Made by a program: the position numbers and the translations under genes. The notes below the pieces were generated by a model, which was given only the letters and a program-made list of their open reading frames with translations, was not told where the DNA came from and searched no databases. 54,565 nucleotides of DNA from a virus (lineage: Duplodnaviria > Caudoviricetes), in the IMG/VR virus record IMGVR_UViG_3300010388_000206, positions 1-54,565 of that record, one strand, 5' to 3'. Numbering within the stretch: the first letter of the stretch is position 1; the number at the start of each line of letters is the position of its first letter. Positions 1 through 54,565 of this stretch are shown here, one piece after another.

Positions 1-10
1 GGAAACGATA

Positions 11-247
11 ATGAACCTTGAACTTGAAGCCTATGAAGGTGAGCTTAGAGAGCTTAGGAAACTTAAATCTCTTATCAAGCACGAACTTCTTGCAGAAAAA
101 ATGGGTGGTATCTATTTCATTTGCGGTGAAGGTGGTGTAAAGGATTTGAATGATCTACCAGAATCAATCCACGTCTGCCCTGCGTATGGTGTAGATTGGT
201 TTCAGGTATATAAGAAGACTGATGTTATTAGTGGACCGGAGTGGTAA
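11..247 (+). CDS. hypothetical phage protein
   Basis: 78-aa ORF, tightly packed with the next gene. Confidence 0.75.
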   Translation: MNLELEAYEGELRELRKLKSLIKHELLAEKMGGIYFICGEGGVKDLNDLPESIHVCPAYGVDWFQVYKKTDVISGPEW

Positions 248-248
248 T

Positions 249-494
249 ATGAATTTACATATTGATGATATTCTTGCTGACAAGATCACTGTAGAAAACA
301 TTTTGAATATGCTTCACAGTAATCGTAAACTGGCTGATAAACTTTTGGCAAAGGACTCACTTGAAGCTTTTGAGGCTTGTAATTTGGCTAATAACCTTAA
401 ATTAATCAAACACTTTGAAGCCGTCTTATCATTTTTTATGTCTTCAGATGACTATGAATTGCGTGTCGGTAAGAAGAGTGGACAGGAGCAGTAA
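249..494 (+). CDS. hypothetical phage protein
   Basis: ATG at 249 just after the upstream stop is preferred to the 222 start. Confidence 0.7.
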   Translation: MNLHIDDILADKITVENILNMLHSNRKLADKLLAKDSLEAFEACNLANNLKLIKHFEAVLSFFMSSDDYELRVGKKSGQEQ

Positions 495-496
495 TT

Positions 497-760
497 ATGC
501 CTAAGTATCTTGTTGAAACATTGTCTATCTATCGTATGAGGTATGTCGTTGAAGCTGATGAAGCTACACATGCTACCGATGAAGTAGTTATGAACAATAT
601 AGACGATGAATTCTCACAGAAGCATCTTGATGAGATTGTATCTTCTGTGCGTGAAATCGATGATAAAGAGTATCTTCGATTGTTTAATGAAGACAATGAT
701 TATCTCATGTCATGGAATGACGAGCAAAAGTTCAAGTTTATTCATAGGATTGAATACTGA
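497..760 (+). CDS. hypothetical phage protein (acidic)
   Basis: 87-aa ORF with AGGAG RBS upstream. Confidence 0.8.
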   Translation: MPKYLVETLSIYRMRYVVEADEATHATDEVVMNNIDDEFSQKHLDEIVSSVREIDDKEYLRLFNEDNDYLMSWNDEQKFKFIHRIEY

Positions 761-972
761 TGGGACACTATGCTAGTGAAATCGGCTATTATGACGATGA
801 ACAAAAACAGCTTCGTATCAAAAAGAAAAAGTACGAAGAGAACTTGAGGTTCTGGCAATCCATTGCTGGCGTTGGTTATATTACTGGCGGTCCAGTTGAA
901 CAGCACTGGAAAGCAATTCTTGATTGGTATAAAGCAGAGCTTTACGATTTGAGGTTTATCGAAGATGAATGA
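760..972 (+). CDS. hypothetical phage protein
   Basis: TGATG stop/start coupling. Confidence 0.7.
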   Translation: MGHYASEIGYYDDEQKQLRIKKKKYEENLRFWQSIAGVGYITGGPVEQHWKAILDWYKAELYDLRFIEDE

Positions 973-1141
973 TTTTTTTGACGAAGCAATGACTATGATT
1001 GCATATGGCTTCAGGTATATGGTACAAGAAGGTGCTTCGCCTGAAGACATGCAGACAACTGCACTGGCTATGTCACGTGCAATTTCACAGTTTTCTTCTG
1101 AATGTCTCAGTGAAGATTCACTAGGCAAGGAAGTGGCGTGA
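965..1141 (+). CDS. small hypothetical protein (58 aa, MNDFFDEAMTMIAYGFRY...)
   Basis: Read from sequence, below the ORF-track cutoff; fills the gap and overlaps both neighbours. Confidence 0.65.
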   Translation: MNDFFDEAMTMIAYGFRYMVQEGASPEDMQTTALAMSRAISQFSSECLSEDSLGKEVA

Positions 1142-1332
1142 GAACCATATTCAGACTAATTATTTGTTTATTGATGGCAATCTTCATAAATGAAGCTATC
1201 ATGATCGGTCTTTACGATCAATTGCCAAACAATGATACGATTATTTTTTCTTTACTTCTGAGCAGTTTTTTGCTATTTGGAAGTCTGATCAAATCGATCA
1301 TCATCGAACATATAACAAGGATAGAAAAATGA
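1138..1332 (+). CDS. small membrane protein (2 TM)
   Basis: Two hydrophobic segments; GTGA overlap; AAGGA RBS. Confidence 0.7.
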   Translation: MRTIFRLIICLLMAIFINEAIMIGLYDQLPNNDTIIFSLLLSSFLLFGSLIKSIIIEHITRIEK

Positions 1333-1748
1333 CCGATTGGAATAAGCGTTTCCTTGATCTATGTGAGCACGTTGCCACGTGGTCTAAAGACCCTAGCACT
1401 AAGCTAGGCTCTGTTATCGTGGACGACAAGAAGCGTATTGTTTCTGTTGGCTACAATGGCTTTCCTCGTGGTGTGGATGATCGCCATGAACGCTATGATG
1501 ATCGCCCAACAAAGTATCTATTTGTTGCTCATGCAGAGCGAAATGCTCTTGACAATGCTCCCATGATGGTAGATAACTGTACTATGTACGTAACTCTAGA
1601 GCCGTGCGTAGAATGCGCCAAGTCAATCATCCAGAAGGGTATTACAAGGGTCGTGACATACCGTCCAAAAAGAGAGGATACTTTTAATTGGGATATAAGT
1701 AGGCAGATGTTTAAAGAATCTGGTGTGGAACTAATCTATGTGGATTAG
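1329..1748 (+). CDS. cd: dCMP deaminase
   Basis: SKDPSTK, GYNGFPRG, HAE and PCVEC zinc motifs. Confidence 0.95.
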   Translation: MTDWNKRFLDLCEHVATWSKDPSTKLGSVIVDDKKRIVSVGYNGFPRGVDDRHERYDDRPTKYLFVAHAERNALDNAPMMVDNCTMYVTLEPCVECAKSIIQKGITRVVTYRPKREDTFNWDISRQMFKESGVELIYVD

Positions 1749-2355
1749 ATTTACAATTATCAAAGTGCCATCTTTTCATTGAACTCCATGATCCATGTTT
1801 ATTAGATGAAACATCGCAATGAGGACATTGAATTGTAGGATATTCTTTGGTCATATTGTATTTTCCACGTTTTTTTCCAGTCATCAATTCTGATAATTTT
1901 CTTCTTTCATCAGGATTTTCATATCGAAGTTTGGCATTCTCACTTCTTTTTTTCTTCAATTCATCAGAGGTTGTTTTTGGTGATATAGTGTTATTTTTCA
2001 TGAACTGAGATTGATTTGATTTTCTTTCTGGTGTCCATGACTTTTTAGCAGCCTCACTTTTTTTATGCCCCTTAGTATTGCTAAAAGTTGATGGGGGTTT
2101 GCCTCCGCCAGTTGCTTCATTCCAACCAATGTTATCAGATGGTCTTAATTGATGTTCTTTTAATAGGCATTCTTCTTCTGATCCTTCGAAAATTATTTCG
2201 AAAGTTTCGATGTTGTATTTTCTAATGGCACTACCTACTTTATGTTTTGATTTTTTGTGTGTTTTAAATCTTTTTTCGGGGTTTTTTGAAATTCCTACAT
2301 AACCTTCTTGACTTATATCTGAGTGTGTGTTATCTCGTATCCAGTATAAAAACAT
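1711..2355 (-). CDS. GIY-YIG homing endonuclease with NUMOD3-like repeats and C-terminal Zn finger
   Basis: FLYWI...GYVGIS..PEKRFKTH, GWNEATGG, GHKKSE, CPHC...RWHFDNC; AT-rich; start at 2355 after AAAGG RBS. Confidence 0.85.
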   Translation of the reverse strand: MFLYWIRDNTHSDISQEGYVGISKNPEKRFKTHKKSKHKVGSAIRKYNIETFEIIFEGSEEECLLKEHQLRPSDNIGWNEATGGGKPPSTFSNTKGHKKSEAAKKSWTPERKSNQSQFMKNNTISPKTTSDELKKKRSENAKLRYENPDERRKLSELMTGKKRGKYNMTKEYPTIQCPHCDVSSNKHGSWSSMKRWHFDNCKSNPHRLVPHQIL

Positions 2356-2387
2356 TTTAGTACCTTTATCAATGAGTGTGCTAAATG

Positions 2388-2395
2388 TATTTATA
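2388..2395 (-). promoter_or_regulatory. T4-type late promoter TATAAATA
   Basis: TATTTATA on + strand, ~33 bp upstream of the endonuclease start. Confidence 0.75.
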
Positions 2396-2415
2396 TTTTT
2401 TGAATTTTGTGGAGA

Positions 2416-2628
2416 ATGAAAATGTTTAAAATTTTTAAGTTGATTTGGCAAAATTTGGCGTGGGGTGTTATCGCTTCATTTTTTGGTTCTGCCTTATCTT
2501 TGGTAGTATCAGGCGAACATGTCGGCAATGCAGTTTTTTGGGTAAACGTTGTTCTTATCTGGATTGTATTTACGATCATTGATCTTGTCAAGATGATCAT
2601 CGAAAGGAAGAAGAATAATGGCAATTGA
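2416..2628 (+). CDS. small membrane protein
   Basis: Two TM segments; GGAG RBS. Confidence 0.7.
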   Translation: MKMFKIFKLIWQNLAWGVIASFFGSALSLVVSGEHVGNAVFWVNVVLIWIVFTIIDLVKMIIERKKNNGN

Positions 2629-2854
2629 AGATAAAGAATTGTTCAAGGAAACAATTAAGGATATCATGATCCCTGTATCAGTTGGTGTAGGGTATTTGAT
2701 CCTAACTGTATTGCTATCAATGCTGTGGCTACCCTCCACGTTTATTATGGCAGTGTTTGGATTTGGTATGGTTATCAGTTTCATCACCTATAAGGAACGT
2801 CTCGCACAGAAAAAGCGTGATGAACGTGATAAGGCTCGTGGTCTTCGCTACTAA
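2618..2854 (+). CDS. small membrane protein
   Basis: Hydrophobic core and basic C-terminus. Confidence 0.75.
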   Translation: MAIEDKELFKETIKDIMIPVSVGVGYLILTVLLSMLWLPSTFIMAVFGFGMVISFITYKERLAQKKRDERDKARGLRY

Positions 2855-2859
2855 ATAGA

Positions 2860-2987
2860 ATGAGCCACTGCCTATCGGCTGTTGGTCTATCAAGGCTTTC
2901 ATGGCTGTGCCAGCGTAGCATAACAACCATGACCTTACGCCTAATGGGTAAGGATTTTTAAAACTCGCTTATAATAGGAGAAAAAAT
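2860..2987 (+). promoter_or_regulatory. structured 5' UTR, ROSE-like RNA thermometer candidate
   Basis: Several hairpins, then CTCGCT-tataat-AGGAG pairing over the SD with a bulged G, directly upstream of Hsp20. Confidence 0.55.
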
Positions 2988-3464
2988 ATGAATGATATCT
3001 CAAAGAAGTTCAATGAAGCTTTTAAAATTGACGCATTTTTTGTTGGCTTTGAGCCTATCGTAAAGAAGTTAGCTGAGAACGCAGAGCAAGCAGTAAAGTT
3101 TGCATCAAAGTATCCCCCATACAACATCATGAAGATTGATGAAAACAAGTACACCATTGAGATGGCTGTTGCTGGATTTTCCAAGCAAGACATTGAAGTT
3201 GAACTTGCTGGAAGTAATCTTATCATCAAGGGTAATGTCAAGCAGGGACAACTTGCTGAGAAGGATACCAAGGGTGAATGGACTTGGCCAGCATTTATTC
3301 ATCAGGGACTTGCAATGCGCCCCTTCACACGTCAATTCACACTCGCTGATAACGTAGAAATTAAGAACGCTGAACTAATGAACGGTATTCTTAAGGTCGT
3401 TCTGGAAGCAATCATCCCAGAGGAAAAAAAGCCTGTGAAGATTGAAATTAAAGAAAAGGTATAA
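2988..3464 (+). CDS. hsp20: small heat shock protein Hsp20 (IbpA/B-like)
   Basis: YPPYNI, IEMAVAGF, HQGLAMRPFTRQFTLAD, NGIL alpha-crystallin motifs. Confidence 0.95.
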   Translation: MNDISKKFNEAFKIDAFFVGFEPIVKKLAENAEQAVKFASKYPPYNIMKIDENKYTIEMAVAGFSKQDIEVELAGSNLIIKGNVKQGQLAEKDTKGEWTWPAFIHQGLAMRPFTRQFTLADNVEIKNAELMNGILKVVLEAIIPEEKKPVKIEIKEKV

Positions 3465-3467
3465 ACC

Positions 3468-3584
3468 ATGTCATTTTTAGATGAAGTGAAACAAACACCA
3501 ACTGAAGTGATTGTGTCTAGAACATTCGGTACAGCTATTGCAAGCTGTGTTCTTGCTTTAATTTTTGCTATGTTGTTTATTTAA
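3468..3584 (+). CDS. 38-aa membrane peptide
   Basis: Read from sequence; single TM; TAATG coupling to the next gene. Confidence 0.55.
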   Translation: MSFLDEVKQTPTEVIVSRTFGTAIASCVLALIFAMLFI

Positions 3585-3943
3585 TGAAGAGAATCCTCTG
3601 GTACAGTCTAGGAATGTTATCGCTAGCGATGGCGTACATTGGCTTCATTGTGCCGGGGATACCCTTCAGCATCTTTCTGGTCTTTGCTGCTTATTGCTTC
3701 GCAAAGTCTTCAAAGAAGATGCACGATTGGTTATACAATCATAAGTGGTTTGGGGAGTTTTTGACTAACTGGACCAATCATAGAGTGTTTCCGTTGAAAG
3801 CAAAGTACATGATGGTGGCGGTTATGTCATCATCACTTGCAATCATGTGGTTTACCACTGGAAACCTCAAAGCAATACTCTGGACGGGTATCACCATGCT
3901 TGCCGTAGCAATATGGACATGGAGATACCCGTCTTCGTTATAA
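3584..3943 (+). CDS. YbaN/DUF454 family inner membrane protein
   Basis: IGFIVPGIP...FAAYCFAKSSKKMHDWLYNHKWFG signature. Confidence 0.85.
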   Translation: MKRILWYSLGMLSLAMAYIGFIVPGIPFSIFLVFAAYCFAKSSKKMHDWLYNHKWFGEFLTNWTNHRVFPLKAKYMMVAVMSSSLAIMWFTTGNLKAILWTGITMLAVAIWTWRYPSSL

Positions 3944-3944
3944 G

Positions 3945-4403
3945 TTAACCGACAGTAAGTTCGAAATGTGGACCGTCAATAAATGGACGCTTGCCTTGAC
4001 TGCGACGAGTATCAACATAGTGATTCATCGCATCTTCCATGGTACCTTTCCACTGTGTAATATCTTTAATATTCCAAGCTGCACCCCATGTCAATGACAC
4101 ACCCTGCTCTTTTGCAGCTTGCTTCATAGCATCAGCAATATCGTCGTACAGGTTAAGTTCCCAAGAAATGTTTTTTCCGACATATGCCACAAGATCAACA
4201 GCATCGCCTGTGATATGCTTGCTGTTCATTGTCTGAGACTTACCCGCAGCCACGAATTTCTTTTGTGCAGCGGCAGTTCTGAGTCCTTCTGTCACGGCAA
4301 AATCAACCTTACTAATTTCAATAGCACGTTTCACTACACTTACTAGTTTTGGATCGACTCCTTCGAGTCTCTTTAATGATCTTGCAGATAATTTAAAAGC
4401 CAT
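3945..4403 (-). CDS. endolysin, peptidase M15 (L-Ala-D-Glu peptidase-like)
   Basis: LSARSLKRLEGV, EGLRT, SKHITGDAVD, WGAAW, DGPHFEL. Confidence 0.9.
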   Translation of the reverse strand: MAFKLSARSLKRLEGVDPKLVSVVKRAIEISKVDFAVTEGLRTAAAQKKFVAAGKSQTMNSKHITGDAVDLVAYVGKNISWELNLYDDIADAMKQAAKEQGVSLTWGAAWNIKDITQWKGTMEDAMNHYVDTRRSQGKRPFIDGPHFELTVG

Positions 4404-4471
4404 AATATTCTCCTTGACTTCATTGTTGATATGAGATACGCATTATGTTGGAATAAATTGTTCCAGTACTT

Positions 4472-4479
4472 TATTTATT
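4472..4479 (-). promoter_or_regulatory. late promoter variant AATAAATA for the endolysin
   Basis: TATTTATT on + strand ~70 bp upstream of the endolysin start. Confidence 0.5.
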
Positions 4480-4494
4480 AAAATTGGAGATTAT

Positions 4495-6072
4495 ATGCAT
4501 TGCATAGACTGTAACTCTGACAACCTGAAGAAGCTTGGTATGCGCTTCATGGGCAAAGAGAAAGGCTTAGGCTATAAGTGTTTAGACTGCGAAAATACTT
4601 TCGTTGTCCCTACAACCACAAATGATGTTGGTGAGGAAGAAGAAGACTTCGTTCTCAACGATGATTTGCTTTATGTTCGTGATGATGACTTTATCAATGA
4701 CCTTCTAAAGTCAAAGGTATTTGTATTCACATGTGCTGTAAATAACACAGAAGTAAACGATAAGTTTTTACGTTCGCTTCAAGGTTATTGCACCTCACGT
4801 GATGCACGTCTTGTGATCTTTCCGATTCGCTATCGTAACCCATCAATGATTCATACAAGTGATGAAGTCGATTATCCTGCCAGTATTGTTCCATATCTTG
4901 TGGAAAACAATCTTGAGTTGCTACCAAATGTTCGTGCTCTTGGTGGTCTGAAGACACAGGCAACGACAGAAAACCCACTAACGGGTGTTGACGGTATGTC
5001 AAAGGGTGCATCACTCATTATTGGGCATCCACAGGTCGCATTGAAGACCCTTCCACGTAATGCAGACAAGTATCCTGCGATTGTCACCACTACTGGTGCC
5101 ATCACTGAAAAGCATTACAGTACAACAAAGATGGGATACAAGGCTGCATTCAATCATTCAATGTCTGCTGCTGTTGTTGAAATTGATAATGACGGTGACT
5201 TCTTCATTCGTCACCTCAATTTTGACGGTGAAGGCTTCTATGACGTTAATGGTTATTACACTAGTAACAGTGTGTCACTTGGCCATAAGAAAACGCTAGG
5301 TCTTGTAACTGGTGATGAACATGCTATCTTCTCTGATGAAAGCGTCATCGCTGCTACATACTTTGCACAGGATTCGATTGTTGCAACTCTGAAGCCAGAG
5401 AAGCTTGTACGTCACGATATCCTTGATTCGTATGCAATCAGCCATCATCACAAGAAGAGCTTTTTCACGATGTATGAGAAGCATCATTCACCAGATAAAC
5501 GTGGATCGATGCGTAAGGAAATGCTTGAAACTATTGACTTTATTGACAGATCAACTCCAAAGAATACTGTCAATATCGTAGTGGCTGCTAACCATAACGA
5601 TCATTTATATCGTTGGTTGGATTCGGTAAATCCTGATGTTGACTATGAAAATGCCTTGCTATTCCACGAGCTAAGGTATAAGATGTTGCTTGCAAGAGAA
5701 GATTCGGGTGAAATTCCTGAACCATTTGAATTGTTTGCGGCGGATAAGCTCAAGAGCAATAATATTTTCCTTGGTCGTGACGGATCATACAAGATTGCAG
5801 ATATTGAAATCTCCAATCATGGTGACGTTGGCGTTCATGGATCACGTGGTTCATCGAAGCAATTCTCTAACCTACCAGTGAAGACAATTACTGGACACTC
5901 ACATTCCCCTGTCATTGACAAGGGCAACTACACGGTTGGCACGACAAGCCTTCTTCGCCTTGAATATAACAAGGGACTAAGTGCTTGGCATCATGCTCAC
6001 GTTGTGGTATATCCAAATGGTAAGCGCCAGATGATCTTCATCGTGAACGGTAAGTGGCGCAAATCAGTTTAA
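4495..6072 (+). CDS. calcineurin-like metallophosphoesterase/nuclease resembling T5 A1, with N-terminal Zn ribbon
   Basis: GDEH, HD, NHNDH, HGD, GHSH motifs; CxxC...CxxC N-terminus followed by an acidic linker. Confidence 0.7.
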   Translation: MHCIDCNSDNLKKLGMRFMGKEKGLGYKCLDCENTFVVPTTTNDVGEEEEDFVLNDDLLYVRDDDFINDLLKSKVFVFTCAVNNTEVNDKFLRSLQGYCTSRDARLVIFPIRYRNPSMIHTSDEVDYPASIVPYLVENNLELLPNVRALGGLKTQATTENPLTGVDGMSKGASLIIGHPQVALKTLPRNADKYPAIVTTTGAITEKHYSTTKMGYKAAFNHSMSAAVVEIDNDGDFFIRHLNFDGEGFYDVNGYYTSNSVSLGHKKTLGLVTGDEHAIFSDESVIAATYFAQDSIVATLKPEKLVRHDILDSYAISHHHKKSFFTMYEKHHSPDKRGSMRKEMLETIDFIDRSTPKNTVNIVVAANHNDHLYRWLDSVNPDVDYENALLFHELRYKMLLAREDSGEIPEPFELFAADKLKSNNIFLGRDGSYKIADIEISNHGDVGVHGSRGSSKQFSNLPVKTITGHSHSPVIDKGNYTVGTTSLLRLEYNKGLSAWHHAHVVVYPNGKRQMIFIVNGKWRKSV

Positions 6073-6087
6073 TCCAAAGGGAGTTTC

Positions 6088-8640
6088 ATGAAGTTTTACA
6101 CTAGTGCATATTCGACTAAGAACAATATTCTTGTTCGTGGTATTAAGGATGGTAAGCCTTTTGCAGAAAAGGTGAAGTATAAGCCATACCTTTTTGTCAA
6201 CTCAAATACAGAAGAGTACACAAAGTATAAGGACGTTCATGGAACTCCCGTCCACCGCATGGATTTTGATTCCATGTCGGATGCACGTGAATTTGCTAAG
6301 ACTTATTCTGATGTAGATAACATGACCGTGTATGGTATGACAAAGTTCACCTACACGTATCTTAATGACGAATACCGCACAATCGACTATGATCCATCAC
6401 AGATTTCTGTGGTTGGTCTCGATATCGAAACTTCCAAGAAGGAAAGTGGTGGATTTGCGTCTGCTGAAGTTGCTGATGCTCCTATTACTGCCATTACCAT
6501 TTCTCGTAATGGCTTCAAGGCATCATTCGGCTACAAAGACTATGTAGAGCACAAAGAAAACATCAAGTACTATCGATGTGCTAATGAAGAAGCAATGTTG
6601 CGTTGCTTCCTCTCTGTATGGAATAGCTCTGACTTCTCCCCTGAAGTTGTGACAGGATGGAACATCGAATTCTACGATATTCCTTTCCTTGTCAATCGTC
6701 TTGAGCGTGTGCTTGGTGAAGGTGCTTCAAAGAAGCTATCGCCATGGGGGCTGGTGAAGCCTTATGAGCAAGAAATCATGGGTAGGGTTAACAAGAGCTA
6801 CGAGATTGTAGGCATTGCTAATCTAGACTACATGCAGGTGTACAAGAAGTTCATTCTTTCGCCACGTGAATCTTATGCCCTAGATTATATCTGTGAGCTT
6901 GAGCTTGGCGTGAACAAGCTTGACTATTCTAAGTATGGATCACTGCATGATCTATATGAACAGAACTTTCAGCTATACATGGAATACAACATCCATGACG
7001 TTGACCTGATCGATCAACTTGAAGCCAAGCTTAAGCTGATTGAAATGGTGTTCGCCATTGCATATGATGCTAAGGTAAACTTCGAAGATGCATTGACTTC
7101 AGTGCTCTTGTGGGATGTTATCATTCATAACTATCTGTTGTCGTTCAACACTGTTGTGAAGCCACAGGAAACAAACGTACCAGAGCATTCTATTGTTGGT
7201 GGATATGTCAAAGACCCACACGTTGGTCTAACCAAGTGGCCAGTGTCTTTCGACCTTACATCACTGTATCCACACCTTATCATGCAGTATGGTATTGGTC
7301 CAGAAAACCTTGTCAAGCGTATGGAATTCAGTATTGACGAATTCCTTGCGATCTATGACGCTGGTTTTCTAAACACTACTGATGAACTATTGAGGAATAC
7401 TCAAACGTTCAAATCGTTGTCATATGCCCATGAACATAACCTGTCACTGACTGCCAATGGTGCTCTGTACAGCCGTGAGAAGCAAAGCTTCCTTGGTGAG
7501 CTAATGAACCGTATGTTCATTGAGCGTAACGAGTACAAGGGCTTGATGATGGATGCTAAGAAGGAATATGCACAGACAAAGAAAGCTGAACTTCTTAACA
7601 CTATTTCGAAGTACAACAACCTACAGCAAACCCGTAAGGTTAACCTGAACTCTGCTTATGGTGCTTGTGCTAACAAGTACTTCCGCTGGTTTAGTACTGC
7701 TGTTGCTGAGTCGATCACAACGTCTGGTCAGCTATCGATTCGCTGGATTGAAATGAAGCTTAACCGCTATCTCAACAAGCTACTTGGTACCACTGATGTT
7801 GATTATGTTGTGGCAATCGATACCGACTCGGTGTACATTCGTCTTGACAGCATGGTTGACAAGTTCTTCCCTAATAAGGATACGAAGAAGACTGTTGCCA
7901 TGCTTGACAAGATTTGTCAGGAGAAGCTACAGCCATTCATTACTAAGTCGTATGAAGAGCTTGCAACCCTGATGAATGCACGTGAGAACAAGATGTTCAT
8001 GAAGCGTGAAAACATCGCTGATAAGGCTATCTGGATTGCTAAGAAGCGTTATATCATGAACGTGTATGATAGTGAAGGGGTTGCATATGACCCGCCTGAT
8101 CTTAAGATGATGGGTATTGAGGCGATTCGTTCTTCAACACCCGGCATCGTTCGTGCTGCGATTAAGAAGTCTCTTAATCTTATCATGAACGCTGATGAGG
8201 CATCACTACAGCAATACGTGATTGACTTCGAAAAGGAATTCTTTGCAAGTCCGTTTGAAGTGGTTGCTTTCCCTCGTGGTGTCAGCGATCTAGAAAAGTA
8301 TGCCGATAAGGACAAGGTATTTGGATTTAAAACACCTGTTCACGTAAAAGGTTCACTTTTTTTCAATCATCTGCTGAAAAAAATGAAGTTGGATGATAAA
8401 TATGAGAGGATTTCTAGTGGTGACAAGATCAAGTTCTGTTATCTCAAAGAGCCTAACATATATCGAACACCTGTAATTTCTTGTGGTGCAGTTGTACCAG
8501 AAGAGCTTGACTTGAAACGCCACATCGATTATCATACACAGTTCGAGAAGGCATACATATCTCCACTGTCAAACATTACTGATGCTATCGGTTGGCAGCT
8601 AGTCGATAGACCTTCTCTTATGGATTTCTTTGGGGATTGA
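6088..8640 (+). CDS. 43: family B DNA polymerase (T4 gp43-like)
   Basis: DIET exonuclease I, SFDLTSLYP, KVNLNSAYG, IDTDS, KKRY. Confidence 0.98.
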   Translation: MKFYTSAYSTKNNILVRGIKDGKPFAEKVKYKPYLFVNSNTEEYTKYKDVHGTPVHRMDFDSMSDAREFAKTYSDVDNMTVYGMTKFTYTYLNDEYRTIDYDPSQISVVGLDIETSKKESGGFASAEVADAPITAITISRNGFKASFGYKDYVEHKENIKYYRCANEEAMLRCFLSVWNSSDFSPEVVTGWNIEFYDIPFLVNRLERVLGEGASKKLSPWGLVKPYEQEIMGRVNKSYEIVGIANLDYMQVYKKFILSPRESYALDYICELELGVNKLDYSKYGSLHDLYEQNFQLYMEYNIHDVDLIDQLEAKLKLIEMVFAIAYDAKVNFEDALTSVLLWDVIIHNYLLSFNTVVKPQETNVPEHSIVGGYVKDPHVGLTKWPVSFDLTSLYPHLIMQYGIGPENLVKRMEFSIDEFLAIYDAGFLNTTDELLRNTQTFKSLSYAHEHNLSLTANGALYSREKQSFLGELMNRMFIERNEYKGLMMDAKKEYAQTKKAELLNTISKYNNLQQTRKVNLNSAYGACANKYFRWFSTAVAESITTSGQLSIRWIEMKLNRYLNKLLGTTDVDYVVAIDTDSVYIRLDSMVDKFFPNKDTKKTVAMLDKICQEKLQPFITKSYEELATLMNARENKMFMKRENIADKAIWIAKKRYIMNVYDSEGVAYDPPDLKMMGIEAIRSSTPGIVRAAIKKSLNLIMNADEASLQQYVIDFEKEFFASPFEVVAFPRGVSDLEKYADKDKVFGFKTPVHVKGSLFFNHLLKKMKLDDKYERISSGDKIKFCYLKEPNIYRTPVISCGAVVPEELDLKRHIDYHTQFEKAYISPLSNITDAIGWQLVDRPSLMDFFGD

Positions 8641-8644
8641 TATT

Positions 8645-8905
8645 ATGGATAATTTTGAAATAGAGGATGATGACTTTGGTTTCTCGTCAATCAGCGAGAA
8701 CGATTTCATCGCAAGAGAGAACAAGGCTGTAGCTAGTGCAGTTGAAGGTGCTCAATCTAAAGTTCAGCAGATGTATAATCTAATTCTACCTCTGCTTGAC
8801 AACTTGGCCAAGGATGGTGAAACGAATGCTTACATTCATTGGCCAAACCGTGGTGAGAAAATTGAGAAGTTTAAAGCAAAGCTTCTCAATATTATAAATG
8901 AATAA
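8645..8905 (+). CDS. hypothetical phage protein
   Basis: DDDFGFS...IHWPNR; lies between gp43 and uvsX. Confidence 0.75.
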   Translation: MDNFEIEDDDFGFSSISENDFIARENKAVASAVEGAQSKVQQMYNLILPLLDNLAKDGETNAYIHWPNRGEKIEKFKAKLLNIINE

Positions 8906-8937
8906 TACGAAAACATAAGCAAAACATCAGAACAATC

Positions 8938-8951
8938 ATCCCATATGGGAT
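8938..8951. repeat. perfect 14-bp palindrome ATCCCATATGGGAT upstream of uvsX
   Basis: Seen in sequence. Confidence 0.6.
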
Positions 8952-8969
8952 TTCTAGAGGAAAAAATAT

Positions 8970-10076
8970 ATGTCACTAATGGACAGACTAAAGAAAACAT
9001 CTACAATTAAAGACAGCGCAATGTTGTCAAAGTCAAAGTTCTTCACAAAGAAGGACATGATCCCCACACCAATTCCAGCAATCAATATCGCATTATCTGG
9101 TAGCCTAGACGGTGGTCTAGCGCCGGGTCTTACTATGTGGGCTGGTCCATCAAAGCACTTCAAGACAGCATTCTCGCTGCTTATGGCGAAGTCCTACATG
9201 GACAAGTATCCTGATTCTGTGCTACTGTTCTATGACAGTGAATTTGGTACTCCACAAGCATACTTCGAATCATTCGGTATTGACATGGATCGTGTGCTAC
9301 ACACACCAATCACCGATATTGAACTATTGAAGTTCGACTGTATGAAGCAAATCGAAGGTATTGAACGTGATGAACGTGTTATCATCATCATCGATTCTAT
9401 CGGCAATCTTGCTTCAAAGAAGGAAGTTGAAGACGCACTTGACGGTAAGTCAACAACTGACATGACACGTGCTAAGCAGCTAAAGTCATTCTTCCGTATG
9501 GTCACTCCACACCTTACAATCAAGGACATTCCTATGATTGCGGTGAACCATACCTACAAGACGCTTGAGATGTACGCTAAGGACGTTGTAGGCGGCGGTA
9601 CTGGTTCGTACTACTCAGCCGATAACATCTTCATCATTGGTCGCCAACAGGAGAAGGACAACAAGAAGGAACTTCTTGGCTACAACTTCATCATCAATGT
9701 TGAGAAGAGCCGCTACGTGCGTGAGAAGTCAAAAATCCCTGTTACCGTCCTTCATGAAGGTGGTATTTCAAAGTGGTCTGGTCTGCTTGACATGGCAGAA
9801 GAATCAGGCCATATCGCAAAGACCAAGATTGGTAACAGTACTGCTTACGCCAAGGTCGATATGAAGACAGGCGTGATTGACGAAGAAAACAAGGTAAAGT
9901 CTGAAGCTACAAACACTTCAGCTTTCTGGCTTCCTATCCTAAAGGATAAGAGCTTCCGTGATTTCGTTGAGAAGAAGTATAGTGTTGCCCATGGTGATAT
10001 CATTCAAGAAGAAGATGATGTTGTTTCTGTGATCAGTAGTATTGATGACGAAGAAGAAGCAGTTACTTCAGAATAA
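8970..10076 (+). CDS. uvsX: RecA-like recombinase UvsX
   Basis: AGPSKHFKT Walker A, YDSEFG, IIIDSIGNLASKKE. Confidence 0.96.
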   Translation: MSLMDRLKKTSTIKDSAMLSKSKFFTKKDMIPTPIPAINIALSGSLDGGLAPGLTMWAGPSKHFKTAFSLLMAKSYMDKYPDSVLLFYDSEFGTPQAYFESFGIDMDRVLHTPITDIELLKFDCMKQIEGIERDERVIIIIDSIGNLASKKEVEDALDGKSTTDMTRAKQLKSFFRMVTPHLTIKDIPMIAVNHTYKTLEMYAKDVVGGGTGSYYSADNIFIIGRQQEKDNKKELLGYNFIINVEKSRYVREKSKIPVTVLHEGGISKWSGLLDMAEESGHIAKTKIGNSTAYAKVDMKTGVIDEENKVKSEATNTSAFWLPILKDKSFRDFVEKKYSVAHGDIIQEEDDVVSVISSIDDEEEAVTSE

Positions 10077-10087
10077 TGATTGACTAA

Positions 10088-10121
10088 AACGACAGGTGTT
10101 GTTAACTCAGCACCTGTCGTT
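10088..10121. other. 14-bp stem-loop between uvsX and the helicase gene
   Basis: AACGACAGGTGTTG-ttaact-CAGCACCTGTCGTT; no U-tract on the + strand. Confidence 0.6.
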
Positions 10122-10152
10122 ACCTTCTGTAACACATACTATAAGGAATACC

Positions 10153-11535
10153 ATGTCAATTGAAAGTATGATTTTTAACAACCTAATCAACAACGAAGAT
10201 TATGGTCGTAAAGTAATCCCCTTCCTAAAAACAGAATATTTTCAAGATAGAAATGATCAGGTCATATTTGATCTGATCAACAACTATGTTGCATCCTACA
10301 ATGCTTTCCCTACCAAGGAAGTGTTGATGATTGATCTGTCAAACTACAAGGGCATTTCAGACGATCAGTTTACAGCGTGTAAGACTGCTATTGGTGAAAT
10401 TCCAAATCAGTCTGATAGTATGTCAAAGGTAGATTGGCTAGTCGATAAGACAGAAGAATTCTGTAAAGAGAAGGCTATCTACAATGCCATCTTAAAGTCT
10501 ATTGAAATCATAGGTGACAAGTCTGGTACCCTATCAGTAGGGTCTATTCCCGATACCTTGGCACAAGCTTTGGCGGTATCATTTGATACTTCTATTGGTC
10601 ACGATTTTCTTACAGACACAGATTCTCGTTTTGAATTCTATCACCGTAAGGAAGAACGCATTCCTTTCGATTTGGAATATCTTAACAAGATTACCAAGGG
10701 CGGATTGCCTCGTAAGACGCTAAACGTTATCCTTGCTGGTACTGGTGTCGGTAAGTCATTGGCTATGTGCCATATGGCTTCTGCTAATCTGGTTGCTGGT
10801 AAGAATGTTCTCTACATCACCATGGAAATGGCTGAAGAGAAGATTGCAGAACGTATCGATGCGAACCTATTGAATGTGCCATTGGATCAACTATATGATA
10901 TTCCAAAGGATTTATATGATAAAAAGATCAACAGACTTCGTGAGAAAACAGTTGGTAAGCTTATCATCAAGGAATATCCGACTGCATGTGCTGGTTCTGC
11001 GAATTTCCGCCATCTTCTAAATGAACTGAAGATCAAGAGAAACTTCGTACCAGATATTATCTATATCGATTATCTCAATATCTGTAGTTCTTCACGTATG
11101 AAGCAAGGTGCAGGGGTTAACTCATACACCTACATCAAGGCGATTGCTGAAGAACTTCGTGGTCTAGCGGTGGAATTCAATGTTCCTATCGTGACAGCCA
11201 CACAGACAACACGTGGTGGTTTTGACAACAGTGATGTTGGACTAACTGACACTTCCGAATCCTTTGGTTTGCCAGCAACGGCTGACCTTATGATTGCGTT
11301 GATTTCAACAGACGAACTTAAACAGTTGAACCAGATTATGGTGAAGCAGTTGAAGAATCGTTATGCTGATCCTGAAATGTACAAGCGTTTCGTTATTGGT
11401 GTTGACAAATCACGTATGAAGCTATATGATGCTGAGCAATCTGCACAAGACGATCTTGTAAATGATGCAGTTGCTCCTGATACAGCTTTCGGTCAAAGAG
11501 CAAGTAAGAAGCCATCGTTTAACGATTTCAAGTAA
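10153..11535 (+). CDS. 41: replicative DnaB-like helicase (T4 gp41)
   Basis: AGTGVGKS, ITMEMAE, IDYLNI, SESFGLPATAD, KQLKNRY; start at 10153 after AAGGA. Confidence 0.96.
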   Translation: MSIESMIFNNLINNEDYGRKVIPFLKTEYFQDRNDQVIFDLINNYVASYNAFPTKEVLMIDLSNYKGISDDQFTACKTAIGEIPNQSDSMSKVDWLVDKTEEFCKEKAIYNAILKSIEIIGDKSGTLSVGSIPDTLAQALAVSFDTSIGHDFLTDTDSRFEFYHRKEERIPFDLEYLNKITKGGLPRKTLNVILAGTGVGKSLAMCHMASANLVAGKNVLYITMEMAEEKIAERIDANLLNVPLDQLYDIPKDLYDKKINRLREKTVGKLIIKEYPTACAGSANFRHLLNELKIKRNFVPDIIYIDYLNICSSSRMKQGAGVNSYTYIKAIAEELRGLAVEFNVPIVTATQTTRGGFDNSDVGLTDTSESFGLPATADLMIALISTDELKQLNQIMVKQLKNRYADPEMYKRFVIGVDKSRMKLYDAEQSAQDDLVNDAVAPDTAFGQRASKKPSFNDFK

Positions 11536-11544
11536 GGATAAAAA

Positions 11545-11757
11545 ATGAACTATAAGTTGGTTGACAATGAAGAAATGCTGATTGAAGGCGAATATATGTT
11601 TCGCACTTGGGATTTGGTTGAGATTCAAACAGGAATACCTATCAAGACTTCTTTGAAGAAAGAAGAGGCAAGGGCAATGTTGCGTCACTTGAATATGGGT
11701 GGCGCATTTGATGGCTTCACTCCACAGTTTTTCTGTCAATCACTTAAAGACAATTGA
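11545..11757 (+). CDS. hypothetical phage protein
   Basis: AAGGA RBS; LNMGGAFDGFTPQFF C-terminus. Confidence 0.75.
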   Translation: MNYKLVDNEEMLIEGEYMFRTWDLVEIQTGIPIKTSLKKEEARAMLRHLNMGGAFDGFTPQFFCQSLKDN

Positions 11758-11768
11758 AAGGAAATATA

Positions 11769-12056
11769 ATGCTTTTTGAAATTCCGTACAAGACAGGAGA
11801 TACAGTCACACTGAAGCTTATCTCTGGTGAAGAAGTAGTTGGGCGCATTGGTGATCCGACTGATGGACAGATTGTCCTTACCAAGCCAATGACCTTTATC
11901 ATGGGTCCACAGGGTCTTGGTATGGTACCATATGTGTTCTCTGCTCCACAAGATGCAAAGATCAAGCTCAAGGATAGTGCTGTTGTTGCTATCGTCAAGA
12001 CAGACGAACAGATAAACAAGCAGTATCTACAACAGACTACTGGTCTAACTCTATAA
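11769..12056 (+). CDS. hypothetical protein, possible Sm-like fold
   Basis: GDTVTLKLISGEEVVG beta-strand pattern. Confidence 0.6.
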   Translation: MLFEIPYKTGDTVTLKLISGEEVVGRIGDPTDGQIVLTKPMTFIMGPQGLGMVPYVFSAPQDAKIKLKDSAVVAIVKTDEQINKQYLQQTTGLTL

Positions 12057-12063
12057 AAAACTA

Positions 12064-12092
12064 TTGACAGTTCCTTTCGAATCACCTATAGC
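12064..12092 (+). promoter_or_regulatory. sigma70-type promoter with CGAATCA in the spacer
   Basis: TTGACA-17-TATAGC. Confidence 0.7.
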
Positions 12093-12121
12093 AGGATCAA
12101 CGAAACGAAAGGAACTGTCAA
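12064..12121. repeat. perfect 16-bp inverted repeat covering the -35 box and the downstream RBS
   Basis: TTGACAGTTCCTTTCG / CGAAAGGAACTGTCAA. Confidence 0.85.
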
Positions 12122-12400
12122 ATGACCATCGAAATTCGCACCTCGGATTGCTCGTTTGTTAAATCAAACAAGGCTCTTTATGCTTCTGCACAAATGGAAG
12201 GGCTTGGTATTTCTGGACGGGGATATCCTAAGCAACTTTTTGTTACTTCTGATGTTACTGGTCGTTCTGTAAAGTTCGTTGCTATCAAAGAAGGTCATCC
12301 TCGTTTTGATTATGATTTCTGGGACGGTGAGATGGCTATCTATGAGCCTGTGATCGCTCTTCCCAATGTTGACATTCTGGTTATTAGTTATGGTATGTGA
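12122..12400 (+). CDS. hypothetical early protein
   Basis: Follows the promoter and AAGGA RBS. Confidence 0.75.
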   Translation: MTIEIRTSDCSFVKSNKALYASAQMEGLGISGRGYPKQLFVTSDVTGRSVKFVAIKEGHPRFDYDFWDGEMAIYEPVIALPNVDILVISYGM

Positions 12401-12800
12401 GAAGTACTTCAAGGTACTACAGAAAGTAGCTGAAGCCGTGGAGCCTGTGTCTAGAAGTAGACAGAGGCTTTCGGCATGTTTGGTCTACAAGAATGAGATT
12501 ATCGGGATGGGCTTCAACAAAAAGAAGTCGCATCCCTTTCAGCGTAAGTTCGCTAAACATGAAGAAGCTATCTATCTTCATGCTGAGATTGACGCTATCA
12601 AGAATGCACTGAAGGTTGTAGACGCTGAAACGATCAGCAAAAGCACCCTGTATGTTATGCGAGTGAAATACGAAGACACGAATGCAAAGAAGTTTGTGCG
12701 TGGTATGTCTAAGCCTTGCGAAGGGTGTGCACGTGCGATTGCACAGTTTGGTATCAAGAAGGTGTACTACACCACAGAAGAAGGATTTGATTATTTATGA
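12390..12800 (+). CDS. cytidine/deoxycytidylate deaminase-family protein
   Basis: HAEIDAI and SKPCEGC zinc motifs, GIKKVYY; start uncertain. Confidence 0.85.
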   Translation: MVCEKYFKVLQKVAEAVEPVSRSRQRLSACLVYKNEIIGMGFNKKKSHPFQRKFAKHEEAIYLHAEIDAIKNALKVVDAETISKSTLYVMRVKYEDTNAKKFVRGMSKPCEGCARAIAQFGIKKVYYTTEEGFDYL

Positions 12801-13432
12801 ATATACCTAAAAGTAGAAGCATTCCAGTAGAATATATCAAAGAATGCTTTGAATATCGTGAAGAAGAAGTTGATGGCGTTCTTCAAGGAAACGTGTATTG
12901 GAAGAATCGTGAAGATTTACCAAACTGGTGGAATACAAAATATACTGGTAAAAGGATTAAAAATATTACCACTAATGGATATTATGCAGTATCAATAAGA
13001 TACAATAATCTATCATGTCCTGTATCAATTCATACAATTATTTGGATTCTTAATCATGGTTGTTATCCGGATGATATGCTTGATCATAAAGATAACAATA
13101 GATTAAATAATCTTATATCTAATCTTAGACCAGCAGATGCATATTTAAACAATCTTAATACTCCCCCAATTTCAAATAGGCAAAGCCAATACAAAGGCGT
13201 AACTTTTACAAAAGATAAATTTAAGTGGCGTGTTAAATATAGTTTAAATGGAAAACTAAATCATGTTGGTTATTTTGTTGATGAACTAGAAGCAGCACTT
13301 GCTTATAATCAAGCAATCTCAAAGGTTCATAATACAGAGTATGCTTATATGAATGACATAAGTATGGGGTACACCAATCAAGTATATCCAAATATGCCCA
13401 GACATTATGAACCAGAAAAGGTAGCAGCATGA
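12797..13432 (+). CDS. HNH homing endonuclease with AP2 domain
   Basis: LDHKDNNRLNNLISNLR; SQYKGV...W...HVGYF...EAALAYN; AT-rich. Confidence 0.9.
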   Translation: MNIPKSRSIPVEYIKECFEYREEEVDGVLQGNVYWKNREDLPNWWNTKYTGKRIKNITTNGYYAVSIRYNNLSCPVSIHTIIWILNHGCYPDDMLDHKDNNRLNNLISNLRPADAYLNNLNTPPISNRQSQYKGVTFTKDKFKWRVKYSLNGKLNHVGYFVDELEAALAYNQAISKVHNTEYAYMNDISMGYTNQVYPNMPRHYEPEKVAA

Positions 13433-14253
13433 AGAATTTGATCATCGGTGGTTACACAAACTACCAGTACGACTTGATTAAGCCATGGGTAAAGTCCATT
13501 GGTGAAGTGTGTGATCCAGAGACAACCGACAAGGTAATGGTCGTTGGCAACACTACACAGGAAGCAATTGATGCGCTAACTGCTGATGGATGGATTCTCG
13601 TCCCTATGGCAGAAGGACAGCCACACGTGGTTCGTTTCTTCAGCATCTTTGACTATCTCAAGGACAACTGGCATAAGTACGAGTATGTTGTAACCACTGA
13701 TGTTCGTGACGTTATCTTTCAGGCTGATCCTTTCCAGTATTTAAAGGATGAACTTGGTCCACTAGGAATGGGATTTGGTCTTGTATGTGGCTCTGAGAGT
13801 ATTCAGTACAAGAATGAACCATGGGGCGATGAGAACCTTCTACAGTGCTATGGTCCTTATATCCATGCCCTATATAGGGACAAGGAAATCTATAATGTAG
13901 GTGTCCTTGGTGGTCGTTCTGAGTACGTCAAAGACTTGGTGCTCAACATTGCTATCAACTCTGTCAATCGTCCTATTCCGATTGTTGATCAAGCTGTTTT
14001 CAACATGCTTATGAACACACAGCCATATCAGGATTCAGTGTTCTTTGCAAGACAGGAAAACGCATGGGCATGTCAGGCTGGCACTGTTGCTGATCCTCGC
14101 CGTATGGATGAATTCCGTCCACACCTGCTAGAACCAGAACCAGTTTGGAAAGACGGTAAGGTGTACACATGGAATGGTGCGCTCTTTACAATCGTTCACC
14201 AGTATGATAGAGTTCCTGAATGGAATAAGGTGATTCAAGAAAGATATAAATGA
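13429..14253 (+). CDS. putative glycosyltransferase (GT-A-like)
   Basis: TDVRDVIFQADPF DxxD motif, YNVGVLGG, DQAVFN, HQYDR. Confidence 0.65.
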   Translation: MKNLIIGGYTNYQYDLIKPWVKSIGEVCDPETTDKVMVVGNTTQEAIDALTADGWILVPMAEGQPHVVRFFSIFDYLKDNWHKYEYVVTTDVRDVIFQADPFQYLKDELGPLGMGFGLVCGSESIQYKNEPWGDENLLQCYGPYIHALYRDKEIYNVGVLGGRSEYVKDLVLNIAINSVNRPIPIVDQAVFNMLMNTQPYQDSVFFARQENAWACQAGTVADPRRMDEFRPHLLEPEPVWKDGKVYTWNGALFTIVHQYDRVPEWNKVIQERYK

Positions 14254-15185
14254 TGGAAGTTTTGGTTATTGGTGGTTGTGGCTTCATTGGTTCGCATGTT
14301 GTTGATCGTCTCAAGATAGAAGGTCACAACGTGCGTATTGCTACACGCAACATTAAGAATATGACAGAGGACACTGTATACGTACCTAGATGGGGTAATC
14401 CTCGTACTGAAGACGTTACTATGTGTCTAGATGCACTTGACGGTGTAGATGGAGTCATTCATCTTGGATGTTCTTCTGTGCCGTCATCTTCCATCAATGA
14501 TCCTGTATCTGACATTCAAGATAATCTTTTCTCAACCATTCATCTACTAGAACTTATGCGTAAGAAGGGTGTAGACAATCTTGTCTATATGTCATCTGGC
14601 GGTGCAATTTATGGTAGTAGTATTTTGGCGATGGGCGAAAGTTATCCTTTAAATCCCCATAGTTCTTACGGAATTGTCAAGGCTACTTGTGAAAAGCATA
14701 TCCTGTTGGAATCAAGACTTCATGGATTGATCCCAACTATTCTTCGTCCATCAAATGTATATGGTCCTCGTCAAAAGGCTGGCGCACAAGGAATCATTGG
14801 CAACTTCCTATGGAATATTGCTAACGATAAGCCATGTGAAATCTTCGGTGATGGTAATAACGTTCGTGATTATATCTATGTAGAAGATGTTGCTCGTGCA
14901 TGTGTGTATGCACTTAATGGAAACAGCAACTACGGTAGAACCGCTGGTATCTACAATATAAGTAGTGGTGTGGGCCATAGCATCAATGAATTACTTCCCA
15001 TGATTGGAAAGGTTGTTGATAAGCCAGTTTCATTTGTGTATCGTGATGGTAGAAACTTTGATATCAGAAAAGTTATTCTCGAAAACGAAAAAGCAAAAAT
15101 TAACTTGGATTGGCGACCAAAGATTGATTTGAAGGAAGGTCTACAGAAGACTTGGGAATGGATTCAGGAGAATAATGGTGAGTAA
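14250..15185 (+). CDS. NAD-dependent epimerase/dehydratase (GalE-like)
   Basis: GGCGFIG, SSGGAIYG, YGIVK (YxxxK), NVYGP, RDYIYV. Confidence 0.92.
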   Translation: MMEVLVIGGCGFIGSHVVDRLKIEGHNVRIATRNIKNMTEDTVYVPRWGNPRTEDVTMCLDALDGVDGVIHLGCSSVPSSSINDPVSDIQDNLFSTIHLLELMRKKGVDNLVYMSSGGAIYGSSILAMGESYPLNPHSSYGIVKATCEKHILLESRLHGLIPTILRPSNVYGPRQKAGAQGIIGNFLWNIANDKPCEIFGDGNNVRDYIYVEDVARACVYALNGNSNYGRTAGIYNISSGVGHSINELLPMIGKVVDKPVSFVYRDGRNFDIRKVILENEKAKINLDWRPKIDLKEGLQKTWEWIQENNGE

Positions 15186-16125
15186 GAAAGTTTTAATTAC
15201 TGGTGGTAATGGTCTAGTTGCTACCTATCTGATCAATCAAATCATTAAGGAAACAGATTGGACAATTCATACCACTGTACGCACTAACCTGAATAGATTG
15301 CTTGATGTTGATGCGACGGAGGATGAGGGTGATCGTGCCATTATCTCACAAAAATATCGTGAAGGTCAGCATTATGATATCATCATTCATCTAGCGGCTG
15401 CTACTGATGTTGGTCAATCGATTATTGATCCAATGAAGTTTGTTCGAGAAAATATTGTCGAGACAGCCAAGCTATTAGAGTTTGCTCGTACTATTCCAAA
15501 TCTTGAAAAGTTTATTTTCATTAGCAGTAATGAAGTGTTTGGTCCAGCACCTTCTGATGTAAACTATTCAGAACTTGATCCGCTCAATCCACACTCACCA
15601 TATTCTGGTACCAAGGCGGCGGCTGAACAGCTATGTATTTCTTACTACAATACCTATAAGCTTCCAATCGACATTGTTCGTACCATGAATATTTTTGGTG
15701 AACGTCAAAACCACAATAGGTTTTTCCCTGTTTGTGTTCGTAAGATTTTGAACGGTGAACAGATTGACGTATACGATAACTTCCGCACATACATTCATGC
15801 TGAAGACGTTGCTGATGGTATCATGTTTATCATCAAGGGAGAATTCTTTTATCCCAAGTATGAGCACGAAGGTTGCCACAGATACCATATCGTAGGCAAC
15901 GAAGAAGTTAGCAACATTCGTATCGTCAAGGCAATTGGTGCTGCATTAGGAATTGAACCAAACTACAAAGTGGTATTTGATGGTAGGGCAGGTTATGAAA
16001 ACCGCTACTCTATGTCTGGTGCTAAGCTATATAGTATGGGATGGAAGCCAAAAGCAACTTTGGCACAACGAATTGAACAGATGGCTGTATGGTCAAGTGA
16101 GAATAGGAAATGGCTTTATGACTGA
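15175..16125 (+). CDS. NDP-sugar 4,6-dehydratase (RmlB-like)
   Basis: TGGNGLVA, HLAA, SSNEVFG, PYSGTK, NIFGERQ. Confidence 0.85.
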   Translation: MVSKKVLITGGNGLVATYLINQIIKETDWTIHTTVRTNLNRLLDVDATEDEGDRAIISQKYREGQHYDIIIHLAAATDVGQSIIDPMKFVRENIVETAKLLEFARTIPNLEKFIFISSNEVFGPAPSDVNYSELDPLNPHSPYSGTKAAAEQLCISYYNTYKLPIDIVRTMNIFGERQNHNRFFPVCVRKILNGEQIDVYDNFRTYIHAEDVADGIMFIIKGEFFYPKYEHEGCHRYHIVGNEEVSNIRIVKAIGAALGIEPNYKVVFDGRAGYENRYSMSGAKLYSMGWKPKATLAQRIEQMAVWSSENRKWLYD

Positions 16126-16585
16126 AGATAGTAGTGTGATTTTATCGCCTGTACTGAATATGAGAGATGTTGAGACTGTCAGGCACCATAGAAATGCCTG
16201 TAGAGAATTCATGACACGCAACACAGATTATATTTCTGCTCAACAGCAATCAAAGTGGTTTGATGGTCTTGACAAGAATACCAATCGTCTGCTATTGCTG
16301 AACAAGATACATCACGGTGCTGTAGTCGAAGATATCGGCTATGGGTACATTCGTATAGAAAATAGTGAGGTTCTTCTCACTGGTGGTATCACAAGTAATG
16401 AACGTGGAAAAGGACATGGTTTCTTTCTTTTTGAAAGATTGGTCCTACACTCATTAAAATATGGCTTGCCAATCCGCCTTGAAGTGTTAAAGACTAACGC
16501 TGCTGGCATTGCTACATATAAGAAGGTTGGCTTCAAAGTCATCAGTGAAGATGAAAAAATTTATAAGATGGAGTATAATGTATGA
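16118..16585 (+). CDS. GNAT N-acetyltransferase (PseH-like)
   Basis: RGKGHG acetyl-CoA motif, LEVLKTN..GIATYKKVGF. Confidence 0.85.
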   Translation: MTEDSSVILSPVLNMRDVETVRHHRNACREFMTRNTDYISAQQQSKWFDGLDKNTNRLLLLNKIHHGAVVEDIGYGYIRIENSEVLLTGGITSNERGKGHGFFLFERLVLHSLKYGLPIRLEVLKTNAAGIATYKKVGFKVISEDEKIYKMEYNV

Positions 16586-17661
16586 TCCCACTATTTAAGG
16601 TACGTATGAACGAAGAAGCACCTAAGCTTCTTGAGCCTGTTCTACTATCAGGTTTCATTGGACAGGGACCAAAGGTTGAAGAGTTCGAAGACAAGCTTCA
16701 AGAATGGCTTGGCACCGAAACCCGTCCTGTTACAGTCAATTCATGCACCAATGCAATTGACCTTGCTCTAGAGCTTTGTGGGGTTGGTGTTGGTGATGAA
16801 GTTATCGCTACTCCACAGACATGCTTTGCTTCACAGGTTGGTGCTATCCATCGTGGGGCTATTTTGCGTTGGGCTGATATCGATCCTATTACTGGTCTGA
16901 TGGACCCTGATTCTGCTGCTAAGCTTGTCAACGAAAAGACCAAGGCAATCATCGCTGTCAATTGGGCTGGTCGTTTCTGTGATTTTGATGCTCTTGGCAA
17001 CCTTGGTGTTCCTGTCATTGAAGACGCTGCTCATACATGGGATACATTCTTAGTCGATGAATATATTCCACGTGGTGATTATATCTGCTATAGTCTTCAG
17101 GCAATCAAGTTCCTAACATCTGGTGATGGTGGTATTTTGATTTGTCCTAATAAGGAAAAGGAAGCAGAAGCACGTGTCCTTCGTTGGTTTGGTCTTGACC
17201 GCACCAAGAACGAATCATTCCGCTGCACACAGAACATCACAAGGGCTGGCTTCAAGTATCATATGAATGATATCAATGCCACTATCGGTCTTGCTAACTT
17301 GGAGGCTTCATTTGATTCTGTTTGTATGAGCCGCTTCAACGCATTTGAAATCATCACAAAGGTTGATAATCCAAATCTTATCATGCCATATTGGGATGAC
17401 GATTGTTCATATTGGCTGTTCTCCATGCACGTCCTGAATGGTCGCAAGGCAGAATTCCAGAAGTATCTAGAGGACAATGGAATTGCTAGCAGTCCTGTCC
17501 ACTATCGTAATGACCTATATGACTGCACTATTCGTTTTGCTGAAAGTGATCTACCCGGCGTGACTGAATTTGACAAGACACAGGTCTGTATTCCAAACGG
17601 TTGGTGGGTAGATGATACTGCACTAAACCACATCATTAAGGTGCTCAATGAATTTAAGTGA
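16582..17661 (+). CDS. DegT/DnrJ/EryC1/StrS PLP-dependent sugar aminotransferase
   Basis: QGPKVEEFE, NSCTNA, IEDAAH, SLQAIK..TSGDGG, GFKYHM. Confidence 0.95.
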   Translation: MIPLFKVRMNEEAPKLLEPVLLSGFIGQGPKVEEFEDKLQEWLGTETRPVTVNSCTNAIDLALELCGVGVGDEVIATPQTCFASQVGAIHRGAILRWADIDPITGLMDPDSAAKLVNEKTKAIIAVNWAGRFCDFDALGNLGVPVIEDAAHTWDTFLVDEYIPRGDYICYSLQAIKFLTSGDGGILICPNKEKEAEARVLRWFGLDRTKNESFRCTQNITRAGFKYHMNDINATIGLANLEASFDSVCMSRFNAFEIITKVDNPNLIMPYWDDDCSYWLFSMHVLNGRKAEFQKYLEDNGIASSPVHYRNDLYDCTIRFAESDLPGVTEFDKTQVCIPNGWWVDDTALNHIIKVLNEFK

Positions 17662-18334
17662 AATAGAATATATCGTATGCATTCCATCGGCACTCGCTCC
17701 TAATACAGGGGCGGTGCCTTTGGCAGAACGACTTGAACAGACTTTGGTTGGTATTGAATCGATCAGAGCTAAGTTCCCTAACGTCTTTATCATCCTAGCA
17801 GACTGTTCTGTTCTTCCTGCGAATGAACAACGTGAGATTGTGTCTAAGCAAGTTGATCTTTACATGGATCATTCGAACGTAGATATCAATCGACAGCTAA
17901 GTGAAGCTGGTCTCAAGAGCCATTCTGAGCTAATCATGTTCAATAGCATGTATAGCTGGATCAAGCAGAACCAAGAGAACTTTCCTAGCCTAAAGCGTAT
18001 CTTTAAGGTTGGTGGTCGTATGAAGGTATCAGATGAGTTTGATATCAAGGACTATGAAGGCGATAACGTCAAGGATAAGTATGTCTTCAAACATCCTCTA
18101 AACTCATGGATCAGTCCAGAGCTTATGCTATATGAGAACCGCCTATGGTCCCTTGACATTAGCTTGCTTGATGATTATCTTTCAAAGATTCAAGACATGT
18201 ACAACTCGTTTGATGGTCGCTTTGATATCGAACATACATACTACAAGCATCTTGACCCTGCCAATGTAGAGTTATTTGATGATGTTTGGGTTGAAGGTAT
18301 CATGGCACTTTATGGTACATTCGTAAAGGATTGA
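17648..18334 (+). CDS. hypothetical protein, probable glycosyltransferase-like
   Basis: Inside the sugar operon; ERLEQT...IESIR, IFKVGGR, DIEH. Confidence 0.55.
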   Translation: MNLSEIEYIVCIPSALAPNTGAVPLAERLEQTLVGIESIRAKFPNVFIILADCSVLPANEQREIVSKQVDLYMDHSNVDINRQLSEAGLKSHSELIMFNSMYSWIKQNQENFPSLKRIFKVGGRMKVSDEFDIKDYEGDNVKDKYVFKHPLNSWISPELMLYENRLWSLDISLLDDYLSKIQDMYNSFDGRFDIEHTYYKHLDPANVELFDDVWVEGIMALYGTFVKD

Positions 18335-18343
18335 TGACCAGAT

Positions 18344-19108
18344 ATGTCCGGATATGACCGGATAAATTGTGAAAGTATTGAAATGACTAGATTTTCTATC
18401 TGTATCCCTACATATGAAATGTCCGGATATGGCCACATTGTTGTTAATGAATTCATGCATGAACTGAAGATGCAGACTTTTCAGGACTTCGATATCGTTA
18501 TCTCTGATCAGAGTAATGATTCCAAAATCCTAGACGTTGTTCATGAACACTCAAAGGACTTGGATATCAAGTTCATGACTGATCTTGCCAATCGTGGTAA
18601 AGCAACCGCCAATATCAATAAGGCAATGCGTTATGCTGAAGGTGAGATTATCAAGATCATGTTTCAGGATGACTTTTTTGTCAACTTTGATGCACTGAAG
18701 ATTATCAGCGATGAATTCGACAAGGGTGCAAAGTGGACAACCAATGCTTTCACTCACACCGTGGATAAGAAGCAATTCTTCAACACCAAGCCGTCATACT
18801 ATCAGGATAGCGTAATCACTGGTCGTAACTCTATCGGCAATCCATCAAACATTTCTGTTCGCCGTGATAGCCGTGTCTATATGGATACGGAACTGTATTA
18901 CATCTTTGACTGCGATTACTACTGGCAATTGAAGCATAAGAATGGTATGCCAAATGTCATTAATGATGTTCTAGTATGCTCTCGTTTGCATCCTACGTCA
19001 ATGTCACAGGACAAAGATGTTATCGGTCTATTGGCAAGAGAAACAGAATATTGTTGCAAGAAGTATAACATTAAAGCAGAGGACTATCAGTTTGACATAC
19101 ACCATTAA
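18344..19108 (+). CDS. glycosyltransferase family 2
   Basis: SICIPTYE, IVISDQS, MFQDD, GNPS; true start may be 18383. Confidence 0.9.
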   Translation: MSGYDRINCESIEMTRFSICIPTYEMSGYGHIVVNEFMHELKMQTFQDFDIVISDQSNDSKILDVVHEHSKDLDIKFMTDLANRGKATANINKAMRYAEGEIIKIMFQDDFFVNFDALKIISDEFDKGAKWTTNAFTHTVDKKQFFNTKPSYYQDSVITGRNSIGNPSNISVRRDSRVYMDTELYYIFDCDYYWQLKHKNGMPNVINDVLVCSRLHPTSMSQDKDVIGLLARETEYCCKKYNIKAEDYQFDIHH

Positions 19109-19112
19109 TTAT

Positions 19113-19835
19113 ATGCCAGTGTTCTACATTGGCAACATTCGTGACTATAACTCCTATCGTGATAAGTTTGCAAATGATCCTCTGTACTTTGCAAAGAAGC
19201 ATGTCGAGTTTCTTAAAACATGTGTAGGCACTCCAATCAAGACGGCAACTCTTGTCTATAATGTTGAAATCCCTGATGAAGTCAAACAAGCTGCTGTTGA
19301 TCTAGCAAGCACTGTAACGACAATGGATACACGAACTGTTTTCCGTCCTAACGGTGGTTTCTCTTATGGTGGCTGGAATGATGTTATCGCCCATGATATT
19401 CAGAACGGTATCAGCCATGACTATCACTTCCTAACAGAAGATGATTATCTACCAACACGCTCAAACTTCTACGAACACTTCATCAAGCGTATGGATGAAA
19501 ACTGTCCCTTCGTTTGCTGTAAGATGGCACCGCACCATGACGGCAAGATGCATCCCTATCGTCCTGATGGTATGATCCGTGAAGATGCTTGTAGGCAGGT
19601 ATATGCCAAGTATGGAGAGGTATTCACTACCAATCGTGCTCTTATGTATCCTGCTGGTTGGGATACGCAGTTGAACTACATGAACAACTATGAGGCTGAA
19701 GGGTTTGAGCTACGTGATATCGCAGACGAATTCAAGATCACTTCGATTATGAATTGTCATATCAATGACACTCGTGTACATGGGAATGAAGAAGGCGAAT
19801 CAATCATGATGCCTATCGTTCTACCGCCTATTTAA
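19113..19835 (+). CDS. putative glycosyltransferase-like protein
   Basis: RPNGGFSYGGW, FLTEDDY; last gene of the sugar cluster. Confidence 0.55.
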   Translation: MPVFYIGNIRDYNSYRDKFANDPLYFAKKHVEFLKTCVGTPIKTATLVYNVEIPDEVKQAAVDLASTVTTMDTRTVFRPNGGFSYGGWNDVIAHDIQNGISHDYHFLTEDDYLPTRSNFYEHFIKRMDENCPFVCCKMAPHHDGKMHPYRPDGMIREDACRQVYAKYGEVFTTNRALMYPAGWDTQLNYMNNYEAEGFELRDIADEFKITSIMNCHINDTRVHGNEEGESIMMPIVLPPI

Positions 19836-19846
19836 AGAGTATAATT

Positions 19847-20284
19847 ATGCCAACTCTGTTAAAATATTTTGAAAACTTTGATGATAAACAGATTTCACAA
19901 TGGGAAGAAACACTTCCAAAAAGAATGTGTTTATATTGTAAAAAAAACTTACCATCATCAGCTTTTACAAAACATTCACATTCGAGAGATAATTTAGATA
20001 CAAGATGCAAAAAATGTGTTAGAAAGAATCAGAAACTAAGAAAAAAACTTCGTTCAATAGCTCCGCCAAAACCAGAATTTTGTGAATGTTGTGGTAAAAT
20101 CCCAAAAAAATGGAACATAGATCATGATCATAAAACATTGGAAATACGTGGGTGGATATGTGATCAATGTAATGCTGGAATAGGTCAATTGGGAGATACT
20201 GTTGAAAGTATTAAAAAAGCATTGAAATATCTTGAAAGATGTAGGAAAGCATACAACATTCGAAATATATGGATGACTAAATGA
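19847..20284 (+). CDS. endonuclease VII-like HNH endonuclease (probably mobile)
   Basis: CLYC...CKKC, CECC, IDHDH...IRGWICDQCNAGIG; very AT-rich. Confidence 0.85.
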   Translation: MPTLLKYFENFDDKQISQWEETLPKRMCLYCKKNLPSSAFTKHSHSRDNLDTRCKKCVRKNQKLRKKLRSIAPPKPEFCECCGKIPKKWNIDHDHKTLEIRGWICDQCNAGIGQLGDTVESIKKALKYLERCRKAYNIRNIWMTK

Positions 20285-20838
20285 ACATTTTTTATATCGA
20301 TGAAGACCCACGTCAATGTGCTCAATGGATGGTTGATCGTCATGTAGTCAAGATGATTCTTGAGACAACGCAGCTATTGTCAACTGCCCATCGTGTTCTT
20401 GATGGTAAAGAAACAATTCTTGAAGGATGGGTTGATGAGTTTGGGATCAAGCATAAAAAGTCTAAGCACTGGATTCTTAATGATGGGCGCAACGATATAC
20501 TTTATCGTGCTACTCACATTAACCACCCTTCTGCTGTTTGGTGCCGCACTTCTGTTGAAAATTATCTCTGGCTCGTGGATCATCTATTCGCACTTGGGGA
20601 TGAGTTTCGCTACAGGTATGACAAACCTAAAGCACATGCGTCAATCATTAAGATGGGTTATGAGCTTCAGTCGCCACCCCACAACCTAAAAGAATGGGAT
20701 TGGACACCAATGCCATGTTGTATGCCAGACTGTTACAAAACCTCGGACAATCCTGTGATTTGTTATAGGAATTATTACAGAGACGCTAAGTCTGAGCTTC
20801 ATAGCTGGAAGAAGAGAGACAAGCCATATTGGATTTAA
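20281..20838 (+). CDS. denV: pyrimidine dimer DNA glycosylase/endonuclease V-like
   Basis: MNIFY, HVVKMILE..QLL.TAH, THINHP. Confidence 0.75.
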   Translation: MNIFYIDEDPRQCAQWMVDRHVVKMILETTQLLSTAHRVLDGKETILEGWVDEFGIKHKKSKHWILNDGRNDILYRATHINHPSAVWCRTSVENYLWLVDHLFALGDEFRYRYDKPKAHASIIKMGYELQSPPHNLKEWDWTPMPCCMPDCYKTSDNPVICYRNYYRDAKSELHSWKKRDKPYWI

Positions 20839-20842
20839 GATC

Positions 20843-20867
20843 AAACCCTGCTTCGGTGGGGTTTTTT
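20843..20867 (+). terminator. intrinsic terminator (cUUCGg loop)
   Basis: AAACCCTGC-TTCG-GTGGGGTTT followed by T-tract. Confidence 0.85.
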
Positions 20868-20871
20868 CTTG

Positions 20872-20879
20872 TATAAATA
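20872..20879 (+). promoter_or_regulatory. T4-type late promoter TATAAATA
   Basis: Exact consensus right after the terminator. Confidence 0.85.
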
Positions 20880-20904
20880 GTTATGTAAAACTAGGAGATT
20901 CATC

Positions 20905-21324
20905 ATGGCTAAATTTGTTAAACCAAAATTTGAAGATCAAAGCAAGAGCTTTATGGCATTAGCCAATAAATTGTTTGCCGAAATCAGCCAACAAGATATT
21001 AAAAGAAAGCTAATCGATCAGATGATCGAAGACTTGAAGAAAAGATATACTACAAACGCTGTTCAAGACCTTAAGCTGCCCCTATGGAAATCTCTTCAAG
21101 GAACCGATTCTTGGGCTGCTGAGAAGATGACAGTGATTGAAAGAAATATAAAACGACAGGAAGTGTCAAATTTTAAACAGACAATGGTCCAGTTGCTTGA
21201 AGAGCAACCAGTAGGAACTCCTGTTATTATGATGCAGCAAAATGTTGGTATGTTGATTTCGGGTGAGAATACTTTGCTGGCATGTAGACTTTTAAACATT
21301 CAACCAAAAGTAGTAATAATCTGA
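20905..21324 (+). CDS. hypothetical late protein
   Basis: AGGAG RBS after the late promoter. Confidence 0.75.
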   Translation: MAKFVKPKFEDQSKSFMALANKLFAEISQQDIKRKLIDQMIEDLKKRYTTNAVQDLKLPLWKSLQGTDSWAAEKMTVIERNIKRQEVSNFKQTMVQLLEEQPVGTPVIMMQQNVGMLISGENTLLACRLLNIQPKVVII

Positions 21325-21776
21325 TGAAAACATTTCGACAATTCGTAGACGAAGCATCAAGAACAAAAGTAACTATGTTCAATCGTGATTTGGGCTTCAA
21401 TCCTGAATTGGATGATAATGAAAATGAAATGGGCGCTGTTGTTGATCGTCAAGATAGACCAATGGAACGACCACATCCACAAGATAAAGTGAAAAAGATT
21501 CCACTGAATAAAATGTTCCGTCACGAACCAGAAGAAAAAACAGCACTTGGTACTGCTGAGCCTGAAAACGAAAGAAAGGTTCAAGGTATCATGGCAGACA
21601 TAAAAAAGAAAAAAGATATTGATCCAATTTTGGTACGTAGACAACAGGGTGGTAAATATCAAGTGATGGATGGTCATCATCGTGTCGAAGCACACTTGAG
21701 AATGGGATTGAAGCATGTCCCTGCCAGAGTAATAGATGCTAAAAACGTCAAATATGACGGCATTGAAGAAAAGTAA
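21324..21776 (+). CDS. ParB/sulfiredoxin-like domain protein with capsid-targeting-like leader
   Basis: PILV...YQVMDGHHRVEA; N-terminus MKTFRQFVDE. Confidence 0.8.
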   Translation: MKTFRQFVDEASRTKVTMFNRDLGFNPELDDNENEMGAVVDRQDRPMERPHPQDKVKKIPLNKMFRHEPEEKTALGTAEPENERKVQGIMADIKKKKDIDPILVRRQQGGKYQVMDGHHRVEAHLRMGLKHVPARVIDAKNVKYDGIEEK

Positions 21777-21786
21777 GGATTAAATA

Positions 21787-22638
21787 ATGGCACAGTGGCG
21801 AATTGATCAACAGAAAAAAGTAGAACAAAATAGCAAGACCCTATATGAATTGGGGATGATTGCCAATGCAAACGGCAATCCGATTGCTAATGCAAATCCT
21901 TTTGCTGTTATGACTAACAATGAATTTATTTTTTCAGCGCCATGGGAATTGCAAGTTGCTCGTGGTAAAATTCCCGGTGTGTCATTGCTCAATCTATATG
22001 GATATCAGGCTTCTGTAGACGGCACATTCATTCCTGTGTGGGAAAATCCAACCACATATACATATCCGTCCAATGGCGGCGAGACTATGACGCTTTATAG
22101 TTCTTCCGCATCAGATACAAACGTATCTGTTCTGATCAGTGGTTTAGATGCAAATTTTGTCATGCAATCAGAAACATTAGTTTTAACTAATGGCACTACT
22201 GGTGTCAACACAACAAAACAATATCACCGTATTAATGATATGAGAGTAGTTGGTTCTGTAAATGCTGTTGGTATTCTAAGATTGTCAAACACTGGTAAGA
22301 CAACAACATACGCTCAAATTGCAATCGGCGCTGGTAAAACACAGTGGTCAATGTACACCGTTCCAGCGGGATATACGTTCTACTTGAACCGTGTCACTGC
22401 TGTAGCATCAGCAACATCATCTGCCAAAGTATTAGGATATAGAGTATACCAACAGTCTGCAACTGGACTTATTTCTACTGTTCTTCAGTCGCCATGGATT
22501 GATACGTATGAGACTGCACGTGTTGTGCCAAATCCATACGCAGAAAAAACAAGTATTCAATGGCAAGTAACCTCTGACACAACATCACAAGTCGGTGTTC
22601 GTGTTGAAGGTGTTTTGATAGACAACAATTTATTGTAA
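21787..22638 (+). CDS. putative virion structural protein (beta-rich)
   Basis: S/T/G-rich, late module, YTVPAGYTFY motif. Confidence 0.6.
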   Translation: MAQWRIDQQKKVEQNSKTLYELGMIANANGNPIANANPFAVMTNNEFIFSAPWELQVARGKIPGVSLLNLYGYQASVDGTFIPVWENPTTYTYPSNGGETMTLYSSSASDTNVSVLISGLDANFVMQSETLVLTNGTTGVNTTKQYHRINDMRVVGSVNAVGILRLSNTGKTTTYAQIAIGAGKTQWSMYTVPAGYTFYLNRVTAVASATSSAKVLGYRVYQQSATGLISTVLQSPWIDTYETARVVPNPYAEKTSIQWQVTSDTTSQVGVRVEGVLIDNNLL

Positions 22639-22655
22639 GTCAAATACTGAAATAT

Positions 22656-22663
22656 TATAAATA
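22656..22663 (+). promoter_or_regulatory. T4-type late promoter TATAAATA
   Basis: Exact consensus. Confidence 0.85.
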
Positions 22664-22723
22664 AAGGGTGGTTAAGGCTAAGGCAAACACCCATTTAAAC
22701 AGATAAGCCCAAGGGAAACTCTG

Positions 22724-22831
22724 ATGGATAGAACAAAAGTAACACCCCACAACCAAATTTCTTCTCCCAAGCTAGATGCCGTTGTCGGAGAAATGGGTGT
22801 TTCCTTAGTCTTAATCAACGGAATTAAATAA
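22724..22831 (+). CDS. 35-aa small ORF within the structured RNA
   Basis: MDRTKVTPHNQISSPKLDAVVGEMGVSLVLINGIK after AAGGGA. Confidence 0.4.
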   Translation: MDRTKVTPHNQISSPKLDAVVGEMGVSLVLINGIK

Positions 22832-22834
22832 GAG

Positions 22835-22866
22835 GGCTTCTTGTATTCACACAAGGGGCTTTTTTT
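22835..22866 (+). terminator. intrinsic terminator
   Basis: GGCTTCTTGT-attcac-ACAAGGGGCT followed by T-tract. Confidence 0.7.
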
Positions 22867-22881
22867 GTATAAGAGGAAAAT

Positions 22882-24300
22882 ATGAGCACACCTGAAAGTA
22901 TTAAGAACCAAGCATATAGTGCCGCACGTAAACTCGTGAGAAATCGTCTCGCTGAGAATGCTGGTGCTGAATATGAAAAGCTTGGTCTGATTGAGAAGAT
23001 GCACATTGACAAAGCCGTTGATAAAAAGGTTGACAAGATCAAAGAAATTGCTTTAAAACTAATTCCAAAAATTGTCGAAAGTAAGAAGCCTTCAGATAAG
23101 AGCGGTTCAAACGAAGAACTGAATAACAGGTTTGCGTCAAAGATCAAAACTCCCGTAAAGAAAGATGAAAAGAAGAGTGGTGGTAAAAGTCCACACATTC
23201 AAATGCATAATTCTTTCGGTGAAGAAGTTGCACTTGATAGCGCAGTCTACAAGGCCATTGTCAAGAAGTCTGAAAAGTCAGGCGTAGATATCGACACTCT
23301 TGGCGAAGTATATAATCGTGGTATGAGTGTATGGTATGAAGACACAAACGTATCACAACAGCAATATGCATTTGCTCGTGTAAACTCTTTCATCAATAAG
23401 GGCAAGACATATTTCAACGAAGATAATGATCTTGCAGAAGCCACATATCAAGGCAAGAAAGTTCCTCTGAATAAGCCAATGGCTGGTGACGTTAAGAAGT
23501 CAAAGGTCTATGTTGATCCTGATGGTGATGGCAAGGCACAGAAGGTAAACTTTGGTGACAAGACACTCAGTATCAAAAAGGACAATCCTGCTCGTAAGAA
23601 GTCATATTGTGCTCGTTCTGGTGGTCAAGGAAATCTAAACGACAAGACTTCAGCTAACTACTGGTCACGTAAGGCATGGAATTGTGAAGAGGTTGATAGG
23701 ACCAAGCCAGAGAATCGTGAAGAGGGTACTGACAACCTAGTCAAGATTTACAAGAAAGATACTCCCGGTCAGAACCTAGACGAATCATTCAACATGGCAT
23801 TCGACTATCAGGGAAAGCCAACACTGGCACCTACAGCACACGAACTTATGATGAAAACCCAAGGTGGTTTTGCACATCACAATGACGTACAGGACGTTAT
23901 GAACGTCACATCAATCAAGGAACAGATTGAGAAAGCTTTCCAAGCTACTATTCTTGAAGAAGATAAGAATGAGCTAGCTATCTCTATCGACAACCTAATT
24001 GATATGGTCAATGAAGCATTTACGACTATCGCAAACATCAAGTCTTCAAACATCGAACGTGATGCATGGTCACAGGCGCAGATTCTAAAGCTTGAACGCT
24101 ATATTGAATCAGTTGCTGCCTATATTGAAAACATGGATGAAACTGTAAGAAGCGGCGAGACACATGGTGTTATCGTTCCTGCACACACAATTGTCAGTCA
24201 GAAGACAGGGCAATCAATCACTATACCTGCTAAGTCAAAGAAGGTAAAGAAGAATGATGTTGTTCTTCATCCCCATGACAATCCATTTGATGGTAAATGA
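22882..24300 (+). CDS. modular late protein, putative internal head protein
   Basis: Mosaic of short modules (YAFARVNSFI; KVNFGD...KKSYCARS...SANYWSRKAW) with acidic linkers. Confidence 0.65.
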   Translation: MSTPESIKNQAYSAARKLVRNRLAENAGAEYEKLGLIEKMHIDKAVDKKVDKIKEIALKLIPKIVESKKPSDKSGSNEELNNRFASKIKTPVKKDEKKSGGKSPHIQMHNSFGEEVALDSAVYKAIVKKSEKSGVDIDTLGEVYNRGMSVWYEDTNVSQQQYAFARVNSFINKGKTYFNEDNDLAEATYQGKKVPLNKPMAGDVKKSKVYVDPDGDGKAQKVNFGDKTLSIKKDNPARKKSYCARSGGQGNLNDKTSANYWSRKAWNCEEVDRTKPENREEGTDNLVKIYKKDTPGQNLDESFNMAFDYQGKPTLAPTAHELMMKTQGGFAHHNDVQDVMNVTSIKEQIEKAFQATILEEDKNELAISIDNLIDMVNEAFTTIANIKSSNIERDAWSQAQILKLERYIESVAAYIENMDETVRSGETHGVIVPAHTIVSQKTGQSITIPAKSKKVKKNDVVLHPHDNPFDGK

Positions 24301-24304
24301 TTTT

Positions 24305-24312
24305 AATAAATA
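24305..24312 (+). promoter_or_regulatory. late promoter variant AATAAATA
   Basis: ~30 bp upstream of dps. Confidence 0.6.
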
Positions 24313-24342
24313 ATAGATACAATTAAACCAATAAGGAATAAC

Positions 24343-24783
24343 ATGGATAAGCTAATTGAACAAATGAAGAAAGTGCTGGCTGATGTTTATGTATATGGAC
24401 TAAAAGCACAGAACTTTCATTGGAATGTTGAAGGTCCAGATTTCGTACAGTATCATGAATTTTTTGGTGAAGTGTATGAAAAGGCTTCTGCTGATGTAGA
24501 TTTGGTTGCTGAGCACATTCGTGCGCTAGATGCATATGCTCCTGCTTCATTAAAGCGTTTTCAAGAATTAGCTTCAATTGAAGACGAGACAACAATACCA
24601 AGCGCACTTGAAATGATGGCTAGACTATCTCAGGACAATGCTAAGGTTCTTGCGTCTGCTAAGACTGCTTGTGAAACCGCAGAAGAATTGAAGCAACGTG
24701 GTATTCTCAATTTCCTTGAAGGTATCATCGATGAATATGAAAAGCAAGCATGGATGCTACGTTCAATTGTAAAGAGAGTCTAA
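24343..24783 (+). CDS. dps: Dps-family ferritin-like protein
   Basis: KAQNFHWNVEGPDF..YHEFF..VY...DLVAEHIRAL, EKQAWML. Confidence 0.93.
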   Translation: MDKLIEQMKKVLADVYVYGLKAQNFHWNVEGPDFVQYHEFFGEVYEKASADVDLVAEHIRALDAYAPASLKRFQELASIEDETTIPSALEMMARLSQDNAKVLASAKTACETAEELKQRGILNFLEGIIDEYEKQAWMLRSIVKRV

Positions 24784-24784
24784 T

Positions 24785-25390
24785 ATGGCGAATTATAAAT
24801 CACTCGCATCTTTTGCAAGAAATATATTAGAGGGTACTCAATTCAAGTCGAAGGCCCATAAGGCACCTGATGGCGGTCCCGAAACAGACATGAATGATCA
24901 AATTGCTATTGGTTCGTATCAGACAAAAGCATTTGAAATGTCTAATAAGGCACAGAAGCTATATTCAAATATTTCAAAAGATGTGGATGCAAACAGTGCA
25001 GAACAAGCCGCCATACATCTTGATAAAATATTTGCATTACACAAGGACGCAACGGTAAAGGGATATACTTCACCAGAAGCGTTAAAGACAGCGCAAGATC
25101 ACTCAGATAAGGTCATGCATCTTGCAAAAAATATGAAAATGGAAAAAGAGTTTGGTGATATTGTTGGTGACTCTATTGGCTTTCTTAAAGGTAAAACTGG
25201 CGAATATCCAAGCAATGAGATTGAACCAAATAAAGAAGAACATCCTTCAGATGATCCTAGATTTAAGACCCCATCAAAAGAATTCAGTACAGATCGTAAG
25301 AATGACAGAGATATTGATAATGTAAAGAACTTTTTGATTAAGAGGTCATTAGCAGCACAACGCAAAATGAAGATCATCGACAACGATTAA
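24785..25390 (+). CDS. hypothetical late protein, possible internal head protein
   Basis: N-terminal ...RNILE leader; charged. Confidence 0.65.
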   Translation: MANYKSLASFARNILEGTQFKSKAHKAPDGGPETDMNDQIAIGSYQTKAFEMSNKAQKLYSNISKDVDANSAEQAAIHLDKIFALHKDATVKGYTSPEALKTAQDHSDKVMHLAKNMKMEKEFGDIVGDSIGFLKGKTGEYPSNEIEPNKEEHPSDDPRFKTPSKEFSTDRKNDRDIDNVKNFLIKRSLAAQRKMKIIDND

Positions 25391-25415
25391 TAAAAAAACT
25401 AGCTTGGAGAGAAAA

Positions 25416-27290
25416 ATGATTAAGAATAACAACTACCTAGACAGCCTATCAAAAAGTCTTCTAAATGACGTTCGCTCAGTTCTAGAAGGTAAGAAGGGTT
25501 GCAGCAAGGATTGCAAGTGCGAAAAGTGCGAAGAAGACGAAGCTGAAGAAAAAGGCGAAGTCAAGGAAGCCAAGAAGATGAAGGGCGAAGACCCTTGCTG
25601 GAAAGACTATAAGATGGTCGGTACCAAGAAGGGTAAGGGCGGTAAGGAAGTTCCTAACTGTGTTCCAGAAGAAGTACAAGTTAATGAAGTTAAGGTGGGT
25701 ACTCCTGAATTCGAAGCTCATATGAAAAAGCATCAGGAAGTCATGCATAAGTATGGCAACAAACTTGTCAAAACAAATGACAAGTATAAGGGTGATCCAA
25801 TTAATGGATATGTTATTGGTCATGATCCTAAGAAACAAAATCATGTTATGGTTTCAGTAGACACTACTAAAGGTATAGTTGACAAGAGAAACAGAACTAA
25901 CAAAGATTTTTCTGTACATGTTGATCATCTTAAGGAAGCTTATGATGAGACTGCTGTCAATAAGGCAATCAGTTCTTCACGTCAAAAGATTGGCGGTAGA
26001 GAAGCCAAGAAGATTCATGCTCTCCTAAAAGGTTCTACTGGATACGCTGCAAAGAAGAATGCTGAAGACACAAAGAAGACTTTTCCTAACGTAAAGCATC
26101 TTACAAAGGATGGTCATCCTGATTGGAAGAAGCATGGTATGGACGAAGAAGTTCAACTTGACGAAGAAGTAGATTTCGCCAAGGTAAGAAAGCAGTTTGA
26201 CAGAAACGAAGACAGAAATGCTCACTCAGAGAATGCTGTTCTTATTGCTAAACATGCTGGTACTGAAGCTCATCACAAAGAAGCTAAGGATATTCTCAAG
26301 CAACACAAAAAGCTTGGCCATCTTTCTGGTGATCTAAGTAATCGTCGTCAAGCACTATACAAGCAACTTGAGAAGACAGACAACTACAAGAAGATTTTCC
26401 CAGAAGAATTCAAGGAAAGTCTTGATGAAGCAAAGATGGTATATAAAAAGGTACTTGGCCAACACACTGTACATATTGATGGCAAATTCCATCGTTCATT
26501 CCCATCAGAGGGTGATGCAGTGAAGTATATTCAAAAGAATCAAAGCAATGAGCCTAAGAAAAAAACTTATTCTTATAATGAAGAAGTAGAAATTGATGAA
26601 GCAAAGGCTGAAAGTCCAATCAAAGGCACTCGTCTAATTTCTAAGCATCAGGGCAAGGACGGTCATCACGCAGAAGTTCGTCACAACTCAGAGTACAATG
26701 AATTCCAAGTGCACCACTATGAAAATGGTAAGCACATGGGCGAAGGTCCAGTATCTTATCATGATACAAAGGAAGATGCAAAAGAAACTGCTGAGTATGA
26801 AGTAAAGAACTATCGTCCTAAGGGTGGTTCTCTTCGTAAGGAAGAAACTCAGACCGTTGTTGAAAAGCTTATCGGTAATCAGCACAAGCTTGACAAGAAC
26901 AAGAATGGCAAGCTTGACAAGCAAGACTTCAAGATGATTCGCAAGGAAGAAACAATTGAAGAAAAGCTAAGTCCTTCTATGGGAAGTGCTAAGTATATCG
27001 ATGACTTTGTTAAGTCAAAAGACCCTCGTTTTGAAGGCAAGACAAAGAAAGAACGTATCAAGATGGCACTTGGCGCATACTATGGTGCTAAGAATGAGTC
27101 TGTAGAAGAGATTGAAGAAGCGAAAGATTCTTATGGCTCTAAAAGAGACTATGCAAAGCATCACATCTCAGTCAATGGAAAGTATGTTGCCACAACAACA
27201 TGGGCAAGAAATGCTAAGGAAGCTGAGAAAAGATTTTTAGAAGCTCACCCAGAGCATAAAGGTGCCAGAATTACAGTTAGTAAAGACTAA
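25416..27290 (+). CDS. modular polyprotein, putative prohead-protease-processed internal protein
   Basis: ~10 basic modules separated by acidic (V/I/L)xE linkers; DPCWKDY..VG..VPNCV module; EF-hand-like DKNKNGKLD. Confidence 0.7.
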   Translation: MIKNNNYLDSLSKSLLNDVRSVLEGKKGCSKDCKCEKCEEDEAEEKGEVKEAKKMKGEDPCWKDYKMVGTKKGKGGKEVPNCVPEEVQVNEVKVGTPEFEAHMKKHQEVMHKYGNKLVKTNDKYKGDPINGYVIGHDPKKQNHVMVSVDTTKGIVDKRNRTNKDFSVHVDHLKEAYDETAVNKAISSSRQKIGGREAKKIHALLKGSTGYAAKKNAEDTKKTFPNVKHLTKDGHPDWKKHGMDEEVQLDEEVDFAKVRKQFDRNEDRNAHSENAVLIAKHAGTEAHHKEAKDILKQHKKLGHLSGDLSNRRQALYKQLEKTDNYKKIFPEEFKESLDEAKMVYKKVLGQHTVHIDGKFHRSFPSEGDAVKYIQKNQSNEPKKKTYSYNEEVEIDEAKAESPIKGTRLISKHQGKDGHHAEVRHNSEYNEFQVHHYENGKHMGEGPVSYHDTKEDAKETAEYEVKNYRPKGGSLRKEETQTVVEKLIGNQHKLDKNKNGKLDKQDFKMIRKEETIEEKLSPSMGSAKYIDDFVKSKDPRFEGKTKKERIKMALGAYYGAKNESVEEIEEAKDSYGSKRDYAKHHISVNGKYVATTTWARNAKEAEKRFLEAHPEHKGARITVSKD

Positions 27291-27296
27291 TGATTG

Positions 27297-27304
27297 TATA
27301 AATA
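27297..27304 (+). promoter_or_regulatory. T4-type late promoter TATAAATA
   Basis: Exact consensus. Confidence 0.85.
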
Positions 27305-27337
27305 TTACAAGAACAATTTCTAATCGGAGAAGAAAAA

Positions 27338-27976
27338 ATGAGCCAATGGGGCAATGTCGATAATGCAAATAACTCAGTTATCTGGGCTACTGCAAGAGTA
27401 AATAGAAGTACCACAGTTGATGAGCGTAATGCACTTTACGGAAACACAACTGCTGATGCTTATATCACTGGTTTAACAGTAGGTCAATTTGGTGTTGATA
27501 CATCAGAAACATCTGCAACCAGTGGAGTTGCACATGCTGGTTGGGTACTTCGCACAGAAGGCTCAGGTGGTCGTGCAGGTCGTGTTCAATACGAAACACT
27601 CGTAGCTGGTGGTTCAATCACTGGTGATGGTTCGGATGATGGTCAGTTCCCTGATGCGAAGATCACTATCCTAACTCAACCTACAAGCGTTTCAGCTAAC
27701 TCAACTGCTAAGCAGTCAGTAACCTTTAGCCTAACAACCTCAATTGCACCTGTATCTGCAACAACCAACTATGCTTGGTTCTTCACATCACAGGCTGGCA
27801 ACACAGCAAGTTATGTACCAGTAGCTGGCAACACATCGTTCAGCAACGGAACAACATCAACTCTAACAGCCAACTCTACACTACTAGCAAGCAATACCCT
27901 AGTGTACGCAGTTGCATTCTCAAGCGGCGCTGCAAACGTAACTTCAAGCGCAGCAACACTTACCGTAACTACCTAA
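27338..27976 (+). CDS. virion structural protein with C-terminal Ig-like domain
   Basis: MSQWG, AHAGWV...GRVQYETLVA; ITILTQP...W...TLT...S..ATLTV Ig pattern. Confidence 0.75.
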   Translation: MSQWGNVDNANNSVIWATARVNRSTTVDERNALYGNTTADAYITGLTVGQFGVDTSETSATSGVAHAGWVLRTEGSGGRAGRVQYETLVAGGSITGDGSDDGQFPDAKITILTQPTSVSANSTAKQSVTFSLTTSIAPVSATTNYAWFFTSQAGNTASYVPVAGNTSFSNGTTSTLTANSTLLASNTLVYAVAFSSGAANVTSSAATLTVTT

Positions 27977-27990
27977 TTTAATGTTAATGC

Positions 27991-28016
27991 GAGTGGGGGA
28001 GTAAAATCCCCCACTC
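27991..28016 (+). terminator. probable intrinsic terminator
   Basis: GAGTGGGGGA-gtaaaa-TCCCCCACTC. Confidence 0.75.
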
Positions 28017-28035
28017 TATTTGTGTAAGAAAAAAT

Positions 28036-28419
28036 ATGTACCATGAAAAACTTGATGGCAACAACTTTTTGTTATTTGCTGCAAAGCACTATGACAATCC
28101 TCAATGCCACGACACGACAGAATTCTATGATGACCTAAAAAGATTTAAATATCTTAAACGACTATTCGTAAAATATCAAGAATCGGGTGAGTTACGTGAA
28201 CGACTAATATTAAATCATTTGATCATCCTATACAATGTTTTTGGTGAAGCTGCAACAAGGATGTTATTCTTGAAGCTTGAAGGACATTATTCTTGTTTAA
28301 AGCCATTCATTGTTATGCTTGGTTTCATGCCAGAAAAAATATTGGTTGAAAATAAAATTTATTACAGTAGTGATATTTCAATGGATCAAAATATTATACA
28401 AGTTTTAAGGAAAATTTGA
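28036..28419 (+). CDS. conserved T4-like hypothetical protein
   Basis: FAAKHYDNP...DDLKRFKY...ERLILNHLIILYNVF. Confidence 0.8.
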   Translation: MYHEKLDGNNFLLFAAKHYDNPQCHDTTEFYDDLKRFKYLKRLFVKYQESGELRERLILNHLIILYNVFGEAATRMLFLKLEGHYSCLKPFIVMLGFMPEKILVENKIYYSSDISMDQNIIQVLRKI

Positions 28420-28931
28420 TGGCAAAAAATACAGACAAAGGTGAGTATGATTATGAAGGTGACATGGCTATGTCACAGCTTAAGAGTGTTATGAGAAACG
28501 CTCAGAAGATTCATGACATGCTAAGTCCAGACACAAATCTTCCTGAGTGGGTCCAATCAAAGATCACTTTGGCTGAAGACTATATCTCAACTGCCGCCAA
28601 CTATCTACAGAGCGAAAACGTAGAAGAATCTAAGAACAAGCCATATGTTAAGCCATACTCACATGCTGGTAGCGATAAGCAAGCAGGATGGAAAGCTTCA
28701 AACAAACATGGTAAGCTAAAGTTTTTTGGTCTTGAATTCAAGAAGTCTGCTGAGAAACATGCTGGTATTACCAATGAAGAAATGGGTGCGCCAGCAAACG
28801 CAACTGGCCCTGCTGTATATGGCACAAACGGCGAAGACCCTGTTATGAATAAAAAGGCTGTTGATAAGTACAAGAATAGCAATCAGCCTCTAAAGCGTAA
28901 AACTTTGGATGATTTTAAAAAGGGAACCTGA
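28419..28931 (+). CDS. modular late protein
   Basis: EYDYEGDMA...LPEWVQSKITLA module; VEE/NEE linkers. Confidence 0.7.
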   Translation: MAKNTDKGEYDYEGDMAMSQLKSVMRNAQKIHDMLSPDTNLPEWVQSKITLAEDYISTAANYLQSENVEESKNKPYVKPYSHAGSDKQAGWKASNKHGKLKFFGLEFKKSAEKHAGITNEEMGAPANATGPAVYGTNGEDPVMNKKAVDKYKNSNQPLKRKTLDDFKKGT

Positions 28932-28932
28932 A

Positions 28933-29451
28933 ATGTTTAAAATGATCCCATTTCCTATTAAGATTATGGCAATTATTTTTATCGTACTTGGTGCTGCTGG
29001 TTGGGGTTATATGAAAGGCTCTGCACATGCAGAAGTAGAGCTAGCGAACTATAGAACCAGTGCAGAGAAGCAAATATCAGACCTTAAGACAGAGAATACA
29101 AAAATATCAGATAATGTAACGATAGAGTATGTTGACCGTACAAACACTATACGTGATAAAGAAATCATATACAAAGATCGTATTGTTGATCTTGGTCAAG
29201 GCCAAAACAATCTTTCCAATGGTTGGGTTGAACTTCACGATGCCGCAGCAAGATTAGCTGATCCGGATGCTGTATTAGCATCTGATTTATCACCATCTGG
29301 TGTAATGGATAACGCTGCTCTTGCAGTAGTAATAACAAACTATAGAGTAGCGCATGAGAATAAGCAACAACTTATTTCATTGCAGAATTGGATTAGAGAC
29401 AACCAAGCTGCAATTGAAGCTGCTAATCTAAAAGCGCCGAAGGAGAAGTAA
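28933..29451 (+). CDS. inner-membrane spanin (Rz-like)
   Basis: N-terminal TM, periplasmic helical region, LQNWI; adjacent lipoprotein gene. Confidence 0.75.
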   Translation: MFKMIPFPIKIMAIIFIVLGAAGWGYMKGSAHAEVELANYRTSAEKQISDLKTENTKISDNVTIEYVDRTNTIRDKEIIYKDRIVDLGQGQNNLSNGWVELHDAAARLADPDAVLASDLSPSGVMDNAALAVVITNYRVAHENKQQLISLQNWIRDNQAAIEAANLKAPKEK

Positions 29452-29452
29452 G

Positions 29453-29623
29453 GTGAAGCATTTTGTACTTTTACTACTACCTCTAGTACTTCTTGCAGGT
29501 TGTACTGGCAAAAAACGTTTAGTTACTCAAGCATATATGCCTTCACCGCCAGAAGTTCTTATGGAAGCACCAAAAGAACTAAATACAATCAAGGCAAAAG
29601 AAACAGAAGGAAAACCAAAATGA
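29453..29623 (+). CDS. outer-membrane spanin lipoprotein (Rz1-like)
   Basis: Read from sequence: GTG start, MKHFVLLLLPLVLLAGC lipobox, Pro-rich segment; 56 aa. Confidence 0.8.
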   Translation: MKHFVLLLLPLVLLAGCTGKKRLVTQAYMPSPPEVLMEAPKELNTIKAKETEGKPK

Positions 29624-29874
29624 GTTTGTGGCAGAAAATTAAAAATATATTTGATACTGGTCCAACTATCATTGAACAGCTTGAACAAATCGTTGAAGAA
29701 GAAAAGGCAGTTCTTAAGAATCTCAAGACTTCTGTGGATACTTCAGTCGATAAGGTTGAAGATGTTGTAAAGGCAGAAGCAAAATCTGTCAACAGTCAGA
29801 TTACTGATGCAGTAACACAGACAAAGCAAATTGTAAAGAAGCCACGTACACCTAGAAAGAAAAAGGTAGAATAA
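29620..29874 (+). CDS. hypothetical protein
   Basis: ATGA overlap; basic tail KKPRTPRKKK. Confidence 0.7.
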   Translation: MSLWQKIKNIFDTGPTIIEQLEQIVEEEKAVLKNLKTSVDTSVDKVEDVVKAEAKSVNSQITDAVTQTKQIVKKPRTPRKKKVE

Positions 29875-30114
29875 ATGGGAACACTTGGAAGATATATCTC
29901 AGAAACCATGAAGGGTGTCAACGGTTCTTTTTCGTCAAAAAGACTAGTGACAATCCTAAGCATTATTATGATGTGCGCTGGGTTCTTTGCTGATCTTCTT
30001 TATGATCTTTCCGTACCAGAGTTCATGTATAATGCAATCATGTATGTCGTTATTGCTGGTGTAGGATTTAGTGGAGCAGAGCACTTCTCAAAAAACATCA
30101 ATAACGGACAGTAA
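29875..30114 (+). CDS. putative holin (2 TM)
   Basis: SSKR followed by two TM helices; near the spanins. Confidence 0.55.
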   Translation: MGTLGRYISETMKGVNGSFSSKRLVTILSIIMMCAGFFADLLYDLSVPEFMYNAIMYVVIAGVGFSGAEHFSKNINNGQ

Positions 30115-30118
30115 GGCA

Positions 30119-30598
30119 ATGGTTACGGATACTGAAATTAAAAGGCTGGCTGAAACAGTCAATACCTTACAAAAAGATATGGCACAAGTAGGAACACTCG
30201 TTGATCGCCTAGACATAACCATTGAAAAATTAACAGAAGTTTCTTCTACTGTATCTCAACTCCTAGCCGTGCAAGGCAATCGTCTTGACTTCCAAGAAAA
30301 AATACAAGAAAGATTGGAAAAGGTCGTGGAAGAAAGACGACAAGAAACAGATAAAAATATAAAAGACGTTTATGTCCGCATCGAAAAGGTAGAAAAAGAC
30401 TTGCAAGAAGACATGGACGATTCACATAATAAAATTCTAACAAAAATAGAAGAACTTAGTAAGAGTGGTACCGAACAACATCAGGTGCTCAATGAGCGCA
30501 TGACACGTATGGAAAAGTGGATGTGGATGCTTATAGGCGGTGGTATCGTCGTAGGTACCCTGTTTGACAAAATCGACCTGAGTAAATTTTTCGGATAA
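30119..30598 (+). CDS. coiled-coil protein with C-terminal TM anchor
   Basis: Heptad pattern; RMEKWMWMLIGGG. Confidence 0.75.
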   Translation: MVTDTEIKRLAETVNTLQKDMAQVGTLVDRLDITIEKLTEVSSTVSQLLAVQGNRLDFQEKIQERLEKVVEERRQETDKNIKDVYVRIEKVEKDLQEDMDDSHNKILTKIEELSKSGTEQHQVLNERMTRMEKWMWMLIGGGIVVGTLFDKIDLSKFFG

Positions 30599-30604
30599 CA
30601 TCGC

Positions 30605-30633
30605 TTGACAGCCCCTTGCTGAGTCGTTATAAT
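30605..30633 (+). promoter_or_regulatory. consensus sigma70 promoter with TGAGTCG in the spacer
   Basis: TTGACA-17-TATAAT. Confidence 0.85.
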
Positions 30634-30673
30634 CCATTTGTTGGTTCAAAATACATTTGAATCTTTATATAAT

Positions 30674-31717
30674 ATGATGGAAAAACAAGTGGATTGGTTA
30701 GACAGAAAATACATTGGTTTTATAGCTAATAGGCTACGAAACTATAAGCAGAAATCTGAGAATCTTTATAACTTCTCATGTCCTATCTGCGGAGACTCCA
30801 AAACAGATAAACGCAAAGCACGTGCTTACTTCTATGAAAAGAAGGGTAAGGCATGGATGTGCTGTCACAACTGTGGTGTTGGTATGACAGTCGATAAGAT
30901 TGTCAAACACCTAGACCAAGGTCTATACAACGAATATATCAAAGAGCGTATGCTGGCCAATGGTCAGGAACGTAGAAAGACTGATGTTGAACTCTTCGCT
31001 GAAAAGATGAAGAAGCCCAAGTTCATGAAGACAAGTCCTTTGATGAAACTCAAAAAACTATCTCTACTTAATCCTGCTGGTCCAACACGTTTGTATGTTG
31101 ATGGTCGTAGAATCCCTACGTCTATGCACCACAAACTGTTTTATTGCAAGAACTTTAAGGCATGGGTCAACAGTTTTATTCCTGATAAGTTTGAGAATGT
31201 TGACAATGATGAAGCTCGTTTGATCATTCCTTTCATCGATAAGGATGGTGAGTTTTTTGGCTTTCAGGGCCGCTCACTAGCCAAGGAAAGCAACCTACGT
31301 TACATCACGATTATCCTTGATGAAGATCAGCCAAAGATTTATGGTCTTGATACCGTCGATATCGACAGGACTATATATGTGGTGGAAGGCCCGATTGATT
31401 CGATGTTCATTCCAAACGCAATTGCTTCTGCTGGTAGTGATCTTATCTCTAACCTAAGAGCATTGAGCACTGACAAGAGTAAGTTTGTGATTGTGTTTGA
31501 CAATGAGCCACGAAACAAGGAAATCGTCAAGAAGATTGAAAAGGCGATTGATCAGGGGTATAACGTATGTCTATGGCCTGATACGATTGAGCAGAAGGAT
31601 ATCAATGATATGATTCTTTCTGGTCTGTCATCACAGAAAATTGTTGACATTATCAACGAGAATACATACAGTGATCTGTCAGCAAAAATGAAATTTGCAA
31701 CATGGAAGAAGATTTAA
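30674..31717 (+). CDS. 61: DNA primase (T4 gp61-like)
   Basis: CPICGDS...CHNC zinc domain, FQGR, VVEGPIDSMF, DNEPRN, KDINDM (TOPRIM). Confidence 0.95.
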   Translation: MMEKQVDWLDRKYIGFIANRLRNYKQKSENLYNFSCPICGDSKTDKRKARAYFYEKKGKAWMCCHNCGVGMTVDKIVKHLDQGLYNEYIKERMLANGQERRKTDVELFAEKMKKPKFMKTSPLMKLKKLSLLNPAGPTRLYVDGRRIPTSMHHKLFYCKNFKAWVNSFIPDKFENVDNDEARLIIPFIDKDGEFFGFQGRSLAKESNLRYITIILDEDQPKIYGLDTVDIDRTIYVVEGPIDSMFIPNAIASAGSDLISNLRALSTDKSKFVIVFDNEPRNKEIVKKIEKAIDQGYNVCLWPDTIEQKDINDMILSGLSSQKIVDIINENTYSDLSAKMKFATWKKI

Positions 31718-31718
31718 T

Positions 31719-31979
31719 ATGATTATAGACCGTGCTATTGAAACTATTGAGAAATTTCCCGTCAATCCAGACGCACATATCATCTACATGGTGTACAACA
31801 ATGATATGGTTGGCACCACTGAAGATTTGATTCGTGATGTTCATGGCAAAGAATATTTCAACGAAAATGTCACAGTATCTCATATTGGTGGTAGGCTTCC
31901 AGACTTTCTAGAAGGCAAAAGGTGCATGATGTACTTTGATCCTTCACTTCACTCTCATATCGGAAATGGTCAAAACTGA
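31719..31979 (+). CDS. hypothetical protein
   Basis: Resembles ORF 35255-35617. Confidence 0.7.
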   Translation: MIIDRAIETIEKFPVNPDAHIIYMVYNNDMVGTTEDLIRDVHGKEYFNENVTVSHIGGRLPDFLEGKRCMMYFDPSLHSHIGNGQN

Positions 31980-32116
31980 TGTGGCGTAGGTTTCTATGTC
32001 GTATTGGATGGCATTGGTGGACACCATGGGATGCTCCTAGAGTGATGCCTGATGGTCGTTCACAACAATTTCGTGCGTGTAGAATCTGTAACAAGCAACA
32101 GAGGAATATTTTTTGA
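31979..32116 (+). CDS. 45-aa Zn-binding peptide (DUF1660-like pattern)
   Basis: Read from sequence: LCRIGWHWW...CRIC; TGATG coupling on both sides. Confidence 0.65.
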   Translation: MWRRFLCRIGWHWWTPWDAPRVMPDGRSQQFRACRICNKQQRNIF

Positions 32117-32637
32117 TGGGATACCAACTAAAACAATTGTTTGAAATATATAAAAGGAAACTTGATATGAGTGATCACCCTAAAGGAACTTACATTTCTG
32201 CCACTCTTTCAAAGAAGTCACAAGATGATTTGGATAAGTGGGTAACGGAACATAATATTCCTAATCCATCCGAACCAAGCGAATATCATTCTACGCTCAT
32301 TTATTCTCGTAAGGGAATTCCTGATGCCAAGAATTATGATATCCCACTTCCAATGAAGTCTAAGATTAAGGGATGGAAAATCTTTCCTACACAAGCTGGT
32401 GGCAATTGTCTAGTGGCAATTATGGACAGCCCTGAGATGACGAAGCATCACAAAACCATTCGTAAAGAATATGGTGCTACCCATGACTATCCAGAATATC
32501 ATCCCCATGTCACTATCAGTTATGATTATGGTGATCTTCCAGTACCTAAGGAAGTGCCTGATCTAGAACTTGAATATGATGATACTGAGTTCAAGCCGCT
32601 TGATCCAGATTTTGTTCCGCCTAAGAAGAGTGATTGA
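32116..32637 (+). CDS. 2H phosphoesterase, T4 gp57B/Acb1-like (anti-CBASS nuclease candidate)
   Basis: YHSTLIYSR and YHPHVTISY HxT motifs; start may be 32167. Confidence 0.85.
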   Translation: MGYQLKQLFEIYKRKLDMSDHPKGTYISATLSKKSQDDLDKWVTEHNIPNPSEPSEYHSTLIYSRKGIPDAKNYDIPLPMKSKIKGWKIFPTQAGGNCLVAIMDSPEMTKHHKTIRKEYGATHDYPEYHPHVTISYDYGDLPVPKEVPDLELEYDDTEFKPLDPDFVPPKKSD

Positions 32638-32639
32638 AT

Positions 32640-33029
32640 ATGAAAGTAATTATTGCAGGTACTCGATACAAAGATGCGGACCAAAAGATTCCATTTGATG
32701 ATTATGCTCTTATAGGACAAGCGGTCTGGCGTAGCAGATTTACTATCACTGAAGTAGTTAGTGGTTGTGCTATTGGAGCAGATCGTCTAGGTGAACAATG
32801 GGCTAGATTAAATGACATTCCTATTAAGGAAATGCCAGCAGATTGGACCCACAACGGAAAAGCTGCTGGTCAAATGCGTAACAAAGCAATGGCTGAATAT
32901 GCTGATGCTGCGATTGTTGTTTGGGATGGAAAGTCACCCGGTTCACGTAACATGATAGAAAATATGATTCGCAGAAAGAAGCCGTACTATGTGGCGTTGA
33001 CTTCTACCACACTAGAGGATTTTATGTGA
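32640..33029 (+). CDS. SLOG/YspA-like (DUF2493) protein
   Basis: IIAGTR, VVSGCAIGAD, AAGQMRNKAM, WDGKSPGS. Confidence 0.85.
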   Translation: MKVIIAGTRYKDADQKIPFDDYALIGQAVWRSRFTITEVVSGCAIGADRLGEQWARLNDIPIKEMPADWTHNGKAAGQMRNKAMAEYADAAIVVWDGKSPGSRNMIENMIRRKKPYYVALTSTTLEDFM

Positions 33030-33253
33030 TGAGTAAACCATATCCAGCATTATGTCGTGAATGTAAATGGTCACGCAAAGAAGACAATCGTGATTGGTAT
33101 CTGAGATGTGTTCATCCTGTAATTAATGCCAATGACTCATGGGCTTTATCTAAGGGCAGTAACGAATATGGATCAGACACACAAAAGGAACGTTCCAAAA
33201 AGGGATGGTTTGCCAAGTGTGGTATGAAGGGTAAACTATGGGAAGCCAAGTAA
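33029..33253 (+). CDS. Cys-rich hypothetical protein
   Basis: CRECKW...C...CG..GKLW. Confidence 0.7.
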   Translation: MSKPYPALCRECKWSRKEDNRDWYLRCVHPVINANDSWALSKGSNEYGSDTQKERSKKGWFAKCGMKGKLWEAK

Positions 33254-33378
33254 CATATCAAGATGCTATGGAATGGCTAGAAGAGAAGTGTGATAAGTCC
33301 GAAACTCTTGAAGAGCAACAAATTGTTGAATACATTCAAGAAGTTCTTTGGCGTGATTGGGATATGAGGAATAGCTGA
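33238..33378 (+). CDS. small hypothetical protein (46 aa)
   Basis: Read from sequence; fills the gap. Confidence 0.55.
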   Translation: MGSQVTYQDAMEWLEEKCDKSETLEEQQIVEYIQEVLWRDWDMRNS

Positions 33379-33539
33379 TGGGTAAGTGGAGCATAAAGTC
33401 AAAAGATTTTCGTGAATGGGTATTGAACGCTGATGATGACACCCTACAGGAATTTATTGACGAAATTGAAAGTGAAATCATTAGCCTTGAGCAAGATGAT
33501 TTCTTTGGCACTGAAGGTTTGAATAAGAGGTTTTCATAA
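33378..33539 (+). CDS. small acidic hypothetical protein (53 aa)
   Basis: Read from sequence; GAGGA RBS; stop/start coupling; DDFFGTEG. Confidence 0.65.
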   Translation: MGKWSIKSKDFREWVLNADDDTLQEFIDEIESEIISLEQDDFFGTEGLNKRFS

Positions 33540-33904
33540 TGAGCAAAGTAGTATCGATGATCAAAGCGACTGATACTGGTCGCCGCTCTATTAAGAAAGA
33601 GCGTTTAAGCAAAGTTATGGATATTAAAGAAGGTGTTGAAACTGACTTTGCCGCTCAATACAATATGTTGTACCGTATTGAAGTCAAGCTTGGCGCACAG
33701 ACTACTGTTCCAGCACATGACACTGATCGCCTACAATATGCTATTGAAGATACTAAAAGAAATGTCATAGAATATATGTTTGGTGAGTTTCGTCCATATT
33801 TTCGTGAGATAAGTATGGCTCTATGGGAAGAAGATACCAAAGCAGCGATGGAAATTCTTAAGCGTTTTGAAAAGCAGATGTTTGAAGAGGACAGTTTTGA
33901 ATGA
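33539..33904 (+). CDS. hypothetical protein
   Basis: GAGG RBS, coupled to neighbours. Confidence 0.75.
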   Translation: MSKVVSMIKATDTGRRSIKKERLSKVMDIKEGVETDFAAQYNMLYRIEVKLGAQTTVPAHDTDRLQYAIEDTKRNVIEYMFGEFRPYFREISMALWEEDTKAAMEILKRFEKQMFEEDSFE

Positions 33905-34791
33905 AGCAGTATCATGACATTCTAAGGCAAGTGCTCAATGACGGTATTGATCGTGAGGATCGTACTGGTGTTGGCACTCGTAGTCTATTCGGGCTACAGA
34001 TGCGTTTTGATCTACAGGAAGGGTTTCCTGCTGTTACCACAAAAAAACTTGCGTGGAAGGCTGTAGTGAGCGAATTATTGTGGTTTATTGAAGGTTCTGG
34101 CGATGAACGAAGACTCGCAGAGATAAATAGTAGCCCAACTACTATATGGACAGCAAATGCTGAAGCAGACTATTGGAAGCCGAAGGCTAAATTTGAAGGT
34201 GATCTAGGACGTGTTTATGGTGTACAATGGCGTCATTGGCGCAAATATGATGAAATGCTCGTCATGGGCGATGCTCATAACAAGGATGGATATAAACGTA
34301 TTGCTGTTGATCGTGGTGAAATTGACCAGCTTGCTGGATTGATCGAAGGTATCAAGAATGATCCTAATGGTCGTCGTCACATATTGACTGCATGGAATGT
34401 AGCTGAGCTTGATCAGATGGCATTGCCACCTTGTCATTGCTTCGCACAGTTCTTTGTCCATAACGGTAAGCTGAGTTGTCAGATGTATCAGCGTTCTGCT
34501 GATTTGTTTCTTGGCGTACCATTCAATATTGCTAGTTATGCTTTGCTTACTCATATGATTGCACAGGTTTGTGAACTTAATGTTGGCGAACTTATCATGA
34601 CTTTTGGTGATGCACATATCTACAAGAATCATTTTGATCAAGTGAATGAGCAACTTGTAAGAGAACCTTACCAGTTGCCTTATCTATGGTTAAACTCAGA
34701 TATCAAGAACATTGATGATTTCCGTATGGAGCATATTGACTTGTGTAATTATGTAAGTCATGGTACTATCAAGGCACCGATGGCAGTATGA
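33901..34791 (+). CDS. td: thymidylate synthase (ThyA)
   Basis: DRTGVGT, LPPCH, YQRSAD, PFNIASY, GDAHIY. Confidence 0.97.
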   Translation: MKQYHDILRQVLNDGIDREDRTGVGTRSLFGLQMRFDLQEGFPAVTTKKLAWKAVVSELLWFIEGSGDERRLAEINSSPTTIWTANAEADYWKPKAKFEGDLGRVYGVQWRHWRKYDEMLVMGDAHNKDGYKRIAVDRGEIDQLAGLIEGIKNDPNGRRHILTAWNVAELDQMALPPCHCFAQFFVHNGKLSCQMYQRSADLFLGVPFNIASYALLTHMIAQVCELNVGELIMTFGDAHIYKNHFDQVNEQLVREPYQLPYLWLNSDIKNIDDFRMEHIDLCNYVSHGTIKAPMAV

Positions 34792-35258
34792 TCATTATCG
34801 TAGTAGCCAGAGACATATTTGGTCTCATTGGTAAAGACAACAAGCTTCCATGGCATTGCAAGGAAGACCTTCAGCGTTTCAAGAGTATCACGATGGGGAA
34901 GAGGATTGTGATGGGGAGGAAAACGTTTGAAAGTCTTCCTAAGATGCTAGCAGGAAGAAAGCATATTGTCTTAACAAGGAATGAAGATTTTAGTCATGAG
35001 GGTGTTGAAGTTTTTCATAACATTGATGATCTACTTGTTACCTATCAAGGTAAGGAAGACTTGTACATCATTGGTGGAGCCGAAATATATAATCAGTTCA
35101 TCGAAAAGTTCGACATGATTGAGATGACGGTTATCAAAGGTGATTATGATGGCGACACATATTTTCCTGATCTACCAAGCGTACCCACAAGCATGAAAAT
35201 TGTTGAGAACACTGATGAATATATGTTCTTGACAATCAGAAGATTGGATGTAATATGA
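34788..35258 (+). CDS. frd: dihydrofolate reductase
   Basis: IG..NKLPW, MGRKTFESL, IIGGAEIY, GDTYFP. Confidence 0.96.
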   Translation: MIIIVVARDIFGLIGKDNKLPWHCKEDLQRFKSITMGKRIVMGRKTFESLPKMLAGRKHIVLTRNEDFSHEGVEVFHNIDDLLVTYQGKEDLYIIGGAEIYNQFIEKFDMIEMTVIKGDYDGDTYFPDLPSVPTSMKIVENTDEYMFLTIRRLDVI

Positions 35259-35617
35259 GTGAAAGATTACCTTATAATGGTCCAGTGGACAGTCCACTAA
35301 GGTATGTGAATTATTGCATACATCAAGGGCGACAGACTGGTAAGACTTATAAACTATTAATGTCTATTCCAGACAAGCCAATTGTTCTGGTTGTTCATAG
35401 TCAACGATATGCAGATGATCTTAAAGATCAACTTAAAAAGTTGCGTCCTGAGTATAATATAAAAAACATTAAGTTTGTGTCATATGCAGTGGGTGAAACC
35501 TATATAGATTTCATTCGAGGTCTAAGGCTCCCGATATATTATGATAATGCAGTACTTGACGTAATTCAACTTGATTATGTCAGACGCATGAATTCATTGT
35601 ATGGAGAAATAAAATGA
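35255..35617 (+). CDS. small P-loop-like hypothetical protein
   Basis: GRQTGKT Walker A-like motif. Confidence 0.65.
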   Translation: MSERLPYNGPVDSPLRYVNYCIHQGRQTGKTYKLLMSIPDKPIVLVVHSQRYADDLKDQLKKLRPEYNIKNIKFVSYAVGETYIDFIRGLRLPIYYDNAVLDVIQLDYVRRMNSLYGEIK

Positions 35618-35766
35618 GTGAAAGAGTAACGGTAGAATTCGATGATGAAAATCAAGAGTACTACATATCTTCACCCATTTTCGAAAAGTATTTTAAGGTC
35701 GGGGATTCTGTCAAGTGGACAGAAGTTAGCCCCGGCGTATTCGTTTTAACCAAAGCAGAAGAATAA
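35614..35766 (+). CDS. 50-aa protein, possible AbrB/MazE-like fold
   Basis: Read from sequence; GGAG RBS; FKVGDSVKW pattern. Confidence 0.55.
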   Translation: MSERVTVEFDDENQEYYISSPIFEKYFKVGDSVKWTEVSPGVFVLTKAEE

Positions 35767-35779
35767 GAGGCAATAATAA

Positions 35780-37588
35780 ATGACAACTGAAACCTATCTT
35801 GGGATTACAATCGACAAAGGGAGAGACGCACTTTTCGATGAACTTGGACTGAAGCGTCTAAAAGAATCGTACATGAAAGATGACGAAACATCACCCCAAG
35901 AAAGATTTGCATTTGTTTCAAGGGCTTTTGCTACAAACGATGCACACGCACAGCGCCTGTATGACTATGCCAGTAAGCATTGGCTATCATACGCTACACC
36001 AATCCTATCGTTTGGTCGTACAAACAATGGTATGCCTATCAGTTGCTTCCTTAACTACATTGAGGATACTGCTGAAGGTCTAGTCAAGAACTATGAAGAA
36101 ACAAGCCGCTTGTCTATGATGGGCGGCGGTGTTGGTATTGGTTTTGGTATCCGCTCTGCTGGCAGCAAGTCAACAGGTGTTATGCCTCACCTTAAGACAT
36201 ACGATGCAGGTTCTATGGCATATCGTCAGGGCCGCACTCGTCGTGGTTCGTATGCAACATACTTGAATATCAGTCACCCTGATATCACAATGTATCTTGA
36301 AATGCGTAAGCCTACTGGTGATCCGAACGTCCGCTGTTTGAACCTTCACCATGCTGTAAACATCACAGATGACTTCATGGAAGTTATTGAACGCTGCATG
36401 ATTGATCCAGAAGCTGATGATTCGTGGCATCTTCGTGATCCACATTCTGGTGAGATTCGTGAGACAGTTTCTGCAAGACACCTATGGCAGTCACTGCTTG
36501 AAATCCGTATGCAGACAGGCGAACCATACATTCACTTCATCGACACGTCTAATCGTTTGATGAAGGATTTCCAGAAGGCTCTTGGTTTGCGTATCAATCA
36601 GAGCAACCTTTGCAGTGAAATCATTCTACCAACTGATAAGGACCGTACTGCTGTATGTTGCTTGTCTTCACTAAACCTAGATCATTTTGATTCATGGGGC
36701 AAGGATGGTATCATTGAACCGTTCATTCGTGACGTTGCTGAAATGCTTGACAACGTTCTTCAGTACTTCATTGATAATGCTGATCGTAATGTAGCACGTG
36801 CAATCTATTCGGCTTCTCAAGAACGTTCAATCGGTCTTGGTGCTCTAGGCTTCCATGCCTATCTACAGAAGAAGAATGTTGCATTTGAAAGTCCTGTTGC
36901 CAAGGCAATCAACATCAAGATTTTCAAGTCTATCAATAATGCTATGGAAAAGGCTAACCTTGAACTAGGCGCAGAACGTGGTGAAGCACCTGATGCTGTT
37001 GGTACTGGTCGCCGCTTCTCCAATTCAATGGCGATTGCACCTAATGCATCAACATCATTGATCATGGGTAACACGTCAGCTTCTATTGAACCAATGCCAG
37101 CAAATGCTTATCGTCAAGACACATTGTCAGGAGCTTTCTTGAACAAGAATAAGTATCTTGACAAGATTATCAGCAAGGAAGCTGAGAATCATAAGGATGG
37201 TTGGTACGATGACGTATGGTCAAGTATCATCGCTAACGATGGTTCTGTGCAGCACTTGAATTGGCTTGACGATGACACCAAGGCAGTATATAAGACTGCA
37301 ATGGAAATCGATCAACGTTGGGTTATTGACCTAGCGGCTGATCGTCAACAATTTATCGATCAAGCTCAATCACTTAACGTATTCTTTAGACCGACTGCCA
37401 ACATCAAGTACCTACATGCGGTACACTTTCTTGCTTGGAAGCGTGGTCTTAAGACACTTTATTACTGCCGCTCAGAAAAGATCGGTAAGGCTGATAAGGT
37501 TTCGAAGAGAATTGAGCGTGAAGTAATCAAAGAAATCGACATGCAGAGCCTAGTAGATGGCGATACCTGCATAGCTTGCGAAGGATGA
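35780..37588 (+). CDS. nrdA: class I ribonucleotide reductase alpha subunit
   Basis: PISCF, SNLCSEI, IAPNAS, KTLYY, C-terminal CIAC; no ATP cone evident. Confidence 0.96.
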   Translation: MTTETYLGITIDKGRDALFDELGLKRLKESYMKDDETSPQERFAFVSRAFATNDAHAQRLYDYASKHWLSYATPILSFGRTNNGMPISCFLNYIEDTAEGLVKNYEETSRLSMMGGGVGIGFGIRSAGSKSTGVMPHLKTYDAGSMAYRQGRTRRGSYATYLNISHPDITMYLEMRKPTGDPNVRCLNLHHAVNITDDFMEVIERCMIDPEADDSWHLRDPHSGEIRETVSARHLWQSLLEIRMQTGEPYIHFIDTSNRLMKDFQKALGLRINQSNLCSEIILPTDKDRTAVCCLSSLNLDHFDSWGKDGIIEPFIRDVAEMLDNVLQYFIDNADRNVARAIYSASQERSIGLGALGFHAYLQKKNVAFESPVAKAINIKIFKSINNAMEKANLELGAERGEAPDAVGTGRRFSNSMAIAPNASTSLIMGNTSASIEPMPANAYRQDTLSGAFLNKNKYLDKIISKEAENHKDGWYDDVWSSIIANDGSVQHLNWLDDDTKAVYKTAMEIDQRWVIDLAADRQQFIDQAQSLNVFFRPTANIKYLHAVHFLAWKRGLKTLYYCRSEKIGKADKVSKRIEREVIKEIDMQSLVDGDTCIACEG

Positions 37589-37592
37589 TATA

Positions 37593-37826
37593 ATGAAAGC
37601 AATTATTTACTCAAAGCCAGACTGTGGCTTTTGCGTTAAGGCAAAGGAATTCATGACAGGTGCAGATATTGAGTACAGCGAATATACTGTAGGACCAGAT
37701 ATCCTATGGGAAACTGTACAAGCACGTGCACCTGTTGAAATCACAACAGTTCCACAAATTTGGATTGATGGACAATATGTCGGTGGATACACAGATTTAG
37801 TTAAGTGGTATTCGGAGAACCTATGA
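37593..37826 (+). CDS. nrdC: glutaredoxin
   Basis: CGFC, TVPQI, GGY. Confidence 0.92.
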   Translation: MKAIIYSKPDCGFCVKAKEFMTGADIEYSEYTVGPDILWETVQARAPVEITTVPQIWIDGQYVGGYTDLVKWYSENL

Positions 37827-38818
37827 TGGTAAAGAAAAACAAAGAAGTCTGTCTAACCGACACAAGATCATTCTTCAAGCCATTCAGCTATGAGTGGGCG
37901 TATAATGCTTGGCTAAAGCATGAGCAGAGTCATTGGCTTCATACTGAAGTACCGATGCTTGAAGACCTTCAGGATTGGAAGAAGTTTCTTACAAATGAAG
38001 AGAAGTACTTCCTAACAAACATCTTTCGTTTCTTCACACAGGGAGACATTGACGTTGCAGATGGTTATGTGAATAACTACCTGCCTCACTTCCGTCAACC
38101 TGAAGTGCGTATGATGCTCTTAGGATTTGCTGCACGTGAAGCCCTTCACATTGCTGCATACTCACACCTAATCGAAACTCTTGGTATGCCTGAAGCTACG
38201 TACTCACAGTTTCTTGAATATGAAGCTATGAAGGATAAGCACGACTACATCACAGAGCTTTCTGTGGTTGATGGTGATAAGCAAACGATTGCTGCTAACA
38301 TTGCAGCATTCTCAGCCTTCACTGAAGGTATGCAGCTATTCTCTTCATTCATTATGCTATTGAATTTCCCTCGTCATGGTCGTATGAAGGGTATGGGTCA
38401 GATTGTTACATGGTCAATCGTTGACGAAACTATCCATGCCGAATCAATGATCAAGGTATTCCGCACATACATTCAAGAGAACAATGAAATCTGGAATGAT
38501 GAGTTGAAGGCACGTATCTATGCTATTGCTGAAAAGATGGTAGAGCTTGAAGATAAGTTCATCGATCTTTCCTTTGAAATGGGTCCGATGCAGAACCTAA
38601 CATCAGATGAAGTCAAGAAGTATATTCGTTATATTGCTGATCGTCGCCTGATTGCTCTTGGCCTAAAGGGTATCTTTAAGGTGAAGAAGAATCCTCTACC
38701 ATGGGTTGAAGGTATGATCAATGCTCCATCACACACAAACTTCTTTGAGAATCGCTCTACAGACTATGCTAAGGGTGCTCTCAGTGGAACTTGGGAAGAC
38801 GTATGGGCAGCATCATGA
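37823..38818 (+). CDS. nrdB: ribonucleotide reductase beta subunit
   Basis: EALHIAAY, EGMQLFSSF, DETIH, NFFE. Confidence 0.96.
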   Translation: MMVKKNKEVCLTDTRSFFKPFSYEWAYNAWLKHEQSHWLHTEVPMLEDLQDWKKFLTNEEKYFLTNIFRFFTQGDIDVADGYVNNYLPHFRQPEVRMMLLGFAAREALHIAAYSHLIETLGMPEATYSQFLEYEAMKDKHDYITELSVVDGDKQTIAANIAAFSAFTEGMQLFSSFIMLLNFPRHGRMKGMGQIVTWSIVDETIHAESMIKVFRTYIQENNEIWNDELKARIYAIAEKMVELEDKFIDLSFEMGPMQNLTSDEVKKYIRYIADRRLIALGLKGIFKVKKNPLPWVEGMINAPSHTNFFENRSTDYAKGALSGTWEDVWAAS

Positions 38819-39135
38819 AGAAATCTATGACCTCTCTTTTTTCTGAGAGAAACAAAGCAAATCATGCTGGTGTCATCGAAGGTAGTACTTGGAGACACTA
38901 CAAAGGAACGATATATAGAATAACAGATATTGCATTCGATTGTGATAGCAATGAAATGTTGATCATATATCAGGTCGAAGATGAATATGAAAAGAACTAT
39001 CCTGTTAGCTTTTCTAGACCGTATAGCCAATGGCATGATGAAATCGAAGAAGGCGTTAAGCGTTTCGAACAGGTTGATGTTAGAATATTCTATATGACAG
39101 ATAAAGAGTATCGTGAGTACAATAGGAGAAGCTAA
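38815..39135 (+). CDS. DUF1653-like protein
   Basis: WRHYKG..Y...A...IIY...SRP pattern. Confidence 0.75.
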   Translation: MKKSMTSLFSERNKANHAGVIEGSTWRHYKGTIYRITDIAFDCDSNEMLIIYQVEDEYEKNYPVSFSRPYSQWHDEIEEGVKRFEQVDVRIFYMTDKEYREYNRRS

Positions 39136-39311
39136 TGTATATTAGTCTAGATAATGATAAGTGGGATGATTTGGGTAAGAGATACTTTGTGTTGGAGTGG
39201 TCCCGCAAAAAGGAATCAACTGCTGTTCATCTCGTTCTTGAAGATGAGCATGGTAATATTATTACTCGTACTGAATCTTCAACACAAATTGTTGTGGAGG
39301 AAATGAAGTGA
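39135..39311 (+). CDS. small hypothetical protein (58 aa)
   Basis: Read from sequence; AGGAG RBS. Confidence 0.65.
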   Translation: MYISLDNDKWDDLGKRYFVLEWSRKKESTAVHLVLEDEHGNIITRTESSTQIVVEEMK

Positions 39312-39484
39312 TACAGCCATACGCTAATGTAGATACTGCTGTTGATGGCATGGCTGGTGACTATTGGAAACTAATCACTGTAGCTATGATCAATAATGAT
39401 GTTGACTTACTATATGATACTGCGATCAATCTGAAAGCTCTGGAAGAAGCCAGAAAATCCGTAAAGAAACAACTAAAACAATAA
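39308..39484 (+). CDS. small hypothetical protein (58 aa)
   Basis: Read from sequence; GGAGG RBS; GTGA overlap. Confidence 0.6.
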   Translation: MIQPYANVDTAVDGMAGDYWKLITVAMINNDVDLLYDTAINLKALEEARKSVKKQLKQ

Positions 39485-39499
39485 AAAAGGAAGACAAGA

Positions 39500-39643
39500 A
39501 TGAAGTGGTACGAATGTGGGGGATGTTTATCAGAGTTTCGTGTCGTATCTGATGAAGATGCGCCTATTGAATATTGCCCATTCTGTGGTTCTGTGATAGA
39601 AGACAAAGAAGAAGATGAAGAAGACCCTGAGGAAGAATACTAA
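39500..39643 (+). CDS. 47-aa Zn-ribbon protein with acidic tail
   Basis: Read from sequence: CGGC...YCPFCG. Confidence 0.7.
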   Translation: MKWYECGGCLSEFRVVSDEDAPIEYCPFCGSVIEDKEEDEEDPEEEY

Positions 39644-39670
39644 ATACTCCACCTAATAGTGGAGTATGGT

Positions 39671-40096
39671 ATGACTTGGTTATATAAAAATGAAGAAGTA
39701 GTTGACTTACCTGAAGGATGTGAAGCCTTTGTTTACTTGATTACTAACAAAACCAATGGTATGAGATATGTTGGTAAGAAATTAGCAAAGTTTAAGGTGA
39801 CAAAGGCTCCACTTAAAGGTAAGAAGAACAAAAGACGTTCTACCAAAGAAAGTGATTGGCGAGAGTATTGGGGGTCTAGTGATCGACTGAAGTATGATAT
39901 AGAACAACTTGGTCCTGAAAATTTTACTCGTGAAATCTTATACTTCTGTCCAAGTAGAGGTATTGCCAGCTATTTGGAAGCAAGAGAACAGTTTGAGCGT
40001 AGAGTGTTAGAAACCGATGATTATTATAATGGTATCATAAATGTTCGAATCGGTGGATCAAATATTTTAAAACAATTCTTAAAAAACATATTTTAA
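39671..40096 (+). CDS. GIY-YIG nuclease-family protein (short, T4-like conserved type)
   Basis: FVYLITN...YVGKK, ESDWREYWGSS, YYNGII. Confidence 0.8.
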   Translation: MTWLYKNEEVVDLPEGCEAFVYLITNKTNGMRYVGKKLAKFKVTKAPLKGKKNKRRSTKESDWREYWGSSDRLKYDIEQLGPENFTREILYFCPSRGIASYLEAREQFERRVLETDDYYNGIINVRIGGSNILKQFLKNIF

Positions 40097-40112
40097 AAAG
40101 GAATCCCATGAG

Positions 40113-40499
40113 TTGTCTAAGGTACTAGAGCACAAGCATCTGATCGTAAGAGCAGAACTAAACAATCCACCAACATGTGCAGAAGCCATCCAAGAATGGA
40201 TGAAGAAACTTGTGGATAAGATTGGAATGAAAATTCTCATGGGGCCATATGCAGTGTATTCTGATATGGTTGGTAATCGTGGTTTGACCGCAGTTACTAT
40301 CATTGAGACGAGTCATATAGCCATGCATGTATGGGATGAAGACGAACCAGCACTTATGCAACTTGATGTGTATACTTGCAGTACTTTAAATATAAGTGAT
40401 GTTTTTGAAGCAATTGAAGAATTCAAGCCTGTAAAAGTAGAATATAAGTACATTGACAGAGAAAATAGTCTGTTTATACTTGACAAGAAAATAGATTGA
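40113..40499 (+). CDS. speD: pyruvoyl-dependent S-adenosylmethionine decarboxylase-family protein
   Basis: HKHLI, IIETSHIAMHVW autocleavage region, LDVYTC; TTG start. Confidence 0.8.
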   Translation: MSKVLEHKHLIVRAELNNPPTCAEAIQEWMKKLVDKIGMKILMGPYAVYSDMVGNRGLTAVTIIETSHIAMHVWDEDEPALMQLDVYTCSTLNISDVFEAIEEFKPVKVEYKYIDRENSLFILDKKID

Positions 40500-40508
40500 T
40501 CGTATATA
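40480..40508 (+). promoter_or_regulatory. sigma70-type promoter
   Basis: TTGACA-17-TATATA. Confidence 0.6.
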
Positions 40509-40550
40509 CCCTATAGGGTATAAACACAGAATATACCCTATAGGGTATAT
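40505..40550. repeat. two copies of the palindrome TATACCCTATAGGGTATA (operator-like)
   Basis: Copies at 40505-40522 and 40532-40549. Confidence 0.9.
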
Positions 40551-40588
40551 AACAGTAGTGGTGTTAAATATGAAAGGTGATGTTAAAT

Positions 40589-40858
40589 ATGGGTAAAAAA
40601 GTAAAGCGCAAGACTTATGTCTCAAAGGGTCAGCGCCGTTCGATTGGTCGTTGGGCAGTTAATGCTGTTCGCCGTGATAAGTCAGATGTTGAGAAGGCTA
40701 TCAACAAGCTAGATGCTTGGAGAGCAGGTAAAAATCCTTGGATTACTGTTCCCGGTCCATCAAGCAATATGCTCTTCATTAAGGTACGTGCAAACACACT
40801 GTACGGCAACCCAAAGAATGCAACTGCAAATATCTATGGAAATGCAGGTCAAGAATGA
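40589..40858 (+). CDS. basic hypothetical protein
   Basis: YVSKGQRR...AWRAGKNPWITV. Confidence 0.75.
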   Translation: MGKKVKRKTYVSKGQRRSIGRWAVNAVRRDKSDVEKAINKLDAWRAGKNPWITVPGPSSNMLFIKVRANTLYGNPKNATANIYGNAGQE

Positions 40859-41853
40859 GTGAGTTGAACATTTTTGGTAAGGACACTCTGGCAAAAAATG
40901 CTATGGGTGGTACCGAACTTATGAAGTATGGCCTTGAGAAACGTCTTCCTAAAGACCTTCTATCAAATTTTCAAATCTTTGTCTCACGTATCGAAGAAGA
41001 ATTCGATGAGACAAAGATTCGTCTACTGTGGTGTCATGATCTACCAAATGATCCTGCATCACTTCATCTAGCTAACGGTGGATGGAAGAACTTCCATCGT
41101 ATCATCTTTGCATCAAACTGGCAGATGCAAGCATATATTCAAACCTATAATATTCCATGGTCACATTGCGTGGTCATGCAGAATGCTATCGATCCTATCG
41201 AAGATCATGAGAAGCCAAATGATGGTACGATTCGTCTTGCCTATTGGTCAACTCCGCATCGTGGTTTGAACATCCTTGTACCTGTATTTGATAAGCTATG
41301 TGAAAAGTATGACAACATCGAACTTGATGTGTACTCTTCATTCAAGCTCTATGGATGGGAACAACGTGATAAGGAATTCGAACCTCTCTTTGAGCAGTGT
41401 AGAAATCATCCAAAGATTAATTATCATGGAACCGTACCAAACGCAACTCTACGAGATAATCTCAAAAAAACCCACATCTTGGCGTATCCATCAACTTGGC
41501 CCGAAACGTCATGTATCACGCTTATGGAAGGCATGTCTGCTGGATTGATGTGTGTGCATCCTAACTTTGCTGCACTCTATGAGACAGCGGCAAACTGGAC
41601 GCACATGTATCAATGGCATGAAGACCCAAATCATCATGCTTCGATCTTCCACAGTGTTCTTGATAGTTCTATCAATGGTTTCTGGGAAGAAGGTGTACAG
41701 TCTCGCCTATCATCACAGACTGCATATGCTAACGTGTATTACAACTGGAATATTCGTGCAATGCAGTGGGAAAGTTTATTGACCTCTCTATTGGCCATGC
41801 CACGTGCATTGCCAAAACCTGAGGGACAATTCTTTCAGTATAAAACATCCTGA
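40855..41853 (+). CDS. glycosyltransferase (GT-B, GT4-like)
   Basis: GGTE, STPHRGL, YPSTWPETSCITLMEGMSAG. Confidence 0.88.
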   Translation: MSELNIFGKDTLAKNAMGGTELMKYGLEKRLPKDLLSNFQIFVSRIEEEFDETKIRLLWCHDLPNDPASLHLANGGWKNFHRIIFASNWQMQAYIQTYNIPWSHCVVMQNAIDPIEDHEKPNDGTIRLAYWSTPHRGLNILVPVFDKLCEKYDNIELDVYSSFKLYGWEQRDKEFEPLFEQCRNHPKINYHGTVPNATLRDNLKKTHILAYPSTWPETSCITLMEGMSAGLMCVHPNFAALYETAANWTHMYQWHEDPNHHASIFHSVLDSSINGFWEEGVQSRLSSQTAYANVYYNWNIRAMQWESLLTSLLAMPRALPKPEGQFFQYKTS

Positions 41854-41930
41854 TACGTATAGAAACTCCTTGACATGCCTCATGGATGCTGTAATATGAC
41901 CAATCGACTTATAGTGTCCATGAGGAATGT

Positions 41931-43043
41931 ATGTTAAAGACAGTAAAGAAAAAGACAGTAGTTCGCCGCCCAAAGTTTGCAGACGAACGCTGGACAGGTC
42001 CAGAACCAGAAGATGATGTTGTCATCGTTAATGGATCAGATATTCGCTTTAGTAAAGCACTAAGTTGGTATAATTATTATTATGACACCGATCAAGCTAA
42101 GGTTTGGTTGTTGGAATACATGAATAAAACTAACTATTCTGAAACTCTCATCTCTAACGTTAAGTCAGCACCAGCCATTCGTACAGTAACCACTGTAGGT
42201 TGGTTAGCTAGACTCATGCTTAAGGGATGGAAACTTCCTGAAAAAACAATGCAGAATTTCAATTCTCGCATCGAAGAGAATGCGTCATTTGGCAAGCGTG
42301 AAAAGAAAGAAGACGAAACACCTAAGGTTGTTGTCAACATTCAAGAAAAGATCGCTGCTAAGGCACGTGAGCTTCGTGGTAAGCTAGACGAACATATTGA
42401 TTTATTTACCTTTGATGGGGTGGATGAAAACTTCTCACTGTACAATTTCCTACAGACAGAAAAGCCAAGCCCTGTTGGCATGAATCTGATCCTAACTTAT
42501 GTCACCGCTCTTTATGAAGAGTTGGTCTCTAAGGAAGGGTATGAGCACCTAACGACAGCAAAGTATAAGTCATGGCTCAAGTTCCATAAGGGACTGGTGG
42601 ATGATGCCAATCGCTATCATTCGAACATGAAGATTACTCGTCAGGTGCGTAAGCCACGTGCTATCAAGGTTAAGCCAGCCGCTAAGTTGGTTGAAAAGAT
42701 GAAGTTCAAGAAGGAAGATACTGAGCAGAAGTTGGTCAGTATCAATCCTGTCGATATCATCAAGGCTCAAACATTGTGGGTTTACAACACTAAATATAGA
42801 CAGCTATCAGTGTATCATGCAATTGATGATGGTGGTTTGTCAGTAAAGGGAACGACTATTACTCAGTTTGATGAGAAGAAGTCTGTCGCTAAGCGTCTAC
42901 GCAAACCACAGGAAGTATTGCCTCAATTGCTTGGTGCAGGTAAGATTGCTCTTAGGTCATTCATGGATGGCATTAAGACTAACACAACTGTGCCAACTGG
43001 TCGCATCAACGAAGATGTAATCTTATTGAGGATAATTAAATGA
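41931..43043 (+). CDS. conserved T4-like hypothetical protein
   Basis: LWVYNTKYR...KGTT...LRKP...GRIN C-terminal domain. Confidence 0.8.
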   Translation: MLKTVKKKTVVRRPKFADERWTGPEPEDDVVIVNGSDIRFSKALSWYNYYYDTDQAKVWLLEYMNKTNYSETLISNVKSAPAIRTVTTVGWLARLMLKGWKLPEKTMQNFNSRIEENASFGKREKKEDETPKVVVNIQEKIAAKARELRGKLDEHIDLFTFDGVDENFSLYNFLQTEKPSPVGMNLILTYVTALYEELVSKEGYEHLTTAKYKSWLKFHKGLVDDANRYHSNMKITRQVRKPRAIKVKPAAKLVEKMKFKKEDTEQKLVSINPVDIIKAQTLWVYNTKYRQLSVYHAIDDGGLSVKGTTITQFDEKKSVAKRLRKPQEVLPQLLGAGKIALRSFMDGIKTNTTVPTGRINEDVILLRIIK

Positions 43044-43402
43044 CAGATAACGTAGTGATGTTCCCAAGGGCTAAGAGAGATATCCCGCTTCAAACAAGAG
43101 AAGAAGTTGAAGCAAAGGTCATGGAAGCAAGAAAGGAACACATTGAATATGTCATTGATGAAACTCTATCATTTGTGTTCAGTCGTTGTTATGAAGAAGG
43201 ATTTAATTTAAACAACGATGACTGCTTTAAGACTACGGGTATGTTGGTTGAATCTATGAGGGCGGCTCTGTTTAGATCAGTAGGCATGAGCCACCCATTA
43301 CATAATGTTGCTGAAGAACTTTTTGTCAGTGATGAAGATGCAATTGAGCAAACTGAAAATATTATGTCGAAAAGTCTTGACAGTGAGTACACAGAAGACT
43401 AA
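43040..43402 (+). CDS. hypothetical protein
   Basis: NVVMFP N-terminus; GAGGA RBS. Confidence 0.75.
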   Translation: MTDNVVMFPRAKRDIPLQTREEVEAKVMEARKEHIEYVIDETLSFVFSRCYEEGFNLNNDDCFKTTGMLVESMRAALFRSVGMSHPLHNVAEELFVSDEDAIEQTENIMSKSLDSEYTED

Positions 43403-43431
43403 ATACATGATGAAATATAAGGTATGATAAT

Positions 43432-44289
43432 GTGTTTATAGTCGATCTATCTCAAACGATGATTTCTACGTTCATGGCAACGATTGGAAATCATACTAAC
43501 ATTCCAGTAGAAGAAGACCTTCTACGTCATATGGTGTTGAATGCTATACGTAGTTACAATGTCAAGTTTCGTAATGAGTATGGTCAGATGATCATTGCTT
43601 GTGATGATCGCCGTAGTTGGCGTAAGGAGATGTTTCCTTACTACAAGGCGAATCGTCATAAAGACCGTGAAGAGTCAGAAATCGATTGGAACACCGTATT
43701 CGAAGTTCTCAATAAGGTTCGTGACGAACTCAAAGAATATTTCCCCTACAAAGTTATTCATATCGACAGAGCAGAGGCTGATGATATCATTGGCACTCTC
43801 GTACACGAGCATGGAAACACTGTCGAAAGAATCTTGATTGTTTCTGGCGATAAAGACTTTCGCCAGTTGCAGACGTATGTCAACGTCAAGCAGTACGATC
43901 CCACCCGCAAAAAATATCTAGAAGAACGTGATCCTGATCGCTATCTACGTGAGCATATCTTGCGTGGCGACAGAGGTGATGGTGTACCCAATTTCCTTTC
44001 ACAAGACGATTGTTTTGTGGTTGGTGTCAGGCAGAAGCAACTAAGAGATGCAAAGGTTGACCTATGGGTCAATCAGAAGCCTGAACATTTTTGTGATGAA
44101 GTAATGTTGAAGCGTTACAATCGAAATAAGCAGATGGTTGATCTATCCCTGATCCCAGAGGATATCAAAGAATCCATCAAACAAGAATATTCTAAACAAC
44201 AAGAAGTAAAGAAAAGCAGAAATGATCTTTTTAACTACTTCATCGAACATAAACTCAAACATCTCATTGAAAACATTAATGAATTTTAA
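43432..44289 (+). CDS. rnh: RNase H / 5'-3' exonuclease (T4 rnh-like)
   Basis: YYKANR, EADDIIG, SGDKDFRQL, GDRGDGVPN. Confidence 0.93.
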   Translation: MFIVDLSQTMISTFMATIGNHTNIPVEEDLLRHMVLNAIRSYNVKFRNEYGQMIIACDDRRSWRKEMFPYYKANRHKDREESEIDWNTVFEVLNKVRDELKEYFPYKVIHIDRAEADDIIGTLVHEHGNTVERILIVSGDKDFRQLQTYVNVKQYDPTRKKYLEERDPDRYLREHILRGDRGDGVPNFLSQDDCFVVGVRQKQLRDAKVDLWVNQKPEHFCDEVMLKRYNRNKQMVDLSLIPEDIKESIKQEYSKQQEVKKSRNDLFNYFIEHKLKHLIENINEF

Positions 44290-44301
44290 TAGGAAAATAT
44301 A

Positions 44302-44715
44302 ATGGCACGTAAATCAATCGCATGGATTTTGGATTTCGCATCGAAGTTACCGAATGAGGAAGAAAAAATTAAATGCTTACAAGCAAATGACAATTTTGCT
44401 ATCAGAACAATCCTACAAGGTGCGTTTGATCCTAAGCTTAAGTGGCTTCTTCCAGAAGGTGATGCCCCTTACACACCTTGTGAATATCCAAACATGGAAA
44501 ATTCGCTATACCTTGAAGCAAGACGTTTGTACCTTTTTGTTGAAGGTGGAAACAACAATTTGACACCTCTCAAGAGAGAAGCTATGTTTCTTGAGTTGCT
44601 ACAAACAGTAACCCCTGAAGATGCAAAGATGCTTATCGCTGTAAAGGATAAGAAGCTTCCGTTCGAAGGATTAACCGCAAAGACCGTACTAAAGGCATTT
44701 CCAAACCTTTTTTAA
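44302..44715 (+). CDS. conserved T4-like hypothetical protein
   Basis: LPEG..PY, KREAMF.ELL, KDKKL. Confidence 0.8.
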   Translation: MARKSIAWILDFASKLPNEEEKIKCLQANDNFAIRTILQGAFDPKLKWLLPEGDAPYTPCEYPNMENSLYLEARRLYLFVEGGNNNLTPLKREAMFLELLQTVTPEDAKMLIAVKDKKLPFEGLTAKTVLKAFPNLF

Positions 44716-44731
44716 CATTACCGGAGCATTT

Positions 44732-44893
44732 ATGAGTAAGAAGTTTTCACGCACAAAGTTCGATGATTTCCATGATGACGATGATTACAATGGATATCAC
44801 GATAATTTGAAAGAACGCAGAAAGCTAAAAAGAATGAAAAATGCGATCAAAACTCGCAACATTGATTCTCTCATGGACTTGGATGAATATTAA
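44732..44893 (+). CDS. small hypothetical protein (53 aa)
   Basis: Read from sequence; GGAG RBS; TAATG coupling. Confidence 0.65.
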   Translation: MSKKFSRTKFDDFHDDDDYNGYHDNLKERRKLKRMKNAIKTRNIDSLMDLDEY

Positions 44894-45195
44894 TGCCAAC
44901 TTATACCTTTAGAGATAAAACAACTGGCGAAGAATGGGATGAATTCCTGTCCTTCGCTGGTCGTGAATCTCGTCTCCAAGATTCCAATATCGAACAAGTA
45001 CCGTGTGCGCCAAATTTCATATCTGGTATTTCAGGCGTAACACATAAGACCGATGGTGGTTTCAACGACATGCTTTCTCGTGTCGCTGATGCAAACCCAC
45101 ACTCACCCCTTGCCCAGACACATGGGAATAAGGGTATCAAAGAAACCAAGACTAGGGAAGCTGTTAACAAAGCAAGAGCAAAGCAGCCTTTTTAG
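44893..45195 (+). CDS. hypothetical protein (FmdB-like N-terminus MPTYTF)
   Basis: MPTYTFRD...DGGFNDML. Confidence 0.7.
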   Translation: MPTYTFRDKTTGEEWDEFLSFAGRESRLQDSNIEQVPCAPNFISGISGVTHKTDGGFNDMLSRVADANPHSPLAQTHGNKGIKETKTREAVNKARAKQPF

Positions 45196-45248
45196 AAAAT
45201 CGTATAGATTATGCTTCAGTGATAACACTAACAACACTAGGAGCCAAT

Positions 45249-46004
45249 ATGGTAGCCAGAAGCACTCAGCGTTTAACTAAAAGACAACAAAGACTAGCTG
45301 AAAAAGGAACAATAAAACTCGTGCCATCTATCAAGCAACAACACTTTGATTTGAAAGAAATATATCCTATCACAGACAATCAACTAAAAACATTTGATGC
45401 TTATGATGATGGTAAAAATTTGTTCTTACATGGTTGTGCTGGTACTGGCAAGACATTCATTTCCATGTTTCTCGCTCTAAACCAAATCATGAATGAGAGA
45501 ACCAAGCTAAAAAAGTTGGTTATTATTCGCAATACACAGTCTTCTAAAGATCAAGGATTTCTACCGGGTAATGTCAAAGAAAAAGGCGAAGTTTTCGAAG
45601 CAGCATATAGAGCCATCTGCTGCGAGTTGTTCAACCGTGATGATGCTTATGACATACTTAAGCAAAAAGGAATCATCGAATTCCACACCACATCATACCT
45701 TCGTGGAACCACAATCGAAGACGCAATCATCCTAGTTGATGAAGTTCAGAATCAACGCTATGTCGAGTTGAGAACTGTCTTGACAAGAACCGGAGATAAC
45801 AGTAGGGTGATTCTTTGCGGTGATACGAAGCAGGATGACCTGTCTTCAACTCGCTACAACGAAGTGTCCGGTCTTAAGGATATGATGAAAGTGTTCGAAC
45901 GTATGGGCTTCATGACTACCGTTCAGTTTGGTATTGATGACATTGTGCGTTCTGGCTTTGTGAAGTCGTTTATTATCGCTGAGTATGAATTAGGTCTATA
46001 TTGA
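45249..46004 (+). CDS. phoH: PhoH-family ATPase
   Basis: GCAGTGKT, GFLPG, RGTT, DEVQN, GD..Q.D, DIVRS. Confidence 0.94.
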   Translation: MVARSTQRLTKRQQRLAEKGTIKLVPSIKQQHFDLKEIYPITDNQLKTFDAYDDGKNLFLHGCAGTGKTFISMFLALNQIMNERTKLKKLVIIRNTQSSKDQGFLPGNVKEKGEVFEAAYRAICCELFNRDDAYDILKQKGIIEFHTTSYLRGTTIEDAIILVDEVQNQRYVELRTVLTRTGDNSRVILCGDTKQDDLSSTRYNEVSGLKDMMKVFERMGFMTTVQFGIDDIVRSGFVKSFIIAEYELGLY

Positions 46005-46018
46005 TAAGGAATTAAATC

Positions 46019-46372
46019 ATGTTGATGGAAATTACTGCAATTGAAGATACCGAAGAATACGAACTTCCTTCGTATAGGGACAAGGGCAATATCACAGTAG
46101 AAGTTGTTGACAAGTGTGACAACTATGGTTGGGCAGTTGATAACTATACCTATGATAGTCATGCTTCTCCGTTTTGGGTAGAAGAAGGTATTGGTATTCG
46201 ATATTTTGTATATCTCCATCAACATGATATTCCATGTGAAGGGTTCTGGACTTTTGAAGGTGTTCATGGCGAATACATCAAGGGTGATTGGGGCTATACA
46301 GATGATGATGAAGAGTGGTACTATGACCGTGTACGTCCTGCCACTCAGGAAGAAATTGATGAACTTTTATGA
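46019..46372 (+). CDS. acidic hypothetical protein
   Basis: AAGGA RBS. Confidence 0.75.
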   Translation: MLMEITAIEDTEEYELPSYRDKGNITVEVVDKCDNYGWAVDNYTYDSHASPFWVEEGIGIRYFVYLHQHDIPCEGFWTFEGVHGEYIKGDWGYTDDDEEWYYDRVRPATQEEIDELL

Positions 46373-46383
46373 AGGAATTAAAT

Positions 46384-46548
46384 ATGGATAAGCGTGAATT
46401 TATACAGCGTTATATGATTAAACATTATGATCAGAATGAAAACTATTTTCATCAGATTGAAGTGGCTACTTCTGTCTTCAATGCGATTGAAGAGAATCTG
46501 GCAAAGGATGTAGCCTCTGCCAATCTTTGGGACTACAATGACAAGTAA
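46384..46548 (+). CDS. small hypothetical protein
   Basis: Read from sequence; alternative start 46369. Confidence 0.55.
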   Translation: MDKREFIQRYMIKHYDQNENYFHQIEVATSVFNAIEENLAKDVASANLWDYNDK

Positions 46549-47213
46549 TGTTCAAACTTGACCTTATAGAACTCCAAAGTCTTAGACAGATTAATGGACC
46601 GAAAAGATACTATGAATTGCCTGATGGTAAGAAGTATCCATCTGTTACAACAATCCTTAGTGCCATGTCAGATAAGTCTTTCCTTGTAAGATGGAAAGAA
46701 AGAGTTGGCGAAGAGGAAGCGAATCGAAAGCTTGTTCAAGCTTCTGCTCGTGGTACAGCGGTCCATGCAATCTGTGAAAAGTATGTGTTAAATCAACCCG
46801 TCGATATGTCTGGTGAAATGCCTCTGACAACTCGTTGTTACAATCAACTGAGAAACTTTGTCAGAGATAACGTCAACAACATTCGAAGCTCTGAGGGTCA
46901 GTTATACTCACATACTCTAAAGACTGCTGGTTCTGTCGATCTGGTGGCTGATTATCGTGGAATGCCATCCATCATTGATTTCAAAACATCTGAAAAAGAA
47001 AAAAGAGAAGATTGGATTGAGAACTATTTTCTCCAAACATCCATGTACTCATACATGCTTTGGGAGAGAACCGGATTGCTATATCCGAACATCGTCGTTG
47101 CCATTGGTGTAGACGAACTAAACGAAGCACAAATCTTTGTCCGTAAAGCTAAGGACTATCTACCAAAGGCAAAGAAGATTTGTGCAGAATATCATGAAAG
47201 GTTTGAAAAATGA
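46548..47213 (+). CDS. PD-(D/E)XK exonuclease
   Basis: YPSVTTIL, RGTAVH, AGSVD, IIDFKTS, YFLQ..MY. Confidence 0.9.
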   Translation: MFKLDLIELQSLRQINGPKRYYELPDGKKYPSVTTILSAMSDKSFLVRWKERVGEEEANRKLVQASARGTAVHAICEKYVLNQPVDMSGEMPLTTRCYNQLRNFVRDNVNNIRSSEGQLYSHTLKTAGSVDLVADYRGMPSIIDFKTSEKEKREDWIENYFLQTSMYSYMLWERTGLLYPNIVVAIGVDELNEAQIFVRKAKDYLPKAKKICAEYHERFEK

Positions 47214-47620
47214 GTGACATTAATCTAAACAAGTACGCAGACTTCACATTCGAACTAGCATCAATGGCTAGTAAGGATTTGGACACTCTTATTGAACGTC
47301 TTCGTGAACTTGATCAAAATAAAACTGTGAACATTGCATTGCTGATGACAGGCGGTTTTGGTCTTGGTAGTGAAGGTGGAGAGTTTCAGGAAATCGTCAA
47401 GAAGATTCTATTTCAGGGTAAGCCTCTGAATAATGATAATATCTGGCACATGAAGCGTGAACTTGGTGATATCGCATGGTATTGGGTAAATGCCTGTAAT
47501 GCCTTGGGTCTTGATCCAAATGAAGTGATTGCTGAGAATGTCGAGAAGCTGAAGGCACGTTACCCCGGCGGTGATTTTGATCCTTATTACAGTGAGAATC
47601 GTAAGGAAGGCGATTTATGA
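47210..47620 (+). CDS. mazG: MazG-like nucleotide pyrophosphohydrolase
   Basis: EGGEFQEIVKK, RELGDIAWY, KLKARYP. Confidence 0.9.
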   Translation: MSDINLNKYADFTFELASMASKDLDTLIERLRELDQNKTVNIALLMTGGFGLGSEGGEFQEIVKKILFQGKPLNNDNIWHMKRELGDIAWYWVNACNALGLDPNEVIAENVEKLKARYPGGDFDPYYSENRKEGDL

Positions 47621-48144
47621 TCAATAAGAAGACCGTTGAAATCAGACGTGGTATGAAGGGAAACCATAAGGATTGTGATTATAATGAAAAAAGCATTTAT
47701 GATCCTCTAGCCAAGGAGGCAATGATAAGGTCTCTAAACAAAACATTTCCTAACCTAACCCATATCGAAAATCCTAACCCATATGGTATTGATGTTCTTT
47801 CTATTAATGAAGACGGGAAAGTTACTGCTTGTTGGGAGTTAGAAGTTCGTCATGGAAACTGGCAGGGAAACAATCCATTCCCTTTCGATAAAGTAAACTG
47901 CATCGAACGTAAAGAACATCAATGGCTTAGAGACCAAGAATTTTTGGATGGCATCCCATATGAGATGGCTGATAAGTACAAGGTTTTTTATGTTCAGATG
48001 AACAAGGAATGCACCAGAGCGGTTATTATCAAGGATAGCACTGTCCTCAAACATGAATTAAAATCATGGGATAATCGTAAGCAACAGGGTGAATTTGTTA
48101 GACAAGTTCCGATTAAAGAAACATTTCAAATAAAATTGAGTTGA
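47617..48144 (+). CDS. hypothetical protein, possible PD-(D/E)XK nuclease fold
   Basis: YGIDVL...WELEVR. Confidence 0.6.
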   Translation: MINKKTVEIRRGMKGNHKDCDYNEKSIYDPLAKEAMIRSLNKTFPNLTHIENPNPYGIDVLSINEDGKVTACWELEVRHGNWQGNNPFPFDKVNCIERKEHQWLRDQEFLDGIPYEMADKYKVFYVQMNKECTRAVIIKDSTVLKHELKSWDNRKQQGEFVRQVPIKETFQIKLS

Positions 48145-48169
48145 CATTAAAATCGAGTCGTTTTATATG
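48141..48169 (+). promoter_or_regulatory. early sigma70-type promoter with CGAGTCG
   Basis: TTGACA-17-TATATG followed by the TCAACAAGACGGAAGG leader. Confidence 0.75.
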
Positions 48170-48197
48170 TCTGTCAACAAGACGGAAGGTAAACGAA

Positions 48198-48353
48198 ATG
48201 ACCATTCAAGACCTCATCAATGCTCTTCAGGCTAACGTCGATAACTACAATGTTATCATCAATAACCCTGATAGCGATGCCGATCATGTCGAACGACTGA
48301 AGCGTGTAGTTGTTGGTTATGAAGCAGATATTCGTGAACTGAAAGGTGAATAA
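48198..48353 (+). CDS. small early hypothetical protein
   Basis: GAAGG RBS. Confidence 0.7.
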   Translation: MTIQDLINALQANVDNYNVIINNPDSDADHVERLKRVVVGYEADIRELKGE

Positions 48354-48546
48354 GATGGAATATGCAACCTTCGCAACACCAGTTAATCCGAAATGGCCAG
48401 ACTATGGTTGTAACATCTATAAAGATGGCATTTTCATTGAAGGCCGCATCTATCATAACTACAGTGGTAACGCTATGATGGATGAAGTCAAAGACCTTAA
48501 AAGGTTTACATTCCCTGTATCTGAGGGCTACGAAGTAAGGTGGTAA
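48346..48546 (+). CDS. hypothetical protein
   Basis: 66-aa ORF overlapping its neighbours. Confidence 0.7.
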   Translation: MNKMEYATFATPVNPKWPDYGCNIYKDGIFIEGRIYHNYSGNAMMDEVKDLKRFTFPVSEGYEVRW

Positions 48547-48548
48547 AT

Positions 48549-48989
48549 ATGAAAAAGGGTGAACTTCTAGGTAAAGTCCTTGTACTGGCAACCAATGCAC
48601 ATGCAGGACAGTTTGATCGTGGTGGCAAGCCATACATTCTTCACCCTTTGAAGGTTATGCACTATCTCAAGAGTGATGATGAAGAACTTCAGTGTATGGC
48701 TCTTCTTCATGACGTGGTAGAGGATACCAAAACGACTTGGGATGACCTTCGTAGTATCGGGTGCACAGAACGTGTGATCAATGGCGTGAAGTCACTCACC
48801 AAGATGCCGGGTGAAAGCTACGATCAGTATAAGGAACGTGTTTTTGCCAATGAAGATGCGATGAAGGTAAAGATGGCTGACCTTCGTCACAACACAGACA
48901 TTCGCAGACTCAAGGGGGTTACGGAAAAGGATATTATCCGCATGGAGAAATACAACCGCTTCTACCTTGAGCTTCAAGCCAAAGTCTAA
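48549..48989 (+). CDS. HD-domain hydrolase, SpoT/Mesh1-like small alarmone hydrolase
   Basis: AHAGQ.DRGG.PYILHP, LLHDVVEDT, VKMADLRHN. Confidence 0.85.
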   Translation: MKKGELLGKVLVLATNAHAGQFDRGGKPYILHPLKVMHYLKSDDEELQCMALLHDVVEDTKTTWDDLRSIGCTERVINGVKSLTKMPGESYDQYKERVFANEDAMKVKMADLRHNTDIRRLKGVTEKDIIRMEKYNRFYLELQAKV

Positions 48990-48991
48990 AG

Positions 48992-49023
48992 AAATCCCTC
49001 AGAGAAATCTGGGGGATTTTTTT
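48992..49023 (+). terminator. intrinsic terminator (GAAA loop)
   Basis: AAATCCCTCAGA-GAAA-TCTGGGGGATTT followed by T-tract. Confidence 0.85.
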
Positions 49024-49034
49024 GCATTCTTGTG

Positions 49035-49063
49035 TTGACACGAATCACGAATCATTTTATATA
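49035..49063 (+). promoter_or_regulatory. early promoter with tandem CGAATCA
   Basis: TTGACA-CGAATCACGAATCATTT-TATATA. Confidence 0.8.
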
Positions 49064-49093
49064 AGGTTCAACAAGACGAGAAGGAACATTGAC

Positions 49094-49477
49094 ATGGCTT
49101 ACATGAACCAAGAGATGAAGAAGGCAATTGCTCCGGTTGTGAAGAACATCCTGAAGAAGTATGGTGTTAAGGGTACTCTCAGTATCCGGAACCATAGCAC
49201 TCTGGTGCTCAATATCACTGAAGGCAATATCAACTTCTGCGAAAACTATTTTCGTGACAGCAAAAATGAGTGTGATCACATTACGGTTAATCGTTATTGG
49301 TTTCATGAGCATTTTGATGGTGTTGCTAAGGCTTGTCTGTCTGAAGTGATCGAAGCCATGAACAAAGGTAACTGGAATAACAGCCGTATTGAAGTTGACT
49401 ATTTTGATGCTGGTTGGTTTATCGATGTGAACATTGGTAAGTGGAATAAGCCCTACAAATACAGCGAGGCGGCATGA
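49094..49477 (+). CDS. early hypothetical protein
   Basis: AAGGA RBS; VDYFDAGWF..VNIGKWNKPY. Confidence 0.8.
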   Translation: MAYMNQEMKKAIAPVVKNILKKYGVKGTLSIRNHSTLVLNITEGNINFCENYFRDSKNECDHITVNRYWFHEHFDGVAKACLSEVIEAMNKGNWNNSRIEVDYFDAGWFIDVNIGKWNKPYKYSEAA

Positions 49478-49614
49478 TAGTTTATATTGTAATGGTGAAT
49501 GGTAAGGTTGACGCTGTATTTTTCAACGAAGACCTTGCCAAAAACCATAAAAAGAATATGACCAAGCAATGGAAATTGACTGAGATTATCAAAAAAGAAG
49601 TTTACGACTTTTAA
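49474..49614 (+). CDS. small hypothetical protein (46 aa)
   Basis: Read from sequence; ATGA overlap. Confidence 0.6.
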   Translation: MIVYIVMVNGKVDAVFFNEDLAKNHKKNMTKQWKLTEIIKKEVYDF

Positions 49615-49625
49615 AGGAATTTGAA

Positions 49626-49832
49626 ATGAAAAGTGATCGTGAATATCGTGAATCGTTGGACCTTCCTATGGAAGACCTTACCATGGCTCTTTTTGGTTAT
49701 AATGGTGACGGCGAAGCTCTTGAAGATTGGCAGATTGTCGAACGTGCTGCTACCAAGATCATTATGCTCAAGGAAATGGTCCTTGCTACTGGTATGAGTG
49801 AAGCCCTTCTGAAGGCTTGTATGGAGAACTGA
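49626..49832 (+). CDS. hypothetical protein
   Basis: AAGGA RBS. Confidence 0.75.
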   Translation: MKSDREYRESLDLPMEDLTMALFGYNGDGEALEDWQIVERAATKIIMLKEMVLATGMSEALLKACMEN

Positions 49833-49833
49833 T

Positions 49834-50052
49834 ATGGAATATGATTTTGAACAATTTGCAGAAGCCTTTGAGTTTCTTGACGAACTTCGTGAGTCTGGAC
49901 AAGTCAACATGTTTGGTGCAACATCTTATGTTGTATCTGAACTTGGACATGACAAGGCCACTGCGAGGAACCTTGTTACGGCATGGATGAAATCGTATGA
50001 CGGTGTTTCGACACCTGAAGATCGTGCGAAATCTTTTGAAAATAATTATTGA
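49834..50052 (+). CDS. hypothetical phage protein
   Basis: FLDELRESGQVNMFGA motif. Confidence 0.8.
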   Translation: MEYDFEQFAEAFEFLDELRESGQVNMFGATSYVVSELGHDKATARNLVTAWMKSYDGVSTPEDRAKSFENNY

Positions 50053-50076
50053 CTCCATATCGGCATAGTGTATAAT
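50049..50076 (+). promoter_or_regulatory. early sigma70-type promoter
   Basis: TTGACT-16-TATAAT (with TG extension) followed by the TCAACAAGACGGAAGG leader. Confidence 0.7.
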
Positions 50077-50105
50077 CACCTCAACAAGACGGAAGGATAT
50101 ACACT

Positions 50106-50756
50106 ATGTCGATTTTTCTTAACTCTGATCAAATTCAAGATATCGCCCATGAAAATGGTGTGACTTATCGGGTTGCAGACCTTTATGCTGAGTATGTCGC
50201 AAAGGCCAAGCAGAAGAACATGGTTCTTAACATGGGGCGTAATACCCTTCGTGACAGCACCCGTCAGAAGACCTACAATGCTGAGAACAAGTTCATGGCG
50301 ATGTATGGTCGTGGTACCGTCTTCTATACTGTAGAAGAAGCTCAGAAGTTTGCTGACAAGGTGTTTGCTTCCAGTGTATGGGAAAAGCACAAAACCAATC
50401 GTGTTAGCAACCGTGCTCCTACAATTGAATATTCCAGCAAAATGACTCGCTACAGCGGTATGGCTTATAGCAACCGTATTGTGCTTGGTCGCAACGGCAT
50501 GAATGCCTACATCCTGCTTCATGAACTGGCTCATACTAATGGTCATCGTCATCATGATGCTACTTTCCGTAAGTGCCTTGTTGCCTTTGTCGCCAAGTTT
50601 ATGGGTAAGGAACATGGTGATCTTCTCAAGCAGAGCTTCAAGGAAGCTGGTCTTAAGATGACTGTACCTGCTGCCAAGACCGTGAAGGATTTCAAGGATT
50701 GGTACGCATTCTATAAGAGGGCTGAAGTCGCTCGTTACGCACGAAACAATTTTTAA
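50106..50756 (+). CDS. HEXXH zinc metallopeptidase-like protein
   Basis: ILLHELAH....HHDATF. Confidence 0.75.
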   Translation: MSIFLNSDQIQDIAHENGVTYRVADLYAEYVAKAKQKNMVLNMGRNTLRDSTRQKTYNAENKFMAMYGRGTVFYTVEEAQKFADKVFASSVWEKHKTNRVSNRAPTIEYSSKMTRYSGMAYSNRIVLGRNGMNAYILLHELAHTNGHRHHDATFRKCLVAFVAKFMGKEHGDLLKQSFKEAGLKMTVPAAKTVKDFKDWYAFYKRAEVARYARNNF

Positions 50757-50765
50757 AATTAATTG

Positions 50766-50794
50766 TTGACACGAATCAACGAATCAACTACTGT
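50766..50794 (+). promoter_or_regulatory. early promoter with two CGAATCA
   Basis: TTGACA-CGAATCAACGAATCAAC-TACTGT. Confidence 0.8.
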
Positions 50795-50828
50795 CTCTTT
50801 ATAGAGAGACACAAAGAAGGAATTCAAA

Positions 50829-51167
50829 ATGCAGATCATGGTTATCCACACTGACTTCGAAATCAACAAGTGGGAAGTAGTTGCTGCTGTCACTTATGAT
50901 GGTACTGATGTTGACGTTGGTCTTGAGTACGCATATCGCTGGACCAACAATCTTGATGGTTCGTGGTCGCAGGGTGAAGACTTTGTGATGGAAGGCCGTG
51001 TTTATGAAAACCCTGACTTCAATCCGAATGTCAAGGTTCTGGCACCGCTTCCTAATCACTTTGGCCGTACCATTGGTCATCGTTCCACTTCGGTTCGTGA
51101 TATCATGATTGTTGATGGCGAAGCTTACAAAGTTGTTTCGTTTGGTTTTGAAAAGATGGAAGCTTAA
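50829..51167 (+). CDS. early hypothetical protein
   Basis: YRWTNN..GSWS, RSTSV.D...GF. Confidence 0.8.
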   Translation: MQIMVIHTDFEINKWEVVAAVTYDGTDVDVGLEYAYRWTNNLDGSWSQGEDFVMEGRVYENPDFNPNVKVLAPLPNHFGRTIGHRSTSVRDIMIVDGEAYKVVSFGFEKMEA

Positions 51168-51169
51168 TT

Positions 51170-51502
51170 ATGTATATTGAAAAGCTAGTTGCAGAATATG
51201 GTGCGAAGAATCTCCGGTTTTTCATGCCTATGCGTAAGCTTCACTCTTTGCAGGGTTTCGGTATCCCAATGGCATTCACTAGCAGTGATGATCCCTATGA
51301 TATTACCGAATGTGTAATTGATGAAAATCGTTATAAGGTCGATGAAGGATATAAGATCACGTTTCGTGCCATTGATGAAGATTATGGTTATGAAAACTAT
51401 TATCAGATGGACTTCAACAATATCTACAAGCGCAATGATGATATTCGCATCTATGTTCTGGTAGACGAAGACAACAAGTACCAGAAGATTGAGAGGAATT
51501 GA
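51170..51502 (+). CDS. hypothetical protein
   Basis: 110-aa ORF in operon. Confidence 0.75.
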   Translation: MYIEKLVAEYGAKNLRFFMPMRKLHSLQGFGIPMAFTSSDDPYDITECVIDENRYKVDEGYKITFRAIDEDYGYENYYQMDFNNIYKRNDDIRIYVLVDEDNKYQKIERN

Positions 51503-51504
51503 TT

Positions 51505-51894
51505 ATGCCGTGTCGTAGTGATTATATGGACCCTACTCAAAAGCAAAGGCTGTTGCAGGAAACTGCACAGCTTTATGAGTATGCCTTGTTTGAAATGAAC
51601 CTGAATGTTCCTGCTGATGTTAAGGCTGCTGCCAAGGATATCTATTGCAGGAAGGATTTTGTTCCTCAACTCTGTGAACTTCTCACTGTTATGAATGAGC
51701 TACATAAGCAGCGCATTGTGTATAATGCATATAGCAGCATGTCTCGCAAGCTGGCTAATTGGTGGGAAAAGCATCAGGAAGCTGATCGTAAGCGTATTTT
51801 TGAAGAAGATTTGCAAAAAATGCAAGATGCAGTAAGAACAAAAGCTCTTGCAAAGCTTACTGACGCTGAAAAGAAGGCACTCGGTCTTGGGTAA
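51505..51894 (+). CDS. hypothetical protein
   Basis: MPCRSDY...WWEKHQEAD...ALAKLTDAEKKALGL. Confidence 0.75.
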   Translation: MPCRSDYMDPTQKQRLLQETAQLYEYALFEMNLNVPADVKAAAKDIYCRKDFVPQLCELLTVMNELHKQRIVYNAYSSMSRKLANWWEKHQEADRKRIFEEDLQKMQDAVRTKALAKLTDAEKKALGLG

Positions 51895-52414
51895 GCGTTC
51901 AGATTTCGAGAGAGTTGAGAGAGACTATTATCCCACTCCGATGAAGGCAGTGCTGCCGTTGCTACCACACTTAGCAGCGGGTACTGTCTTCATTGAGCCT
52001 TGTGCTGGTGATGGTCGCCTTATCGATCATCTACAGGCGCATGGGCATAGGTGTACATGGGGTGTTGATATTGAACCAGTATGGCCTATGGCGAGGGTTG
52101 GTGATGCAACTACCATGAAATTCAACCCTAACGGAGGTAATCAGTACTTCATTACTAATCCGCCATGGGATAGAAAGATACTTCATCCTATAATTGAAAA
52201 TCTTAGCAATCAGTTGCCTACATGGCTTTTGTTTGATGCAGATTGGATGCATACAAGGCAAGCAACTCCCTACTTGACACGACTTGAAAAGGTCGTTAGT
52301 ATCGGTAGGGTAAAGTGGATTGAAGGTAGCAAGTCTGTCGGTAAAGACAATTGCTGCTGGTATCTGTTCTGGCATAAGAACACGATACAGACACAGTTTT
52401 ATGGAAGGGTTTGA
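51887..52414 (+). CDS. DNA amino-methyltransferase (N6-adenine type)
   Basis: DYYPTP, EPCAGDG (motif I), ITNPPW (motif IV); TTG start inferred. Confidence 0.85.
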   Translation: MGKRSDFERVERDYYPTPMKAVLPLLPHLAAGTVFIEPCAGDGRLIDHLQAHGHRCTWGVDIEPVWPMARVGDATTMKFNPNGGNQYFITNPPWDRKILHPIIENLSNQLPTWLLFDADWMHTRQATPYLTRLEKVVSIGRVKWIEGSKSVGKDNCCWYLFWHKNTIQTQFYGRV

Positions 52415-52416
52415 TT

Positions 52417-52632
52417 ATGTCTAAGATTTGGTTGATTTTGTGGTTCTTTAATGCTGATGGCGAATTCATTCAGAAGGAAGAGTTTGCCTTCAAGAATCGT
52501 GTGCAGTGTGTACAGGCGGCTGGTGAAGTTTCAAAGAAATTTGTCAACAAGTCTATCGCTATCACATCTTTTTGTGTGACGGATAATCATCGTAAGGGTT
52601 TGACGGTTGATCCCGGCATTCCTCTAGACTAA
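52417..52632 (+). CDS. hypothetical protein
   Basis: Hydrophobic N-terminus, two Cys. Confidence 0.65.
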   Translation: MSKIWLILWFFNADGEFIQKEEFAFKNRVQCVQAAGEVSKKFVNKSIAITSFCVTDNHRKGLTVDPGIPLD

Positions 52633-52642
52633 GGAATTTACT

Positions 52643-53011
52643 ATGTGGTATAATCAGACTGATATTAAGGAAATGGAAGGCAAGACCTTCACTCGTGTAT
52701 ATTCAGATGATGATACGCTGACGTTTGAAAACGAGCAAGAGCGTTACATCTTCTATCACCCACAGGACTGTTGTGAGAGCGTGTATATCGAAAGTGTCGT
52801 TGGTGATATTGACGATCTAGTCGGTGTGCCTTTGTTGCTTTCTGAAGAAGTTAGCAGCGATGATGAAGGTCCGCTCTATAAGTATGAAGAATCATACACT
52901 TGGACCTTCTACAAGTTTGCTACTATCAAGGGTTATGTAGATGTTCGCTGGTACGGAAGTTCCAATGGATACTACTCTGAAGGTGTGTACTTGAGGAAAG
53001 AAAGCGTATGA
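52643..53011 (+). CDS. conserved phage hypothetical protein
   Basis: HPQDCCESV, WTFYK, SNGYYSE. Confidence 0.8.
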   Translation: MWYNQTDIKEMEGKTFTRVYSDDDTLTFENEQERYIFYHPQDCCESVYIESVVGDIDDLVGVPLLLSEEVSSDDEGPLYKYEESYTWTFYKFATIKGYVDVRWYGSSNGYYSEGVYLRKESV

Positions 53012-53217
53012 TCAATAAGCGCATCAAGGAAATTGGTGAGCAGGTTGGCTTGTATATGGAAACCCACTATCAAGGTGGGTTTCCAAACGAGCAACTTATT
53101 TCTGCTATCGAATTTTCAGAATTGATTGTTCGTGAATGTTTGTATATAATGGAAAACTGTGATGGTGATCTAGACTTTGCCATCTGGCAGGTGAAAGAAA
53201 CATTTGGGGTAAAGTGA
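53008..53217 (+). CDS. hypothetical protein (paralog A)
   Basis: NKRIKEI...FSELIVREC. Confidence 0.75.
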   Translation: MINKRIKEIGEQVGLYMETHYQGGFPNEQLISAIEFSELIVRECLYIMENCDGDLDFAIWQVKETFGVK

Positions 53218-53426
53218 TGAACGAACGTTTAGTAGAATTTGCAAAAGAAAGTGGATGGTCCATTCTCCGTGATGGTGATATCGTTTCCCCTTATATGGAA
53301 GGATATGATATCAGCGAACTCCTAGAAGATTTTGCTTTACAAATCATTCGAGAGTGTGCTAATGTTGCCTCCGATCATGAAGCACTAGACATTTATGAAA
53401 AAATTCTAGATCGCTTCGATATGTAA
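53217..53426 (+). CDS. hypothetical protein (paralog B)
   Basis: NERLVEF...FALQIIREC. Confidence 0.75.
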   Translation: MNERLVEFAKESGWSILRDGDIVSPYMEGYDISELLEDFALQIIRECANVASDHEALDIYEKILDRFDM

Positions 53427-53442
53427 GAATGGAGCAATTGTT

Positions 53443-54565
53443 ATGTTTAGTGTGAATCTTATAGAACTGGCTGATGCATTTAAGATGCATGGTTATGAAA
53501 TCCGCATCGTTGGTGGTGCTGTTCGGGACATGATCTTGAAGCAAGAGCCAAAAGACATTGATCTTTGCACCAATGCAACACCTCAAGAAATGATCAACAT
53601 CTGTAAGATCATGGATTTCGCATACATTCCTACTGGTCTGCAACACGGCACTATCACGATTGTGGTTGCTGGTGAACAGTTTGAAGTGACGACTCTTCGG
53701 ATTGATGCTGAAACTGATGGTCGCCATGCAGTTGTAAAATATACTCGTTCATTCGAACTAGATGCATCTCGACGTGACCTGACAATCAATGCAATGTCGA
53801 TGGACTTCAATGGTACTGTATACGACTACTTTGGTGGTAAGGCTGACCTAGAAGCAGGACGTGTTCGCTTTGTTGGTGATGCTGATGCACGTGTCAAGGA
53901 AGACTATCTGCGTATCCTGCGCTACTTCCGTTTCATGGCACGTTTTGGTAACATCGATCAGTGCTTGGATGAAATCAAGGCAATCTGCACCAAGTGGAAC
54001 CTTGATGGTCTGAAGGGCATCTCTGTTGAACGCTATTGGCTGGAAATGCAGAAGCTGGTTGTTAGTCCGTTTTGTGATGAAGTTCTGGATTGCATGTATG
54101 TTTATGGTGTCTTAAAAACTCTGGGTCTCAAAAAGCGACAGTTCTCGACACGTCAGTTTTCAAAAGCTAAGACTTCACCGATTGGTGCCTTGTCTACTAT
54201 GGTCGATGAAACTAACATCGATTCGTTCCTGTCCACTTGGAAGCTGTCTAGCGATGAATCAAAGCAACTGAGGTGGTTGGTTAATAACCGCAACCGTGTA
54301 AGTTTTGATTGGCATAGTATGCTGGTTGATGGTATTCCTCGTCAATGGGTGATAGATATGGCTGGTACCATGGGTTATGGTTGGACCACAATGATGCAAA
54401 TCAACAAGTGGGATATTCCTGTCTTTCCAGTTACAGGGCAAGACCTGCTGGATCGTGGAATGAAGCCCGGTGTTGAACTAGGTAACGAACTTCGTGCTCT
54501 GCGAGTTACATGGAAAATGTCTCGTTTTGCACTGACTAAAGAAAAATTGCTTGACATAGTTTCCT
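53443..54565 (+). CDS. cca: CCA-adding tRNA nucleotidyltransferase / poly(A) polymerase family; cut by the window end
   Basis: Read from sequence (absent from the track because there is no stop): VGGAVRD, KDID, EVTTLR, DASRRDLTINAM, EDYLRILRYFRF. Confidence 0.92.
   Translation, partial: MFSVNLIELADAFKMHGYEIRIVGGAVRDMILKQEPKDIDLCTNATPQEMINICKIMDFAYIPTGLQHGTITIVVAGEQFEVTTLRIDAETDGRHAVVKYTRSFELDASRRDLTINAMSMDFNGTVYDYFGGKADLEAGRVRFVGDADARVKEDYLRILRYFRFMARFGNIDQCLDEIKAICTKWNLDGLKGISVERYWLEMQKLVVSPFCDEVLDCMYVYGVLKTLGLKKRQFSTRQFSKAKTSPIGALSTMVDETNIDSFLSTWKLSSDESKQLRWLVNNRNRVSFDWHSMLVDGIPRQWVIDMAGTMGYGWTTMMQINKWDIPVFPVTGQDLLDRGMKPGVELGNELRALRVTWKMSRFALTKEKLLDIVS

Follow-up and report, generated by a model that had tools for sequence, protein, structure and literature searches.

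GcrA-type heptamers in the spacers of phage early promoters suggest use of a host cell-cycle activator

The window, that is, the whole 54,565-nucleotide stretch of phage DNA that was analysed, raises the question why several of its promoters carry a heptamer with GANTC between their -35 and -10 hexamers, and which protein might read it. A sequence-only reading had proposed that these heptamers are sites for GcrA and that the phage infects an alphaproteobacterial host.

Promoters and heptamers in the window

The five promoters and seven heptamers that had been described are all present at the stated positions. As had also been noted, the box nearest the -10 hexamer stops 1-3 bp short of it in each promoter, and the final T is missing from three of these five hexamers. 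All features given here lie on the plus strand. An early promoter at 12064..12092 (-35 TTGACA, 12064-69; -10 TATAGC, 12087-92) carries one box, CGAATCA, at 12078-84 (centre about -18); read on the other strand, this heptamer is TGATTCG. The promoter drives a 92-aa ORF (12122-12400), followed by a dCMP-deaminase and sugar-gene cluster. Promoter and box are kept in G001, G003, L088 and L089, and the box is gone from the G002 ortholog. Upstream of the primase gene (30677-31717) lies a consensus promoter, TTGACA-17-TATAAT (30605..30633; TTGACA 30605-10, TATAAT 30628-33), with TGAGTCG at 30620-26 in its spacer. The primase promoter of close relatives has no spacer box; L005-L008 have CGATTCG directly 3' of the -10 instead, a turnover of the box from spacer to downstream position, and L003/L004 have TTGACTC plus a CGAATCA farther downstream.

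The early promoter at 48141..48169 (-35 TTGACA, 48141-46; -10 TATATG, 48164-69) holds CGAGTCG at 48154-60 (centre about -19), and the leader TCAACAAGACGGAAGG and a 51-aa ORF (48198-48353) come next; the promoter's orthologs in G001 and G005 have CGAATCA or CGAATCG in the same position. Two tandem CGAATCA boxes, at 49041-47 (centre about -26) and 49048-54 (about -19), were found in the early promoter at 49035..49063 (-35 TTGACA, 49035-40; -10 TATATA, 49058-63), which drives a 127-aa ORF (49094-49477, phrog_10415). Directly upstream, an intrinsic-terminator-like hairpin with a T run (48987..49024) marks a transcription-unit boundary. The early promoter at 50766..50794 (-35 TTGACA, 50766-71; weak -10 TACTGT, 50789-94) also has two CGAATCA boxes (50772-78 and 50780-86) and drives a 112-aa ORF (50829-51167). 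In its orthologs in G001, G004 and G005, the first box is kept and the second mostly kept.

A sixth promoter had been added to this group because of a GACTC overlapping its -35. The GACTC is there, but its heptamer, TGACTCC, does not fit YGAKTCK, and this promoter (TTGACT-16-TATAAT, 50049..50076; -35 50049-54, -10 50071-76), which drives a 216-aa ORF (50106-50756), has no GcrA-type box; in the G001 ortholog, the spacer contains TAGAATCGG. No box was found in the other intergenic TTGACA promoters of the window, namely two overlapping ones (40453 and 40480, spanning 40453..40508), followed by the palindrome TATACCCTATAGGGTATA, repeated twice, and TTGACA-16-TAATAT at 41870..41897, whose spacer pairs with the Shine-Dalgarno region of a 370-aa ORF (41931-43043).

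Enrichment, flanks and position of the word

The GcrA consensus was given by Haakonsen 2015 as 'TGATTCG or, more broadly, YGAKTCK', and Wu 2018 describes contacts of the GcrA DNA-binding domain with all seven positions of TGATTCG. The sequence-only reading had used YGAKTCG, a form that does occur in later structural papers but is narrower than the original consensus. For GcrA-activated promoters of Brevundimonas subvibrioides, only a weak bias towards C ahead of GANTC and no extended preference are described; therefore, the extended word is not universal.

In the window alone, the signal is modest: GANTC lies within the next 17 nt of 6 of the 45 plus-strand TTGACA sites, against 1.4 expected, and the probability of at least five TTGACA sites with a nearby GANTC is 0.013. 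A generic sigma70 consensus scan of 40000-54565 found no excess (34 sites against 37.3 in shuffles) and missed the promoters at 48141 and 49035 because it demanded a T at -7. The signal becomes overwhelming when five related IMG/VR contigs are taken together with the window (311 kb). YGAKTCK was found 39 times in the interval -31..-10 of 67 cassettes, where 0.93 were expected, and 16 times (0.46 expected) in the 33 spacer clusters obtained by dereplication at 70% spacer identity, which bears out the positional enrichment that had been put forward as a check. The flanking bins of the 67 cassettes (-120..-36 and +1..+120) showed no YGAKTCK excess. Every one of the 39 GANTC sites that fall entirely within -31 to -10 fits YGAKTCK, the genome-wide figure being 269 of 694 (39%); six of the eight YGAKTCK variants are present, and the 24 remaining NGANTCN classes are all missing. 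The phage heptamers match the GcrA word at all seven positions, its three degenerate ones included.

Unbiased k-mer enrichment in the 33 dereplicated spacers gave CGAATCA and CGAATCG as top heptamers. In the same spacers, CGAATC was the top hexamer of 4096 (9 of 33, 0.1 expected, P 8e-16), and GA.TC ranked first among 256 XYNZW patterns. With no promoter definition applied, CGAATC was still the third most enriched hexamer across all intergenic DNA of the window and the five contigs. GANTC is kept in 15 of the 33 clusters, against about 1 expected; the other 18 have no box, which means that roughly half of the equally good promoters do without one. The final T of the -10 is present in only 12 of 25 promoters after dereplication. 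The heptamers in the spacers are thus confirmed as real, and more firmly than the sequence-only reading could have seen.

With the -10 hexamer taken as -12..-7, 11 of 17 dereplicated sites have their centres at -17 to -19 and three at -26, and the strand bias is strong, 14 of 16 sharing one orientation. Published GcrA boxes are described with spacer centres at -20±1 and -30±2 (in PcsM, GAATC at -22..-18), and the main position agrees with the -20 class. The distal box, centred at -26, or at -27/-28 should the transcription start lie 7-8 nt past the -10, is at or beyond the edge of the -30±2 class. The distance of 7-8 bp from one mode to the other is not one helical turn; two boxes in one promoter may help, according to the GcrA literature. 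Among promoters, the offset ranges from spacer base 2 to base 12 in unrelated spacer contexts, and this variable placement, together with the turnover between orthologous promoters, would be the signature of a tethered reader. A second box directly after the -10 (centre about -3), in XM05, G011 and G014, has no counterpart among the described GcrA positions.

Recurrence in other phages and the host

Many boxed promoters are also present in G011, G013 and G014, none of which resembles the window at the DNA level. The unrelated lineages came from a scan for the motif itself, and only one of them could be linked to cultured phages; the primase protein of G013 is 90.5% identical to that of Erythrobacter phage XM05. 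The same design is present in three cultured phages of Sphingomonadales (Alphaproteobacteria), namely XM05 and L02 of Erythrobacter and RXM of Citromicrobium. The phages that share it have no DNA similarity and few genes in common, which favours a host factor over a phage-encoded regulator. TTGACN followed by YGAKTCK within 21 nt occurs 42 times in XM05 (7.3 expected) and 28 times in RXM (2.6), and control counts were 20 in phiM12 (12.7), 11 in DLP6 (6.3) and 0 in the first 50 kb of Cr30 (2.4). TTGACN{1,12}CGAATC was found 17 times in RXM, 13 times in XM05 and 10 times in L02, the reversed pattern 0 times; nine non-alphaproteobacterial phages had 0-3 each, and the design was not seen in them. 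It is also absent from the alphaproteobacterial phages Cr30, phiM12, Atu_ph07, Ochrobactrum OC, HMO-2011 and CRP-804; therefore, an alphaproteobacterial host alone is not sufficient. We argue that the boxed design may track the host rather than the phage lineage.

All sequencing runs with DNA of this phage are freshwater or lake metagenomes. Phages of many different hosts lie at equal distance from its core genes; gp43 shares 46% identity with that of phiM12, 45% with DLP6, 45-46% with cyanophages and 39% with Cr30, and the nearest UvsX proteins are those of Stenotrophomonas and Xanthomonas phages. One accessory protein has its best cultured-phage matches in Ochrobactrum OC and Caulobacter Cr30, and another in Agrobacterium Atu_ph07 (55%) and Sinorhizobium phages; together with the scarce final T of the -10, they may hint weakly at Alphaproteobacteria.

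The reader of the word and known systems

A search for gcrA and ccrM homologs, also suggested earlier, came back empty in the clade and the box-bearing cultured phages: PF07750 (GcrA) stayed below cut-off in G000-G005 and in XM05, L02, Lacusarx, RXM and RHph_I1_18, and neither the clade's about 105 kb nor the complete genomes of XM05, L02 and RXM yielded a CcrM-class methylase. As no GcrA homologue was found in the available sequence of these phages, a host factor would be the simplest reader. GcrA activation in Caulobacter needs methylation, and for virion DNA the host would be the only visible source of a CcrM-class methylase. The further proposal that replication switches the early genes off is pure speculation.

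We infer GcrA as the reader, activation as the effect and an alphaproteobacterial host. The heptamers are probably GcrA boxes in sigma70-type early promoters of a lytic T4-like phage, the host possibly being a sphingomonad. Apart from the GACTC of the sixth promoter, the core of the sequence-only reading, namely GcrA-type boxes in the spacers and an alphaproteobacterial host, gains substantial indirect support, and that reading as a whole is supported in part. In such hosts, GcrA would ride on sigma70 domain 2, and its DNA-binding domain, on a flexible linker of roughly 60 residues, would search for YGAKTCK near the core promoter; a word in the spacer would stabilise polymerase binding and open-complex formation. 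With one or two of the highest-ranked words, near -19 and near -26, the phage would equip promoters whose -35 is already perfect, whose upstream region is A/T-rich and whose -10 often lacks the -7 T, and so capture GcrA-loaded holoenzyme for its earliest genes. This suggests that these phages borrow the host cell-cycle activator to start infection; if true, early expression would be strongest in host cells that hold GcrA, i.e. in replicating ones.

The box might instead be the operator of another protein with GcrA-like specificity, be it a phage early regulator such as a repressor sitting in the spacer or another host factor. The spacer is a classic repressor site, the boxes at 49041-54 and 50772-86 are tandem direct repeats with 7-8 bp spacing, those directly after the -10 in XM05 and G014 fit steric blocking better than the described GcrA positions, and a large part of the clade's genome lies outside the sampled sequence (CheckV completeness 33-56%). 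However, the agreement with the GcrA word at every position, the sharing of the design by dissimilar phages and the lack of a GcrA-family gene in five complete cultured genomes make this unlikely. Direct reading by the RNA polymerase or sigma70 of some bacterial group, as a core-promoter element with no accessory factor, would suit the confinement to the spacer, the single prevailing orientation and the concentration at two positions, but it is improbable, as elements read by fixed parts of the holoenzyme do not wander over ten spacer bases and about half of the equally good promoters do without the word.

Several cassettes are clearly paralogous, with the common leader and near-identical spacers (e.g. 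CGAATCACGAATCATTA and CGAATCACAAATAGTTT), and XM05 has about 25 near-identical ones, so that the word might have been inherited as a passenger of a mobile or duplicated promoter cassette, like the promoter-early stem-loop cassettes of T4-type phages, rather than selected. This is very improbable given the excess that persists after dereplication, the occurrence in unrelated spacers at differing offsets and the recurrence in unrelated phages. Hardly credible is a constraint from RNA structure, in which -35 and spacer pair with the ribosome-binding site in read-through transcripts and the box lies in the stem. Strong hairpins of this kind, with the Shine-Dalgarno region as partner, are predicted for the promoter at 12064 (-24.8 kcal/mol, z -6.6) and for that at 41870, which has no box (-29.0, z -6.4), but the stem at 12064 takes in only the CG of the box, the two-box promoter at 49035 is unstructured (z +0.96), which largely refutes the idea there, and in the stems predicted at 50766 the boxes and the ribosome-binding site are not paired with each other.

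Our literature search found no paper on GcrA-type boxes in phage early promoters, and the closest systems each share some features with the GcrA boxes proposed here. T4-type phages have strong sigma70 early promoters with A/T-rich upstream regions ahead of many small early ORFs, and repeated promoter-early stem-loop cassettes whose hairpins hide the ribosome-binding site in read-through transcripts, all of which resembles the present arrangement. To our knowledge, the T4 early consensus has no GANTC word, unlike the spacers here, and the T4-like Caulobacter phage Cr30 has TTTACTT...TATAGTT-like upstream motifs without boxes. Mu mom is a methylation-sensing phage promoter (Dam/OxyR), and here, too, promoter activity could follow N6-adenine methylation of the phage's own DNA; the methylase would be CcrM acting on GANTC, the reader an RNAP-tethered activator and the targets early genes, methylation itself being hypothetical.

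The GcrA promoters of Caulobacter crescentus (PcsM, PmipZ), as described, share the sigma70 -35/-10 core, the YGAKTCK word with TGATTCG on top, a spacer box near -20, variable placement and occasional double boxes. In contrast to these, the phage promoters lie on lytic phage genomes with a perfect TTGACA, two boxes are common whereas Caulobacter targets mostly have one, the distal mode is at -26 and not -30, and in some lineages a box immediately follows the -10. Mascolo et al. 2022 (PMC9437464) described control of phage genes by CtrA boxes in Alphaproteobacteria, cite phiCbK-like phages as having GcrA homologues and Sinorhizobium phages as having CcrM analogues, and report no positional asymmetry for GcrA sites in their PSSM scan of alphaproteobacterial phage genomes. 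Sites for a host cell-cycle master regulator in phage promoters would be common to both cases, but regulator and word differ, and the present sites were found by their place within the spacer and not by genome-wide distribution.

The window phage, its relatives and their boxed promoters

The window, a whole IMG/VR record of 54,565 bp, is linear, has a GC content of 40% and represents part of a T4-like phage genome, with a CheckV completeness estimate of 33%. It codes for a family-B DNA polymerase with 45-46% identity to cyanomyophage gp43, a UvsX homologue whose best identity (61.6%) is to UvsX of Stenotrophomonas phage DLP6, a gp41-type helicase, a primase and a class I ribonucleotide reductase, and the + strand carries nearly all genes. 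T4-type late promoter words TATAAATA were located in intergenic DNA at 20872-20879, directly after a terminator-like hairpin, and at 22656-22663. Window DNA is contained in freshwater and lake metagenome runs of several studies, with no RNA run among those listed. The host was not decided by tblastn of gp43, UvsX and two accessory proteins, which returned relatives from mixed hosts, and the DegT aminotransferase was uninformative on this point, with at most 47% identity to genome contigs of scattered phyla. No nucleotide match to a cultured phage was obtained by megablast with 20 kb of the window, one promoter cassette gave chance matches only in blastn against cultured phages, and a 628-aa window protein had no tblastn match. 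The window has no tRNA genes, and a search for contigs prolonging it leftwards gave no close relative.

Five IMG/VR contigs related to the window (G001-G005) were reached via the primase (88-90% identity) and two small early proteins; together with the window they form a clade of 311 kb. Besides the replication genes, the window has two separate dCMP/cytidine deaminase-like genes (1329-1748 and 12366-12800), the former with 46-48% identity to genes of the cultured phages XM05 and RXM and of contig G013, and mobile nuclease genes for an HNH endonuclease and an endonuclease VII (12797-13432 and 19847-20284). A nucleotide-sugar gene cluster at 14250-19108 comprises two epimerase/dehydratases, a DegT-type aminotransferase and a family 2 glycosyltransferase, and further genes of this kind lie in G001 (89.7-92.1 kb), one resembling a glucose-1-phosphate nucleotidyltransferase and one for a 4,6-dehydratase. 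The same contig carries a SegE-like GIY-YIG gene (77128-77775) and, in its early/middle region (61260-65096), two neighbouring large HEAT-repeat proteins of 726 and 545 aa, adjoined by NAD-salvage genes (NAMPT and an NMNAT-Nudix fusion).

Predicted sigma70 cores of the type TTGACA-17-TAnnnn, with spacers inside the 16-18 bp range, start at 12064, 30605, 48141, 49035 and 50766. These five promoters and their seven GANTC heptamers lie exactly where the sequence-only reading had placed them, and two further points of its description were confirmed: the proximal heptamer stops 1-3 bp short of the -10 element in all five, and the final T is missing from three of the -10 hexamers. All sites are intergenic, 25-45 nt 5' of a Shine-Dalgarno sequence and an ATG, and are kept in relatives. 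They are marked as putative promoters by this intergenic place, an A/T-rich upstream region, conservation and a terminator, which for the promoter at 49035 lies directly 5' of it (48987-49024). Among the 45 TTGACA hexamers on the + strand of the window, six have GANTC in the next 17 nt (1.4 expected), a moderate signal. A generic consensus scan found no excess of promoter-like sites (34 versus 37.3 in shuffles); it misses two of the five boxed promoters because it demands a T at -7. Intergenic TTGACA promoters devoid of a box are predicted at 40453, 40480 and 41870. The tandem pair at 40453 and 40480 is directly followed by two copies of the palindrome TATACCCTATAGGGTATA, 18 bp apart (40493-40560), which resemble a pair of operators or a leader with RNA structure.

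For the whole clade, promoters were collected by a rule blind to GANTC, namely TTGAC[AT], a spacer of 16-18 nt and a -10 element with TA and at most two mismatches, followed within 80 nt by a Shine-Dalgarno sequence and then the ATG of an open reading frame of at least 40 aa; this rule leaves out the window promoters at 30605 and 50766. The census yielded 67 cassettes in 311 kb, falling into 33 clusters at 70% spacer identity, of which 15 contain GANTC, and in a stricter census without the -10 requirement 11 of 25 dereplicated promoters were boxed. An unbiased k-mer count over the 33 representative spacers ranked CGAATC first of 4096 hexamers (9/33, 0.1 expected), with CGAATCA and CGAATCG as the top two heptamers, and GA.TC first of 256 XYNZW patterns (14 versus 0.94 expected). 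The positional enrichment for which the sequence-only reading had proposed a test was found: YGAKTCK, counted on either strand between -31 and -10, was present 39 times in the 67 cassettes (0.93 expected) and 16 times in the 33 representatives (0.46 expected). The bins covering -120 to -36 and +1 to +120 of the cassettes, +1 to +30 included, all lacked an excess. Also when no promoter definition was used, CGAATC was the third most enriched intergenic hexamer of the clade, surpassed only by the late-promoter word TAAATA, which ranks first, and by T runs; 35 of its 97 copies lie in intergenic DNA, which makes up 7% of the total.

Some clade cassettes are plainly paralogous, with a common leader and near-identical spacers. 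The box is also found at varied offsets in unrelated spacers of G001 (65178, 68652, 81053, 81742, 97034 and, inverted, 85213), and point changes gain or lose it between orthologous promoters. The box of the primase promoter lies inside the spacer in the window; at four loci of close relatives (L005-L008) CGATTCG stands just past the -10 element, and at two others (L003/L004) CGAATCA stands farther downstream. As judged from these comparisons, the boxes are not just inherited cassettes.

Agreement with the GcrA word and its position

According to the available text of Haakonsen et al. (2015), in which all 32 NGANTCN classes were ranked, the GcrA ChIP consensus is TGATTCG and the broader word YGAKTCK. 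The crystal of the GcrA DNA-binding domain on TGATTCG, as presented in the available part of Wu et al. (2018), has contacts to all seven positions. On the bottom strand, the phage word reads Y(T>C)-G-A-T(>>G)-T-C-G(>T) and has the same three degenerate positions as the GcrA word, with the same two bases at each. All seven window boxes fit YGAKTCK, as do 39 of 39 spacer GANTC sites versus 269 of 694 (39%) genome-wide; six of the eight YGAKTCK variants and none of the 24 other NGANTCN classes are present in spacers. GACTC arising from TTGACTC over the -35 element was seen in three cases, none of YGAKTCK type. One of them is at the promoter at 50049, named as a sixth promoter in the sequence-only reading. 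For Brevundimonas, the accessible portion of Adhikari et al. (2021) reports no extended preference except for a weak bias towards C just before GANTC, which warns that genera may differ in their extended GcrA word.

Published GcrA box centres, in the source text available, are at -20±1 or -30±2 within the spacer or between +5 and +30, and the PcsM box GAATC is placed at -22 to -18 (Wu et al., available part). With the -10 hexamer taken as -12 to -7, box centres in the clade are at -17 to -19 in 11 and at -26 in three of 17 dereplicated sites; transcription starts assumed 7-8 nt past the -10 element shift the proximal mode to -18 to -21 and the distal one to -27/-28. On these assumed starts, the predicted proximal mode fits the published position. 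The distal mode is 1-4 bp nearer than published, at or beyond the edge of the range, and 7-8 bp separate the two modes. According to Wu et al., GcrA acts as a monomer that has a long, flexible linker, and a second box may be of help.

Boxed promoters in other phages and the candidate reader

The pattern TTGACN{1,12}CGAATC had 0, 1, 3, 1 and 1 matches in five more distant T4-like relatives (G006-G010). A scan of IMG/VR for TTGACACGAATC-N11-TA returned mainly single chance matches and few multi-match loci, which besides relatives of the window were the contigs G011, G012, G013 and G014, with nucleotide similarity to the window in short stretches only. G012, a T4-like contig, was rejected as a further case, as only two of its 18 promoters had a YGAKTCK-type spacer. 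Many further boxed promoters were found in G011, G013 and G014, which were beyond the reach of the search pattern because their boxes are near -18. The primase of G013 led to cultured phages, all of them siphoviruses of Sphingomonadales: its identity is 90.5% to the primase of Erythrobacter phage XM05, 70% for Erythrobacter phage vB_EliS-L02, 65% for Sphingobium phage Lacusarx and 53% for Citromicrobium phage vB_CbaS-RXM. The pattern was counted 13 times in XM05, 10 times in L02, twice in Lacusarx and 17 times in RXM, and the reversed pattern 0 times; YGAKTCK within 21 nt after TTGACN occurred 42 times in XM05 (7.3 expected) and 28 times in RXM (2.6 expected). On the minus strand of XM05 (78-96 kb), about 25 near-identical cassettes are arranged in tandem gene units, with the structure gaaaaagtgc-TTGACC-GAATCGGTGGAG...TAGAAA-CGAATCAcc...GGAGA...ATG and two GcrA-type words, one abutting the -35 element and one directly past the -10 element. 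In RXM, consecutive cassettes with a box near -19 occupy 1.5-9.2 kb, inside the 10,992-bp terminal repeat that its genome paper describes. By sequence criteria, the boxed design is common to several phage lineages.

In phages with hosts outside Alphaproteobacteria, the pattern had few matches (DLP6, KLEP7, VPs20 and Melnitz 0, Bordetella CN1 1, Moby 2, Variovorax V45v66 and Synechococcus S-SM2 3 each, Xanthomonas BUDD 3 with 2 for the reversed pattern), and C48C1, whose host is unrecorded, had 3. Among phages of alphaproteobacterial hosts, phiM12 had 7 matches in 195 kb and a box in one of 18 census promoters, and the others had 3 (Atu_ph07, in 490 kb), 3 (Ochrobactrum OC), 4 (RHph_I1_18) and 0 (HMO-2011 and CRP-804). 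In its first 50 kb, Cr30, a low-GC T4-like Caulobacter phage considered as a precedent, is free of boxes and has upstream motifs of another kind. Since phages of Alphaproteobacteria without the design exist, it is not general among them, and of the 20 cultured phages examined only three, all from Sphingomonadales, had a high pattern density. Matches per 100 kb amounted to 12.8 in the window, 20.1 in G001, 19.8 in G011, 36.6 in G013, 100 in G014, 16.3 in RXM and 8.6 in XM05, versus 3.6 in phiM12 and 0 in DLP6. In cellular DNA, the GcrA domain PF07750 was present in 32 of 151 sampled Pseudomonadota genomes; these 32 had about 2-3 matches per Mb (approximately 329 in total, counted by hand), not more than the other genomes, a comparison uninformative either way because coding sequence dominates and the reversed-pattern control is unmatched to coding sequence.

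The observed/expected ratio of GANTC (clade 0.56-0.74, RXM 0.56, XM05 0.94, G014 2.38, Cr30 1.44) is too variable among phages to be used as an indicator. Over the whole window, the ratio is 0.68 for GANTC and 0.41 for both TANTA and CGNCG, and CCNGG is strongly depleted (14 observed, 86.8 expected, ratio 0.16).

A search for gcrA and ccrM homologues, which the sequence-only reading had suggested for the rest of the genome, gave neither PF07750 above cut-off nor the CcrM-class methylase domain PF01555 in the window or G001-G005. PF07750 was likewise not found above cut-off in the complete genomes of XM05, L02, Lacusarx, RXM and RHph_I1_18, nor PF01555 in these five and in G011-G015, and Pfam scans of 20 larger proteins from an extra 50 kb of G001 gave no CcrM-class methylase. 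G004 codes on the opposite strand (26.7-27.4 kb) for a GIY-YIG endonuclease with helix-turn-helix repeats; a sub-threshold GcrA match in this contig (E 0.011) was dismissed as the helix-turn-helix tail of a GIY-YIG homing endonuclease. Because no GcrA-family gene was found in these phages, a host factor common to the hosts of unrelated phages would be the simplest reader of the box, and as no CcrM-class methylase was found in them either, any methylation of the box must come from host CcrM. The idea of the sequence-only reading that the incoming genome is methylated and that replication could switch early genes off gained no support from these searches and met no contrary evidence. In vitro, GcrA is reported to bind methylated double-stranded probes with a Kd only 1.4- to 1.7-fold lower than without methylation, and GcrA is described in the available part of PMC9437464 as widely conserved among Alphaproteobacteria whose genomes are not reduced.

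Interpretation and comparison with known systems

The GcrA/CcrM pair is the textbook example of how bacteria control their cell cycle epigenetically, and no protein other than GcrA is known to have YGAKTCK-type specificity. The GcrA word proposed in the sequence-only reading stands as an observation and was generalised beyond the window. The promoters are probably GcrA-box early promoters of an alphaproteobacterium's phage, in which case a known class of promoter would be put to a new use. The main rival, considered unlikely, is another spacer-binding protein that has the same specificity and reads the box. RNA structure might also constrain the spacers, and it accounts for some of them, because the hairpins at 12060-12126 (-24.8 kcal/mol, z -6.6) and 41866-41935 (-29.0 kcal/mol, z -6.4) pair the -35/spacer region with the Shine-Dalgarno region of the driven gene, but it leaves the two-box promoter at 49035 unexplained. 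In the folding model, the ribosome-binding site would be hidden in read-through RNA and free in locally started RNA. Both hairpins are long and perfect, and like pairings occur in G001 (52654 and 70349) and G004 (1744).

Beyond the preferred reading of GcrA activation, it is tentatively proposed, as a possibility rather than a probability, that a class of phage early promoters with one or two top-affinity GcrA words in the spacer has evolved independently in lytic lineages of alphaproteobacterial phages and acts as an epigenetic and cell-cycle gate. The independent lineages would be the lake T4-like myoviruses and the Lacusarx/CbK-like siphoviruses of Erythrobacter and Citromicrobium. Having no GcrA or CcrM of their own, these phages would sense the cell-cycle state of the host (GcrA in replicating cells) as soon as infection begins, and perhaps also how their own DNA had been methylated before. 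The GcrA grammar, a tethered monomeric reader on a methylated 7-mer in the spacer, is so far known for chromosomal genes only.

Full-text literature searching, including the available parts of PMC9437464, PMC9127768 and PMC8953757, returned no paper linking GcrA words to phage promoters. Mascolo et al. 2022 (PMC9437464, available part) described control by CtrA boxes in phages of Alphaproteobacteria, and their GcrA-matrix scan of the same genomes gave 'no evidence of asymmetry'. Promoters are not discussed in the available text of the L02 and RXM genome papers. If the proposal is true, phage infection of Alphaproteobacteria would be coupled to host S phase from the first transcripts, and the boxed promoter would be a sequence-only marker of alphaproteobacterial hosts for uncultured freshwater and marine phages. 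The dense near-consensus cassettes would then be a natural test set for box position, number and methylation versus GcrA activation, and the cultured pairs of XM05 and L02 with Erythrobacter and of RXM with Citromicrobium allow a direct test.

A conserved leader TCAACAAGACGGAAGG follows the -10 element of several window promoters (48172-48187, 49066-49084 and 50079-50094). A very similar leader, GTCAACAAGAGGAG, is found past boxed promoters of the unrelated RXM (1.5-8 kb), and XM05 has CAACAACGGAGA; this likeness could stem from independent adaptation to one host machinery or from promoter cassettes passed between phages. In T4-type phages, the promoter-early stem-loop cassette consists of an early promoter and a stem-loop and is repeated between small early open reading frames. 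Set against this definition, cassettes with a common leader recur in the clade, and strong stems are predicted at 12064 and 41870 but not at 49035.

Follow-up and report, generated by a model that had tools for sequence, protein, structure and literature searches.

In phage T4, the late genes for lysozyme (e), soc and I-TevI are controlled by hairpins around the ribosome binding site. To our knowledge, structured leaders controlling the late genes of T4-like phages have come from just a handful of laboratory phages. For the leader of the MS2 maturation gene, the van Duin laboratory reportedly described a long-distance interaction together with a kinetic-trap hairpin. In pyrBI-type attenuators the terminator is occluded by a translating ribosome, whereas hok/sok-type mRNAs are inhibited by fold-back. 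Tandem look-alike hairpins, in turn, make up the guanidine-II (mini-ykkC) and NAD+-I (nadA) riboswitches.

Here we analyzed a locus that shares elements with each of these systems. It lies in a viral DNA of 54,565 nt (IMG/VR record IMGVR_UViG_3300010388_000206), which was analyzed as a whole and is referred to below as the window. A first-pass annotation of this DNA had described positions 22656 to 22881 as an unrecognized RNA of ~200 nt with two exclusive folds, a 35-amino-acid ORF and a terminator. The main point had been missed: judged from comparison of related sequences, the unit is the conserved 5′ leader plus the first codons of a downstream gene family, which have been split off in this phage. 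The leader is a real, previously uncatalogued structured RNA before one late gene of uncultured freshwater T4-like phages, and a candidate for a new Rfam family.

Layout of the leader in the window

The following elements, all on the plus strand, were located in and next to the region 22656-22881:

22656..22663, +: T4-type late promoter octamer TATAAATA (exact match)
22666..22692, +: hairpin 1 (HP1), stem GGGTG/CACCC, 22666-70 with 22688-92 (RNAfold and relatives)
22673-88, +: 16-nt core TAAGGCTAAGGCAAAC of HP1, whose stem can also be read as GGT/ACC in an HP2-like register
22669..22695, +: 5′ arm of the long-range helix (RNAfold minimum free energy [MFE] structure and covariation)
22700..22723, +: hairpin 2 (HP2), lower stem CAGA/TCTG, upper stem CC/GG, core TAAGCCCAAGGGAAAC
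22711-16, +: Shine-Dalgarno-like AAGGGA inside HP2, with an ATG at 22724 directly after HP2
22724..22831, +: 35-codon leader ORF (MDRTKVTPHNQISSPKLDAVVGEMGVSLVLINGIK), stop codon TAA at 22829-31
22762..22792, +: inner hairpin TTCTCC...GGAGAA within the ORF (RNAfold)
22791..22816, +: 3′ arm of the long-range helix, ORF codons 23-31 (RNAfold and self-search)
22836..22866, +: intrinsic-terminator-like hairpin of 9 bp with loop ATTCAC (22836-59), followed by T7 (22860-66)
22873..22884, +: ATG that starts the 472-aa gene, preceded by a new ribosome binding site, GAGGA
22882..24300, +: 472-aa late gene, DUF5824-family mosaic protein

Promoter, both hairpins, ORF and terminator lie in the sequence where the first-pass annotation had placed them. 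The 26-bp helix that it had proposed is present in the MFE structure with one bulge, but its numbering was off by one base. The octamer TATAAATA, which we take from T4 biology to be a functional late promoter, lies a few bases 5′ of the predicted transcript start, as in T4-type late units, and recurs exactly and at the same position in 62 of 65 related leaders. The window holds four copies compared to 2.6 expected; at least four were present in 26 of 100 shuffles, so their number is not above chance. A T4-type DNA polymerase, UvsX, helicase and primase are also encoded in the window.

RNAfold assigned the region 22656-22881 an MFE of −64.9 kcal/mol, compared to −48.2 ± 4.5 kcal/mol for 200 dinucleotide shuffles (z = −3.71; 0/200 as good). 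The opposite strand reached only z = −1.63, with 10/200 shuffles as good. Together with an excess of G-U over A-C mismatches (see below), this difference supports the earlier suggestion of selection at the RNA level on the plus strand. Contigs from two RNA runs were confined to the upstream gene (22329-22645) and to a small part of the 472-aa gene, with none on the leader.

The leader occurs in a family of uncultured phages

Relatives were collected by exact-motif scans of IMG/VR. The exact 22-nt HP2 motif, of which the window has one copy, was present in 96 IMG/VR stretches, and a loop-only pattern retrieved at least 119 contigs, with 64 distinct 5′ UTRs among the matches listed. The leader was invariably located 5′ of a mosaic gene family, mostly with DUF5824. 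The source phages are abundant, uncultured and of freshwater origin; among cultured phages, their closest relatives have SAR11 and OM43 bacteria as hosts. Searches of GenBank phages gave no match to the motif, nor was it present in either of the whole records of HTVC008M and Melnitz-3. Six matches in 185,579 prokaryote genomes were all devoid of stem or promoter context, at a rough chance estimate of ~17. Loci with more distantly related copies of the upstream 283-aa gene (24 usable of 25) showed no leader, and a single-protein search with the 472-aa gene returned three loci only.

No match to the Rfam 15 covariance models was obtained at gathering thresholds in the whole window. At E ≤ 10, the region 22600-22920 gave only PyrR (18.2 bits versus 54, E = 3.3) and ToxI (15.3 versus 50, E = 3.1), and the sole matches in six related loci were two tRNAs located elsewhere in those loci. 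That the first-pass annotation could not match the RNA to a known family agrees with this search, which also provided no support for a ribozyme, another of the identities proposed before. One report on the same data source describes structured-RNA candidates that were predicted in IMG/VR intergenic regions (PMC10690425). These comprise 8,495 models of 29 to 151 nt, and 879 candidates lie ≤25 bases upstream of genes. The candidates are intergenic only, so that a helix extending into an ORF would escape detection there.

Both hairpins are conserved by covariation

HP2 was paired to 98.1% over 45 distinct leaders, and five of its six pairs had changed on both sides (39 cells), a result matched by 0/500 shuffles. 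A natural variant, GUCC..GGA in L133, is compensatory and affects the upper stem. For the 4-bp stem of HP1, pairing amounted to 94.5% over 42 sequences, with two pairs changed on both sides, and the conserved core was enclosed by the MFE HP1 hairpin in 51 of 62 distinct leaders. While the stems of both hairpins covary, the unpaired nucleotides of their cores are conserved. A covariance model built from HP2 only recognized HP1 as its second-best match in 54.5 kb (25.2 bits, E = 2e-4; next match, E = 0.9), but this likeness was found at E ≤ 1 in just 3 of 10 other loci. The inner hairpin at 22762-92 (6 bp) was 100% paired in 10/10 members; since five of its pairs are invariant, it offers no covariation evidence.

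The first-pass annotation had also proposed that the HP1 loop GGCT pairs with AGCC in HP2. This loop-loop (kissing) interaction was rejected: three relatives (L040, L069 and L181) carry GGCC in HP1 with AGCC unchanged in HP2, the GGCC change being compensated in the 3′ arm of the long helix instead, and AGCT in L198-type leaders likewise speaks against it. A role of the 3′ arm as an anti-Shine-Dalgarno sequence acting on HP2 was rejected as well (mean z of −0.06 versus shuffles over 65 arm pairs). In the window alone, the same duplex test gave z = −2.1.

A long helix joins the 5′ end of the leader to its own reading frame

In the window, the MFE structure contains a long helix of 15 bp, a bulged C (22684) and a further 11 bp, formed by 22669-95 with ~22791-816. 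A self-search showed that the two arms represent an inverted repeat with 89% identity over 27 nt. Across the family the helix comprises 26 to 33 bp. It starts 1 to 9 nt 3′ of TATAAATA in 63 of 65 relatives and ends 0 to 5 nt 5′ of HP2, with the 3′ arm located 15 to 55 codons into the reading frame. The ATG that follows HP2 is the start codon of a large gene in most relatives, so that the 3′ arm resides inside coding sequence. Because the 5′ arm overlaps HP1, HP1 and the long helix are mutually exclusive. The two exclusive folds that had been postulated are both backed by covariation.

The long helix was part of the MFE structure in 14/14 representatives, and its duplex reached −26 kcal/mol or lower in 54 of 56 contexts; the duplexes of 63 distinct arm pairs were all at −25 kcal/mol or stronger. 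Cognate arms had a mean of −36.7 kcal/mol, compared to −18.2 ± 4.2 kcal/mol with shuffled 3′ arms, while arms swapped between clades gave −18.1 and −25.6 kcal/mol. Within the clade of the window (window clade, 13 members), the modelled structure was 95.1% paired with nine pairs changed on both sides, and the observed value was reached by none of 500 shuffles on four of five measures and by one on the fifth. The outer 13 bp of the long helix were 98.4% paired; here, two pairs had changed on both sides and four switch between G-C and G-U. Among transition mismatches on the plus strand, G-U outnumbered A-C by 137 to 72 (32 to 7 when the rows of the short clade were added up). These comparisons indicate that the arms of the long helix have co-evolved; the stems of the two hairpins covary (see above).

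Several observations qualify this picture. In the long clade alone, the 5′ arm was near-invariant and shuffle controls were not surpassed on most measures; as the 5′ arm hardly varies there, covariation of the long helix rests on differences between clades and hence on few independent events. RNAalifold did not return the long helix from a mixed alignment of 42 sequences, in which MAFFT set the two clades in different registers, so the clades were then analyzed apart. Six relatives lack the long helix but retain HP2: L041 and L053 have HP2 only, and weak duplexes were calculated for L207, L219 and L221 (−18 to −20 kcal/mol) and for L200 (−21.7 kcal/mol). The long helix is therefore not indispensable. 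In principle, exchange between the inverted repeats at the DNA level could also preserve the similarity of the arms.

The leader ORF is the detached start of a large gene

The ATG directly after HP2 opens closed ORFs of 443 to 783 codons in 28 contexts and of 33 to 40 codons in 10; in another 30 contexts, the ORF is cut by contig ends. The long ORFs have an N-terminal extension to which the leader ORF is homologous. In the 505-aa ORF of L001, which starts at the HP2 ATG, residue 88 aligns to residue 1 of the 472-aa protein. In the 13 members of the window clade, the gene is split just 3′ of the 3′ arm, where a stop codon and a covarying terminator are followed by a new ribosome binding site, and a downstream homologue of the 472-aa gene follows 13/13 short-clade leaders. 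In this phage, a stop codon and a terminator have severed the leader from its gene, hence its small, stand-alone look. A stand-alone small RNA, as had been considered, is conceivable at most for the window clade.

Frame 0 of the leader ORF was open in 13/13 clade members. The other frames had 1 to 6 and 0 to 3 stops each, with +1 stopped in 13/13 and +2 in 10/13. Indels occurred in threes, while codon-position bias was weak (759/696/873). These patterns indicate that translation of the leader ORF is maintained and that the peptide itself is weakly constrained. Conserved peptide positions (P8, SSP, LD, V, GE and L.L) coincide with RNA helices, and several of them are encoded by a single codon throughout. 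The 35-aa peptide has only ~10 hydrophobic residues, located at its end, and is without a hydrophobic stretch of membrane length; it had no match in PHROG.

The 472-aa protein matched Pfam PF19141 (DUF5824; E = 1.3e-7). A PDB sequence search with it gave no matches, a protein atlas returned only DUF5824 clusters with a low-confidence model, and a literature search on DUF5824 yielded no papers. The gene context consists of domains of unknown function and a weak cytidylyltransferase-like match. A bypass by which ribosomes would pass from the leader ORF into the frame of the 472-aa gene found no support on visual inspection: an ordinary ribosome binding site and ATG are present in all clade members, and matching in-frame take-off and landing codons were not seen by eye. 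In the 10 members whose U-tract was correctly placed by a script, an AGAGGA-type site and ATG follow 14 to 19 nt after the U-tract.

A predicted terminator next to the leader stop codon

The terminator hairpin (9 bp, −9.7 kcal/mol by RNAfold) was 94.4% paired in 10 relatives, with 4 of 11 pairs changed on both sides. A simple terminator scan found none and left the hairpin and U7 unflagged. Relative to the terminator stem, the leader stop codon was located at −7 to +9 nt in 12/12 members (10 by script, 2 by eye; L181 left out), so that the leader ORF ends close to the terminator in all of them, as ribosome occlusion of the pyrBI type demands. A competing hairpin of the trp type was not found: no antiterminator was present, and the terminator was still predicted in 10/10 clade members after removal of the 5′ arm. 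Of the riboswitch or attenuator envisaged initially, an attenuator-like reading fits the window clade as far as this stop-terminator geometry suggests. The closeness of stop codon and terminator could also be a by-product of the gene split.

Proposed mechanism and alternative explanations

We tentatively favor, with a chance that we place slightly below even, a late-mRNA leader that acts in cis by alternating between a 5′ hairpin and a 5′UTR-CDS helix and that would serve as an attenuator-like unit in the window clade. For its mechanism we infer a transcription start, a coupling to translation and an effect of the closed fold as follows. The T4-type late promoter would give rise to a transcript whose first nucleotides form HP1, while HP2 presents the Shine-Dalgarno sequence in its upper part with the start codon directly after it. 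As the 3′ arm within the reading frame is the reverse complement of the entire HP1 region, two folds are open to the RNA. Fold A consists of HP1 and HP2. In fold B, the 26- to 33-bp 5′UTR-CDS helix buries the 5′ end, abolishes HP1 and encloses HP2, the AUG and the first codons. Ribosomes on the first codons would hold the 3′ arm unwound and so maintain fold A; once translation ceases, the helix would close into fold B, which may alter the fate of the message through less initiation or through changed stability or processing. In the window, where the stop codon lies 7 nt 5′ of the terminator stem, a ribosome terminating on the leader ORF would sit on the 5′ half of the stem. Whether transcription continues into the 472-aa gene would then hinge on leader translation in the manner of pyrBI, and untranslated transcripts would end as a structured RNA of ~198 nt.

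The long helix might instead be a site of the RNase III type, at which a cut in both arms removes the leader and sets the level or lifetime of the message. It exceeds two turns with few defects in all 63 to 65 distinct arm pairs, which is the length expected of a substrate, and it has been kept despite its cost in coding freedom. It also joins the extreme 5′ end to an internal site, a comparable connection of a 5′ end with a distant site being made by the stems that flank rRNA precursors. We nevertheless consider this unlikely, since in the long-ORF forms the cut would sever the first 40 to 70 codons and so disrupt the frame of a late gene that belongs to the phage itself, and six relatives manage without the helix; in the window clade, a stable RNA of ~120 nt would be set free by the cut. 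An operator or aptamer, in which the two similar hairpins bind a protein (a repressor, possibly the product of the own gene) or a small molecule and the long helix serves as the competing state, i.e., the expression platform, would explain the conserved unpaired cores (UAAG/AAAC-type internal loops) between covarying stems, the recognition of HP1 by the HP2-only model, the location of the Shine-Dalgarno sequence within HP2 and the strict linkage to one gene family. It appears doubtful, however, given that HP1 and HP2 resemble each other in so few of the other loci, that the HP1 core is constrained by the matching coding 3′ arm as well, and that the hairpins are small and simple; the gene context points to no ligand or binding protein, and Rfam riboswitch models gave no match. 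Similarly improbable is a new class of sensor RNA, in which a ligand or phage protein would bind the hairpin pair, the competing helix and ribosome traffic would control the late protein, and the unit of the window clade would have become an independent gene for a regulatory RNA, complete with a terminator.

That the unit of the window clade is a gene in its own right, producing either an abundant, trans-acting late small RNA of ~198 nt or a micropeptide of 33 to 40 aa, would account for its promoter and covarying terminator, the frame maintained in 13/13 members, the conserved peptide positions and the separate ribosome binding site of the downstream gene. However, those positions overlap RNA helices and several are single-codon, the codon-position differences (see above) speak for little selection at the protein level, and no PHROG matched the peptide; the unit was found beside the DUF5824-family gene in all 13 members and constitutes the start of that gene in most relatives, which makes its independence distinctly unlikely. 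Still less probable is a functionless relic, in which a recent accidental split by terminator insertion left ORF and helix to decay. While an insertion would be expected to place the stop codon close to the terminator, the split form is common to 13 distinct sequences that are many substitutions and indels apart, and frame, terminator and helix are still kept, the last with compensatory substitutions in L040 and L069. We regard as most improbable of all that the arms are a DNA-level inverted repeat serving as an inversion or recombination site, or that the transcript is a fold-back mRNA like those of type I toxin-antitoxin systems. The 89% repeat of 27 nt in the window agrees with the former, but strand asymmetry in mismatches and folding, the start of the helix at the predicted transcript start and the location of the repeat in a coding frame argue against it. 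As to the latter, which had also been put forward initially, the fold-back of the 5′ end onto a downstream segment and the small ORF resemble hok-type mRNAs. In 28 relatives, though, the same ATG opens an ORF of 443 to 783 codons, and the putative toxin is the N terminus of a protein of that size. A small hydrophobic membrane peptide is therefore not the only product, nor does the peptide have the hydrophobicity. A sigma-70-type scan detected no antisense promoter across the ORF, and the sole minus-strand site (22661-22632) points away.

Significance and comparison with known systems

The leader is set apart by its occurrence in at least 119 viral contigs, by several independent covarying helices and by a noncoding 5′ end that is complementary to its own reading frame. 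Its split form can be viewed as evolution's own experiment, in which the RNA module was kept and the frame stayed open after detachment from the protein; the module therefore seems to matter more as RNA and through being translated than through its peptide. As such, it offers a compact, testable case of control by 5′UTR-CDS pairing.

With the guanidine-II and NAD+-I riboswitches, the leader shares two similar small hairpins with covarying stems and conserved unpaired bases, the second of which overlaps the ribosome binding site. It differs from them in its other conserved bases, in having no Rfam match and in its long-range arm, which has no counterpart there. As in hok/sok-type mRNAs, the 5′ end pairs downstream and closes the mRNA, local 5′ hairpins compete with this pairing, and a small ORF is present. 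Here, however, the peptide does not resemble a toxin, the sigma-70-type promoter scan gave no sign of an antisense RNA, the fold-back partner is internal rather than at the 3′ end, and the ORF encodes a large protein in most relatives. The short leader ORF of the window clade, whose end falls at or within the 5′ half of the intrinsic terminator that precedes the gene, recalls pyrBI-type attenuators. In contrast to these, no run of regulatory codons was apparent in the 13 window-clade peptides and there is no antiterminator hairpin; the unit derives from a split long ORF, and most family members are without any terminator.

The likeness to the MS2 maturation gene lies in a 5′ leader segment that either forms a local hairpin or pairs far downstream, the two folds being exclusive and expression, for the leader as proposed here, being decided by their timing relative to ribosome loading. 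While the distant partner in MS2 is the Shine-Dalgarno region, here it is located 15 to 55 codons inside the ORF, and the Shine-Dalgarno sequence has a hairpin of its own; moreover, the leader belongs to a late mRNA of a DNA phage and bears no sequence relation to MS2. Like e, soc and I-TevI of T4, the leader belongs to a T4-type phage, its TATAAATA late promoter directly borders an RNA helix, and the region around its start codon is structured. Late transcription in T4 begins within the hairpin, and the transcripts consequently lack one arm. In the leader family, by contrast, the promoter precedes both arms in 63 of 65 cases.

Layout and predicted fold of the leader

The elements listed in the first-pass annotation were all found in the window sequence (the leader ORF as an open reading frame, the others as sequence features):

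22656-22663, + strand: T4-type late promoter octamer TATAAATA
22666-22692, + strand: hairpin 1, stem GGGTG/CACCC
22700-22723, + strand: hairpin 2, CAGA...TCTG, carrying AAGGGA
22724 (ATG, directly 3' of hairpin 2) to 22829-22831 (TAA), + strand: 35-codon leader ORF
22836-22859, + strand: 9-bp terminator-like hairpin, followed by seven T
22882 (ATG), + strand: GAGGA and start of the 472-aa ORF

The proposed long-range helix was likewise recovered in the RNAfold minimum free energy (MFE) structure, in which 22669-22695 paired with about 22791-22816 (15 bp, a bulged C at 22684, and 11 bp). The MFE of the + strand was -64.9 kcal/mol, compared to -48.2 ± 4.5 kcal/mol for 200 dinucleotide shuffles, all of which were worse (z = -3.71); the fold of the reverse strand of the leader region was unremarkable (z = -1.63). 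Two more exact TATAAATA octamers on the + strand (20872-20879 and 27297-27304) are located just upstream of a 139-aa ORF (20905) and a 212-aa ORF (27338), respectively, and by sequence are likely other late promoters. Pattern scans of the window detected no hairpin motif after either of them.

Both hairpins covary

Hairpin 2 was 98.1% paired over its six pairs in 45 distinct leaders, and five of the six changed on both sides (39 cells in all), with stems such as CAGA/UCUG, UGGU/ACCA, UGGA/UCCA, CCGA/UCGG, CUGA/UCAG, and others. On four of five measures the observed value was attained by none of 500 shuffles, while 139 attained it on further pair types; slid controls fell to 10-54% paired. In locus L133, the upper stem was changed on both sides as well (GCCC..GGG to GUCC..GGA). 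Variable positions of the core were confined to the apical four bases. Since the core UAAG-CC-NNAG-GG-AAAC was fixed partly by the search pattern, its invariance is not independent evidence. Two loci, L041 and L053, had hairpin 2 without hairpin 1 or the long helix; CTAAATAG lies ∼9 nt upstream, which predicts a transcript start right at hairpin 2, and the ORFs that follow (L041:10027-11367 and L053:5379-7043) belong to the same gene family.

Across 42 sequences, the 4-bp stem of hairpin 1 was 94.5% paired, and two of its pairs changed on both sides. Its stems differed outright in a wider set (GCGG/CCGU, GUGG/CCAC, GCAG/CUGC, UCGUGG/CCACGA, and UGAUAG/CUAUCA), although the loop stayed near AGGCUACGGCAA, and 51 of 62 distinct leaders formed an MFE hairpin of at least 3 stacked pairs around this core. 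The two hairpin cores of the window (22673-22688 and 22704-22719) were identical at 13 of 16 positions and were its only exact matches to the degenerate core pattern. A covariance model built from 15 hairpin 2 variants alone ranked hairpin 1 second among all hits in the window (25.2 bits, E = 2e-4; next hit, E = 0.9) and, on the opposite strand, gave a weak match to the 3' arm of the long helix (10.8 bits, E = 2.5). In ten other loci, this model recovered hairpin 1 at E ≤ 1 in only three; the likeness, clear in the window's clade, is thus weaker outside it.

A long-range helix joins the 5' UTR to the coding region

The long helix was the MFE structure in 14 of 14 representatives of both architectures, i.e., the window's short clade (leader ORF, terminator, and separate gene) and the long clade, in which the ATG after hairpin 2 opens a large gene. 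In 54 of 56 contexts, all but L041 and L053, its duplex energy was -26 kcal/mol or lower. The 3' arm lies 117-170 nt past the ATG in long forms and 36-130 nt past it in other clades. In 63 of 65 leaders, the helix started 1-9 nt after TATAAATA, and it ended 0-5 nt before hairpin 2. T4 late transcripts begin a few bases past the octamer, so the helix would include the very 5' end of the RNA.

Within the window's clade (10 sequences, 45 modelled pairs), 95.1% of cells were paired, rising to 98.4% in the outer 13 bp, and nine pairs changed on both sides, including two U-A to C-G exchanges in locus L040; none of 500 shuffles did as well on four of the five measures, and one did on the fifth. In the long clade, the 5' arm was nearly invariant, variation consisted of G-C/G-U changes on the coding side, and counts were no better than shuffles on most measures. 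Arm swapping provided a stronger test than these pair counts: cognate arms averaged -36.7 kcal/mol versus -18.2 ± 4.2 kcal/mol with shuffled 3' arms, short-clade 5' arms averaged -18.1 kcal/mol with long-clade 3' arms, and the converse gave -25.6 kcal/mol. The arms of L040, L069, L059, and L101 each paired best with their own or their nearest partner's arm. Four leaders lacked a convincing helix (L207, L219, and L221, -18 to -20 kcal/mol; L200, -21.7 kcal/mol); the ORFs of L200, L207, and L219 begin straight with a nucleotidyltransferase-like segment, and that of L221 does not.

When the 5' arm was omitted, a third pairing was predicted between 22742-22749 and 22794-22799 (ACACCCC with GGGUGU). 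It seems to covary (CGCCC/GGGCG in L062; CAACC/GGUUG in L032 and L049), with differing alignment registers, and by the fold model would compete with the inner part of the long helix. Elsewhere, the octamer TCCTCAGC (codons for PQ plus flanks; alignment A4, L001 positions 164-171) was invariant in 25 of 25 long-clade sequences, without any synonymous change while neighboring positions varied, a possible further RNA-level constraint.

The leader frame is kept open up to a covarying terminator

In all 13 short-clade members, frame 0 had no stop between the ATG and the end of the 3' arm, the other two frames contained 1-6 and 0-3 stops, and length differences were multiples of three. Pairwise differences at codon positions 1, 2, and 3 numbered 759, 696, and 873, and nonsynonymous codon differences exceeded synonymous ones (1107 versus 317). 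Several conserved residues (S16, V23, and G25) were single-codon and located within RNA helices. We read these patterns as probable selection for translation through the leader region, with little on the peptide itself.

Although a simple consensus terminator scan did not call the hairpin at 22836-22859, we accepted it as a terminator because of its predicted fold and its covariation in relatives (4 of 11 pairs changed on both sides; 94.4% of cells paired). Relative to the start of the stem, the stop codon ranged in position from 7 nt within the stem to 9 nt upstream of it in 12 members (10 measured by script; L029 and L133 by eye, as the script chose a loop T-run; L181 left out). Going by the size of the ribosome footprint, a terminating leader ribosome would be expected to cover the 5' half of the stem. 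Folds of the window's clade contained no competing antiterminator.

The linked gene occurs in split and continuous forms

Among 68 distinct exact-motif contexts, the closed ORF that starts at the ATG after hairpin 2 had 443-783 codons in 28 and 33-40 codons in 10; in the remaining 30, the ORF was cut by the contig end. The large ORFs are homologous to the 472-aa protein, whose residue 1 aligned to residue 88 of the 505-aa ORF of the long-clade locus L001 (E = 3e-34). All 13 distinct short-clade sequences (three of them added later) had a homologue of the 472-aa gene downstream of the leader, after a terminator. In L040, L049, L062, and L066, this gene starts with MDELDE..L.I.QRQKRA, the segment found 3' of the 3' arm in long forms (..EKKALTLVQRQRRA). 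Thus, either the window's clade carries the long gene, split just past the 3' arm, or the long form arose by fusion; the comparison is unrooted and would fit either direction. Other clades had the same leader on proteins with varying combinations of DUF5824, DUF6321, DUF5661, and a weak cytidylyltransferase-like domain. In two short-clade loci (L069:4486-4576 and L181:8619-8713), an additional 8-bp hairpin separated TATAAATA from hairpin 1, and the 472-aa homologues of these loci had N-terminal additions of 200-300 residues.

The 54.6-kb virus record (estimated completeness, one third) encodes T4-type DNA polymerase, UvsX, replicative helicase, primase, and NrdA, and its DNA is present in freshwater, lake, and wastewater metagenomes. 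The nearest cultured-phage matches of the 472-aa protein, which contains DUF5824, were hypothetical proteins of Pelagibacter phage HTVC008M and Methylophilales Melnitz phages, both Kyanoviridae (42-45% identity over a third of the protein). The late unit is flanked by genes for a 150-aa ParB-like nuclease-domain protein (21324-21776) and a 146-aa protein matching PHROG 3636, annotated as DNA binding protein (24343-24783). No tRNA genes were found in the window; locus L204 has two (L204:7413-7567), ∼4 kb from its leader.

Distribution of the leader family

The exact 22-nt hairpin 2 motif occurred in 96 viral-contig stretches of IMG/VR, and a looser pattern fixing only the hairpin 2 core and the ATG in at least 119; together they yielded 64 distinct 5' UTRs among the matches listed. 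The motif was single-copy in every matching locus (105 of 132 loci), including the window. Relatives of the upstream 283-aa gene were present at 33 loci, 8 of them with the leader. GenBank phages did not yield the motif, nor did the two complete records of HTVC008M and Melnitz-3. One genome per species of prokaryotes (185,579) gave six matches, all without stem and promoter context and fewer than a rough chance estimate of ∼17. Metagenome contigs from runs X3 and X4 broke within the leader (22698-22752), and one X4 contig carried hairpin 2 between long-clade-type flanks; one lake sample therefore contains phages of both the short and the long form, and the shared motif fragments the assemblies.

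As in the first-pass annotation, no match to a known family emerged: the Rfam threshold was reached nowhere in the window, where the best subthreshold scores were chance-level, or in six related loci. Our literature searches retrieved no description of the family, and the one for DUF5824 returned no papers. A study of pelagimyophage genomes (PMC7029224) reports a riboswitch scan that came up empty. An IMG/VR structured-RNA survey (PMC10690425) gives 8,495 predicted candidates, which are intergenic and 29-151 nt long. These may already include part of the two-hairpin leader; given that intergenic design, they cannot include the helix into the ORF.

Proposed mechanism and alternatives

We infer a module with two states, one consisting of hairpins 1 and 2, the other of the long helix, which would abolish hairpin 1, bury the 5' end, and enclose hairpin 2, the AUG, and the first codons. 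A ribosome crossing the 3' arm would have to open this helix. The state would be set by translation of the first codons, since the frame across the arm is kept even where nothing else of value is encoded. The closed state might lower initiation, protect the message, or expose it to attack. In the window's clade, the added terminator would couple read-through into the 472-aa gene to the leader ribosome, in whose absence an RNA of about 198 nt would result. We give this package, module and read-through together, slightly less than an even chance.

As rivals to this package, the long duplex might be an RNase III site, or the two look-alike hairpins might form an operator for a protein or ligand. 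The leader might also be a stand-alone RNA or peptide gene, or a relic. A DNA repeat or type I toxin is a further alternative, the arms being an 89% inverted repeat in a self-search of the window. Transition mismatches, however, were G-U more often than A-C (137 versus 72 in 63 arm pairs; 32 versus 7 summed over short-clade rows alone; rows not independent in either count), a bias more in keeping with selection for the + strand RNA than with a DNA-level repeat.

A putative propeptide at the split point

In the long clade, [LI]xE lies 0-3 residues past the 3'-arm peptide (..EDxxV.LT..) and precedes (R/K)KALT[LI].QRQ. The [LI]xE directly followed the arm peptide in 27 of 29 long-clade ORFs (e.g., L001:3874-5388), and in the remaining two, IQE or LDE fell within the stretch that the script assigned to the arm. 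The split in the window's clade falls precisely at this site. T4-type prohead proteases cleave after [LI]xE-type motifs, and the sequence suggests a protease-removed propeptide. If such cleavage holds, the first 50-70 residues would be the putative propeptide of a head-associated protein, which would explain why the gene can split exactly there.
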